Shown piece after piece: positions 1 through 64,000 of a stretch of 64,000 nt of DNA; positions within the stretch are counted from its first letter, which is position 1; every line of letters starts with the position of its first letter. The stretch is taken from assembly GCA_964035545.1 (NCBI GenBank), contig OZ037772.1, forward strand, positions 496,001 through 560,000. The letters are read 5' to 3'. This DNA comes from Bugula neritina. Taxonomy: Eukaryota > Animalia > Bryozoa. The position numbers and the translations under genes are program-made. The notes below the pieces were generated by a model. That model was not told the origin of the DNA. It saw only the letters and a list, made by a program, of their open reading frames with translations, and did no database searches.

Positions 1-1709
1 CAGCTGATGATATTGTACCAGCTTGCTTTCAAACCTTCCACCCCAACCCCTAAACCCCAACCCCAATATTGTAATTAAAAACACATTCATGTAGAAGTAG
101 ACTGAGATGGCAGAACTGGTTAAATAGATAAGCTAAGATGAATGCTTATAGATATACATGTACATGTAACTTGCAAGAGCTCAAAAGTCTTCAACAAACT
201 GCTTGAAATTTTCAAAATCGAAATCCAGGCTCCCCCTAAAATGCCCAAATTCCCTCTTATAGGGGGATTCTCCCAGGTTGGGAACCACTGTGTTGAATTG
301 ACTTGTGTTTACTATCTTCTTTCCTGTGATTAGAAACATGTATGATGTTGTCATGACAACAGAGTTGCTGTGGCACAAAGTACAGTTTACTAGTATGTAG
401 TGATTGTGTAGTGAGAGTGGAGTGTCTGGTTATTGTCCCTGGTTATGTGTAATCTGTAAGGAGTAGAATTATATTATTTTAATATAATGTTTAGAAAGGT
501 ACTTTTATAATGGCAGTTTGCTCAATAGCTTTAGTTCTATTGCGATAGACTCATAGCTCTGGAGTCTAGCAGCTGTTACTATTACCACTAGCTGTTCAAA
601 ATTCTGCCAACATCCGGGCTGCCAAAGCATAATAGCCATTGACAAGGCCAAGCAGTCACTAGGAAATTATTTGACTAAAGAGCAGGTCTTATGACAATTA
701 GTAGTCAGTCCCTTAGACAGGAATCAGTGATTCTGTGACCTATTTAGTTAAATCCAATGCTGACCTTTTGATTGATTATTAGATAGCCATCACAATTTTA
801 TTTGGTACAATATAATATTATGGGGTGTCAATCAGTGTCTAATATAGTCTGTGAATTGAGTGTCTCCTTTAGCTTTGATGAGTTGATTACTTCTTCTACC
901 ATCAGTCAGTTGTATTGAGTGTTACTTTGTATTGAGTCATGAATAGTGTTGAAGATTTGGGCCTATATTATGCCAACCCCCCCCCTCTGACTTAGACTGA
1001 GACCCAACCTGCTGCACATACATAGTAGTACTACACTGAAGATAGTTAACATGTGTATATATCATATACATATATATATATATATATAACATAATTATAT
1101 ATATACATGCATATATCATCCTACTAGTAATGGATTACTAAGTACAAGTTATCCTATGACTCACTCTTCTTATGCTAGCTGCACGAGATAGACAACACTC
1201 ACACGTGACACGAACTCACAGTGCACTAGCTCTTGACACATTGCCAAGGATGATGAAATGACAGTTTCGCGCCACTCCTAGCAGTTAGAGTGGCAGGGAA
1301 TAGTTGTAGTATGTTGTAGTATTGGATCCTCAGAATTCACTCCTCAGTAATTAGTTGCATTGCACAAACTTGCAACAATAGTGAATAATTATTGACAATA
1401 TGGCCTCCACTTAGTAGTAAACTAGTAATTTATCTATCATTTTACAATACAAGTTACAGTTGAGTCTATTTGTTGAGTAGCAGTTCTTTGTCATGAGTGA
1501 CTATTTTCCAGCATATTAGTACATAATATAGTCAAGTGTGTTTTTGTGATAGCCTGTGGTCTATATAATGAATGTGTGTTGATGAGTGATGAGTATTTAT
1601 TTGAGTATTTGTCAAGGACACAGCTGTGTGTGTGGATGGAGTATTTCATTACTTGAGATATACTAAACACAGCTAACACAGATAACATACTGATTGCTAT
1701 ATATTGTAG

Positions 1710-4700
1710 GAAAGATCACTATGACATCACAGATCCCACAACACTACCAGTAGCTCAGCATGGAGACCCCTTAGAATACAAGTCTCCACCCAAACCTGCA
1801 CCCATTCCCTGCGATGTGTGTAAAGGTGGAACACAAGCTGCTGTGTTTTGTCTTGAGAGTCAAAAAAAGTTGTGTCAGCAGCATCAAGAAGTGAGTCTTT
1901 CTTATATAATTTCTCAAGATTAGTTACTAAACCAGTTCTGGTTTGTATGTAGAATATTATTGAAAAGAAATGTTGAGCCTGTGTGACTTTTTATACTAAA
2001 CACACAGTTTCACAGTGCAGTGAGTCAACTATGACAGACTTGTTGGTGAAAATACAACCAACTAAACTGTTGACCTTTATTATACAGAATCACAGGGAGC
2101 TGATGGGAGATAGACATCAGTTTATTGACATTGAGGTCTACAGAGCTTCTCCCCAAAGATATACTATCACTGAATGTGAACATCATAAAGAGGAACAGCT
2201 GACAGAAGTGTGTTCCAAGTGTCACCAGATATTCTGTATGAGATGTGATATGAGGACTGGCTGTAAGGATAAGACAGGTATTTACTTGCTGTTTCTATTT
2301 CTGTAGAAAGAAACTGGGAAATATTACAAGAACCTGTTTATTATTTTATTATTAAAGTGAGTTATGCAACAGTAAAAGAGGAAGTCAGTTTGTCAGCATT
2401 AGGGTTTGTGTGAGACAGAAGTGGATAGTGCAGGAGTTGATATTCTCACTGTTATGTTGAATATTTAGTATATTTCATCCTTCAAGTGTCTGTTTCCTTG
2501 ATAAGATGGTATAGGCATAGCTTTAACTCAGTGGTGTCTCACCTTCTTCATACCATCCTCCTTTTTATGATTATTTTCTATTAAGTTTTCCGCCTTTTTG
2601 ATAAAATTGTAATTTCATTTATAAAGAAAATCTGGGACAGGTTGTTTTCCTAATAATTCATTGAATGTAGAAAAAAGCAGCTAGAGTAGAGTGAATATTA
2701 GACACATGGATGTAGAAGTAAACTTAGATTGTAGAGTGTAATGTGGATAAATAAATGAACTACATAAAATGAAGGAGTTATAATTATACATATTCATGTA
2801 ACCTGGAACACAAGGCAAGAGCTCAAAAAGCTGGTAACAAACTCTGTGAAATTTTAGAAATGAAAACCCCTAAAAAACTCAAATTTCCTGTGAAGGGGAA
2901 ATTCCCCAAGGTTGAGAGCCACTGCTTTAATTTTTTCAACTATTTCATTCCAAGTGCAGTGATTAATGAGCTAACCTCTGACATCTTTCTAGTCCAAGTT
3001 CAACTGTCTATAGTTATTACATAGTATGTGTGTAGTGATACATCATCAACCTGTAGGTACAAGTAGCAGGTGTAGAATAAGTACAATATCACATCTATAA
3101 TAATGTTTTTATAAATAGTGTGATTTTATGTATACAGAGGAGACAGTAGCATCCCATGACTTGGCATCTTTGAGTGATTTGTCTTGTGAGTTACGAGAAA
3201 GTCTGACTGGTGGAATAGAGACTCTGTCTGAGAAAGTTGCAAAGTTGAATGACATCTCAAAGGATGCCTGGAAAGAACTGAGTAAAATAGAAGATGAAGT
3301 GAAGAAGATGGTTGCCAGAGTAAACGCTGTAGCTGACGCTCAGGTATGCTGACATGGTGATGCCATGTAATATTATTTCTGTTTGTCTGAAATTGGAATT
3401 TGCATTTGGTCTTTGAGTTGTAATCAGAAATGAATTTCATTTGCCACTAGAATTAACTGGCCATTAAAGTATTATCATTCTGTGTACAAGTAGCAGTAGT
3501 CATTCATCACATGTTACTCAGTGCAGAGGAACCTGTCAATACAGATGACTCACTCATCCTTCTGCAACTGTCAATCACTCACACACAGAGGTTGGCTGGG
3601 TGAGTGATTGACAGGTGTCAGGAGGAGGAGACTAGTCACGTGATGTACTAGCTCTCTGCTGTGTATAGAGTGTCACGTGACTGAGTCATTGTCCACTCAG
3701 TGGGTGATCTGTCACTTTCATTTCCAGTGTAGAGGTTGTGAGGTACAGATGTGGTTACACTGTGTTACTATTTATTAGATAGAAAAGATTAGAAAGAGAG
3801 CTACAAACCTGAGGCTAGAAATATATGGATATTTGAAGAGCTGCACACAGATAGTGGATAATTATAGAATAGAGCTGGCCTTGAGTAAGACAATGGGCAG
3901 ACAGTCTCTGCTGGACACAGTACAACATGCAGTTGATAAGTTCAATGATGCAGGGATTGTGAGAGACTACAAAGAGCTGAGTGAGAAGGTGGAAAAGGCG
4001 TCAGATATTGGTGTAATAGAGAAGTGTGTACTTCCAGACAGCATCTTGTTACCAACATGTAGGTGGAGTCTATAAATAGTAACACTAACTATAAATAACT
4101 TTCTGCTTGTAATCATGTGAGTTGTTTTCACTGAATATTTGAATAGTAGAATAAGTAGATAGAGTTTATTTATTAGAGAATTGAGTTTTGTTCTACTCTC
4201 ACATTATGAGACATTTCTGCAGTGTTTCAGAGTTTATGGTGTATAAGTGAGCTGCTAAACTGTGTTATGCTGACTACCTGCTGTCAGTATTAACAAGATA
4301 TTCTCACTTAGACCTGTGCATCACGTAGCAACTTGTAGTAACTACAGACTGCTTGTATTTAAAACATTTTTTTATTTCAAGTTTGAAAAGCTGTTCCCAC
4401 CTCCTCAGGTGATGAGATTCTCAAGTTATAGAATTGTTATTTTGTTGTTGCAGACAGTGAAGACAGTCTGGGACTGAAGCTGCTGCAGCCACCATCTTCT
4501 CTCCAGTCTGATGGACTTCCTGTACGTGACTGGTGTGACACAGTAAACATCTCAGCTGATGGACATCTCATGTGTCGGACACTAGAAGGTGTAGAAGTAA
4601 TAAATAGAGACACTCTGGATACTATCAGCTCAGTGAAACGCACCAACACTACAGGGTGGGGGGAGATAATCCAACCTGAAGGGGTGATGGTTGGCATCTG

Positions 4701-6274
4701 GTATAACAAGAAGGAGAAAACAGCTGAAGTCTCACTTCTTGATCCGAACTCCTTTGAGAAGACTCGCTCCCTCTACAAGCAGCCATTAGGTGTACCTGCT
4801 TACTATAGAATAGCTCAGCACGACTCACTGCTCTGTATTGTAGACAGGAGTGAGAAACAGCTGGTAGTCTGTAATCTAGTTGACAATAAAATACAGAAGT
4901 TCCCACTTCCTGAGATGGAGAACCCTCTACCTGTATGCATCCTCCCAGACTCATCTCTCCTCATTGGAGACCTCACTGCAGATGGTAAAGTGAGAAGATA
5001 TAAAGTGGAGAACACAACTCTCTCTCTAATGTGGGATTTTCCTCACATCTCACTACCATCTGGTATTTCCTTTGATCCAACATCTGAACTGATTCACATC
5101 TGTACAGGGAGAGGACCTCTCCTCATCCTCTCACTTGAAGGTAAATACTCTGTTTATTATAGTAAGTTTAGTTATTTTATATATAATTATGTTGTAGTAA
5201 ATAATATATTTTAATAATTAACAGTAAACAACTTCCACTCATAAGATATATTATGATATTGTTAGTATTTATCAAGTCACTGATATTATTTTTAGCTAAA
5301 AGTTATGTAATAAAGACTGTAACATGCTGATAGTAGATGTTATATTCTTCATCACATGACTTGTAGCTAATAATAATATTATTGAATAATACTGCCTCCC
5401 TACAATAAGTTTATTTCCAGCTGCAGTAACATGCAGGATGTAAGCACAGGTAAAAGTGTATATTATATTGTATAGGTTTAAGGTGTACTCTGTGTAGTGT
5501 GCAGTGAGCTCTTAGTAAACTCTCTATTCAGTCTTCCTTTCCAAGGGTTCACCTGGTAGTGTAGAGGATAGGGACTCCACACTGCTGAGTGAGTTGGTGC
5601 TGCAAGGGGTTTAAAACCACCTATCAGCATGTCTAGTTAGTATACTATGCAAGTGTTTTACAGTAATTTTAGAGGTGCTCAGTCTAACAACTGTACAGAC
5701 TGCCAGCTACACATGAGTTATGAGTTGTAGTTTGACTTCAGTCTAGTGCTGCTATTGTTTTGGTCATCAGATAATTTAAATGTTAATAATTTGATACTTT
5801 TTGACTGCCATTACTGAGACTATGTAATTTGATGATGGCTGGTAGAGCAGTGTTTGCTGGTGGGACTCAGGTGGCTGTGGTTGGTTCTTGTCAAGTATTT
5901 AATATGTGATAATGTTGGAGTAGCTGCAGTATTATTAGAAGTAGACACGTGGGTGTGTTCTTGCTCAGAGCCACAGGCTAAGTTTATGGGTCAAGGTCAA
6001 TATTGTTGTATAACGAGACACTGTTTTCTATTTGAGTATTTACTTCATGCATGTAACCTGCTTAGTTGCATCTTTAAAGGCAGTCTGTCTGTTTCTCTCA
6101 ATACACACCAACTGATACAATATGATGCTATTATTTACAGGTCAACTGGTGCTTACTGTTCCCAGAGAAAGTCTTGGTGTTAGTAGCTTGGTGTTGGATA
6201 TTGCTGTGTATAACAGAGACACAGTGTTTTTAGCATGTGTAGATGGTCTGAGGAGATACACAATAAAATACTAA
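1710..6274 (+). CDS. TRIM-like (B-box, B-box, coiled coil, NHL-like beta-propeller) gene, copy 1; RING exon expected upstream of the window. Exons 1710-1890, 2088-2277, 3138-3343, 3779-4058, 4454-5140, 6141-6274
   Basis: GT-AG junctions in phase; CDVC..AAVFC..LCQQH and CEHH..CSKC..CMRC B-boxes; helical linker; propeller-like repeats (PVCILPDSSLLIGD, PSGISFDP); TAA at 6272-6274, AATAAA near 6452; no internal stops. Confidence 0.85.
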
Positions 6275-6999
6275 ACTTATCAGCTACAGTCTACTAATAA
6301 TCAGCTCAGTGAGGTACTGAGAGATAAATTGGATAATATTTGTCATCAACATAATTATATTCATTACAATTCATCAATACACACACTCTGTATTTATAGT
6401 TGGATATGAGATGTTTTACTGTATCAAATATATGTTGCTATTTTACCATCTAATAAAGTTTATTTGTTAGTGAAAACATAGTCTGTTTTCATGCCTCATT
6501 AGCTTTAGTTCAAGTTGAGTTTGGTTAGTAAAAATAATCTATACTGGAGCAGTAACTGTAAATGACTTGTTTGTGGGAGAATTTATTCACTGAATTGACA
6601 TGCAGGTGCAAGTACCTCCAACATGACTAAGTAAATTTATTCCAACCATTCATAATAATATACATTCCATTGCTGTGTACAACAGCATTGAGTAGCCAAT
6701 CAAATTGTTTCTTGTCACGCAATCAGGAATCTGATAAATAATATATAAGGCAATCAACTAGATATAAACACTGTATTACTCTACACATGAGCTGTCTATG
6801 ATACAGCTGTTTTGTAAACTGTGTGTAATTTGATGAGTTTAGTTCAATTGGTTGCAGTTTAATTATGACATGTTCCCCATTCACCTGGTAGAAATACCTT
6901 GTGTGCACAGACAAGTTGTAATGACTAACAGAAACTTTTTCAGTAGGTTCCAGTTCATCTTGAATATAATAGTACAGCTTGTTGTCATTTGGTCTCCAT

Positions 7000-7422
7000 A
7001 GTATTGATGGTACACTACCTTGTTTGGCCTTAATATTATAGATGGTATATTACCTTGTTTGGCCTCAATAGTATTGTTGGTAGACTACCTTGTTTAGCCT
7101 CACTAGTATTGATGGTACACTACCTTGTCTGGCCTTAATATTATAGATGGTACATTACCTTGTTTGGCCTCAATAGTGTTGATGGTACACTACCTTGTTT
7201 GGCCTCAATAGTATTGGTGGTAGACTACCTTGTTTGGCCTCAATAGTATTGATGGTATACTACCTTGTTTAGCCTCAATAGTGTTGATGGTAGACTACCT
7301 TGTTTGGCCTCAATAGTATTGATGGTATACTACTTTGTTTGGCCCTAATAGTATAGATGGTACACTACCTTGTTTGGCCCTAATAGTATAGATGGTACAC
7401 TACCTTGTTTGGCCTCAATAGT
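7000..7422. repeat. 35-bp minisatellite (gatggtacactaccttgtttggcctcaatagtatt), about 12 units
   Basis: Direct tandem units visible. Confidence 0.93.
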
Positions 7423-9149
7423 CTTGCTAACAGCACAACTTACAAGATTCAACTAATTTAACTTGTTGAGATTAACATGAATATAATACATATGAAATGT
7501 GAAAATAGCATTAAAAGTCAAGCAAGGAATTCACATGTTGACACAATTATATACTTTCACTTGAAGGTAAGCTTGATGAACCAATATGAACTGTTCACAG
7601 AGTTTACTGTGTAGGATTTGCACCTAGAATATTTAGTTACATCAGAGCTAAGTGAAAAATCTAACAGTTGATTTATTCTGTTGAGTATTGATCTTATTAC
7701 CCAACTTCACCCTTTTTACTGTAGAGTTTGTTGATGTAAGTTCACTTAATTAAACTATTCTCATGCAAGGGGTGGGGGTGGAATATTATTGTGAATTTAT
7801 GCTTTACTTGTTATTATAGGGTCTATTTAGGCAAAGCTATTTCACCAGGTTTGTGATTGCTAACACTTTATTCTATTTATTTCAAGATACTAATAAAACT
7901 GTACAACTATCAAAAACACGTTCCATAATAAAAGAGAGAATATACAAGACTTTACAATAACAATTCCAAGTGCTCTCTGCCTGCTAGTCAAATAGACTAG
8001 GGCCCACTACAAGTATTCAGCTCCGCCTACTACTAATTATTAACAGTCACTGATTGGCCATCACGATGGCACCATCACACTAGTTGATCTGCATGCTGCA
8101 AAATGCATCATGTCCTCTAGTTAAAGTGTGTGCACGGAGTTATCATTTCGATATAATAACATAATATACAAAATCTCTGCAATATGCCACCTGGGATATC
8201 TGTATGATAAACTTAACCAATCAACTAGCAGCATCTTCACTATTCAATGAAATTATCAAACTATATTATTTAACTGTAACATTATCCTAGTGAAACCTCT
8301 CAACTGTTCCTCCTATTCACTAATCATCAAATTATTCTCCTCTACCAAATCAATACATTGTGCAGACTCCATATTTAATCTCCTCTACATACAGTTTATA
8401 TTCCAGCTATCAGAGTCATGATTCTACATCACATGAATGTTCTCTACTTTAACAAGAGAATAGCCAACTATAAAAACCTGCTATAGCACACAATATAGCA
8501 ACCTGTTATAACATGACACACAGTACATCAATATTCATTCACTACACAAAATATCTCAATACACATAACAACTGGAGCTGCTGAAGTTCAATGGCTTATA
8601 CAAGTTGAATTGAACAAAACACTACGTTGTTCTTCAGCATATCAACTAGTATGAGTAGTGTGGAGAGATCTTTTATATATATAAAAACTTGTGTTTGAAG
8701 GAAATATTAAATTATATTATTCCTCTTAGCATCACATGTAGCATGAATATCAACTTATAGTTAGTGAGTTACTAGAAGTTTCTTTGTAACGGAAACCAGT
8801 CCGGGTTCCCCTGCAGTTCCATCTCAACGAGTCTGGCCTGAGCTGAGGTCACCGCATGATGACATCATTCACTAGGTTCTTCTTGGTGTCTGGAAATTTT
8901 CTACCAGTTACTCCAGTGACTGAAAATGAAGTACTAATACCAGTGACTCGGTCTCAAACTTACTTACTGAGTCATTGTGATTATTAGTTGATGACTTAAT
9001 GTTTTAGTGAAGTTATAGTTATAGTTAACTTATAGTCCTACTGACACTAATAGCTAATGTGCCATTCAGTCTCATCTTCATTCTCAGTAATTGTAATACT
9101 GATATTAAGACTAACTAACGCCTAATGCTAAGTTCAACTACTAATTATT

Positions 9150-9243
9150 ACACTACTAGTACTACTACTACTACTAGAAGTAGTGGTGGTGGCGGTAGCG
9201 GTAGCAGTAGTAATGGGAGTACTAGTATTATTAGTAGTAGTAT

Positions 9244-9285
<42 letters not shown>

Positions 9286-9323
9286 TAGTACTAGTAGTAG
9301 TAGTAGTAGTATTAGTAGTAGTA
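9150..9323. repeat. (CTA)n/(TAG)n microsatellite
   Basis: Trinucleotide runs; shorter in copy 2 (about 48060-48177). Confidence 0.9.
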
Positions 9324-9454
9324 TGACAGCGCTTCTTCATAGGATCTGCCAGTCACCCAGTAGTTGTTGTCACTAAACTATGTAAAATATATAGAGGTTA
9401 AAAGGTCACTAAACTATGTGAAATATATAGAGGTCAAGAGGTCACCAGACTATC

Positions 9455-9640
9455 ACCAACTTTCCATGTACCGATCTCAGATCGATCTCAGCGAGATCGA
9501 TCCATGGAAAGACGCCAAAGATCGATCTCCGTCGATCTGAGCTGGTCGGTCTGTGGAGCTCGAACTCAGATCGATCTCATGTCAATAAGACCATGGAAAG
9601 ACACCAGATCGACCTGAGAAGTAGAAAAAGACTGCGTGCT
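9455..9640. mobile_element. One-ended MITE-like remnant (tttccatg/catggaaa and gatcgatc palindromes), probably PIF/Harbinger-related
   Basis: Palindromic motifs resembling the TIR of the MITE at 37218-37973; no partner TIR found; counterpart at about 48273-48450. Confidence 0.45.
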
Positions 9641-9709
9641 ACAATGTTGTCTGCTAATAAAAATGATAACTTATTGATAATTACTAAGCAAAGTATTAAA
9701 TAATCATGA

Positions 9710-10246
9710 TGTCACAAATTCTGAGTGTACATATACCTATAAATAGACTTACCGGGTTTTTCCTAATGATTATACACGAATGTTCATAAATGTTCTAGAC
9801 TGATCAAAGAGATGGGTCATTGTTCATTGTTATTGTTTTCATTAGTCATGTTAACTACTGCCCAGCAATGTAAACAAGGTGTTGCGCAATAATTGCGAAT
9901 AACCATGGAAATTCCAATGTTTTGTTTTGTTTTGATTTTCTATAAATAGTATTGGCATGTGGGGAATGTTTTCTACTAGAATATTCTATACTGGAATGCT
10001 TGAGAATGTTCTAGAGTGTTTTGTTTACTATAAATACTGAGGCAGTTGTGTTTACGAATCAGTTCATTCTCGCAGTTCATTCTTGGAGTTCATTTTTATA
10101 AGTTCATCTGTGCATGTCTTACTAGAGAAATAAAGTCTACTCTATTTACTCTCAACTGGATTAGCAAGCTGTATGCTACTTGTCTCTATACTTCTGACTA
10201 CCAGACTTTTCGAACTCGTCACACTGCTACCAACAGTTTTGTGACA
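9710..10246 (+). repeat. 5' LTR
   Basis: TG...CA termini with 9-bp inverted repeat; three TATAAATA boxes; AATAAA near 10128. Confidence 0.96.
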
Positions 10247-10248
10247 AT

Positions 10249-10265
10249 TGGGGGCTGCTCCGGGA
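10249..10265 (+). promoter_or_regulatory. Primer-binding site, tRNA-Pro type
   Basis: TGGGGGCTGCTCCGGGA 2 nt after the LTR; matches the tRNA-Pro PBS TGGGGGCTCGTCCGGGA except a CG/GC swap. Confidence 0.8.
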
Positions 10266-10342
10266 AGTCTCAGTCGCACACAGGGAAGTTATTAGTTACA
10301 ACGTGAGTATACACAGGATTAATTAACAGTTGTTGAGACATT

Positions 10343-13063
10343 ATGGCGTTGTTGGAGAGAGTGACACAGATGGGTAAAGACCTTGGGTTGGTGGAGGACA
10401 AGCTCATAGCTTTTGTTGAAAAGAACCTACCCATTGTTGCTGCACAAGAAGAAAAAGAAAAGGACCGAGAGGAACGTAGATTAGAGCGTGAGGCAGAAAA
10501 GATCAGGCAAGAGAATGAGAAAGCCTTAATGGAGATGAAGATAAAAGCTGATCAGGAGGCAATGGCATTCAAGGTTAAAGCTGATCAGGAGGCAATGGCA
10601 CTCAAGGTTAAAGCTGACCAGGAGGCAGAAGAGAGAAGACAACGACATGAATTAGATATGGAAAAGCTGAAAGCTGACACAAGTTTGGAGCACTCAAGAC
10701 ATGAGAGCACCAGGTTAGAAATAGCTAACAAACCAAAACCAAAGATACCATTCTTTGATGAGAAGGTAGACGAAATGGATAGCTATTTAGAGCGGTTCGA
10801 GTGGGTTGCTGAAGGATGTAACTGGGACAAGGGAGATTGGTCCTACCATCTCAGTCAGTACCTAAGGGGTACAGCAACAGAAGCTTACATCCGGTTATCA
10901 CCTACCGACCGTAGAGATTATAAAAAAGTCAAAGAAGCCTTGTTGGAGCGCTTTAACTTGACTCAAGAGGGCTACAGAAAAAAGCTCAGAGAGGCAGAAG
11001 CTTACGAGGATGAAACTCCTGCCCAACTATTCACTAGGATAGAAACTTATGTGCACAAGTGGGTAGAACTTTCAGGGGGCATGGACATAGCCAAACTAGT
11101 GGCGACTGAACAATTTATATCATCATGCCCAGACGACCTAGCTGTGCATTTAAAGCAAAGTTCCTACAACAGCAGTGAGGATATGTGTGATGCAGCGTCA
11201 CTGTTCTTGCACGCTCGTGGAAGGAAACTAGCAAAGACAAAGAAAACTAATACAAAAAGGATGGAAAACGCGCCTGCCGATAGCATGGATGCTGAACAAG
11301 GAAGTAAAAGCGATGGTGCATGCTTCATCTGCAAAGATAAGTCGCACATTGCTCGTAACTGCCCACGGCAAGGGAAGAAGCACTGTTCACATTGCAAGAT
11401 GAACAACCACAATACTTCCGACTGCAGAAAGTATGGTGGGAGGTCAGTGCATGCTGCTGCTGCAATAGCGACTACTCAGAATAAGACTGTGGTCACAGAT
11501 CCAGGAATCTCATCTAAAGTGGAAGAACCTACGGAAATCACAGTTAATGGTAAAAAGTTTATCAACGCTGCTGTCTGCAAGAATGGACCTAAATTCAAAG
11601 ATGGGGGCACAGCGATATTTGATGCGGAAGTTAATGGCCAACGAGCTACTGTAATGCGCGACACTGGCTGTGGTTGCATTGTAGTCAATGCAAAGTATGT
11701 GCAACCTCAACACTTAACTGGAGAATCAGTTTATCTGAATATGGCTGATGCAAGTGTTAGGGAGGCTCAGTGGGCACTTATCTCAGTACGCTCACCCTTT
11801 TACAATGGTGTCGTCAAAGCTGCAGTAATGGACAAGACGATTTGTGACCTGCTTATTGGGAATGTGGATGGAGCGAGATCAGCTGACCAGCCGCTGGAAA
11901 ACTGGAAGGACTGCGCCGTAACCACAAGAGCTCAAGCTGTCAAGCAGAAGTCAGGAGACAATCCACTGATGATTTCTTCAAATGCTAACCCATTAAGTAT
12001 AGGGAAAGATGAAATAGCCAGACTGCAGAGGGATGACCCCACATTGGAGCGTTTCTTCGATGCAAAAGAAGTGAAGGAGAAAAAGGGATGCACCACTAGG
12101 TTTGTGGTGAGGAATAAGATCCTGTACCGTGAGTACACCGACTCGAAGTCTGTCAGTGTAAAACCTGTTAAACAACTCATGGTACCCAGTTCACTGAGGA
12201 AGGAAGTTCTACAGAAAGCTCATGACTGCATAATGAGCGGACACCTAGGAGTAAAGAAAACCACTGATAGAGTGCTTTCCAACTTCTTCTGGCCAGGACT
12301 AAACGGAGATGTCGTACGTTTCTGTCAATCATGTGACATTTGCCAGAAGACGGTGAAAAAAGGCTCAGTCATGAAAGTTCCAGTACAGGAAACTCCACTA
12401 ATTGACACCCCATTCAAGAGATGTGCAATAGACCTAGTCGGACCAATTAACCCTCCAAGTGAGAAAGGACACCGCTACATCCTAACTTTAGTTGACTATG
12501 CTACAAGATATCCTGAAGCTACACCATTGAAGAACATTGACTCAGCTACTGTAGCTGAAGCGCTGCTTGACATATACAGTCGTGTTGGGATACCAGAGGA
12601 GGTGATAAGCGATCAAGGAACTCAATTCATCTCGGACTACATGAAAGAGTTTACCAGATTACTTGACATGCGGCAACTTCCTACCTCACCGTACCATGCA
12701 ATGGCCAATGGACTTGTGGAAAAGTTCAACGGAACCCTCAAGAGTATGTTAAAAAAGTTGTGTGCTAAAGAGCCAAGACAGTGGCATCGGTTCATCAATG
12801 CGGCTCTATTTGCATATAGAGAAGTCCCACAGGAATCAACAGGCTTCGCCCCATTCGAGTTACTCTATGGAAGAACTGTGCGTGGACCAATGTACATCCT
12901 GCGACAACTTTGGACAAAAGAAGACACTGCCGATGAAGTCAAGACCTGCTATCAACATGTTTTTGAATTGAGAGAGCGTTTAGATGACATGATGGAAATG
13001 GCACTAGCTTCGCTAAAAGACAGTCAAAAAAAGATACAAACACTATTTTGTCAAGAAAGCTAA
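10343..13063 (+). CDS. Gag-protease-integrase polyprotein (906 aa); integrase C-terminus continues after a frameshift in an A7 run near 13026-13032
   Basis: SCAN-like capsid (ETPAQLFTR..QFISSCPDDL), CCHC knuckles, protease MRDTG, integrase H..H..C..C, IDLVGP, SDQG, NGLVEKFN; WQGPF (GPY/F) in the next frame. Confidence 0.92.
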   Translation: MALLERVTQMGKDLGLVEDKLIAFVEKNLPIVAAQEEKEKDREERRLEREAEKIRQENEKALMEMKIKADQEAMAFKVKADQEAMALKVKADQEAEERRQRHELDMEKLKADTSLEHSRHESTRLEIANKPKPKIPFFDEKVDEMDSYLERFEWVAEGCNWDKGDWSYHLSQYLRGTATEAYIRLSPTDRRDYKKVKEALLERFNLTQEGYRKKLREAEAYEDETPAQLFTRIETYVHKWVELSGGMDIAKLVATEQFISSCPDDLAVHLKQSSYNSSEDMCDAASLFLHARGRKLAKTKKTNTKRMENAPADSMDAEQGSKSDGACFICKDKSHIARNCPRQGKKHCSHCKMNNHNTSDCRKYGGRSVHAAAAIATTQNKTVVTDPGISSKVEEPTEITVNGKKFINAAVCKNGPKFKDGGTAIFDAEVNGQRATVMRDTGCGCIVVNAKYVQPQHLTGESVYLNMADASVREAQWALISVRSPFYNGVVKAAVMDKTICDLLIGNVDGARSADQPLENWKDCAVTTRAQAVKQKSGDNPLMISSNANPLSIGKDEIARLQRDDPTLERFFDAKEVKEKKGCTTRFVVRNKILYREYTDSKSVSVKPVKQLMVPSSLRKEVLQKAHDCIMSGHLGVKKTTDRVLSNFFWPGLNGDVVRFCQSCDICQKTVKKGSVMKVPVQETPLIDTPFKRCAIDLVGPINPPSEKGHRYILTLVDYATRYPEATPLKNIDSATVAEALLDIYSRVGIPEEVISDQGTQFISDYMKEFTRLLDMRQLPTSPYHAMANGLVEKFNGTLKSMLKKLCAKEPRQWHRFINAALFAYREVPQESTGFAPFELLYGRTVRGPMYILRQLWTKEDTADEVKTCYQHVFELRERLDDMMEMALASLKDSQKKIQTLFCQES

Positions 13064-13376
13064 GCAGAGAGACTTCAGACCTGGTGACAAAGTGCTCATT
13101 CTTCTACCTACGGATGGAAATAAATTGCTGATGCATTGGCAAGGACCATTCAATATTGAGGAGAAAGTCAGACTGAATGACTACATTATCAACATTAGAG
13201 GCAAGAGGAGAACATACCATGCCAACATGCTGAAGAAGTATTTTGAGCGGGAGACGCCTACCGACTCTATGACTGTTGGAGCTGTGATGACTCTAGATGC
13301 TGCTGGTGCTGGAATTATTGATCACAATAAGGAAAGAGAAGAATGCCAAGATGATTTGTTGGACCTGTACAGTAAG

Positions 13377-13497
13377 AAACAGCAGAGTGATGAGATGGGC
13401 TATGTATTTACAGGACTTCAGAATCAAGGTGGAGTCAATCCAAGAAAAGGACAATGTTGGAGCTGATTATCTAAGCCGAATTGACTCAGAATTTTAA
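13377..13497 (+). pseudogene. Residual RNase H C-terminus of pol
   Basis: NSRVMRWAMYLQDFRIKVESIQEKDNVGADYLSR matches the Gypsy RNase H end motif R..RW..LQ.F...N..AD.LSR. Confidence 0.8.
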
Positions 13498-13531
13498 GTA
13501 GTTAGGAGAAATGATCAAGATAATTTCTCTT

Positions 13532-13542
13532 AGAATGGGGGG
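13532..13542 (+). promoter_or_regulatory. Polypurine tract
   Basis: agaatgggggg immediately before the 3' LTR. Confidence 0.75.
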
Positions 13543-13543
13543 T

Positions 13544-14080
13544 TGTCACAAATTCTGAGTGTACATATACCTATAAATAGACTTACCGGGTTTTTCCTAA
13601 TGATTATACACGAATGTTCATAAATGTTCTAGACTGATCAAAGAGATGGGTCATTGTTCATTGTTATTGTTTTCATTAGTCATGTTAACTACTGCCCAGC
13701 AATGTAAACAAGGTGTTGCGCAATAATTGCGAATAACCATGGAAATTCCAATGTTTTGTTTTGTTTTGATTTTCTATAAATAGTATTGGCATGTGGGGAA
13801 TGTTTTCTACTAGAATATTCTATACTGGAATGCTTGAGAATGTTCTAGAGTGTTTTGTTTACTATAAATACTGAGGCAGTTGTGTTTACGAATCAGTTCA
13901 TTCTCGCAGTTCATTCTTGGAGTTCATTTTTATAAGTTCATCTGTGCATGTCTTACTAGAGAAATAAAGTCTACTCTATTTACTCTCAACTGGATTAGCA
14001 AGCTGTATGCTACTTGTCTCTATACTTCTGACTACCAGACTTTTCGAACTCGTCACACTGCTACCGACAGTTTTGTGACA
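13544..14080 (+). repeat. 3' LTR
   Basis: Same length as the 5' LTR; one difference seen (accaacag vs accgacag). Confidence 0.96.
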
Positions 14081-14279
14081 CATGATAGCCGCCTTTTCAG
14101 ATGCCAAAACTTTGACTTTCAGTACAATGATTAAGAAAACTCAATTATATGCAGAAGAAGGTAAAAAAAAATGGGAGAATTTAAATTGAGTTCAAATGAC
14201 TATATTAAAACTCAGTTTCATAAGCTATTTCCTTTGTAATTTTAAGCCTAACAGTCCTGTAAGTTTATTAATAATCTGC

Positions 14280-14478
14280 AAGGGCCACACCCACTCCCGA
14301 AAGGGCCACACCCACTCCAGAAAGGGCCACACCCACTCCAGAAAGGGTCACACCCACTCCAGAAAGGGTCACACCCACTCCAGAAATGGCCACACCCACT
14401 CCGGAAAGAGCCACACCCACTCTAGAAAGGCCACACCTACTACAGAAAGGGCCACACCCACTTCAGAAATGGCCACAT
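14280..14478. repeat. 21-bp minisatellite (ccagaaagggccacacccact)
   Basis: Tandem units; three more units in copy 2. Confidence 0.92.
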
Positions 14479-14769
14479 TAGAGGGAATTCATAGTTTATC
14501 AACATAAACATAGTCTGTGGTAAATATTAGGTCTGTGCTAAACCCACTTGCTTTCTGTAAATAACACCAGACAAAATGAAGAATGACTCATACCTCAGCC
14601 TTAGGTTGCCCCTGGATCTGCACAAAGTAGGCTGGTATTCTGTGCCCCCACCATAGCTGTCTGGAGATACACCAGCCCTTGGAGTTCCTCAGCCATTTGT
14701 ACCAAGTGACTGTGTGATAGTCTGGTATGATCTTTAGCTTGCCTGATTCTACTACCTGCATTATACATT

Positions 14770-15040
14770 CTATACTATAGATATACTATGCTATAGATAT
14801 ACTATGCTATAGATATACTATACTATAGATATACTATGCTATAGATATACTATGCTATAGATATACTATGCTATAGATATACTATGCTATAGACATACTA
14901 TACAGTACTAATATATATACTACACAGTACCAATATATTATATACTATACACAGTACTAATATATATACTATACAGTACTAATATATTATATACTATACA
15001 GTACTAATATATATACTACACAGTACTAATATATATATAC
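14770..15040. repeat. 16-bp minisatellite (atatactatgctatag) grading into an acagtactaatat repeat
   Basis: Tandem units; counterpart 49275-49495. Confidence 0.88.
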
Positions 15041-15267
15041 TAATTGTGAAACAGCCAAAATAGGAAAATAAGACCTTGTAGTGCAGTGAGCAAGGCAAGT
15101 TCAAGCCATACAACTTTAACATGTTGCATTACAGAAGAAAGACCTGCTTCATTTTGGTAAACAACTATAAGTAATATTGGGAGTTACGCCACCTATGAGT
15201 AACAACATGGAGTTGTGTTTCTTTTCATAAACGCAAAAAGGTAAAAATTACTTGTTTCTTCAAGGTA

Positions 15268-15390
15268 GCATAACTCCTAATTGTGTGACATATTTCTAAG
15301 TTGAAATGGTTTTTCCTTGCATTATATAATATATAATGCAAGGAAAAACCATATCAACTTAGAAATATGTCACACAATTAGGAGTTATGC
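15268..15390. repeat. 123-bp near-perfect palindrome
   Basis: gcataactcc...tgcattatata-a-tatataatgca...ggagttatgc, one arm mismatch. Confidence 0.9.
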
Positions 15391-15613
15391 CGCCTCTTTG
15401 TCAAAAACACGGAATACAAGATTCACACACCAAACAGTACTCAGTGCTATATGAATAGACTCCAATATAGTTCTCCCTCCGTATCTCAGTAAGCTGAGAG
15501 ACCTGACACCTCAATTCATGACACAGTAGAATTCTTACCTTAGCAGAATACCATATTTAACACACGGATCTGTTAAATTATTTTGTCCCTACACACAAAA
15601 GGCTTTGAAAACA

Positions 15614-16170
15614 CAGGACAACAGGTTATGAATATACAGGACAACGGGCTATGAATATACAGGACAACAGGCTATGAATATACCGGACAACAGGCTATGA
15701 ATATACAGGACAACAGGCTATGAATATACAGGACAACAGGCTATAAATATACAGGACAACAGGCTATGAATATACAGGACAACAGGCTATGAATATACAG
15801 GACAACAGGCTATGGATATACAGGACAATAGGCTATGAATATACAGGACAACGGGCTATGAATATACAGGACAACGGGCTATGAATATACAGGACAACAG
15901 GCTATGAATATACAAGACAACAGGCTATGAATATACAGGACAACAGGCTATGAATATACAGGACAACAGGCTATGAATATACAGGACAACAGGCTATGAA
16001 TATACAGGACAACAGGCTATGAACATACAGGACAACAGGCTATGAATATACAGGACAACAGGCTATGAATATACAGGACAACAGGCTATGAACATACAGG
16101 ACAACAGGCTATGAATATACAGGACAACAGGCTATGAATATACAGGACAACAGGCTATGAATATACAGGA
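15614..16170. repeat. 23-bp minisatellite (caggacaacaggctatgaatata), about 24 units
   Basis: Tandem units. Confidence 0.95.
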
Positions 16171-16470
16171 AACAGAGCACCTGTCCCAAACTCCATCTCC
16201 ACAAAGTCGTCAGCCACAATAGGTATTCTCCTGTCAGCAAAAAGATGTCTCACAAATTTCCCGTGTAAGTGTTTGTATCGGCCGTCTTCAGGGTGGACAG
16301 CCACGGCAGTGTCACCTACAATAGTTACCAGACTTTATAGTCTCTCACAGTATTGAGTATTGATATACAATTATATATTTACTGAGTGTTTACCAGATCC
16401 AACTTCACAGTCACTATACTCAGAGTACACAACTCCCAGTAAGTTAGTATCAAGCTAATTAACCACTAAC

Positions 16471-16860
16471 CCCTTATTCACACTTACCGTATCGTATCGT
16501 AACAGCAAATATCAGCCATTTTTACAAATGTCTGAGCTTCCTGTACGGTGTTGCGGTACGGTAGGATCAAGCACTGCTTGATTCAAATAAGTTGCGGCGG
16601 ACTCCTATTGGACAGAAAAACTTTTGCGTTAATTCATTGGATATAAATGTCTAATGTAGCGTCATAGATCGTACCTAATAGCGGACTTTGAAAACTTCAA
16701 CCCGCACCTTAAACCAAAATGGAATAATAGAATTAAAAAATTTAGGCTATCTCAAGTTCTCCACTACTGCTCCTAAGTGAGAATAGTTAGAGAAATCTAC
16801 TCGAGTTACTTCAATTGGCAGCAAGAGTCAGCCATTATTACGTTGCTAAGCAACAAAGCT
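16471..16860. mobile_element. Probable Harbinger-type MITE remnant in a ValRS intron (also near 51361-51760)
   Basis: CpG-rich island starting ccc(t)tattcacacttaccgt with inverted accgta/tacggt motifs; second TIR not found. Confidence 0.35.
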
Positions 16861-18826
16861 ATTAGTGACATTGATGTCTACTAACCCAACATAGTTTCTA
16901 ATCTAGTTGTGGCCACAATAATCTTTTCGTCAGAATCTTCTACTTTATATGCAAAGGAAAGGAGAATTTCGAACTCCACCTTCTCCTTGTAGCCAGGCAC
17001 AGAGAGCATAGTCCTTCCTGTCAACTCTACTTTGTCTACCTGCAATCAGTGATACAACTCTCTCAGACTATACAGGTCAAAGGTTAAACTGTAGTGTGTG
17101 CTTCTGAGTCACTGTGTTCTCATTCTTTTCTATTAGTTCATATAATGTATATGAATGCTCGTACGAATGAATATGTGGCTGTGGTCTCATTGATGTATTC
17201 ATTCGAAGATAGTCATAATGTAATATATCAGGCTGTGTCTGAATACTACTATTAGGTTAGTTACTACCAACACACAAGTCTCGCAGTGAATAACCAGTTG
17301 ACGTGCACACAGTCGGGAGTCAGACTTATACTGTACGATATACCTCAATATCAGAGAAGGCAGAGTTGAGAGTACAGGACCAGTTGACCAGTCGGTTAGC
17401 TCTGTAGATCACACCTTTCTCGTGCATTCTGATAAACGCTTTGTTCACCGCTTTCAAAGATTTCTAATAAACAATTATATATGAGTCATGTGTCAAGTGT
17501 GAACTGATTGGAGACCAGGCCTCATGATTAACCAATCATAGAGAGGATAACACACTGAGTCAGTAAACAGCCGACACGACATATAGACTCCACTACTCAA
17601 ACATAATATATGTATAGAGAGGATAACTCCTCACCTCATCCATAGTGAACGTAGTTCTGTCCCAGTCATAAGACCCGCCCACTTTCCTCAACTGATGGTA
17701 GATTCTGTCTTCTTTTCCATAGAAATTATATAATAACACTGACCAATCATTGTGCTGCAAAACTTAGTTATATTAGCAACTTAAATAATGAGACCAATGA
17801 TAGAGTGTGATGAAGTAAACCTATATTTAACTTTTTGTATATTCAATTATATATAAGAATTTCATCATATTGACGCTATTATATTATCTTATATCAAACT
17901 GTAGCAACTGAACACCAATAAGATAAAATAAAAACTCAAACCCTAATACTAAGTCACTATGAAATGCATTTTCAAGATAAAATATTCCCTTACTGGTTCT
18001 TCCATTCCCACACTCGTCTCACAAACTCATCTCGTCCCAAATCGTGTCGAGTTTTATTCTCTTCTCTAGCGAGTTTTTTCTCGACGACAACTTGAGTGGC
18101 TATTCCTGCGTGGTCACATCCGGGTACAAACAGTGTCACCTTCCCATTCATCCGGTGCCTGACAATACAACAGAACTGACACCTGCAGACACCTGACAAC
18201 ACAAGCATATCAGACACCTAGAGATATTCTGGAAAGGTGCTGAAAGAAATATCTGTGGTTGAAACAACATCAATATAATAGATGAATGACTTATGCCAAC
18301 CGGTACTTAACACAAATTTTATCAGCATTCAAAAAAGAATTAACAGGGGGATGTTCATAGCCTGTCTGTGGAACATCTCAAAGTGACTTGGCAAGATGCC
18401 AAAATGTCATGTAGTCACCACCAGAGGAATGGTGTCTACTGTTACATGCTATAAGCTACATACACCACCAGTTTAGTGACTAGGTAAGTACGGAGTTGTC
18501 TCATCTATATGAATGAACATCTCACCACCGAACTATCGCATCCTCAACTGCCCCCAATCACATCTCTCTCGGTTACAAAGTAAAAAGCAACCAATCACAG
18601 TACCTGTTACAACAGAGTAACAAATCACACCTCTACGTGTTAGAAGTAACCAATCACACATTATAGACTTTACTATGATGAGAAATGTACCTTTGAGATT
18701 ATACTCAGGTTTGAAGAATCCTTCCTTCTCCCACCAAGAGCACCAGGCAGCTTCCACATAAGACGGGGAATAAGAACCAGGCATGGGACACGTCGTGTCT
18801 AGAATAACAGAAAACTATAAAGTATA

Positions 18827-18950
18827 GGGGAGCAGCTGTGGTCTAGGGGTTAGAGCGTTTGTCTAGTGAACACGAAGCCATTGTTTGACAAAGGCCATTG
18901 GTGACGTTAGAAAGAGCATCTAGTCATAATTGCTCCTGTGCCACATCTAA
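18827..18950 (+). mobile_element. tRNA-derived SINE remnant (also near 53845-53970)
   Basis: ggggagcagctgtggtctaggggttagagcg resembles a tRNA 5' half with A box; B box missing. Confidence 0.45.
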
Positions 18951-21164
18951 ATAAGTCCTTAGCCTGTTTTAACAAAAATGCTTTCCACCAGGAGTCTCTC
19001 ACAAGGTTGGTGACTATACCCTGATATCTAGATATACTAAGTTGAGACTTGTCTTCTACTGGTCCATACAGTTCAAATATGATAAACACATGTATAAATA
19101 CAATAATCTATTCATAGCCCATAGTCTAACCACCAACAAGGACGAATAAATAAGACGTGGCCTGACACTACTACTACAACTTATATAACTTATACACAGC
19201 AGACTGTTAGGAGTATTTGAATCTGAGGCTATCCAATGTATGAGTAGGGCAGCCCTAAATGTAGGATATTGGAATACCATGTCTTATTACTTCAGTCTAA
19301 AGCAGTTCTTATACCTTCACGATTTTCAGTCAGAAATTCAATTTTGATGAGTTGCATTTCATTGTAAAAGCCAATCATCAAAATTTTTGCTTTGTGCATG
19401 CTTAATCAAATAATTTTAGAGTAACAATCAAAGGGAATGATAACTCTTTTAGATATGGGGTATTCATGTTTATAATTACATCGGCTGTCTTTTTCAATTA
19501 TCACTTTTATGCTGTCAACTTAATTTATTACGTTTTCAAAGGGCATCAAATAGTGATTAAGCGAGATATATTTGAGTATTGCAGAGTGAGCTTCCTTATT
19601 AATATGATTTCAACAATTTTAAGTAAGACTATAGCGGGGCGGGAAACACTAAACTCCTTTCAGTAAAGATAGAAACGCAACTTCAGTTTAAACTGCTTAC
19701 ACACATAACTGTGTGTTCACTACCGAGCAGTGTACACTGATAAATCAGTGCTATAACTGAAACTTGTAAGTAAAGGAATAAAGAGCTCAATTGAGTATAA
19801 AATGTAGAGAATAATTGAACTGAACCTTTCTTATGGCCAACTGGTGTGTCCACGTTATACGTTACTACAGCCTTCTCCTTTTTCTCTTTCACTTTTTTCT
19901 AGAAAAAAAAATCAAATTTGAAGAAAATAAAATGGAAATTGTTAACTACAGATAGACAACTTCCAAGTAAAAGTACAGCCATACAGTCGCAATACGAATA
20001 TGTAATTCAAGTAACACTTTCATGTAGAAGTACAACCATAAATATGAATAGAAAGTAACACAAATATATACATTTAGGAGCAGTAGTGTAGAAATCGAGA
20101 TAGCCTAGGTTCTTAAATCTTATTATCAAATTTTGGTTTGAGGTTCGGGTTGAAATTCTGACAAGAACATAACTTCTTATGCTACATTTCTAATCTAGAA
20201 CACAGGCTTTCTCAATTTCTCCATTACTGCACCTACCTCAGTATATATAGAATCTGTAACTAACTAAACAGACACCTCAGTAGTCGTGGCAGACTCTGCC
20301 TTCTGTTTAGCCTGCTTAGCTTGAAACTTGGTTAACTTAGCAGCTTTAGCAGCTTCTTTCTTCAACTCTTTCTCAGATTTCACCTTGACCTCGCCAGTTG
20401 GCGCATCACCAGGGGTCACTTCCGACATGTTCGTTTATTGTGAGACTTTCCTTAAAACACAATCAGCCGGCATGGAACTAATAGATATCTCAATACTAAA
20501 CATACAAACTATTGACCCAGTATAGTTATAGACAGATATCTTAATACTAATAATATAAACTAATGGCTCAGTATTGCCTTAGTTATGCGTGGGGGTTCAG
20601 TGATAAACGCCTAGAAACCACACAGTTCAATAATGAAAGACTGTGACTTTTCACGAACAGACATCTCATCTCTGATTCTGATGAAAAATCACAAAATTTT
20701 CAGACAAACGATACTGCATTTCAACTTTGGGACGATCACATAATAATAATCATTGTCATTTGAAAGATTCTGCTAAAATCAAAGTGCCGATGTTAATCAC
20801 AAGGTCAACCATAAATGACTCAGTCTGATGACTGACGGTTATGCTTAATGATTAATTAGTAATATGAATAGATTGCAAGTGATCAGCATGATGATGGTGA
20901 TGATTGCTTTTCACCATCAAAGGTCAAACTTTGTAATTGCAGCTTGAAATGTAAAATTTAATAATATTACTTTTATTTAATTATACAAGTATAACTTACT
21001 ATCATAACAACATTCAACTTTATGTAGTCATTATAAACATGATAATGGTTTACCTTTTACTGCAGGTAATCATTATACTATTCACGATTATAAATATAAT
21101 TAATATAATTGTATTTATTGAAACTAAAATAATAAGGTAAACTAAATGAATTATCGACATGAGT

Positions 21165-21570
21165 GTGAGTATGAGTAAGCCACAACTAGAAGGTGCAGCA
21201 GCAATTTGAGATCCCCGTTTGCAATACCTCATCAAAGATATAGAACAGGTGCAAAATAATGCAATCAGATTCATTGCTAAATTGAAAGGCAGAGACAGTA
21301 TCACTGTGACGCGTGACAAACTAAACCTAGAATCTCTCCCCGACAGACGCTTCAAGCTGAGGCACAAGTTACTGTTGCGACTTCTATCTAATGAGGGAAA
21401 TCAGGCATCTCTAACCAACTCCTATGAACTGATGGACAGTAAAACCTAAAATACTAGGTTTACTAAGGCATCAAGCAGGGACGATCCCCAACCATTTTTG
21501 CAAAATCAGCAGCCTACTACAGCAGCTTCTTTCCAAAAACAGCCCGGGAGCTTAAATCTATGCTAAATAA
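21165..21570 (+). mobile_element. Old 3' fragment of a CR1/L2-group LINE
   Basis: KPQLEGAAAI*DP..IKDIEQVQNNAIRFI..LNLESLPDRR resembles the LINE ORF2 C-terminal motif RP.LEY..VW.P..E.VQ..A.R. Confidence 0.75.
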
Positions 21571-22922
21571 TTAGTCAATACACCAGAGTTGTATATGTGC
21601 AACATACTGAAAATACTTGCTAGCCTGTAATCGGCAACTGTAGAGGTGTGCCTCTTGCTACATGCTCTAATGCGTGTAAGAGGTAAGAGGACTATCAATA
21701 TGACTATCAATATTAGTAGAAGTACCCAAGTACCAGTAAACATAGTAGCTGTAGAAAGTCTATCCCAATCAGTAACTGTAAGCCGTGAGGGCTGAGACTA
21801 TAACTAGGAATATAAAAAACTATAACTTGAGTATAACTAATCGAAGGTGAGTTAACATAAATTAAAAAATAATAAATATAATTACTACAACATCAAAATG
21901 AAATATGCATTATAAATATTTATATTTTAATTTTATAATAATTTTTTAATTTATTTATATCATTTTATTTAGGTTCATCACCTTTCATTATGATTAATGA
22001 AATTCATAAATCATATTCATAACGATAATCACTCGGATAATGATAATCACTTAAAAAAAATTGATAAACCCATAATCATAATGATTATTATTATCATTTA
22101 TCGCTTATCAGTGATAATCATAATCAATGATTAAATCATAATGATAATCTTGATCATAATCAATATGAATATCAATATCATGTTATACTTATTCAATAAT
22201 TATAATTGATTGATTCTTATTCATATTAATAATTATAATCATAATGAATAAAAAATTATATTAACACTACAACTTACTTAATTAGAGTATCACTATTACT
22301 ATTAGTATTAGTATTAGTATTACTTACAACTTGCTTATGCAAGGGAATTAAATTTTTAAAGCGTAGCATCCTTCTCAAGCAAAATAAGGATAATAAGTTT
22401 CGTCAAATTGAGTTAAAAACTACAACTTATAAGTCACAAGTATAAAGCAACTTATGCTCAGTCATCACTAATCCTAGTGGGTACGGCAAGCATATAGCAT
22501 AATTTATTTCACAATGCGACAAGATTATCTAGACGGTGCGCCTCTCATTGTACTTAAGCAATATTCAATTGTACGGTTTTTATGACTTTAAAATCCGTTT
22601 TTGAGAAGCAAGGCTAGATCGATATTGACTCGCTAAGAGTTTTCGTAAACCCGGAAACTACAACTTTTAACTTGACCGCAAAGCTGGAAGTACGATAAGC
22701 GTCGCCGTATTGATTTCAGGCGAATTTTAGTTGATTTCTTTCAAACTGCTGAGAAGTAATATTTGCTTCCATTTTATGTCTGATCGCGATGCAATTATAA
22801 ATGTTCCTAATTCAATCAATATTATGAAATAATTAATGTAGGAAATTCAATTTTGACTATATAGAATAATCTCAATCTGAATAAGTATTATGTATTTATT
22901 GTAACACTTGCACATCGTCTTA

Positions 22923-24100
22923 GCCTAGGGCCACACGACGCGTATTTTCGCACTCGTCGTGTGCAAAATGTCGCAAAAGTGAAAAAAGGAGTTTACTGTA
23001 CGCGAATTTCATGCGTTGAAAATGCTGAACGGCAAGTGCGAAGATTTTTCTGTCGTCCTTACCTAATTGGCTGGTAGTTATTTAGCGAGCCCGGTTTTCC
23101 TAATTTGCTACTCTTTCCATTAAATTGCGCATTATTTGTTGTATAGCGAGTAATATTTAAAAAGCAACATTTCTAGCCGTGTAAGTTTTCTACTTTCTGT
23201 GTATGTTTCTGCTATTCAGAATAGTCAAATTGATGTAATCAAACATTTTATAGATAAAAATGAACTGGCAAGAGAAGTTGATTAATGCAGTGAGTAATTT
23301 TCTTTACAATTCTTATAAAATTTGTGATAAAAAATGGCACTTTTTCAATTTCTCCGTGAGTTTCACTATGTCATTCATTCAAAGTCAGTCATTCAGATTC
23401 AGTTATACTTATTGGCAATACTCATACTCATAGTGATAGTCGAACTCAATCAGTCAATGTGAATGTCATAGTGATACTAGTGTTGGTCAGTACTGCACAT
23501 CATCCAACACGTAATAATGGTTCAATTCATCATTTATACTATTTGTTGTTCTAATTTCAGGTCAGGGAAAGACCATGCTTGTGGGACAAGAATCATAAAC
23601 ACTACATGTATAAAACTGTGAAAGAAAATAACTGGAAAGATGTTAGCAAAGAATTAGGAAATTTATTTGATGGTAGTTTATCAGTTTAATGAAGTAATTA
23701 TGTCTATTGTAATCAGATATTTAATCTACCACTTTTCAAGTTTACTTTTGACTTTTATAATCTTTAGAAAAAGCATGTGCTCTGAAGTATCGGAACTTGC
23801 GGGACACCTACGTGAGACTGAAAAGAGAACAGTTAAAAGTACCCAGTGGCTCTAGTCCAATTGAACCGCCAAAATGGCCTTTTTTTCAATTGTTCAGCTT
23901 CGTGGATAATAAGAGTGGTGCAGAAAGGTTGGTTTGTCCTTACGTTAAGTAGTTTATTTATTTTTTCAACAAACAAACTTTAAAAATTATAAAATAATTT
24001 AATACACATCAAGTAATTTATTTTGCAGTAGTATAGCTGACAATATGCCATCAGAGGATATCGTGCAAGAACTTGCGACCACTGATACAGATACAGCGAC
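22923..24100 (+). mobile_element. PIF/Harbinger transposon, left end only, truncated
   Basis: Begins right after TTA (22920-22922), where homology with copy 2 stops; terminus gcctagggccacacgacg; carries a spliced MADF (Myb/SANT-like) gene, the typical Harbinger second ORF. Confidence 0.75.
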
Positions 24101-24110
24101 AGGGGTGTAG
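23260..24110 (+). CDS. Spliced MADF (Myb/SANT-like) domain protein, 127 aa, C-terminally truncated. Exons 23260-23289, 23561-23672, 23768-23927, 24029-24110
   Basis: MNWQEKLINAVRERPCLWDKNHKHY..KENNWKDVSKEL..CALKYRNLRDTYVRLKR..PSGS..KWPFFQLFSFV; all GT-AG junctions in phase; stop codon supplied by the minisatellite. Confidence 0.8.
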
Positions 24111-24407
24111 ACAGACTAAACTAGACAGGGGTGTAGACAGACTAAACTACACAGGGGTGTAGACAAACTAAACTAGACAGGGGTGTAGACAAACTAAACT
24201 AGACAGGGGTGTAGACAGACTAAACTACACAGGGGTGTAGACAAACTAAACTAGACAGGGGTGTAGACAAACTAAACTAGACAGGGGTGTAGGCAGAATA
24301 AAATACACAGGGCTGTAGACAGACTAAACTAGACAGGGGTGTAGACAGAATAAAATACACAGGGCTGTAAACAGACTAAACTACACTGGGGTGTAGACAG
24401 ACAAAAC
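24098..24407. repeat. 26-bp minisatellite (acaggggtgtagacagactaaactag), about 12 units
   Basis: Tandem units. Confidence 0.93.
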
Positions 24408-24596
24408 TTACTACAAACTTATAACTACCTTGTGTCATGATGTCTTTGTTCTCTCTTATAATTTGACCTTTATTTAGGGAGCAGATTTCAAGTGGGCTAT
24501 TCTATAGTGACCAGTCACACTGTTTATTATAGCAACATAGAAATCAAGTTGAAAACTAGTTGCACCTGTTGTGATGCTATCAATGGGTGCTTACAG

Positions 24597-27500
24597 GTAG
24601 AGATGGAGTACCTGGACCTGTTGAGATCGGTTATCAGGGTAAACAAGGAGATCAAGGTCCTGCAGGTAAGAATGAGGAGTTACTCACCCTTGCTTGTGTA
24701 TTTCTGTTCTTTTTAGGTATTCTATAATATGCTGGGGTTTCCCTCACAGCTATTATATATGCTGGAATTCCCCTCACACCTATGATATATGCCGGGGTTT
24801 CCCTCACAGCTATGCTATATGCTGGGGTTTCCCTCACAGCTATTATATATGCTGGAATTCCCCTCACACCTATGCTATATGCCGGGGTTTCCCTCACAGA
24901 TATTCTATATGCTGGGGTTTCCCTCACAGATATGCTATATGCTGGGGTTCTCCTCACAGCTAGTCTGCACTAAGGCAGGGAGTAGGCTAAGTAATCATAT
25001 TGAATCCCAGCAGTGCTTGTTACTTCAACTGACAGGATTACTGTGTATGATAGTTACTCTGAGTGGTTTCCATGGATCATTTTTACCATATTGTTTGCCA
25101 CATGATGCATTGTCTTAGTAAAAACAAGAAAACAAAGAAATATACCAGAAATGTTGAGAATTGTGGTGTTCCAGAATTAATAAATGACCACTTGTAATGC
25201 GTACTGGTGCTGCTTGGTTCATAGGACCTGTCGAACAAGCTGGAGAACCTGGTCTGGATGGCAGAAATGGAAAGACAGGAGAAACTGCACGAACTAGTAT
25301 GCCTGGTCCAACCGGCTCAAGGGGGGTCACTGGAGAACCCGGATCTGATGGAAGGTATTTTTTGTGCTTTACTCTACCCTATGCAGCTTCTTGGAACTTT
25401 TTATTTGATTTAGTTTTTATAATTTGTTATCAATTTTTTCAGAGACGGTTTACCTGGAGTACCGGGTGCTGATGGTAGACCTGGGGAGCAGGGTGATCAA
25501 GGAGACAAGGGTGATAAGGTAAGAACATTCTTTATTCAGTTTTCTATTTATTTCAGTTCTCTGGTTTTCCACTAGTCAATCCTGTAGTTGTTTATTTGTT
25601 TTAGTTTATTTATGTTAATACTAAAGTTGCTTCAGTGACATCACATGATGTAATATATTACATAACAGTGCAGTATAATACACCATAATATAATATGTTA
25701 TACAATACAATAATATTACAGAAAATATAATTCACTAATATCTCACAGCTAAGGTGTGTCTCCTAAATATATTCATTACTATAGGGACCAGCTGGGCCAC
25801 AGGGTGCTTCTGGACCAACTGGATTGTCTGGGCCAACTGGTCCTCAGGGACCCCAGGGAGCTTCCGGGAATTCCCGGCGAACAAGGACCTAAAGGTATGA
25901 ATTAAGTTGAACCAATCTTTGTCCTTAGTTATTGGCCATCAACAGAATCTTGACTCTAAGAGTTATCCTACTTGGTAAGAAGGTAAGGCAATTCCTAACT
26001 CATGATAATATGAATATCATCTGCTGTTGTAAGACCCACTGGTTTCCAGGGACCTCAGGGATTCCTCGGAGCTCCTGGTGTTGATGGTTAAAGGGGAGAT
26101 GTTGGATCAGTTGGCATTGCTGGACCACCCGGGCTACGGGGTGCTGACGGCAAAGAAGGAATAACTGGTCTTCTGGTGCTATGGGACCACCTGGACCTGA
26201 TGGTGCTAAGGTAAACACTTACACTGTTAGCAGGTTATTGTTATTCATCTTGTTGGTTTAGTGGTAATAAACCAATAGTTCTAGGGTGAGCAAAGGAGAG
26301 TTGGGGAAATGGGTAGTCCTGGCAGTCCTGGACCTCCTGGACCACCTGGTGAAGCCCCAGTATTTGGTTAGTTATTAGCAAAGCCAAGTTATTGTCCATT
26401 ACTTGTATCTTTTTTTATTTTCTTTCAACTGTTTATTGGTAATATTTTGGGAATTTCATCCATAGCCTGTGGTTGAAGCTTTATTTTATTCTACCATGGG
26501 TTATGTTAGGTGCGCCCCCTATGATGATGAGTGCAATGATGTCCAACGGTAAAGGTGTACAAGCAGATGATGCAGGCGCCAACAATGAGCTCTATAATAT
26601 GTACCTCAGTGAGTAATGGTCATGATGTGCTTTGATGTTGCCTGCTTTGTAGTGGAAAAGATCTTTTAAATAGTGTTTTGGAACTCAAATGACGGACCTG
26701 TTTCAAATTGTGTGTATGTTTTTACAGACAAACAATTTTATAATTTACTGCTAGAAACTATTGTAATAAAAATATAGACAGCTGTTATAATGTATTTTTC
26801 CTCCTAGCATTGATGATTGACATTCTTGTTTGATGAGTCACCTATTTAGTTCGTTTCTCCAGTTAAATGTTTCTACATTCTGACATATTATATAATGTTG
26901 ATTTATTGCTGTTAGCTTACATAACTACTTCCACTTTATTTCTCTAGAAACAGAAGTAAGAGACGGGTCCAAAGACGGCCCTGTTAGAGACTGTAGAGAA
27001 CTCTTCACTGAAAACCCAGACTTCAAAAGTGGAACTTATTGGGTGAGATAAGATGCTGATATGTTTCTATTTTCTCTGCTCAGAAGAAATCTGCATCCAA
27101 GTCTAATGACTGAAATTTTGTGAACATGTTTTACATTCTACAATTACTACTCCTGAGGTGTCAATATCATGTCACGTGAAGTTTCCACAGATATTTAATG
27201 TTTAAGAATAAGAGTTTTTCCATGAGTTGCCTGTATTATATAATTCTGTATATTTAACAGCTGAACAGGTTTTAGAAGTTTTATGTGATGTTTGTATTGT
27301 GTTAGTGTGAAAAAGAGAAGTTGTATTCTCTATTGTTTGTTGTCAGGTGGATCCAGATGGTGGCTCCATAGCTAATGCTATCCAGGCTTACTGTCGCAAG
27401 GAAATGAAGAGCACTTGCATCAATGCCAAGACCTCTGAGTTTGCCACCAAATCGTACGTCACCCAGCAGCTAGATAATCAGCCATTCGTTGCTAAACACA

Positions 27501-28520
27501 TGGGAACAACAATTGTGAGTGTTTATCTTGCATCAACCATGACTTTCTCAGTAATACTTGAGAATATTCAAAAGTTTTATGTTGAGAATTGTCGCTATAG
27601 TAACATATTTGTTTACTGTATGGATGTTGATAAGTGTTGCTATAGTAACATGTTGGTTTCCTGTATGGATGTTGATAAGTGTTGCTATAGTAACATGTTG
27701 GTTTCCTGTATGGATTGTAGTTTGAGTATCAGGCAGAGTCTTCCCAACTCAACTTCCTTCGAATTCATTCTGAGAGAGCAAAGCAAACCCTGACTTACAG
27801 GTAATAGTCACTGCTAGCAGCTTATCAAATAGTCACTAGTTGCTAGTCACCAGTTGCTAGTTGCCAATCACCAGATACTAGTCCTCTACTATGTTGCAAG
27901 TCACTTGATAATCTGAACAATCACAGGCTTTTTTAAGCTGAGCGAGTTGTTGGTATGACTATTCCTTTTGTCGATTGTAGATGTATAAACTCAGTGGCGG
28001 TAGAAGACGCATACGGTAGGAAGAATAAGTCAGTCATTTTATATACAGCTGGTGATAAAGAATACACAGCGACAGATAGCAGGTTTCAATATTCAGTGCT
28101 GCAGGATGATTGCAAGGTATGTAAATGTGACCTATATAATGTAAATCTGACCTATATAGTGTAAACCTGATCTATATAGTGTAAATCTGACTTCTATAGT
28201 GTGAATATGACCTGCATATGCACATGATTGCGATAGTTGCATCTTTTGTTCTATTAATTTACTGTGGAGCTTGCTTTTGAGGCTTGTAATAAATGTTTAC
28301 GAGTTCAACCCAAAAGCCACTTTGAGTGCTGTACGAGTTTAGAGTTTTGAGTTTGCCGTCTGCCATTTTGTAGTATGCCAAATCATCAGAAGCTCAGACA
28401 GTGATTGAGATCGACACCAAGACCGCCACCCACTTGCCTATTATTGACATTGCTCCTGGTGACATCTGGACCACCCACAAAGAGTTTGGGGTTCAGCTTG
28501 GAGAAGTCTGCTTTTCATAG
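24597..28520 (+). pseudogene. Fibrillar collagen, 3' portion (end of triple helix, C-telopeptide, COLFI C-propeptide), 5'-truncated pseudogene
   Basis: Gly-X-Y exons near 24597, 25224, 25443, 25784, 26033, 26285 ending GPPGPP; KGVQADD telopeptide; DGSKDGPVRDC..SGTYW/VDPDGG, QLNFLR..QTLTY/RCINS, DDCK, LPIIDIAP..EFGVQLGEVCFS*; Gly substitutions and frameshifts near 25863 and 26065-26175. Confidence 0.9.
24722..24961. repeat. 30-bp intronic minisatellite (gctggggtttccctcacagctattatatat), 8 units
   Basis: Tandem units. Confidence 0.92.
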
Positions 28521-29585
28521 ACTCATATCTAACAACAGTTTTATTTGTCTGATTTGTAAGACTGTCCCTGATTAGATAATTAGTGGCCAATCAGAGAATT
28601 CAATCAATGTTGGTTGGCTGAGACCAGCAGTCTGATTCTTATATAACCTAATTTTTAAATGAAATATTTGATTACTCTAAATAAATTTATCCGAGACTTC
28701 CAAGGCAGTGATGGTGATTTTTGTACATATAAATTTGAAGGAGTTTAGCTATAGGGTTTATGCTGTTCTTTTAATTATTCCACCATAACCTGAGATTGTG
28801 AGTAGTAGTTCTAGAATGAGGTAGGGAGGGTGTAACGCCCTTCCCTATGACTTTATATATTTAGAAACTGTTGTTAATTTAGTAATTCTGTTGGTGCTAC
28901 ATTTTTAAATTCATTTAATCCAACCATTTCTCTATTACAAAATATATTTTACCATAAGGTGCTACACAATTTATTTCTCAGCTTGTAGATTTCATCATCA
29001 AAATTATTGAAGTAATAAAATTGGTCAAGAATTTGAAAGAAGCTGCAGTTTTCAGATCTGATTATTTAACCTATTCATCCTGAAATGAGACATTGTTAGT
29101 TTAAAATGGAATTTAACATATATTTTAGTTACTTAGTTCCAACTGTGTTGACCATATCCACATTTTAAATTTTACTTTGGCTGCTATGAAGTATATAAGC
29201 AAATGGCATTGAGTTATTAATATATAATAAGGTTTGCAAAGACTTAACATACCAAGCAACTGTGACAAGACATGACAATAACTCCAGCCAATCATACATA
29301 TCATACATACATCATACATAGCCTAAAATGGATCATTTTAAAAATTTGTAAATCATACTCAAACCTAATCAACAGCTTTAACTTATGTAGCTATGAGAAA
29401 TATGTAATTTTTAAACAACCGGAGTTATCCACTCTCAACAAACGCAAAGAGCGAAGTGTGAAAATTCCACGCTAGTGACCTGCCACACACAGTGCGTGTG
29501 TTGCGAGTGCAAAATATTATTAGCAAATGATGTTAGCGTTAAACTTTACTGCTCGCCTACAGATGTTTGTTTTTAAACAGCGTCA

Positions 29586-29972
29586 CTATGTTATACAGTA
29601 TATTATGTCATACAGTATATTATGTCATACAGTATACTATGTTATACAGTATATTATGTTATACAGTATATTATGTTATACAGTATATTATGTTATACAG
29701 TATACTATGTTATACAGTATACTATGTTATACAGTATAGTATGTTATACAGTATACTATGTTATACAGTATATCATGTTATACAGTATACTATGTTATAC
29801 AGTATATTATGTTATACAGTATATTATGTTATACAGTATACTATGTTATACAGTATACTATGTTATACAGTATATTATGTTATACAGTATATTATGTTAT
29901 ACAGTATACTATGTTATACGGTATATTATGTTATACGGTATACTATGTTATACAGTATACTATGTTATACAG
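29586..29972. repeat. 17-bp satellite (tatactatgttatacag), left part
   Basis: Tandem units, interrupted by a LINE. Confidence 0.95.
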
Positions 29973-31948
29973 TTTGTTTGTTTGTTTGTTTGGTTTATTT
30001 CATCAAAGGTATTTAATAACACAAGGACATTAGAAAATGCCAAGGAGGCGATGATGAGGCCCATTGCGCTATAGCCTAGCTAGTCATGCGCGGGCCAACA
30101 CGAGCTGACAGCGACTCTATCCAGAAAAATACAAAAAAAATACAACTATTCTAACAGATAAAGCCTCAACTTCCTCCCAAATTCATTAGGGTTGCTAATT
30201 GACCGTAAAGGGATTGGCAGTTCATTCCATAGTGCCACCTCCTGATAACAGTTTCTTCTGTGACCTGCTGCTGTTTGAGAGTGAGGAAGGGGGAGATTTA
30301 TGAATGATTGACGTGTATTGATAGAGTGAGTGGGAAAAAAATTGTCAGAGTAGAAAAAAGAATGAGCTTTCTTTAACACTTTAAAACGGTAAATCTGGTA
30401 TATTGAGAGAACTTTATGCTTAGTAAATAGAGGCGCTGATGGATGGTCAAACGGTTTTTTGTTCATGATACGCATTACCTTTTTTTGAAAAATAAAAATC
30501 TTGTTTAGATGGGTATTAGCTGCATTTCCCCAGGCCTCTGCACAATAATTTAACTTGGAATTGATGAAAGAATTATATATCAAAAGTAAAATTTTTTGAG
30601 GGAGATATTCAGAACATCGGTATATTAATCCACTAAGTGGTCGTAATTTTGTAAGTAGGTTTGAGATGTGCAAGCTCCAATTTAAATTTTTATCTATTTG
30701 TACACCTAGAAAAGTTATGCTGTTAGAGTAATTTATAGGTCTTTTATTTAATAATATACAGTTTTCTAGAATTTGAAAAGGATTTTGGTAGTTTTTTAAA
30801 ACAATATAGTTGCATTTTTCATAGTTTATAGTGAGTTTGTTTTTATTGCACCAAATTGACAGAGAGTTTAGATCTTGATTTATAGCTTCCAAATGGGAGT
30901 TCAAATCTTTTGATTCAAAAAATAAATTAGTGTCGTCGGCATAGAAAATGGGATTAAAAAGTTTAAATTGTTGAGCAAGATCGTTTATATATATCAAAAA
31001 TAAGGTAGGGCCCAAGACAGATCCCTGGGGAACCCCACAGGTCACTGATCGTGAACTTGATAAGGTTGCATTTACTAGTGTGGAATGACTTCGGTTTGAT
31101 AGGTAGTTAGCAACCCATGACACTGTGGATTCACTAAAACCAAGTTTTCTCATTTTTGCAAGTAAAATATTGTGATTTATAGTGTCAAAAGCCTTACTAA
31201 AATCTATAAAAATTCCGAGAACGCAATTTCCATTGTTAAAAGCTTCGAGCGTATTATTTTTAAATTTAACAACAGCATCTGCAGTACTTAAATTTTTTCG
31301 AAAGCCATATTGATTCTTAGAAATCAAATTTTTAGATTCTAAAAAGTTTAAAATTTGATTGTTAACAATTTTTTCAAGTATTTTACTAAAAATGGGGAGG
31401 ATTGAAATAGGGCGGTAGTTTTCACATCTGTCATGAGAACCTTTTTTGTAGAATGGTAATATTTTAGCAGTTTTAATTTGCGCTGGAACAATTTTTTCTT
31501 CTATGCTTTTGTTAAATAAATAGGCAAGTGGTGTAGATAGTGAAATTTTGCAAAATTTGATAAGTTTAGTCGGGATATTGTCTAAACCTATAGCTTTCTT
31601 GGAATCTAGTTTTTCAATGATCTCAATTATTTGAGATTCATCAGTTTTTTTTAAATGAAATTCTTCTTTAGTAATATTTGTCAGCATTGAGTAGGTATCG
31701 GAGTTCGAATTTGTAAAATTTGAAGCTAGTTTTTGGGCTATTGTTGAAAAATACAGATTGAAATTGTTAGCTATATCCATATTGCTATCTAGCATGGTCT
31801 CAGAGTCCTCAACCGAATACAGTTTTGATGAAAAGCATCTTTTGTTTAGTTTGGCTTTCCCTGTTTGTTCATTTATAAGTACCCAAAGCTGCGAACTGTT
31901 ACAATTGCTAATAAAAGCTTTAAAATAATCATATTTAGCGGTTCTCAG
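29973..31948 (-). mobile_element. 5'-truncated non-LTR retrotransposon (CR1/L2 group) with (CAAA)n tail
   Basis: RT ORF; 3' end AATAAA followed by (CAAA)n on the minus strand at about 29973-29998; 5' end merges into the satellite at cagtat. Confidence 0.92.
30146..31948 (-). CDS. LINE ORF2 reverse transcriptase domain, endonuclease lost; frame stays open upstream of the Met at 31795 to the truncation point
   Basis: NYRPISIL, QYGFR, DFSKAFD, GVPQGSVLGP, YADD, FLG motifs; upstream LRTAKYDYF..QLWVLIN linker in frame. Confidence 0.9.
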   Translation of the reverse strand: MRTAKYDYFKAFISNCNSSQLWVLINEQTGKAKLNKRCFSSKLYSVEDSETMLDSNMDIANNFNLYFSTIAQKLASNFTNSNSDTYSMLTNITKEEFHLKKTDESQIIEIIEKLDSKKAIGLDNIPTKLIKFCKISLSTPLAYLFNKSIEEKIVPAQIKTAKILPFYKKGSHDRCENYRPISILPIFSKILEKIVNNQILNFLESKNLISKNQYGFRKNLSTADAVVKFKNNTLEAFNNGNCVLGIFIDFSKAFDTINHNILLAKMRKLGFSESTVSWVANYLSNRSHSTLVNATLSSSRSVTCGVPQGSVLGPTLFLIYINDLAQQFKLFNPIFYADDTNLFFESKDLNSHLEAINQDLNSLSIWCNKNKLTINYEKCNYIVLKNYQNPFQILENCILLNKRPINYSNSITFLGVQIDKNLNWSLHISNLLTKLRPLSGLIYRCSEYLPQKILLLIYNSFINSKLNYCAEAWGNAANTHLNKIFIFQKKVMRIMNKKPFDHPSAPLFTKHKVLSIYQIYRFKVLKKAHSFFYSDNFFPTHSINTRQSFINLPLPHSQTAAGHRRNCYQEVALWNELPIPLRSISNPNEFGRKLRLYLLE

Positions 31949-33460
31949 TATACTATGTTATACAGTATACTATGTTATACAGTATACTATGTTATACAGT
32001 ATACTATGTTATACAGTATACTATGTTATACAGTATATTATGTTATACAGTATACTATGTTATACAGTATACTATGTTATACAGTATATTATGTTATACA
32101 GTATATTATGTTATACTGTATATTATGTTATACAGTATATTATGTTATACAGTATACTATGTTATACAGTATACTATGTTATACAGTATATTATGTTATA
32201 CAGTATATTATGTTATACAGTATATTATGTTATACAGTATACTATGTTATACAGTATATTATACAGTATACTATGTTATACAGTATACTATGTTATACAG
32301 TATATTATGTTATACAGTATACTATGTTATACAGTATATTATGTTATACAGTATATTATGTTATACAGTATACTATGTTATACAGTATACTATGTTATAC
32401 AGTGTATTATGTTATACATTATACTATGCTATACAGTATACTACGTTATACAGTATATTATGTTATACAGTATATTATGTTATACAGTATACTATGTTAT
32501 ACATTATACTATGCTATACAGTATACTACGTTATACAGTATATTATGTTATACAGTATATTATGTTATACAGTATACTATGTTATACAGTATATTATGTT
32601 ATACACTATACTATGTTATACAGTATACTATGTTATACAGTATACTATGTTATACAGTATATATTATGTTATACAGTATACTATGTTATACAGTATATTA
32701 TGTTATACAGTATATACTATGTTATACAGTATACTATGTTATACAGTATATATTATGTTATACAGTATATTATGTTATACAGTATACTATGTTATACAGT
32801 ATACTATGTTATACAGTATATTATGTTATACAGTATATTATGTTATACAGTATATTATGTTATACAGTATACTATGTTATACAGTATATTATACAGTATA
32901 CTATGTTATACAGTATACTATGTTATACAGTATATTATGTTATACAGTATACTATGTTATACAGTATATTATGTTATACAGTATATTATGTTATACAGTA
33001 TATTATGTTATACAGTATACTATGTTATACAGTGTATTATGTTATACATTATACTATGCTATACAGTATACTACGTTATACAGTATATTATGTTATACAG
33101 TATATTATGTTATACAGTATACTATGTTATACATTATACTATGCTATACAGTATACTACGTTATACAGTATATTATGTTATACAGTATATTATGTTATAC
33201 AGTATACTATGTTATACAGTATATTATGTTATACAGTATATTATGTTATACACTATACTATGTTATACAGTATATTATGTTATACAGTATACTATGTTAT
33301 ACAGTATATATTATGTTATACAGTATACTATGTTATACAGTATTTTATGTTATACAGTATATACTATGTTATACAGTATACTATGTTATACAGTATATAT
33401 TATGTTATACAGTATATTATGTTATACAGTATACTATGTTATACAGTATATTATGTTATA
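31946..33460. repeat. 17-bp satellite (tatactatgttatacag), right part
   Basis: About 1.5 kb of tandem units with repeated blocks of variants. Confidence 0.96.
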
Positions 33461-33789
33461 TTAATCAACATACAAATGAGATGCTCTTGTCAGTCTATTA
33501 TGATGAATATTATACACTGGAACTGGGTTACTCTCTCACCTCCCCTCACTGCAGCTCAGCTGGACCAGATCTTCCCAAGTGATGAAGATTTTTTTTCTAA
33601 AAATTTCACAGTTTGTTATCAGCTCTTTGAGCTCTTGCCTTGTTTTCAAGATTACATGTACTGTATATGTATAACTATAACTCCTTCATTTTATGTAGTT
33701 CATATATTTATCCACACTACACTCTACAATCTAAGTTTACTTCTACATCCATGTGTCTATTATTCACTCTACCCTAGCTGCTACCCCTC

Positions 33790-34642
33790 CTACTACGAAT
33801 GAAGGTTCAGAAGTTTGAATTGGAAGCAAAACCAACAGGAAGTTTAAGCAGCAATGCAAGCTCATTTCTATAAACTATACACACTGCATACATATAGTGG
33901 ATATATTTCCTGTGTTCCAGTACAATCATCACATCATCACTCTTCATTATGGCAGCATCAATCTTTTTAAAGCTGAACTCAAGTTGTGACCTTGACACAA
34001 TTCTGTGATACAACTATCCTCACACTCAATAAATTATTAGAAAAAGAACCTGTTTCAGAGATATCTTTCAAAAAGCATTTCTGCAAATATATTTGAACTT
34101 TTAACATTATTTGACAGTATTCTCCTGAGCTACCTTCATAAGAGAGTTACATGAGAGTGTCATTGAGCTGGTTTACAGTGAAGGAGGATTTGCTGAATTC
34201 TGTGTTTCCACAAGCAAACTCTACCCACACATTGCTGACAATACACTAACAGTTTTAGTGCCATTCAGCACCACGTTTTTATATAAGATAGGATTCCTTC
34301 AATTAATATGCTAATGGTTAGGAATCAGCAAATGAAGTGCCTTGACCTGCAAAGTGACCTACAATGTACAGCTTGCCAAAACCCAAGTCAAACTTAAGCA
34401 AGCTGCAGCACAAATTCACCAGCTGCAGCCATAGTATTAATAATTAAACTGCTCTGTGCTTTTTACATGCATAATATAATAATCATAATCTTATATTATA
34501 ATCAAATAAACTAGAACAAATATAGACTTCTATTGTATATTATGCCTATCATTCATAAATTGCACTTTTAGAAAGAGGGGAACTTAATAGTAAACAGTTA
34601 TGGAAGGGGAGATGGTGGTATGAAGAAGGTTTGGAACCACTG
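33790..34642 (+). mobile_element. Degenerate hAT (Charlie/Buster-like) transposon 3' remnant
   Basis: AEFCVSTSKLYPHIADNTLTVLVPFSTTFLYKIGF resembles the hAT dimerisation motif FW..YP.L...LLPF.STYLCE.GFS; right TIR aaggtttggaaccactg; left boundary approximate. Confidence 0.65.
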
Positions 34643-37217
34643 AGCTAGAGGAACCACCACACCTCTACCATAGCATCACATCCCTCTGCCATCTTGATTG
34701 CAGCCTGCCAGTTAAGAAAATTCAGGATTAATCAGATGTTCAGTGATGTGGCTGAATATGCTAGTACTAAACAGCTCAACTTAAACATTATAAAAATATT
34801 TTACATAATGAAAGTACAAACAAAAAGATGCAAGTGCTAGCTGACACTGAAGACTACTAATAAGAGACAAAGTCCTTGTAAAGATTTTGCTACTAAAAAG
34901 GACATAGATGTTATCGGTATTTTTGTAATTTGAAAATATACAGGACCGGAATTAGATATTCTAAAATAGCTCAATTGAAAAACATGCACACCTGGTGCCC
35001 TGGATAATTTTTCAGATTTCAACCTTAGAGTTGTCTCTCTTCGAGGCTAAAATATAGCGCTCCGCTCAATGAATGCAACATTTCTTTCACGTGATTATTA
35101 TAGAGTGTTGAGTTGAGTGACGTGTTATAATCCTTCTGCACGCAGAACTTCCTCGTTATTTTGGTTTTATTCATATTGTGCCTTTTTTCAGTTACTACTT
35201 ACTAGTTACCAAGTTTCTTACCAGTTTACAGACTGACACTAGTGACTCTCGTGAGGCGAAAACAGTTTTAATCATCTCATCATTTCTCAAATTAATCAGG
35301 TACTTTAATAGTAATACTTACACTTAAGTTAGATTTACTATTTACTATTTACTAATTTAGTATTTAGTATTTTATTAAATATAATTGTTTCTCTTTCAGT
35401 CTTTGATTTGAAATTTGCAATAGACATAGTAATACCATAGCTCATAGGCATATGATCTATAATTAATTAATTATAATGATTTATCGAATAATATAAATAT
35501 GAATATCGTATTAATGATATTAAGTTTATTATAATTATAAAAAATTTAATCGACTTCAAGTTTAGGTTCAAGTTTTAATACTGAAAAATTGATCTACTAG
35601 TAGTAGTACTAGTACTACTACTACTACTATTCATATTGTGCCTCATCTCAGTTATTAGTTACCAAGTGTCCGACCAGTTTACTGACTAACACTATTGACT
35701 CTCGTGAGGTGAGAGCATTTTGAGTCATCTCATCATTTCTCAAATTAATCAGGTACTTTACTACTTACAGTTTCCGTTAGATTTACTAATTACTTTGTCT
35801 TTTAGACTAAGAGTACTACAATATGACTATGAGTATAGACTATAGTGTATACTATTACTATTAGTATTAGTATTACTATTAGTATTAGTATTACTATTAG
35901 TATTATAATTTGTATTGTTGTATGAGTAATTAGTATTATCTTCTTTCACTCATTGCACTACATTTACTATAACTATAAGTATAATTATAACTATAAACTT
36001 AAAGTGTAAGTTACTATATTAATTTTACTGCACTACTATAACTGTCAGTATTACTTTTAGCGTTGCAGTTGGTCTTACTGCCAGTGCCAGGTCTGCTACC
36101 AACATCATTAAATTTATTTATAATGATAATATTGCCATTGGTGATTATCACACAATATTATTGATTATCGACATAGCTCGACTTTGTTAAGTCAATATTT
36201 AACAAGTTGGTTTTATAATACTAATATCAATAGGTTTATTATAACCAGTGAGTCGCTTATTTTTACTTTGTGAATTTATGATTGTAGCATTTTCATACTT
36301 ATAATATTTATTGCAAATTTTTGAATTAATGTTACACTTACTCAATTTGAATATCAGAATATCTTACCACTGGCACTAGTCAGTTATTAATTAATGACAG
36401 TGCATAGTGATCACTGCATGTGATACATTGTCATACCCTGCACATCCCAATGCACTGCCCTTCTGGATTCATTGTGAATAGCGTATTCGGTTGGCTTATA
36501 TTATTTTACTCAGCTTTGATTATACAACTAACATGTACTACACTGCTCTAATTTATGTAACAATGCTTGCTAGTTGCTGCTATCTTTACCTCTATATTTC
36601 TGTCATTCAAAAACTAACATAATTACATAATAGGTACATAATTGAAATTTGACTATTCTATAAATTACTGAGAATATAAGGTTAGCCACATTTATATGAT
36701 GTACTCTTGTTGTAGACATAAAATATGAGGTTAGTGTTAATAAATCATTTGCTAGGTAAGAGTGTAAAATAAATAATTGGCTAGAGATGAGTGTAGAAGC
36801 TGCCAACTCATGAAACAACTACACCTGACCTAACAGAAGCACAAACATGTTAGATTAGTTTGTTTCACACCACCATAGTTTCTATTAGATGATTAGAATA
36901 GCAAACTAGCCGTTGATGGCATGTTTCCTGGCTGGTCGAAGGATGACTCTAAGTAACATATTAGCCAATGCATCACCAATATTCCCGAGATGTTAAAATA
37001 AGTTTTTTAATTTAGATTATTAAGATAACAAATAATTTTTAACACCCAGCACAAAATATTTTATGAGACTATGTTTTCTCCCACTGCTATGTTTCCCCCT
37101 GTTTTGTGTCTTAGCGTGAGCCCACTCTACATATTAGAAACAATTGATTAGTGATGTTCAATAGAAGTAGAATAAAAGTGTTCACTGAAGCACACAGCAT
37201 TGCTTCATATTTACTGT

Positions 37218-37973
37218 CACTGCGTTTCCATTATCGCATTATGCGAATGGATTTGCTCATTCGCCCTATGGAAACAGTTGCATCGAAGCAAAACCGCAGC
37301 CGGAAATTACACCGAACGGCTCCTTCGATGAAAATTTTCCTTCGCATTATGCGCATCATGGAAATGGTTCCTTCGGTTAAATCGAATGAAACCTTTTGTG
37401 TCGGAGGCAGAGATCAGCACTTGTGGCGGCTAGTTACATAGTTACGCGATGTAAACAATAATTATAAGTTGCAACCTACGCTAAAGTGTACTATGACTTT
37501 TAAAAATTTAAATTTTTTTATTTATCCTAGCTGCTATTATTTAGAATAATTACTAATCATCTTAAATTTTGTAAAACTTTTCTGCAAGCCAAAGCTTTCT
37601 TGAGCTAAAAATAAGTTGACAGCTATTTTCATTTTGAAAATTTAAATTACTTTTAAGCTTTAGTTTATCGATCAAGAAATACTTTATCATTATGCTTTCA
37701 TTGGTTTATGTTTTTTTATTTCAAATAAACTGACTCAAAGTTTGTGTATTTAATTGATTTAATCTATCAAAAATGGGGACAGAATTAAAAAATTGTCGTT
37801 GTGCATGAACTCAAACTCAAAGTTGGCCATATTAATTATAATTTTAGTTCAGCCGTCACAGTTGCAAAGAGAAGATAACTTCGTACGGATTGCATAGGAA
37901 CGTGTGGTTTTTCCTTCGATGTAATCCGTACGGGCATCCGTACGCATTCATTCGCCTTCATGGAAACGCAGTG
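37218..37973. mobile_element. MITE with 14-bp TIRs (CACTGCGTTTCCAT) and 3-bp TSD TGT; PIF/Harbinger or CACTA-type
   Basis: Perfect TIR pair at 37218-37231 and 37960-37973; tgt on both flanks; AT-rich non-coding interior. Confidence 0.82.
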
Positions 37974-38254
37974 TGTATGTGGAGTTTGAGTCACCAGCAA
38001 TAAACTATTCAGTGATTACAATGGAAACAATACAGCCTTTGTTAGAGAGTTAAAGCTGTGAGCTCAGCATGTTGTAGCTGGCTATCATGTATACCAGTGT
38101 TATTAACTGCCTTTGTTTAACATTATTTTTCCTTTTATTTTGTATGGTTTGTTGTTAATGGTTAAGTCTTTGATTTGGAAACCTTCAAATAGCGTGAAAT
38201 ATTATGCTAAGAGTATGTGTATCTTTCACAGCACTTCCTTATTATATAACCAAG

Positions 38255-41200
38255 ATGGCAGAATCCAGAGTTGTGAAAAAGAGACTAAACAATTCATATC
38301 GCTGTGGGTACTGCTCGCAGTACTTCAACAAACTTGAAGATCCCAGAACTCTGCCCTGTCTGCATGTGTACTGCATGAGATGTTTGAAGACTGACATAGG
38401 TGGTAGGAAGGATCATATCAGATGTGCTTATTGTAGGTGAGTTACAGCACATAACACAATATATCATGTCATAGGCTTGCATATGATTTTCTCACTATCA
38501 TCTAGGAGTTGTCTGATCTGTGTCTATGAAAAGCAAACAATACTGTATATTCTATGTGAACTCTGGTTACTAACTTGTGGAGTGTGTGGATATCTTTTCA
38601 TCAGGTAGAGAAAATAACTGTTATGTAGATTACATCATCAGCTGTCCTCTCTTGTTGAATTGTGGTACTGTTGGATGTCATGGGATTGGGGTTGTCTCCT
38701 CATTATATTACTTTGTTCTCATACAGTACAAGACTTGTTAGAGCAGTCATTCCTAACCTTTTTCATACCATTCCCACTTTCATACATGTTTACTATTAAG
38801 TCCCCTCCCTTTTGTCAATCGGAAATTTTTATGACGGACATAATGATAATATAGATTACTATGCAATATTTTTTCTCTTACATTTGAATATAATATAATT
38901 ATTTCTGATAATTATATTATGCATGTGTAAAACACAGAGCAGTTCAATTATTAATATTATGGCTGCAGCTGATGACATTGTGTCAGCTTGCTTTCAAACC
39001 TCCCACCCCAACCCCTAAACCCCAACCCCAATATTGTAATTAAAACACATTCATGTAGAAGTAGACTGAGATGGCAGAATTGGTTAAATAGATAAGCTAA
39101 GATGAAGGCTTATAGATATACATGTACATGTAACTTGCAAGAGCTCAAAAGTCTTCAACAAACTGCTTGAAATTTTTGAAATCAAAATCTCAGCTCCCCC
39201 TAAAAAGCCCAAATTCCCTCTTAGAAGATTCTCCCAGCTTGGGAACCGCTGTGTTGGATTGACTTGTGTTTACTATCTCCTTTCCTGTGATTAGAAACAT
39301 GTATGATGTTGTCATGGCAACACAGTTGCTGTGGCACAAAGTACAGTTTACTAGTATGTAGTGATTGTGTAGTGAGAGTGGAGTGTCTGGTTATTGTCCA
39401 TGGTTATGTGTAATCTGTAAGGAGTAGAATTATATTATTTTAATATAATGTTGAGAGAGGTACTTTTATAATGGCAGTTTGCTAAATAGCTTTAGTTCTA
39501 ATGCGATAGACTCATAACTCTGGAGTCTAGCAACTGCTACTATTACCACTAGCTGTTCAAAATTCGGGCTGCCAAAGCATAATAGCCATTGACAAGGCCA
39601 AGCAGTCACTGGGAAATTATTTGACTAAAGAGCAGGTCTTATGACAATTAGTAGTCAGTCCCTTAGACAGGAAACAGTGATTCTGTGACCTATTTAGTTA
39701 AATCCAGAGCTGAACTTTTGATTGACTATTAGATAGCCATCACAATTTTATTTGGTACAATATAATATTATGGGGTGTCAATCAGTGTCTAATATAATCT
39801 GTGAATTGAGTGTCTACTTCTTCTACCACCAGTCAGTTGTATTAAGTGTTACTCTGTATTGAGTCATGAATAGTGTTGAGGATTTGGGCCTATATTATGC
39901 CACCCCCCCTCTCTGACTTAGACTGAGACCCAACCTGCTGCACATACATAGCAGTACTACACTGAAGATAGTTAACATGTGTATGTGTCATCCTACTAGT
40001 AATGGATTACTAAGTACAAGTTATCCTATGACTCACTCTTCTTACGCTAGCTGCACGAGATAGGCAACACTCACACGTGACACGAACTCACAGTGCACTA
40101 GCTCTTGACACATTGCCAAGGATGATGAAATGACAGTTTCGCGCCACTCCTAGCAGTTAGAGTGGCAGGGAATAGTTGTAGTATGTTGTAGTATTGGCTC
40201 CTCAGAATTCACCCCTCAGTAATTAGTTGCATTGCACAAATTTGCAACAGTAGTGAATAATTATTGACAATATGGCCTCCACTCAGTAGTTAACTAGTAA
40301 TTTGTCTTGTCATTTTACAATACAAGTTACAGTTGAGTCTATTTGTTGAGTAGCAGTTCTTTGTCATGAGTGACTCTTCCAGCATATTAGTACATAATAT
40401 AGTCAAGTGTGTTTGTGTGATAGCCTGTGGTCTATATAATGAATGTGTGTTGATGAGTGATGAGTATTTATTTGAGTATTTGTCAAGGACATAGCTGTGT
40501 GTGTGGATGGAGTATTTCATTACTTGAGATATACTAAACACAGCTAACACAAGTAACATACTGATTGCTATATATTGTAGGAAAGATCACTATGACATCA
40601 CGGATCCCACAACACTACCAGTAGCTCAGCATGGAGACCCGCTAGAATACAAGTCTCCACCCAAACCTGCACCCATTCCCTGCGATGTGTGTAAAGGTGG
40701 AACAGAAGCTGCTGTGTTCTGTGTCGACAGTCAAAAAAAGTTGTGTCAGCAGCATCAAGAAGTGAGTCTTCCTTATGTCATTTCTCAAGATTAGTTACTA
40801 AACCAGTTCTGGATTGTGTGTAGAATATTATTGAAAAAAAATGTTGAGTCTGTGTGACTTTTTATACTAAACACACAGTTTCACAGTGCAGTGAGTCAAC
40901 TATGACAGACTTGTTGGTGAAAATACAACCAACTAAATTGTTGACCTTTATTATACAGAATCACAGAGAGCTGATGGGAGATAGACATCAGTTTATTGAC
41001 ATTGAGGTCTACAGAGCTTCTCCCCAAAGATATACTATAACTGAATGTGAACATCATAAACAGGAACAGCTGACAGAAGTGTGTTCCAAGTGTCACCAGA
41101 TATTCTGTATGAGATGTGATATGAGGACTGGCTGTAAGGATAAGACAGGTATTTACTTGCTGTTTCTATTTCTGTAGAATAAATCTGAGAAATATTACAA

Positions 41201-44200
41201 GAACCTGTTATTTATTATTTTATTATTAAAGTGAGTTATGTAACAGTAAAAGAGGAAGTAAGTTTGTCAGCATTAAGGTTTGTGTGAGACAGAAGTGGAT
41301 AGTGCAGGAGTTTATATTCTCACTGTTATGTTGAATATTTAGTGTATTTCATCCTTCAAGTGTTTGCTCCCTTGATAAGATGGTATAGGCATAGCTTTAA
41401 CTCAGTGGTGTCCCACCTTCTTCATACCATCCCCTTTTTATAAATATTTTCTAATAAGTTTCGGCCTCTTTGATAAAATTGTAATTTCATTTATAAAGAA
41501 AATCTTGGACAGGTTGTTTTCCTAATAATTCATTGAGTGTAGAAAAAGGCCAGTGTGTTTGACATGGACCAGTGTCTGCCACAACTTCAGTTCAGCTTTG
41601 AAAGCATTGATGCTGGTATTAAAAGCAATGAGTTGATGATTATACTCATTCATTTTAGGTTCAGAGTTTTTAGTACAGCAAATATAACTACTAGGTACGC
41701 AGTAAATAGTTTGTGGCGATCAGTTCCACTGACTGCAACAACTTCATGTTAGTTTTTACTTTCAATAAACCTTTTAGCCTCCATTCGTAGTAGGAGGGGT
41801 AGCAGCTAAAGTAGAGTGAATATTAGACACATGGATGTAGAAGTAAACTTAGATTGTAGAGTGTAATGTGGATAAATAAATGAACTACATAAAATGAAGG
41901 AGTTATAATTATACATATTCATGTAACCTGGAACACAAGGCAAGAGCTCAAAAAGCTGGTAACAAACTCTGTGAAATTTTAGAAATGAAAACCCCTAAAA
42001 AACTCAAATTTCCTGTGAAGGGGAAATTCCCCAAGGTTGAGAGCCACTGCTTTAATTTTTTTCAACTATTTCATTCCAAGTGCAGTGAATATCAATGACA
42101 TCTTTCTAGTCCAAGTCCAACTGTCTATAGTTATTACATAGTATGTGTGTAGTGATACATCATCAACCTGTAGTTACAGGTAGTAGGTGTAGAATAAGTA
42201 CAATGTCATATCTATAATAATGCTTTTATGAATAGTGTGATTTTATGTATACAGAGGAGACAGTAGCATCCCATGACTTGGCATCTTTGAGTGATTTGTC
42301 TTGTGAGTTACGAGAAAGTCTGACTGGTGGAATAGAGACTCTGTCTGAGAAAGTTGCAGAGTTGAATGACATCTCAAAGGATGCCTGGAAAGAATTGAGT
42401 AAAATAGAAGATGAAGTGAAGAAGATGGTTGCCAGAGTAAACGCTGTAGCTGACGCTCAGGTATGCTGACATGGTGATGTCATCTAATGTATTTCTGTTT
42501 GTCTGAAATTGGGTTTTGCATTTGGTTTTTGAGTTGTAATCAGGAATGAATTTCATTTGCCACTAGAATTAACTGGCCATTAAAGTATTACCATTCTGTG
42601 TACAAGTAGCAGTAGTCATTCATCACATGTCACTCAGTGCAGAGGAACCTGTCAATACAGGTGACTCACTCATCCTTCTGCAACTGTCAATCTCTCACAC
42701 AGAGAGGTTGGCTGTCTGAGTGATTGACAGGTGTCAGGAGGAGGAGACTAGTCGCGTGATGCACCAGCTCTCTGCTGTGTATAGAGTGTCACGTGACTGA
42801 GTCATTGTCCACTCAGTGGGTGATCTGTCACTTTCATTTCAAGTGCAGAGGTTGTGAGGTGCAGATGTGGTTACACTGTGTTACTATTTATTAGATAGAA
42901 AAGATTAGAAAGAGAGCTACAAACCTGAGGCTAGAAATATATGGATATTTAAAGAGCTGCACACAAATAGTGGATAATTATAGAATAGAGCTGGCCTTGA
43001 GTAAGACAATGGGCAGACAGTCTCTGCTGGACACAGTACAACATGCAGTTGATAAGTTCAATGATGCAGGGATTGTGAGAGACTACAAAGAGATGAGTGA
43101 GAAGATGGAAAAGGCTACAGATATTGGTGTAATAGAGAAGTGTGTACTTCCAGACAGCATCTTGGTACCAACATGTAGGTGGAGTCTATAAATAGTAACA
43201 CTAACTATAAATAACTTTCTGCTTGTAATCATGTGAGTTGCCTTCATTGAATATTTAAATAGTAGAATAAGTAGATAGAGTTTATTTATTAGAGAATTGA
43301 GTTTTGTTCTGCTCTCACATTACGAGACATTCCTGCAGTGTTTCAGAGTTTATGATGTATAAGTGAGCTGCTAAACTGTGTTATGCTGACTGCCTGCTGT
43401 CAGTATTAACAAGATATTCTCACTTAGACCTGTGCATCACGTAGCAACTTGTAGTAACTACAGACTGCTTGTATTTAAAACATCTTTTCATTTTAGGTTT
43501 GAAAAGCTGTTCCCACCTCCTCAGGTGATGAGATTCTCAAGTTATAGAATTGTTATTTTGTTGTTGCAGACAGTGAAGACAGTCTGGGACTGAAGCTGCT
43601 GCAGCCACCAGCTTCTCTACAGTCTGATGGACTTCCTGTACGTGACTGGTGTATCTCAGTAAACATCTCAGCTGATGGACATTTTATGTGTCGGACACTA
43701 GAAGGTGTAGAAGTAAGAAATAGAGAGACTCTGGATACTACCAGCTCAGTGAAGGACACCAACACTACAGTGTGGGGGGAGATAATCCAACCTGAAGGGG
43801 TGATGGTTGGCAGCTGGTATAACAGAGAGGAGAAAACAGTTGAAGTCTCACTTCTTGATCCGAACTCCTCTAAGAAGACTCGCTCTCTCTACAAGCATTC
43901 AGTAGATAGACTCTTCCTTAATTACTATAGAATAGCTCAACACGACTCACTGCTCTGTATTGTAGACAGGAGAGAGAAACAGCTGGTAGTCTGTAATCTA
44001 GTTGACAATAAAATACAGAAGTTCCCACTTCCTGAGATGAAGGACCCTCGTCCTGTATGCATCCTCCCAGACTCAACTCTCCTCATAGGAGACTACACTC
44101 TAGATGGTAAAGCGAGAAGATATAAAGTGGAGAACACAACTCTCACTCTAATGTGGGAGTTTCCTCGCATCTCACGGCCATCTGGTATTTCCTTTGATCC

Positions 44201-45403
44201 AACATCTGAACTGATTCACATCTGTACAGGGAGAGGACCTCTCCTCATCCTCTCACTTGAAGGTAAATACTCTGTTTATTATAGTAAGTTTAGTTATTTT
44301 ATATATAATTATGTTGTAGTATATAATGTATTTTAATAATCAACAGTAAACAACTTCCACTCATAAGATATATTATGATATTGTTAGTATTTATCAACTC
44401 ACTGATGTTATTTTTAGCTAAAATTTATGTAATAAAGAGTGTAACATGCTGATAATAGATGTTATATTCTTCATCACATGACTTGTAGCTAATAATAATA
44501 TTAGTGAATAATACTGCCTCCCTACAATAAGTTTATTTCCAGCTGCAGTAACATGCAGGATGTAAGCACAGGTAAAAGTGTATATTATATTGTATAGGTT
44601 TAAGGTGTACTCTGTGTAGTGTGCAGTGAGCTCTTAGTAAACTCTCTATTCAGTCTTCCTTTCCAAGGGTTCACCTGGTAGTGTAGAGGATAGGGACTCC
44701 ACACTGCTGAGTGAGTTGGTGCTGTGAGGGGTTCAAACCCACCTATCAGCGTGTCTAGTTAGTATACTATGCAAGTGTTTTACGGTAATTTTAGAGGTGC
44801 TCAGTCTAACAACTGTACAGACTGCCAGCTACACATGAGTTATGAGTTGTAGTTTGGCTTCAGTCTAGTGCTGCTATTGTTTTGGTCATCAGATAATTTA
44901 AATATAAATAATTTGATACTTTTTGACTGCCATTACTGAGACTATTGTAATTTGATGATGGCTGGTAGAGCAGTGTTTGCTGGTGGGACTCAGGTGGCTG
45001 CGGTTGGTTCTTGTCAAGTATTTAATATGTGATAATGTTGGAGTAGCTGCAGTATTATTAGAAGTAGACATGTGGGTGTGTTCTCGCTCAGAGCCACAGG
45101 CTAAGTTTGTGGGTCAAGGTCAATACAGTTGTATAATGAGATACTATTTTCTGCTGTTTGAGTATTTACTTCATGCATGTAACCTGCTTAGTTCCATCTT
45201 TAAAGGCAGTCTGTCTGTTTCTCTCAATACACACCAACTGCTACAATATGATGCTATTATTTACAGGTCAACTGGTGCTTACTGTTCCCAGAGAAAGTCT
45301 TGGTGTGAGTGACTGGGTGTTGGACATCGCTGTGTATAACAGAGACACAGTGTTTCTAGCATGTAGTTATGATGGTCTGAGGAGATACACAATAAAATAC
45401 TAA
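38255..45403 (+). CDS. Complete TRIM-like E3 ligase (RING, B-box, B-box, coiled coil, NHL-like beta-propeller), 622 aa, copy 2. Exons 38255-38436, 40581-40761, 40959-41148, 42255-42460, 42895-43174, 43570-44262, 45267-45403
   Basis: C3HC4 RING CGYC..PRTLPCLHVYCMRC..CAYC; exon lengths sum to 1869 nt in frame; GT-AG junctions; AATAAA near 45582. Confidence 0.88.
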
Positions 45404-45838
45404 ACTTATCAGCTACACTTTACTAATAATCAGCTCAGTGAGGTACTGAGAGATAAACTAGATAATATTTGTCATCAACATAGTTATATTCATTACAATT
45501 CATCAATACACACACTCTGTAATTATAGTTAGATATGAGATGTTTTACTGTATCAAATATGTGTTGCCAATTTACTATTTAATAAAGTTTATTTGTTAGC
45601 GAAAATATAGTCTGTTTTCATGTCTCATTAGCTTTAGTTCAAGTTGAGTTCGGTTAGTAACAATAATCTATACTGGAGCAGTAACTTTAAATGACTTGTC
45701 TGCGGGAGAATTTATTCACTGAATTGACATGCAGGTGCTTCTGTGTGCACAGACAAGTTGTAATGACTAACAGAAACTTTTTCAGTAGGTTCCAGTTCAT
45801 CTTGAATATAATAGTACAGCTTGTTGTCATTTGGTCTC

Positions 45839-46335
45839 CATAGTATTGATGGTACACTACCTTGTTTTGGCTTCAATAGTATTGATAGTATACTACCTTG
45901 TTTGGCCTCAATAGTATTGATGGTAGACTACCTTGTTTGGCCTCAATAGTATTGATAGTATACTACCTTGTTTGGCCTCAATAGTATTGATGGTAGACTA
46001 CCTTGTTTAGCCTCACTAGTATTGATGGTACACTACCTTGTCTGGCCTTAATATTATAGATGGTACATTACCTTGTTTGGCCTCAATAGTATTGATGGTA
46101 TACTACCTTGTTTGGCCTCAATAGTATTGGTGGTAGACTACCTTGTTTGGCCTCAATAGTATTGATGGTATACTACCTTGTTTGGCCTCAATAGTATTGA
46201 TGGTATACTACTTTGTTTGGCCTCAATAGTGTTGATGGTACACTACCTTGTTTGGCCTCAATAGTATTGATGGTATACTACTTTGTTTGGCCCCAATAGT
46301 ATAGATGGTACACTACCTTGTTTGGCCTCAATAGT
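45839..46335. repeat. 35-bp minisatellite, about 14 units
   Basis: Paralog of 7000-7422. Confidence 0.93.
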
Positions 46336-48721
46336 CTTGCTAACAGCACAACTTACAAGCTTCAACTAATTTAACTTGTTGAGATTTACATGAATATAAT
46401 ACATATGAAATGTGAAAATAGCATTAAAAGTCAAGCAAGGAATTCACATTTTGACACAATTATATACTTTCACTTGAAGGTAAGCTTGATGAACCAATAT
46501 GAACTGTTCACAGAGTTTACTGTGTAGGATTTGCACCTAGAATATTTAGTTACATCAGAGCTAAGTGAAAAATCTAACAGTTGATTTATTCTGTTGAAAG
46601 TTAATGTGTTGAGTATTGATCTTATTACCCAACTTTACCCGTTTTACTGTAGAGTTTGTTGATGTAAATTCACTTAATTAAACTACCCTCATGCAAGGGG
46701 TGGGGGTGGAATATTATTGTGAATTTATGCTTTACTTGTTATTATAGGGTCTATTTAGGCAAAGCTATTTCACCAGGTTTGTGATTGCTAACACTTTATT
46801 CTATTTATTTCAAGATACTAATAAAACTGTACAACTATCAAAAACACGTTCCATAATAAGAGAGAGAATATACAAGACTTTACAATAACAATTCCAAGTG
46901 CTCTCTGCCTGCTAGTCAAATAGACTAGGGCCCACTACAAGTATTCAGCTCCGCCTACTACTAATTATTAACAGTCACTGATTGGCCATCACGATGGCAC
47001 CATCACACTAGTTGATCTGCATGCTGCAAAATGCATCATGTCCTCTAGTTAAAGTGTGTGCATGGAGTTATCATTTCGATATAATAACATAATATACAAA
47101 ATCTCTGCAATATGCCATCTGGGATATCTGTATGATAAACTTAACTAATCAACTAGCAGCACCTTGGTTATTCAATGAAATTATCAAACTATATTATTTA
47201 ACTGTAACATTATCCTAGTGAAACCTCTTAACTGTTCCTCCTATTCACTAATCACCAAATTATTCTCCTCTACCAAATCAATACATTGTGCAGACTCCAT
47301 ATTTAATCTCCTCTACATACAGTTTATATTCCAGCTATCAGAGTCATGATTCTACATCACATGAATGTTCTCTACTTTAACAAGAGAATAGCCAACTATA
47401 AAAACCTGCTATAGCACACAATATAGCAACCTGTTATAACATGACATACAGTACATCAATATTCATTCACTACACAAAATATCTCAATACACATAACAAC
47501 TGGAGCTGCTGAAGTTCAATGGCTTATACAAGTTGAATTGAACAAAACACTACGTTGTTCTTCAGCATATCAACTAGTATGAGTAGTGTGGAGAGATCTT
47601 TTATATATATAAAAACTTGTGTTTGAAGGAAATATTAAATTATATTATTCCTCTTAGCATCACATGTAGCATGAATATCAACTTATAGTTAGTGAGTTAC
47701 TAGAAGTTTCTTTGTAACGGAAACCAGTCCGGGTTCCCCTGCAGTTCCATCTCAACGAGTCTGGCCTGAGCTGAGGTCACCGCATGATGACATCATTCAC
47801 TAGGTTCTTCTTGGTGTCTGGAAATTTTCCACCAGTTACTCCAGTGACTGAAAATGAAGTACTAATACCAGTGACTCGGTCTCAAACTTACTTACTGAGT
47901 CATTGTGATTATTAGTTGATGACTTAATGTTATAGTTAACTTATAGTCCTACTGACACTAATAGCTAATGTGCCATTCAGTCTCATCTTCATTCTCAGTA
48001 ATTGTAATACTGATATTAAGACTAACTAACGCCTAATGCTAAGTTCAACTACTAATTATTACACTACTAGAACTACTACTACTACTAGAAGTAGTAGTTC
48101 TAGTAGTAGTATTAGTGGCGGTAGCGGTAGCAGTAGTAATGGGAGTACTAGTAGTAGTAGTAGTATTAGTAGTAGTATGACAGCGCTTCTTCATAGGATC
48201 TGCCAGTCACCCAGTAGTTGTTGTCACTAAACTATGTGAAATATATAGAGGTCAAGAGGTCACCAGACTATCACCAACTTTCCATGTATCGATCTCAGAT
48301 CGATCTCAGCGAGATCGATCCATGGGAAGATGCCAAAGATCGATCTCCGTCGATCTGAGCTGGTCGGTCTGTGGAGCTCGAACTCAGATCAATCTCATGT
48401 CAATAAGACCATGGAAAGACACCAGATCGATCTGAGAAGTAGAAAAAGACTGCGTGCTACAATGTTGTCTGCTAATAAAAATGATAACTTATTGATAATT
48501 ACTAAGCAAAGTATTAAATAATCATGATAGCCGCCTTTTCAGATGCCAAAACTTTGACTTTCAGTACAATGATTAAGAAAACTCAATTATATGCAGAAGA
48601 AGGTAAAAAAAAATGGGAGAATTTAAATTGAGTTCAAATGACTATATTAAAACTCAGTTTCATAAGCTATTTCCTTTGTAATTTTAAGCCTAACAGTCCT
48701 GTAAGTTTATTAATAATCTGC

Positions 48722-48982
48722 AAGGGGCACACCCACTCCCGAAAGGGCCACACCCACTCCAGAAAGGGCCACACCCACTCAAGAAAGGGCCACACCTACT
48801 CAAGAAAGGGCCACACCCACTCCAGAAAGGGCCACACCCACTCCAGAAAGGGTCACACCCACTCCAGAAATGGCCACACCCACTCCGGAAAGAGCCACAC
48901 CCACTCTAGAAAGGCCACACCTACTACAGAAAGGGCCACACCCACTTCAGAAAGGGCCACACCCACTTCAGAAATGGCCACA
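48722..48982. repeat. 21-bp minisatellite
   Basis: Paralog of 14280-14478. Confidence 0.92.
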
Positions 48983-49098
48983 TTAGAGGGAATTCATAGT
49001 TTATCAACATAAACATAGTCTGTGGTAAATATTAGGTCTGTGCTAAACCCACTTGCTTTCTGTAAATAACACCAGACAAAATGAAGAATGACTCATAC

Positions 49099-52000
49099 CT
49101 CAGCCTTAGGTTGCCCCTGGATCTGCACAAAGTAGGCTGGTATTCTGTGCCCCCACCATAGCTGTCTGGAGATACACCAGCCCTTGGAGTTCCTCAGCCA
49201 TTTGTACCAAGTGACTGTGTGATAGTCTGGTATGATCTTTAGCTTGCCTGATTCTACTACCTGCATTATACATTCTATACTATAGATATACTATGCTATA
49301 GATATACTATGCTATAGATATACTATGCTATAGATATACTATGCTATAGATATACTATGCTATAGATATACTATGCTATAGATATACTATGCTATAGATA
49401 TACTATGCTATAGACATACTATACAGTACTAATATATATACTACACAGTACCAATATATTATACTATACAGCACTAATATATTATATACTATACATAATA
49501 TATAATACAAGTACCTCTACAGCCTTGGCTGCCATATCGTCACATGCCACATATCACTGTGGTTTGGGTATCGGCTCAATGATATCTTTAGATCGACTAT
49601 AACACAAGAGAACACAGTGTAGAGGTCATTGTTAACAGACAGACTCACATAGTAACAGTTCAACTCAACAGCATTGTAAAATATAATGGATATGTTAATG
49701 GAGCTATTCTTTAGGAGAACAAGAGAGGACAACTTCTATTACATTGAGATCTGCAGCTATGAGTCATTTTACTTAACTTAATACACAAAGCTATATACCT
49801 TTAGCTTTTAGCTATTGTTCACAGTTGAGCTGCTAATTCAACATTTTAATGTAAGAAACTATACACATTAGCAGCTAAACTGTGAAAAATAGCCAAGAAC
49901 CAGAGATATATGGTGTGTACTAAACTAAGTAAAATGACTCACAAGTAAACATGACCAGGAAAAGTTCAGGATCTAACTGGACGTGTATGAAGAAAATGTA
50001 GAAATCTAACAAGTTGGGATAAAATTGTAGAGAGAAGACGACTCACCTACATACAGGAACTACCATAGGGTTGTCTTCCTTTCCTTTGTATAGCCCCAAG
50101 TCTTCCAACCTTCTCTGAACAGCTTTACAGGCATCAAACCTGCACATGAGACTTACATGAAGTATAAATTGCTAATAGACTCACACCTGTCACCTGCTTA
50201 CAAATGTCACCTGCTCACACCTGTCACCTGTACACACCTGTCACCTGTACACAAATGGTATTAAACCACTAAAACCTATGTAGATCAATATTTTCTTGCT
50301 ATTAAGTTGACTAATTGTGAAACAGCCAAAATAGGAAAATAAGACCTTGTAGTGCAGTGAGCAAGGCAAGTTCAAGCCATACAACTTTAACATGTTGCAT
50401 TACAGAAGAAAGACTTGCTTCATTTTGGTAAATAACTATAAGTAATATTGGGAGTTACGCCACTTATGAGTAACAACATGGAGTTGTGTTTCTTTTCATA
50501 AACGCAAAAAGGTAAAAGTTACTTGTTCCTTCGAGGTAGCATATATAATGCAAGGAAAAACCATCTCAACTTAGAAATATGTCACACATTTAGGAGTTAT
50601 GCCACCTCTTTGTCAAAAACACGGAATACTAGATTCACACACCAAACAGTACTCGTTGCTATACGAATAGACTCCAACATAGTTCTCCTTCCGTATCTCA
50701 GTAAGCTGAGGGACCTGAAACCTCAATTCATGACACAGTAGAATTCTTACTATAGCAGAATACCATATTTAACACACGGATCTGTTAAATTATTTTGTCC
50801 CTACACACAACAGGCTATGAATATACAGGACAACAGGCTATGAATATACAGGACAACGGGCTATGAATATACAGGACAACAGGCTATGAATATACAGGAC
50901 AACAGGCTATGAATATACAGGACAGCAGACTATGAATATACAAGACAACAGACTATGAATAAACAGGACAACAGGCTATGAATATACAGGACAACGGGCT
51001 ATGAATATACAGGACAACGGGCTACGAATATACAGGACAACAGGCTATGAATATACAGGAAACAGAGCACCTGTCCCAAACTCCATCTCCACAAAGTCGT
51101 CAGCCACAATAGGTATTCTCCTGTCAGCAAAAAGATGTCTCGCAAATTTCCCGTCTAAGTGTTCGTATCGGCCGTCTTCAGGGTAGACAGCCACGGCAGT
51201 GTCACCTACAATAGTTACCAGACTTTATAGTCTCTCACAGTATTGAGTATTGATATACAATTATATATTTAGTGAGTCTTTACCAGATCCAACTTCACAG
51301 TCACTATACTCAGAGTACACAACTCCCAGTAAGTTAGTATCAAGCTAATTAACCACTAACCCCCTATTCACACTTACCGTATCGTACGCCGTAACAGCAA
51401 ATATCGGCCATTTTTATGAATGTCTGAGCTTCCTGTCCGGTGTTGCGGTACGGTAGGATCAAGCACTGCTTGATTCAAGTAAGTTGCGGCGGACTCCTAT
51501 TGGACAGAAAAACTTTTGCGTTAATTCATTGGATAAAAATGTCTAATGTAGCGTCATAGATCGTACCTAATAGCGGACTTTGAAAACTTCAACCCGCACC
51601 TTAAACCAAAATGGAATAATAAAATTAAAGAACTTAGGCTATCTCAAGTTCTCCACTACTGCTCCTAAGTGAGAAAGTAAGAATAGTTAGAGAGATCTAC
51701 TGGAGTTATTTCAACTGGCAGCAAGAGTCAGCCATTATTACGTTGCTAAGCAACAAAGCTATTAGTGACATTGATGTCTACTAACTCAACATAGTTTCTA
51801 ATCTAGTTGTGGCCACAATGATTTCTTCGTCAGAGTCTTACACTTTATATGCAAAGGAAAGGAGAACTCCGAACTCCACCTTCTCCTTGTAGCCAGGCAC
51901 AGAGAGCATAGTCCTTCCTGTCAACTCTACTTTGTTTACCTGCAATCAATGATACAACTCTCTCAGACTATACAGGTCAAAGGTTAAACTGTAGTGTGTG

Positions 52001-55000
52001 CTTCTGAGTCACTGCGTTCTCATTCTTTTCTATTAGTTCACATTGTGTAAATGGATGCTCGTACGAATGAATATGTGGCTGTGGTCTCATTGATGTATTC
52101 ATTCGAAGATGGTCATAATGTAATATATCAGGCTGTGTCTGAATACTACTATTAGGTTAGTTACCACCAACACACAAGTCTCGCAGTGAATAAACAGTTG
52201 ACGTGCACACAGCCGGGAGTCAGACTGATACTGTACAATATACCTCAATATCAGAGATGGCAGAGTTGAGAGTACAGGACCAGTTGACGAGTCGGTTAGC
52301 TCTGTAGATCACACCTTTCTCGTGCATTCTGATAAACGCTTCGTTCACCGCTTTCAAAGATTTCTAATAAACAATTATATATTAGTCATGTGTCAAGTGT
52401 GAACTGATTGGAAACAAGGCCTCATGATTAACCAATCATAGAGAGGATAACACACTGAGTCAGTAAACAGTCGACACGGCATATAGACTCCACTACTCAA
52501 ACATAATACATGTATAGAGAGGATAACTCCTCACCTCATCCACAGTGAACGTAGTTCTGTCCCAGTCATAAGACCCGCCCACTTTCCTCAACTGATGGTA
52601 GATTCTGTCTCCTTTTCTATAGAAATTATATAATAACACTGACCAATCGTTGTGCTGCAAAACTTAGTTATATTAGCAACTTAAATAATGAGTCCAATGA
52701 TAGAGTGTGATGAAGTAAACCTATATTTAACTTTTTGTATATTCAATTATATATATTAATTTTATCATATTATCATATATATTATATATTATCTTATATC
52801 AAACTGTAGCAACTGCACACCAATAAGATAAAATAAAAACTCAAACCCGAATACTAAGTCGCCATGAAATGCATTTTCAAGATAAAATATTCCCTTACTG
52901 GTTCTTCCAGTCCCACACTCGTCTCACAAACTCATCTCGTCCCAAATCGTGTCGAGTTTTATTCTCTTCTCTAGCGAGTTTTTTCTCGACGACAACTTGA
53001 GTGGCTATTCCTGCATGATCACATCCGGGTACAAACAGTGTCACCTTCCCATTCATCCGGTGCCTGACAAGACAGCAGAACTGACACCTGCAGACACCTG
53101 ACAACACAAGCATATCAGACACCTGTAGATATTCTGGAAATGTGCTGAGAGAAATATCTGTGGTTGAAACAACATCAATATAATAGATGAATGACTTATG
53201 CCAACCGGTACTTAACACAAATTTTATCAGCATTCAAAAAAGAATTAACAGGGGGATGTTCATAGCCTGTCTGTGGAATATGTCAAAGTGACTTGGCAAG
53301 ATGCCGAAATGCCATGTAGTCACCACCAGAGGAATGGTGTCTACTGTTACATGCTATAAGCTACATACACTACCAGTTTAGTGACTAGGTAAGTACGGAG
53401 TTGTCTCATCTATATGAATGAACATCTCACCACCGAACTATCGCATCCTCAACTGCCCCCGTGAGGCCATGTCCTAGGTAAAGAGTCCCGGTCACATTAG
53501 GGGGAGGGATCAGGATGATAAACTTCTCTTCAGGTGTGAGTTTCAGCACATCTCTACCTGTTACAAAGCAACCAATCACATCTCTCTCGGTTACAAAGTA
53601 AAAAGCAACCAATCACAGTACCTGTTACAACAGAGTAACAAATCACACCTCTACGTGTTAGAAGTAACCAATCACACATTATAGACTTTACTATGATGAG
53701 AAGTGTACCTTTGAGATTATACTCAGGTTTGAAAAATCCTTCCTTCTCCCACCAAAAGTACCAGGCAGCTTCCACATAGGACGGGGAGTAAGAATCAGGC
53801 ATGGGACACGTCGTGTCTAGAATAACAGAAAACTATAAAGTATAGGGGAGCAGCTGTGGTCTAGGGGTTCGAGCGTTTGTCTAGTGAACACGAAGCCATT
53901 GTTTGACAAAGGCCATTGGTGACGTTAGGAAGAGCATCTAGTCATAATTGCTCCTGTGCCACATCTAAATAAGTCCTTAGCCTGTTTTAACAAAAATGCT
54001 TTCCACCAGGAGTCTCTCACAAGGTTGGTGACTATACACTGATATCTAGATATACTAAGTTGAGACTTGTCTTCTACTGGTCCATACAGTTCAAATATGA
54101 TAAACGCATGTATAAATACAATAATCTATTCATGGCCCATAGTCTAACCACCAACCAGGACGAATAAATAAGACGGTGGCCTGACACTACTACTACTACA
54201 ACTTATATAACTTATACACAGCAGACTGTTAGGAGTATTTGAATCTGAGGCTATCCAATGTATGAGTAGGGCAGCCCTAAATGTAGGATATTGGAATACC
54301 ATGTCTTATTACTTCAGTCTAAAGCAGTGTTTATACCTTCACGATTTTCAGTCAGAAATTCAGTTTTGCCGAGTTGCATTTCATTGTAAAAGCCAATCAT
54401 CAAAATTTTTGCTTTGTGCATGCTTAATCAAATAATTTTAGAGTAACAATCAAAGGGAATAATAACCCCTTTAGATATGGGGTATTCATGTTTATAATTA
54501 CATCGGCTGTCTTTTTCAATTATCACTTTTATGCTGTCAACTTAATTTATTACGTTTTCAAAGGGCATCAAATAGTGATTAAGCGAGTTATATTTGAGTA
54601 TTACAGAGTGAGCTTCCTTATTATTATCAACAACTTTAAGTAAGACTATAGAGGGGCGGGAAACACTGAACTCCTTTCAGTAAAGATAGAAACGCAACTT
54701 CAGTTCTAACTGCTTACACACATAACTGTGTGTTCACTACCGAGCAGTGTACACTGATAAATCAGTGCTTCAACTGAAACTTGTAAGTAAAGGAATGAAG
54801 AGCTCAATTGAGTATAAAATGTAGAGAATAATTGAACTGAACCTTCCTTATGGCCAACTGGTGTGTCATCGACATACGTTACTACAGCCTTCTCCTTTTT
54901 CTCTTTCACTTTTTTCTAGGAAAAAAAAATCAAATTTGAAGAAAATAAAATGGAAATTGTTAGCTACAGATACAGACAACTTCCAGGTAAAAGTACAACC

Positions 55001-55446
55001 ATACAGTCGCAATACGAATATGTAATTCAAGTAACACTTTCATGTAGAAGTACAACCATAAATATGAATAGAAAGTAACAAATATATACATTTAGGAGCA
55101 GTAGTGTAGAAATCGAGATAGCCTAGGTTCTTTAATCTTATTATCAAATTTTGGTTTGGGGTTTGGGTTGAAATTCTTACAAAAACACAACTTCTTATGC
55201 TACATTTCTAATCTAGAACACAGGCTTTCTCAATTTCTCCATTACTGCACCTACCTTAGTATATATAGAACCTGTAACTAACTAAACAGACACCTCAGTA
55301 GTCGTGGCAGACTCTGCCTTCTGTTTAGCCTGCTTAGCTTGAAACTTGGCTAGTTTAGCAGCTTTAGCAGCTTCTTTCTATAACCCTTTCTCAGATTTCA
55401 CCTTGACCTCGCCAGTTGGCGCATCACCAGGGTTCACTTCCGACAT
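49099..55446 (-). pseudogene. VARS1: Cytosolic valyl-tRNA synthetase, 5' half only, unprocessed pseudogene, copy 2
   Basis: Same exons plus [14 protein letters not shown] (HIGH His changed to Tyr), RFDACKAV..NPMVVPVC and SRSKDIIEPIPKPQ*; nonsense codons at 55378-55380, 51838-51840 and 49554-49556. Confidence 0.93.
50807..51060. repeat. 23-bp minisatellite, about 11 units
   Basis: Paralog of 15614-16170. Confidence 0.93.
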
Positions 55447-56416
55447 GTTCGTTTATTGTGAGACTTTCCTTAAAACACAATCAGCCGGCATGGAACTAAT
55501 AGATATGTCAATACTAAACATACAAACTATTGACCCAGTATAGTTATAGACAGATATCTTAATACCAATAATATAAACTAATGGCTCAGTATTGCCTTAG
55601 TTATGCGTGGGGGTTCAGTGATAAAACGCCTATAAACCACACAGTTCAATAATGAAAGACTGTGACTTTTCACGAACAGACATCTCATCTCTGATTCTAA
55701 TGAAAAATCACGAAATTTTCAGACAAACGATACTGCATTTCAACTTTGTGACTATCACATGATAATAATCATTGTCATTTGAAAGATTCTGCTAAAATCG
55801 AAATGCCAATGTTAATCACAAGGTCAACCATAAATGACTCAGTCTGATGACTGACGGTTATGCTTAATGATTAATTAGTAATATGAATAGATTGCAAGTG
55901 ATCAGCATGATGATGGTGATTATTGCTTTTCACCATCAAAGGTCAAACTTTGTAATTGCAGCTTGAAATGTAAAATTAAAAATATTACTTTTATTTAATT
56001 ATACGAGTATAACTTACTATCATAACAACATTCAACTTTATGTAGTCATTATGAACATGATAATGGTTTACCTTTTACTTTAGATGATAATTATACTATT
56101 CACGATTATCATTATGTCTACCATTATGATTATCTCAACTTTAACTTATCAATTACGATAATTAACCATTTATTTTCAATGATAAAAACTTAAATCATTG
56201 AATGAACACTAAAAGTAATTTAAATTCACACTTTTATTATCATAACTATCAAATTAATATTAATAGGCATATTTGATTTTTAGATTACAATAATAATTAT
56301 CAAATCATGGTATAGAATTAAATATTATAGTTAATATTATTATAAATATAATTAATATAATTGTATTTATTGAAACTAAAATAGTAAGGTAAACTAAATG
56401 AATTATCGACATGAGT

Positions 56417-56825
56417 GTGAGTATGAGTAGGCCACAACTAGAAGGTGCAGCAGCAATTTGAGATCCCCGTTTGCAATACCTCATCAAAGATATAGAACAG
56501 GTGCAAAATAATGCAATCAGATTCATTGCTAAATTGAAAGGCAGAGACAGTATCACTGTGGCACGTGACAAACTAAACCTAGAATCTCTCCCCGACAGAC
56601 GCTTCAAGCTGAGGCACAAGTTACTGTTGCGACTTCTATCTAATGAGGGAAATCAGGCATCTCTAACCAACTCCTATGAACTGATGAACAGTAAAACCTA
56701 AAATACTAGGTTTACTAAGGCATCAAGCAGGGACGATCCTCCAACCATTTTTGCAAAATCAGCAGCCTACTACAGCAGCTTCTTTCCAAAAACAGCCCGA
56801 GAGCTTAAGTCTATGCTAAATAATT
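56417..56825 (+). mobile_element. Old 3' LINE fragment, copy 2
   Basis: Paralog of 21165-21570 (RPQLEG..). Confidence 0.75.
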
Positions 56826-57629
56826 AGTCAATGCACCAGAGTTGTATATGTGCAACATACTGAAAATACTTGCTAGCCTGTAATCGGCAACTGTAGAGGT
56901 GTGCCTCTTGCTACATGCTCTAATGCGTGTAAGAGGTAAGAGGACTATCAATATGACTATCAATATTAGTAGGAGTACCCAAGTACCAGTAGACATAGTA
57001 GCTGTAGAAAGTCTATCCCAATCAGTAACTGTAAGCCGTGAGGGCTGAGAGTATAACTAGGAATATAAAAAACTATAACTTGAGTATAACTAAGTGAAGG
57101 TGAGTTAACATAAATTAAAAAATAATAAATATAATTACTACAAAATCAAAATGAAATATGCATTATGATTATAAATATTTATATTTTTATTTTATAATAA
57201 TTTTTTAATTTATTTATATCATTTTATTTAGGTTCATTACCTTTCATTATGATTATTGAAATTCATAAATCATATTCATAATGATAACGATAATGATAAT
57301 CACTTAAAAAAAATTGATAAACCCATAATCATAATGATTATTATTATCATTTATCGCTTATCAGTGATAATCATAATCATAACGATGATCTTGATCATAA
57401 TCAATATGAATATCAATATCATGTTATACTTATTCAATAATTATAATTGATTGATTCTTATTCATATTAATAATGAATAAAAAATTATAGCATATAGCAT
57501 ATAGCATATAATTTATTTCACAGTGCGACAAGATTATCTAGACGGTGCGCTTACGCCTCTCATTCTACTTAAGCAATATCCAATTGTACGGTTTTTATGA
57601 CTTTAAAATCCGTTTTTGAGAAGCAAGGC

Positions 57630-58066
57630 CAGTGTGGTATATTTAAGAGTGTTGCCATTAGCAAATCTTACGGAATCATATGGGCGCCATTATGCCGAGA
57701 TTGGTACCGCGAGTTTATATAAGTTATAAAGGAAAAATTTTGCCACTTTTGTTATTTTATTTTTTTTCTATTTTATGTGTACATTTTTTCTAATTTTTTT
57801 ATTGGTAAAGTTTTTAAACACATTTTTAATGCACATAAAATTAAAAGAAAAATTAAAACTCAATCATGCACATAAATACAAAGCTATAAAGTTAAAGCTT
57901 CGCTGTGATTTTAATGTGAATATGAATTGAATAATGCTTGCAATAATCATTATACACAAAATACGTTACAGTTGCTATAAATGTAAGACTAGTTAATTGG
58001 ATGCAAATAGGCACGGTAATACTACTTAATTTATGCTATTTTTGAATTTTGTAGTAAATATTTGGC

Positions 58067-58159
<93 letters not shown>

Positions 58160-58317
58160 ATATTAATATATATATATAATATATAATATTATTATATGTA
58201 TATATATATAAATTATATATAATATCATTATATATATAATGTATATAATTTATTATATAATATAATAATATATTATATATGATATTATTATATATATAAT
58301 ATAATATATAATATAAT

Positions 58318-58359
<42 letters not shown>

Positions 58360-59410
58360 ATATTATTATATATATAATATAATATATAATATAATATTAT
58401 AATATATATATATATATATATTATATATGATATTATTATATATATATAATATATAATATATTAATGTATAATATATTATTGTAATATATATATATATATA
58501 TCATATATAATATAATATATAATATAATAATATATTATATATGATATTATATATATAATATATATATAATATAATATATAATATAATAATATATAATATA
58601 TTATTAAAATATATATATATATTATTATAATATATATATATTTATTATATATAATATTATTATACTTGTATAATATATATATATAATATAATATAATATA
58701 TAATATATAATAATATATAATATATTATTATAATATATATATATATTATAAATAATATAATATAATAATATATTTTATATGATATTATATATATATAATA
58801 TATATATAATATAATATATAATATAATGATATATAATATATTATTAAAATATATATATATATTATTATAATATATATATATATTATATATAATATTATTA
58901 TACTTGTATGATATATATATATAATATAATATAATATATAATATATTATTATAATATATATATATTATAAATAATATAATATAATAATATATTTTATATG
59001 ATATTATATATATATAATATATATATAATATAATATATAATATAATGATATATAATATATTATTAAAATATATATATATTATTATAATATATATATATAT
59101 TATATATAGTATTATTATACTTGTATAATATATATATATAATATAATATAAAATACATAATATATTATTATAATATATATATATATTATAAATAATATAA
59201 TATAATAATATATTTTATATGATATTATATATATATAATATAATATAAAATATAATAATATATAATATATTATTCTAATATATATATATAATTATAGTAT
59301 ATATATATTATATATAATATTATTATACTTATATAATATATATATAATATAACAATATATAATATAAAAATATATAATATATTATTATAATATATATATA
59401 TATATGTATA

Positions 59411-59477
<67 letters not shown>

Positions 59478-59902
59478 CATGCCGAATATTTACTACAAAT
59501 TCCAAAAATAGCATAAATTAAATAGTATTACCGTGCCTATTTGCATCCAATTTACTAGTCTTACATTTATAGCAACTGTAACGTATTTTGTGTAAAATGG
59601 TTATTGCAAGCATTATTCAATTCATATTCACATTGTAATCACAGTGAAGCTTAAACTTTATAGCTTTGTATTTACGTGCATGATTAAGTTTTAATTTTTT
59701 TTAAATTTTATATGTATTGAAAATATGTTTAAAAACTTTACCAATAAACAAAACTAAAAAAAATAGACACATAATATAAAAAAAAAATAAAATCACAAAA
59801 GTGGCAAAATTTTTCCTTTATAACTTATATAAACTTGCGGTACCATTAGCGACATAATGATTTTTCATGGTTTAAAGTCAACACTCTTAATATACCACAC
59901 TG
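57630..59902. mobile_element. Non-autonomous foldback DNA transposon with about 430-bp imperfect TIRs, AT-rich core and 8-bp TSD AGCAAGGC (hAT-like)
   Basis: cagtgtggtata...tataccacactg; TSD at 57622-57629 and 59903-59910; single AGCAAGGC at the empty site near 22607; arms about 57630-58070 and 59477-59902. Confidence 0.92.
58070..59477. repeat. (AT)n low-complexity core with a higher-order repeat of roughly 210-240 bp
   Basis: Almost pure A/T; tatacttgtat marker recurs near 58661, 58879 and 59115. Confidence 0.9.
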
Positions 59903-61194
59903 AGCAAGGCTAGATAGAAGTTAATGATCGATATTGACTCGCTAAGAGTTTTCATGTAAACCCGCAAACTACAACTTTTAACTTGACCGCAAAGCTGGAA
60001 GTACGATAAGCGTCGCCGTATTGATTTCAGGCGAATTTTAGTTGATTTCTTTCAAACTGTTGAGAAGTAATATTTGCTTCCATTTTATGTCTGTATCAGC
60101 CATCAGGGCTATCGCGATACAATTATACATGTTCTTAATTCAATCAATATTATGAAATAATTAATGTAAGAAATTCAATTTTGACTATATAGAATAATCT
60201 CAATCTGAATAAGTATTATTTATTTATTGTAACACTTGCACATCGTCTTACTCTTACTCTTACTCTTAGTCAGATAACATAGTACATACTGATACTCATA
60301 CTGATACTCAATCCCATACTCAATCTCATACTGAGGCTGATACTCATAGTGATAGTCTTTGCCAGATTATTGCTAGATAATTTAAGCTAGTACTAGTACT
60401 ACTACTAGTAGTACTAGTACTAGTAGTACTACTACTAGTACTAGTAGTAGTACTAATAATCACAGTACTAAAGTAAATTAGTAGTACTAATAGTAATCGT
60501 ATTAGAGTAATACTAATACTAATAGTAATACTACCACTAGTAGTAGCAGTAGTGCTAGTAGTAGTAGGCTACATGATGATGATCATTATGATTATGATTA
60601 TGAAGATGGTTTTTACTATAACTATTACGGTATGAGTATAACTATAACTGTATTAGTATTTGATTTTATTTTGCATTGCTAATTGAAGAGCATGCGTTAA
60701 AATTAACTGTTTCTCTCTTTTCTCTACATTTCAAGTTGCACACTAATAGACATATATGCTTTCAATTTTTTTGGTCTATCTTTAAGTTGTTAAACTTGAC
60801 CAGTATGACTACAACTAACTGTAACTAGAATAAAATATTGGATGATAGAGAAGTTCCATACCGTTACACCTCCTTTGACTTGTGCTACCGTCGGTAGTGC
60901 TAAAAGAGTGGAGCCAAAGAAAAGCATAATCACAGAATTCACAGCCTGCTGGTTTGAGATTTTTGTGGTCTAGAGATTGTACTGGGTTACAGAGATATTT
61001 TTCCCGTCTGTGAATTTTTGATCCCTGCGGTTGTTTCTGACTGTGGGTAGTTGGAGGTGTTGAGGGAGTGGGCTCACTGGGTAGGCTATATTATTGTAAT
61101 CATATTAACCAACTTGACAGTTTACTAATTCATTGTCTAACTCTGTCTGTCTTAGTCTAGTAACACTATTTATTTACTTATTAGTTTAATTAAA

Positions 61195-62660
61195 TTACTA
61201 GTTTATATTACCAAGGTATATTACTAGTTTATGTTACCAAGTTATATCACTATTTTATGTTACCAAGTTAAATTACTAGTTTATATTACCAAGTTATATT
61301 ACTAGTTTATATTACCAATTTATATTACTAATTTATGTTACCAAGTTTACTAGTTAATGCTACCAAGTTATATTACTAGTTTTTGTTACCAAGTTATATT
61401 ACTAGTTTTTGTTACCAAGCTATATTACTAGTTTATGTTACCAATTTATATTACTAGTTTATATTACCAAGTTATATTACTAGTTTATATCACCAAGTTA
61501 TATTACTAGTTTATGTTACCAAGTTATATTACTAGTTTATATTACCAAGTTATATTACTAGTTTATATTACCAAGTTATATTACTAGTTTATATTACCAA
61601 GTTATATTACTAGTTTATATTACCAAGTTATATTACTAGTTTATATTACCAAGTTATATTACTAGTTTATATCACCAAGTTATTAGACTAGTTTATATTG
61701 CCAAGTTATAATACTAGTTTATATTACAAAGGTATTTTACTAGTTTATATTACCAAGTTATATAACTAGTTTATATTACCAAGTTGTATTGTTAGTTTAT
61801 ATTACCAAGTTATATTACTAGTTTATGTTACCAAGTTATATTACTAGTTTATGTTACCAAGTTATATTACTAGTTTATATTACCAAGTTATATTACTAGT
61901 TTATATTACCAAGTTATATTACTAGTTTATATCACCAAGTTATATTACTAGTTTATATTACCAAGTTATATTACTAGTTTATGTTACCAAGTTATATTAC
62001 TAGTTTATGTTACCAAGTTATATTACTAGTTTATGTTACCAAGTTATATTACTAGTTTATATTACCAAGTTATATTACTAGTTTATATCACCAAGTTATA
62101 TTACTAGTTTATATTACCAAGTTATATTACTAGTTTATATTACCAAGTTATATTACTAGTTTATATTACCAAGTTATATTACTAGTTTATGTTACCAAGT
62201 TATATTACTAGTTTATATTACCAAGTTATATTACTAGTTTATATTACCAAGTTATATTACTAGTTTATATCACCAAGTTATATTACTAGTTTATATTACC
62301 AAGTTATATTACTAGTTTATATTACCAAGTTATATTACTAGTTTATATCACCAAGTTATATTACTAGTTTATGTTACCAAGTTATATTACTAGTTTATAT
62401 TACCAAGTTATATTACTAGTTTATGTTACCAAGTTATATTACTAGTTTATATCACCAAGTTATATTACTAGTTTATATTACCAAGTTATCTTACTAGTTT
62501 ATTTTACCAAGTTATATTACTAGTTTATATTACCAAGTTATATTACTAGTTTATGTTACCAAGTTATATTACTAGTTTATGTTACCAAGTTATATTACTA
62601 GTTTATATTACCAAGTTATATTACTAGTTTATGTTAGCAAGTTATATTACTAGTTTATAC
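61195..62660. repeat. 26-bp minisatellite (ttaccaagttatattactagtttata), more than 50 units
   Basis: Tandem units. Confidence 0.96.
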
Positions 62661-62759
62661 TGCTAGTATTCAACAACTACCCTCCAGCACATCTCAACTC
62701 TGACGCACCTGCACTGACTAATCATCCGTATAGTTTATAGTTTTTGTTGAATTCTTCAG

Positions 62760-63696
62760 ACCCTGAGAACTGTGCGTGTGGCTTCACCTGCGAGTGTGGT
62801 GCCTGTGTTGGGGTATGTGACCTTGACAGAGACTGTGGGAAGCTGCAGATCTGTTTGGAGAAAAGATGTTATCAGCAGGCCTCACCAGATGACAGAACTG
62901 TTGTCTGGGATCTTTATCACTCAGAACTAGTAGAACGTTCTTCAGGTTTGAATGCGAAATCTTTGTTCTAAACTCTATTAGAGTTTAAAAGTGTTGCTGT
63001 CTGTTGTACTTATATCTGTGCTGGCCAGGATTTTTGAATGATTTTTGTTATGTATTTACGTAACAGAGTGTAACCTTAAAGCTGAATTTGCTTTATTTTC
63101 CACATATTTTGGTTTGCGATTTTTCAGTAGAAACGAGGCATCACACTTGGTGTGATTATCAGCATTTTTTGCAGGTGCTTCTATCCGTGTACTGACAACA
63201 CATCCTGTCCTAGTGATGGACAAATCTGTCACCATAGTGTCTGTAAAGAGGGCTGTCAGGTGAGTAGTCGCTATGACCTACACTGCGAGTTATTGATGAC
63301 TTTCATACTATGAGTTGTGACTGCCTACTATAATTTATACTGCGAGTCCAAGTAGCTGCTGTAACTTATGCTGTGAGTCATGACTAACTGAAATCACTTA
63401 TACTGTGAGTCATGACTAACTGATATCACTTATACTGTGAGTCAATTATCAAAAATAGCAAAGAAGTAGAGATATGTTGTGTATGTGAGATATGTGAGGT
63501 TATTTAGTGACTAGTTCGCTATTTATAGAGTTTTGTTTCTATTAATAGACTCTACTGAAAATGAACAATATGGATCTGAGTTTACTGAATGCATATCCAA
63601 CATATGCTATCAGCTTTATCCTCTCAACAATCCAGATCTTTCTGATGCTGAGCAGGACAGACTCTTTGATGATCGGCTGGATCTACAGAATGATGG
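62760..63696 (+). other. Exon-like segments of a cysteine-rich repeat protein (about 62760-62945, 63175-63259, 63550-63696), possibly a pseudogene fragment
   Basis: AG/GT-bounded segments reading CACGFTCECGACVGVCDLDRDCGKLQICLEKRCYQ, CFYPCTDNTSCPSDGQICHHSVCKEGCQ and ECISNICYQ; phases do not join cleanly. Confidence 0.5.
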
Positions 63697-63699
63697 TAA

Positions 63700-64000
63700 G
63701 TTACTCTGTTAGTACAGTTACTCTGTTAGTACAGTTACTCTGTTAGTATAGTTACTCTGTTAATATAGTTACTGTGTTAGTATAGTTACTCTGTTAGTAT
63801 AGTTACTCTGTTAGTATAGTTACTCTGTTAGTATAGTTACTATGTTAGTATAGTTACTCTGTTAGTATAGTTACTCTGTTAGTATAGTTACTCTGTTAGT
63901 ACAGTTACTCTGTTAGTACAGTTACTCTGTTAGTATAGTTACTCTGTTAGTATAGTTACTCTGTTAGTATAATTACTCTGTTAGTATAGTTACTCTGTTA
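63700..64000. repeat. 17-bp intronic minisatellite (gttactctgttagtata), runs off the window end
   Basis: Tandem units. Confidence 0.94.

Follow-up and report, generated by a model that had tools for sequence, protein, structure and literature searches.

We found that two TRIM-type genes in a 64,000-nucleotide stretch of the Bugula neritina genome (GenBank assembly GCA_964035545.1, contig OZ037772.1, positions 496,001 to 560,000; hereafter the window) are neighbours in a family of about 94 genes, most of which lie in one 4.7-Mb tandem array. Each gene joins a constant candidate E3-ligase half to a C-terminal beta-propeller in which about 27 residues, predicted to lie on one face, diverge among copies. 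We consider it probable, at about 0.72, that the family is a germline TRIM repertoire with a role in immune-type recognition. The features of the two genes, copies A and B, and of the repeat units that carry them are as follows, with positions given within the window unless otherwise stated.

C8:495290-495469: RING exon of copy A, located 710 nt to the left of the window
1710-1890, + strand: first B-box exon of copy A (gene model, phase 1 start; weak ANCHR-like B-box match)
2088-2277, + strand: second B-box exon of copy A (Pfam zf-B_box; AG/GT splice sites)
3138-4058, + strand: coiled-coil exons of copy A (3138-3343 and 3779-4058, separated by intron 3)
4454-5140, + strand: propeller exon (exon 5) of copy A, NHL-type blades 1-5, with 23 hypervariable codons in 10 patches
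6141-6274, + strand: last exon (exon 6) of copy A, encoding blade 6 and the final part of blade 5, with 4 hypervariable codons; stop at 6272-6274
38255-38436, + strand: RING exon of copy B (ATG at 38255; donor GTGAGT; phase compatible with the next exon)
40581-40761 and 40959-41148, + strand: B-box exons of copy B (gene model, splice sites)
42255-42460 and 42895-43174, + strand: coiled-coil exons of copy B (gene model, splice sites)
43570-44262, + strand: propeller exon (exon 5) of copy B, 693 nt, exceeding that of copy A by two codons
45267-45403, + strand: last exon (exon 6) of copy B; stop at 45401-45403
1-22922, no strand assigned: repeat unit A, truncated by the left edge of the window, 92-98% identical to 38966-60250 by self-BLAST
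38966-60250, no strand assigned: repeat unit B, which forms a tandem pair with unit A at an offset of about 39.1 kb
17990-18214, - strand: exon fragment of a class I tRNA synthetase, ValRS-like (Pfam tRNA-synt_1, E=6e-17)

From the N-terminus, the genes encode a RING, two B-box-like zinc modules, a predicted coiled coil and a six-bladed NHL-type beta-propeller, and the RING/B-box/coiled-coil/propeller identity proposed for both genes in an earlier note is supported by Pfam, profile and fold matches. A motif scan of the RING exon of copy B revealed a C3HC4 motif, and Pfam matched it to zf-RING_UBOX at 31.5 bits (cut-off 25.2) and to zf-C3HC4 at 23.1 bits (cut-off 21). B-box Cys/His spacing was visible in each of exons 1 and 2; the zf-B_box match of exon 2 (E=9e-5, 23.0 bits) fell slightly below the 24.1 cut-off, and the ANCHR-like match of exon 1 was weak (E=0.066). 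The predicted coiled-coil region matched helical or coiled-coil families only weakly (E 0.005-0.1), and no filamin domain was seen. Single propeller-exon sequences gave no NHL match in Pfam and no match there at all. A profile of the propeller family matched the PknD-derived Pizza (6e-23), PknD (7e-9), the NHL domain of Brat (1e-3) and a Caenorhabditis elegans RBCC-NHL protein (1e-3). When exon 5 alone was modelled with AlphaFold2, it was predicted to be all-beta, with 19 strands and four strands per blade (pLDDT 88.6, pTM 0.85), and its Foldseek matches were propellers, including the NHL domains of Thin, Mei-P26 and TRIM2. The matches and the model together indicate that the C-terminal domain is an NHL-type six-bladed propeller with four strands per blade, the sixth blade being assigned from exon 6.

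The genome contains 99 near-full matches to exon 5, of which 94 have no stops; 64 of the matches, 60 of them open, fall in C8:0-4.7 Mb. Copies A and B, taken earlier for two young paralogs, are instead adjacent and rather old members (95-96% identical) among at least 94 copies. Both have open reading frames, as had been noticed, and canonical splice sites. We analysed 31 copies over exons 3-6 and 22 whole genes out of the at least 94, with clusters C3, C2 and C1 lying outside; all came from a single assembly, and therefore allelic and paralogous variation are inseparable. Exons 3-6 were intact in 28 of the 31 and exons 1-6 in 20 of the 22, with AG/GT splice sites throughout. The protein encoded by the RING exon was 100% identical across 53 copies, including those of cluster C3, in which the propeller exon is only 79-83% identical despite the invariant RING exon. 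The ValRS-like fragment, a passenger within the repeat unit, occurs at least 34 times in the array, in some cases truncated or with stops. A search of 1.84 billion representative proteins returned 26 matches, mostly fragments, and only a few RNA-labelled sequencing runs contained part of the exon's words.

Using a protein-guided codon alignment, we recounted the differences between A and B and obtained the numbers of the earlier note: 34 replacement and 5 silent-only codons in exon 5 together with a two-codon in-frame indel (QPLGVPAY versus HSVDRLFLNY), 9 replacement versus 10 silent codons in exons 1-4, and the SL/DW and V/SY differences in the last exon. By the Nei-Gojobori method, exon 5 had a dN of 0.080, a dS of 0.061 and an omega of 1.31, compared with an omega of 0.21 for exons 1-4 and 0.35 for exon 6. 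The ratio of replacement to silent changes differed between exon 5 and exons 1-4 (Fisher p=0.004), and replacement divergence in exon 5 (7.6%) was higher than intron divergence (104/2875 = 3.6%; p=8e-5). On the A/B exon 5 pair alone, omega was not significantly above 1 (p=0.5). Near-identity had been claimed for the flanking introns, which was an overstatement, as they diverge by 3.0-4.6%.

Across the 28 intact copies, nucleotide diversity was 0.017 in the coiled-coil exons, 0.033-0.044 in introns, 0.063 in exon 5 and 0.076 in exon 6. The piN/piS ratio was 0.11 for the B-box, 0.51 for the coiled coil (28 copies) and 1.30 for exon 5; over exons 5 and 6 together it was 1.14 (CI 0.80-1.65), not significantly above 1. 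About 27 codons (23 in exon 5 and 4 in exon 6) were hypervariable, with up to nine amino acids each. Tree-free minimum counts gave 0.21-0.26 events per site in introns and 0.29 at exon-5 synonymous sites; for replacements they gave 2.17 per site at the 27 hypervariable codons, nine times the intron rate, and 0.19 at other codons. Propeller codons outside the hypervariable set were constrained (ratio about 0.55-0.64). The hypervariable set was picked by entropy; a Bonferroni-corrected test that took in all codons found 11 individually above the intron rate. In a codon model built for this analysis, global omega was 1.65 in the propeller and 0.46 in the coiled coil. Allowing beta>alpha improved 2dlnL by 220.6 for the propeller, where 16 sites reached p<0.05, and by 1.0 for the coiled coil, where none did; such tree-based tests are inflated because they ignore pervasive recombination. 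Empirical-Bayes posteriors from a grid model were left unused as too liberal (80 sites above 0.9, and 20 in the control exons). Collectively, the tree-free counts, the Bonferroni test and the codon model support family-wide positive selection on the propeller, with none in the coiled-coil control, and the replacement excess is restricted to the propeller exons, as the A/B pair had suggested.

The hypervariable sites were enriched 8-fold in Trp and 3.8-fold in Arg, and their combined signature was unique in each of the 28 copies. Exon 5 had a transition/transversion ratio of 1.0 versus 1.6-2.0 in introns, and 28% multi-state columns versus 7%. CpG hypermutability was considered as a source of the Arg- and Trp-rich sites and rejected, since CpG transitions made up just 13% of events and as many as nine amino acids occur at a site. 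All ten hypervariable patches of exon 5 lie in alternate loops of the AlphaFold2 model, and the same two loops of each blade host variable sites repeatedly. This periodicity, read against the strand topology of the exon 5 model, would place the variable codons on one propeller face, as had been predicted. The selected sites thus appear to cluster on one surface, the putative ligand-binding face.

Further evidence came from five near-identical repeat units, whose overall divergence of 0.05-0.23% rises to 1-4% in the propeller exons. Exons 5 and 6 carried 8-34 changes in 822 nt versus 3-14 in 6179 nt elsewhere; when copy A was compared with copy L033, the contrast between these exons and the remainder gave p=2e-22. 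Of the alleles of these propeller exons in the near-identical group, 96 of 118 (about 80%) recurred in copies outside it, a pattern that suggests point mutation and short-tract gene conversion under diversifying selection. Recombination within exon 5 (687 nt) was evident from an Rm of 25; the PHI test inside this exon was not significant (p=0.74), and these incompatibility methods yield no tract length because 33% of site pairs are incompatible, saturated at every distance. Conversion between paralogs, raised earlier as a possible explanation of the excess, does contribute to the pattern.

We propose that the array grows by tandem duplication of units tens of kilobases long, with the dead ValRS fragment riding along, and that the propeller exons would then diversify rapidly by point mutation and short-tract gene conversion between array members, changes at contact residues being retained by positive selection. 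The effector half is kept constant, with a RING that does not differ among 53 copies and a B-box omega of 0.11. The D-A and B-C loops of the blades, in contrast, hold about 27 residues that are driven apart among copies. With the variable residues on one face, each gene would specify a distinct putative binding surface, rich in Trp and Arg. The proteins are probably active E3 ligases; the variable face may bind diverse non-self ligands, such as protein or RNA from viruses, transposons or microbes, which would be marked for ubiquitin-dependent restriction or signalling.

The same array might be a recognition repertoire without an immune role, made up of sequence-specific RNA regulators, allorecognition (self/non-self) factors or symbiont-management factors. 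We regard this as unlikely, although nothing distinguishes a non-immune from an immune role. The propeller is of the NHL type, the NHL domains of Brat and LIN-41 bind RNA with their top face, and the enrichment of the variable sites in Arg and Trp would suit this reading. Runs labelled 'symbiont metagenome' also contain the sequence, which suggests that the host carries symbionts. However, endogenous RNA targets are not expected to push replacement to nine times the neutral rate, and a cytosolic RING E3 ligase is improbable as a cell-surface determinant in allorecognition. Relaxed constraint or decay of the C-terminal domain in redundant duplicates, with the replacement excess arising by neutral drift, is far less credible still. 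It would agree with the A/B omega that is not significantly above 1 and with a domain-wide piN/piS of about 1.1, but it is already contradicted by the open exon 5 of 94 of 99 copies and the many copies intact over exons 3-6, when stops do occur in the co-duplicated ValRS fragment. Nor would drift constrain the remaining propeller codons, raise the hypervariable ones 9-fold above introns and return variability to the identical two loops in each blade.

A directed process restricted to exons 5 and 6, such as hypermutation or templated conversion (for instance from spliced cDNA or paralogs), would mean that selection alone does not produce the pattern and that an animal germline possesses, in this array, a system for generating diversity. 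The near-identical units give this some support: divergence of about 0.1-0.2% elsewhere becomes 20-fold greater in just these two exons; in contrast to the propeller exons on either side, the intervening 1-kb intron shows 1-5 changes, and exon-5 synonymous sites in near-identical pairs are 9-18-fold above non-coding DNA (p=0.007 and 6e-6). Even so, we judge it quite doubtful. Family-wide, synonymous events in exon 5 match those of introns; exon-5 alleles private to the near-identical group run at about 16 replacement to 1 silent; most alleles are common to other copies, as expected from ordinary short-tract conversion followed by selection; the introns are kept; and we know of no directed exon-diversifying mechanism in animals. 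A germline repertoire shaped by conversion and selection is the reading we prefer.

Sister repeat units of the array are natural experiments in which putative contact residues are nearly the sole changes. The array is a tractable system for studying how germline recognition repertoires originate through duplication, micro-conversion and selection, and for asking what such intracellular receptors bind. It also offers a naturally varied propeller scaffold with about 27 defined, putative specificity positions.

Parallels exist in several known systems. In MHC and in venom PLA2 and conotoxin genes, diversity in the recognition or toxin exons exceeds that of the introns beside them, and in MHC patchwork micro-conversion acts jointly with selection for diversity. 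Those protein families are unrelated to ours, and their effect is seen between alleles or species, whereas that of the array is between paralogs. In fungal HNWD NLRs (HET-E, -D and -R), positive diversifying selection acts on each WD40 propeller blade at a few fixed positions of the ligand-binding face, and the proteins' genes exchange sequence among family members (PMC4986451). The array resembles them in having a few selected positions per blade on one predicted propeller face and exchange between members. The fungal proteins belong to a different kingdom and carry a NACHT/HET effector module rather than TRIM, and they shuffle repeats within and between genes, whereas in the array whole genes swap short patches. 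Teleost finTRIM, btr and hltr and primate TRIM5alpha and TRIM22 (class IV, B30.2) form multigene sets for which virus sensing has been proposed as the driver (PMC3137616). Like finTRIM and TRIM5alpha, the array genes pair a candidate RING/B-box/coiled-coil effector half with a putative C-terminal recognition domain that has hypervariable surface loops under positive selection, but here that domain is an NHL-type beta-propeller, not B30.2. Compared with finTRIM, the array is far more regular, with about 60 genes in 4.7 Mb, its RING is literally invariant, and sister units differ almost solely in the recognition exons.

Canonical TRIM-NHL proteins (TRIM2/3/32/71, Brat, Mei-P26, LIN-41 and NCL-1; class VII, Marin's subfamily C) share the proposed domain order and the six-bladed NHL propeller; as 'group 1' TRIMs they evolve slowly and occur as single copies (PMC2533329, PMC3503706). 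The array family, in contrast, is massively amplified and hypervariable, with at least 94 copies and a propeller omega of 1.3-1.65 in place of the slow evolution and one-to-one orthologues of group 1. No earlier account of a hypervariable TRIM-NHL array, from sponges or any other invertebrate, was found in a limited literature collection. TRIM-NHL has been regarded as the conserved housekeeping branch, and fast-evolving antiviral TRIMs as a vertebrate, B30.2-based innovation (PMC2533329). Bugula neritina provides an invertebrate in which the same logic appears on an NHL propeller, with a constant candidate E3-ligase module and a hypervariable putative binding face in about 94 genes.

The window, G000:C8:496001-560000, holds a spliced eukaryotic locus of a 216-Mb genome, and self-comparison revealed a tandem segmental duplication (1-22,922 versus 38,966-60,250, 92-98% identity, ~39 kb apart). 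Each repeat unit, A and B, carries one TRIM-NHL gene, and we rebuilt both gene models. Since the first exon of the earlier note started in phase 1, a further coding exon was needed upstream. In copy B, scanning for the RING motif located this exon, with an ATG, a GTGAGT donor and a phase compatible with the next exon, and Pfam RING models exceeded their cut-offs there; that of copy A lies 710 nt beyond the left end of the window.

1710-1890, 2088-2277, 3138-3343, 3779-4058, 4454-5140, 6141-6274: copy A, exons 1-6
38255-38436: copy B, RING exon
40581-40761, 40959-41148, 42255-42460, 42895-43174, 43570-44262, 45267-45403: copy B, exons 1-6

Exons 1-2 code for a pair of B-box-like zinc modules (Pfam zf-B_box E=9e-5, slightly below cut-off) and exons 3-4 are helical. 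Single sequences of exons 5-6 gave no Pfam match. A family profile of the propeller matched NHL propellers (PknD-derived Pizza, 6e-23; PknD, 7e-9) as well as Brat and a C. elegans RBCC-NHL protein (1e-3 each), and language-model features of the propeller likewise indicated NHL clusters.

The earlier note had proposed, from copies A and B, that the propeller exon is hypervariable under diversifying selection. Its counts were exactly reproduced: exon 5 differs between A and B by 34 replacement codons, 5 silent ones and an indel of 2 codons, and exons 1-4 by 9 replacement and 10 silent codons. The last exon showed the SL/DW and V/SY differences that the note lists. The introns, which it had called nearly identical, are in fact 3.0-4.6% divergent. 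Nei-Gojobori omega was 1.31 in exon 5 and 0.21 in exons 1-4 (contrast p=0.004), and the replacement divergence of exon 5 (7.6%) was twice the intron divergence (3.6%, p=8e-5). From this pair alone, omega>1 in exon 5 was not significant.

A genome search with the propeller exon gave 99 near-full matches, of which 94 are free of stops. C8:0-4.7 Mb holds 64 of the 99 (60 open), spaced by tens of kilobases and mostly sharing orientation; other clusters lie on contigs C3, C2, C1 and C4, and weak matches (22-27% identity) at C8:6.6-7.2 Mb. Among 1.84 billion representative proteins only 26 matched; they are fragments from metagenomes and distant NHL/YVTN propellers of bacteria. The RING exon protein is 100% identical across 53 copies, among them C3 copies in which the propeller exon has no more than 79-83% identity. 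In the analysed set (31 of at least 94 copies, one assembly), the gene was intact over exons 3-6 in 28 of 31 copies and over exons 1-6 in 20 of 22, with AG/GT splice sites throughout. Damaged members are rare: in one (L049, also numbered L023; C8:1642690-1649690), the 4.6 kb upstream of exon 5 contain neither exons 1-3 nor the 5' part of exon 4, and in another (L030; C8:1028356-1032042), a single internal stop interrupts exons 3-6. Isolated propeller-exon fragments of ~63 aa (query residues 30-92, ~70% identical) recur between array members and may be relics or candidate donor cassettes for conversion.

G000:C8:456614-456802, 263239-263424, 739519-739716, 2726007-2726192, 3732591-3732776: ~63-aa propeller fragments

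Diversity across the 28 intact copies (20 for the B-box exons) was partitioned by domain. piN/piS was 0.11 in the B-box exons, 0.51 in the coiled-coil exons, 1.30 (CI 0.90-2.0) in exon 5 and 0.69 in exon 6, with nucleotide diversity of 0.017 in the coiled-coil exons, 0.033-0.044 in introns, 0.063 in exon 5 and 0.076 in exon 6. Variation is concentrated in ~27 codons, each with up to 9 amino acids and frequently at positions i and i+2, which form 12 patches, two per 44-residue blade. These sites are enriched in Trp (8-fold) and Arg (3.8-fold), and their signature is unique in each of the 28 copies. A self-written GY94-type codon model on a FastTree tree bore out the proposed selection family-wide: global omega was 1.65 in the propeller exons and 0.46 in the coiled-coil exons, beta>alpha gained 2dlnL of 220.6 versus 1.0 in the coiled-coil control, and 16 versus 0 sites reached p<0.05. 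Because recombination inflates such tree-based tests, the argument is borne by the control exons and by tree-free event counts, lower bounds that recombination cannot inflate. Minimum events per site were 0.21-0.26 in introns and 0.29 at exon-5 synonymous sites, and minimum replacement events were 2.17 in the 27 hypervariable codons and 0.19 in the remainder; with Bonferroni correction for the full set of 439 codons tested, 11 codons singly exceeded the rate of the introns.

An AlphaFold2 model built from the exon-5 alignment and spanning exon 5 alone has 19 strands grouped in fours (pLDDT 88.6, pTM 0.85); it had Foldseek matches among propellers, the NHL domains of Thin, Mei-P26 and TRIM2 included. 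The patches of exon 5, ten in all, lie ahead of strand 1 and then in loops 2-3, 4-5, 6-7 and so on to 18-19, that is, in every second loop without exception, and the loops in between are conserved. In a beta-meander, alternate loops share the same face. The model thus places the hypervariable sites on one predicted propeller face, a topological assignment made from strand order. If PSGISFD is strand A, which we assume as in NHL repeats, the patches would be the D-A and B-C loops of what we take to be the conventional top, ligand-binding face. Judged by sequence, exon 6 prolongs the pattern.

Copy A is nearly identical to four sister copies 0.3-2.4 Mb away (C8:0.78, 1.48, 1.78 and 2.92 Mb), which, exons 5 and 6 left aside, differ among themselves at 3-14 of 6179 nt. 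Between A and the sisters, exons 1-4 show 0-1 differences and intron 5, 1 kb long, shows 1-5. In exons 5+6, 8-34 of 822 nt differ among sisters and 34-43 of 822 between A and each sister (excess for A versus the copy L033, p=2e-22). The five units of A and its sisters, and they alone, share a 100% identical ValRS-like fragment 9-13 kb downstream. Unit A alone gained an LTR element, and in the sister units, which are without it, the spacing is 4,376 nt shorter.

9710-14080: LTR retroelement; 537-nt LTRs at 9710-10246 and 13544-14080, 536/537 identical (99.8%)
17990-18214 (-), twin ~52898-53119 (-): ValRS-like class I tRNA-synthetase exon fragment (Pfam tRNA-synt_1)

The ValRS-like fragment rides with the repeat unit as a passenger in at least 34 copies along C8:0.15-4.5 Mb, several of them truncated at the 5' end or interrupted by TGA or TAG stops, whereas the TRIM gene is intact in most copies analysed. 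The LTR element has a 906-aa ORF with integrase zinc-binding and core domains and a SCAN-like gag domain; Pfam found no RT domain in it. Further elements of the window are as follows.

1048-1109: stretch that includes a (TA)n simple repeat
6988-7426, 45830-46339: 35-nt-period minisatellite ~0.7 kb past each TRIM stop codon, conserved within the unit, repeat number differing between A and B
25197-25469 (+), 27347-27793 (+): collagen triple-helix and fibrillar-collagen C-terminal fragments (both Pfam matches weak), in the 16-kb spacer separating units A and B
29573-29982, 31946-33460: 17-nt-period tandem repeats bordering the following ORF
30146-31795 (-): 549-aa ORF with reverse-transcriptase domain (RVT_1 E=4e-41)
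58017-59480, 61190-62659: extremely AT-rich degenerate tandem repeat (GC ~0.10) and 26-nt-period tandem array, right end of unit B

Four features contradict relaxed constraint: the frames are open, the scaffold is constrained, replacements at the hypervariable codons exceed the neutral rate 9-fold, and the variable sites recur periodically. CpG mutability was rejected as the cause, CpG transitions making up 13% of events. Exon 5 has a Ts/Tv of 1.0 (introns 1.6-2.0), and 28% of its variable columns show more than two states (intron 5, 7%). In sister pairs, exon-5 synonymous sites are also elevated (pS 0.018-0.036, p=0.007 to 6e-6); therefore point mutation and selection do not explain everything. 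In the six-copy group of A, the sisters and the copy L003, 96 of 118 exon-5+6 alleles recur in other paralogs, silent variants are common family alleles close to hypervariable codons, and among exon-5 alleles private to the group, replacements outnumber silent changes ~16 to 1. The number of informative sites is 62 in exon 5 and 22 in the longer intron 5, Rm is 25 in exon 5, and one copy (L032) changes from A-like to divergent near exon 5. The propeller exons could also be diversified by a directed process confined to them, whether mutational or templated, but we consider it improbable, and general hypermutation is opposed by a family-wide exon-5 synonymous density equal to that of introns. 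The simplest reading is duplication followed by short-patch conversion and point mutation under selection: repeat units would have been duplicated segmentally in the recent past, short-patch gene conversion and point mutation would then have altered the propeller exons, and selection would keep those changes that alter contact residues. The function is our inference from these patterns, which fit a non-immune recognition role as well as an immune one, although we hold the non-immune one to be rather unlikely.

In the literature searched, we found no earlier description of such a TRIM-NHL array, and TRIM-NHL genes are otherwise conserved "group 1" TRIMs (PMC2533329, PMC3503706). The logic is shared with fish finTRIM/btr/hltr and primate TRIM5alpha (PMC3137616), although here an NHL propeller stands in place of B30.2. 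Fungal HNWD/HET NLRs likewise combine a hypervariable propeller face with exchange among members (PMC4986451).
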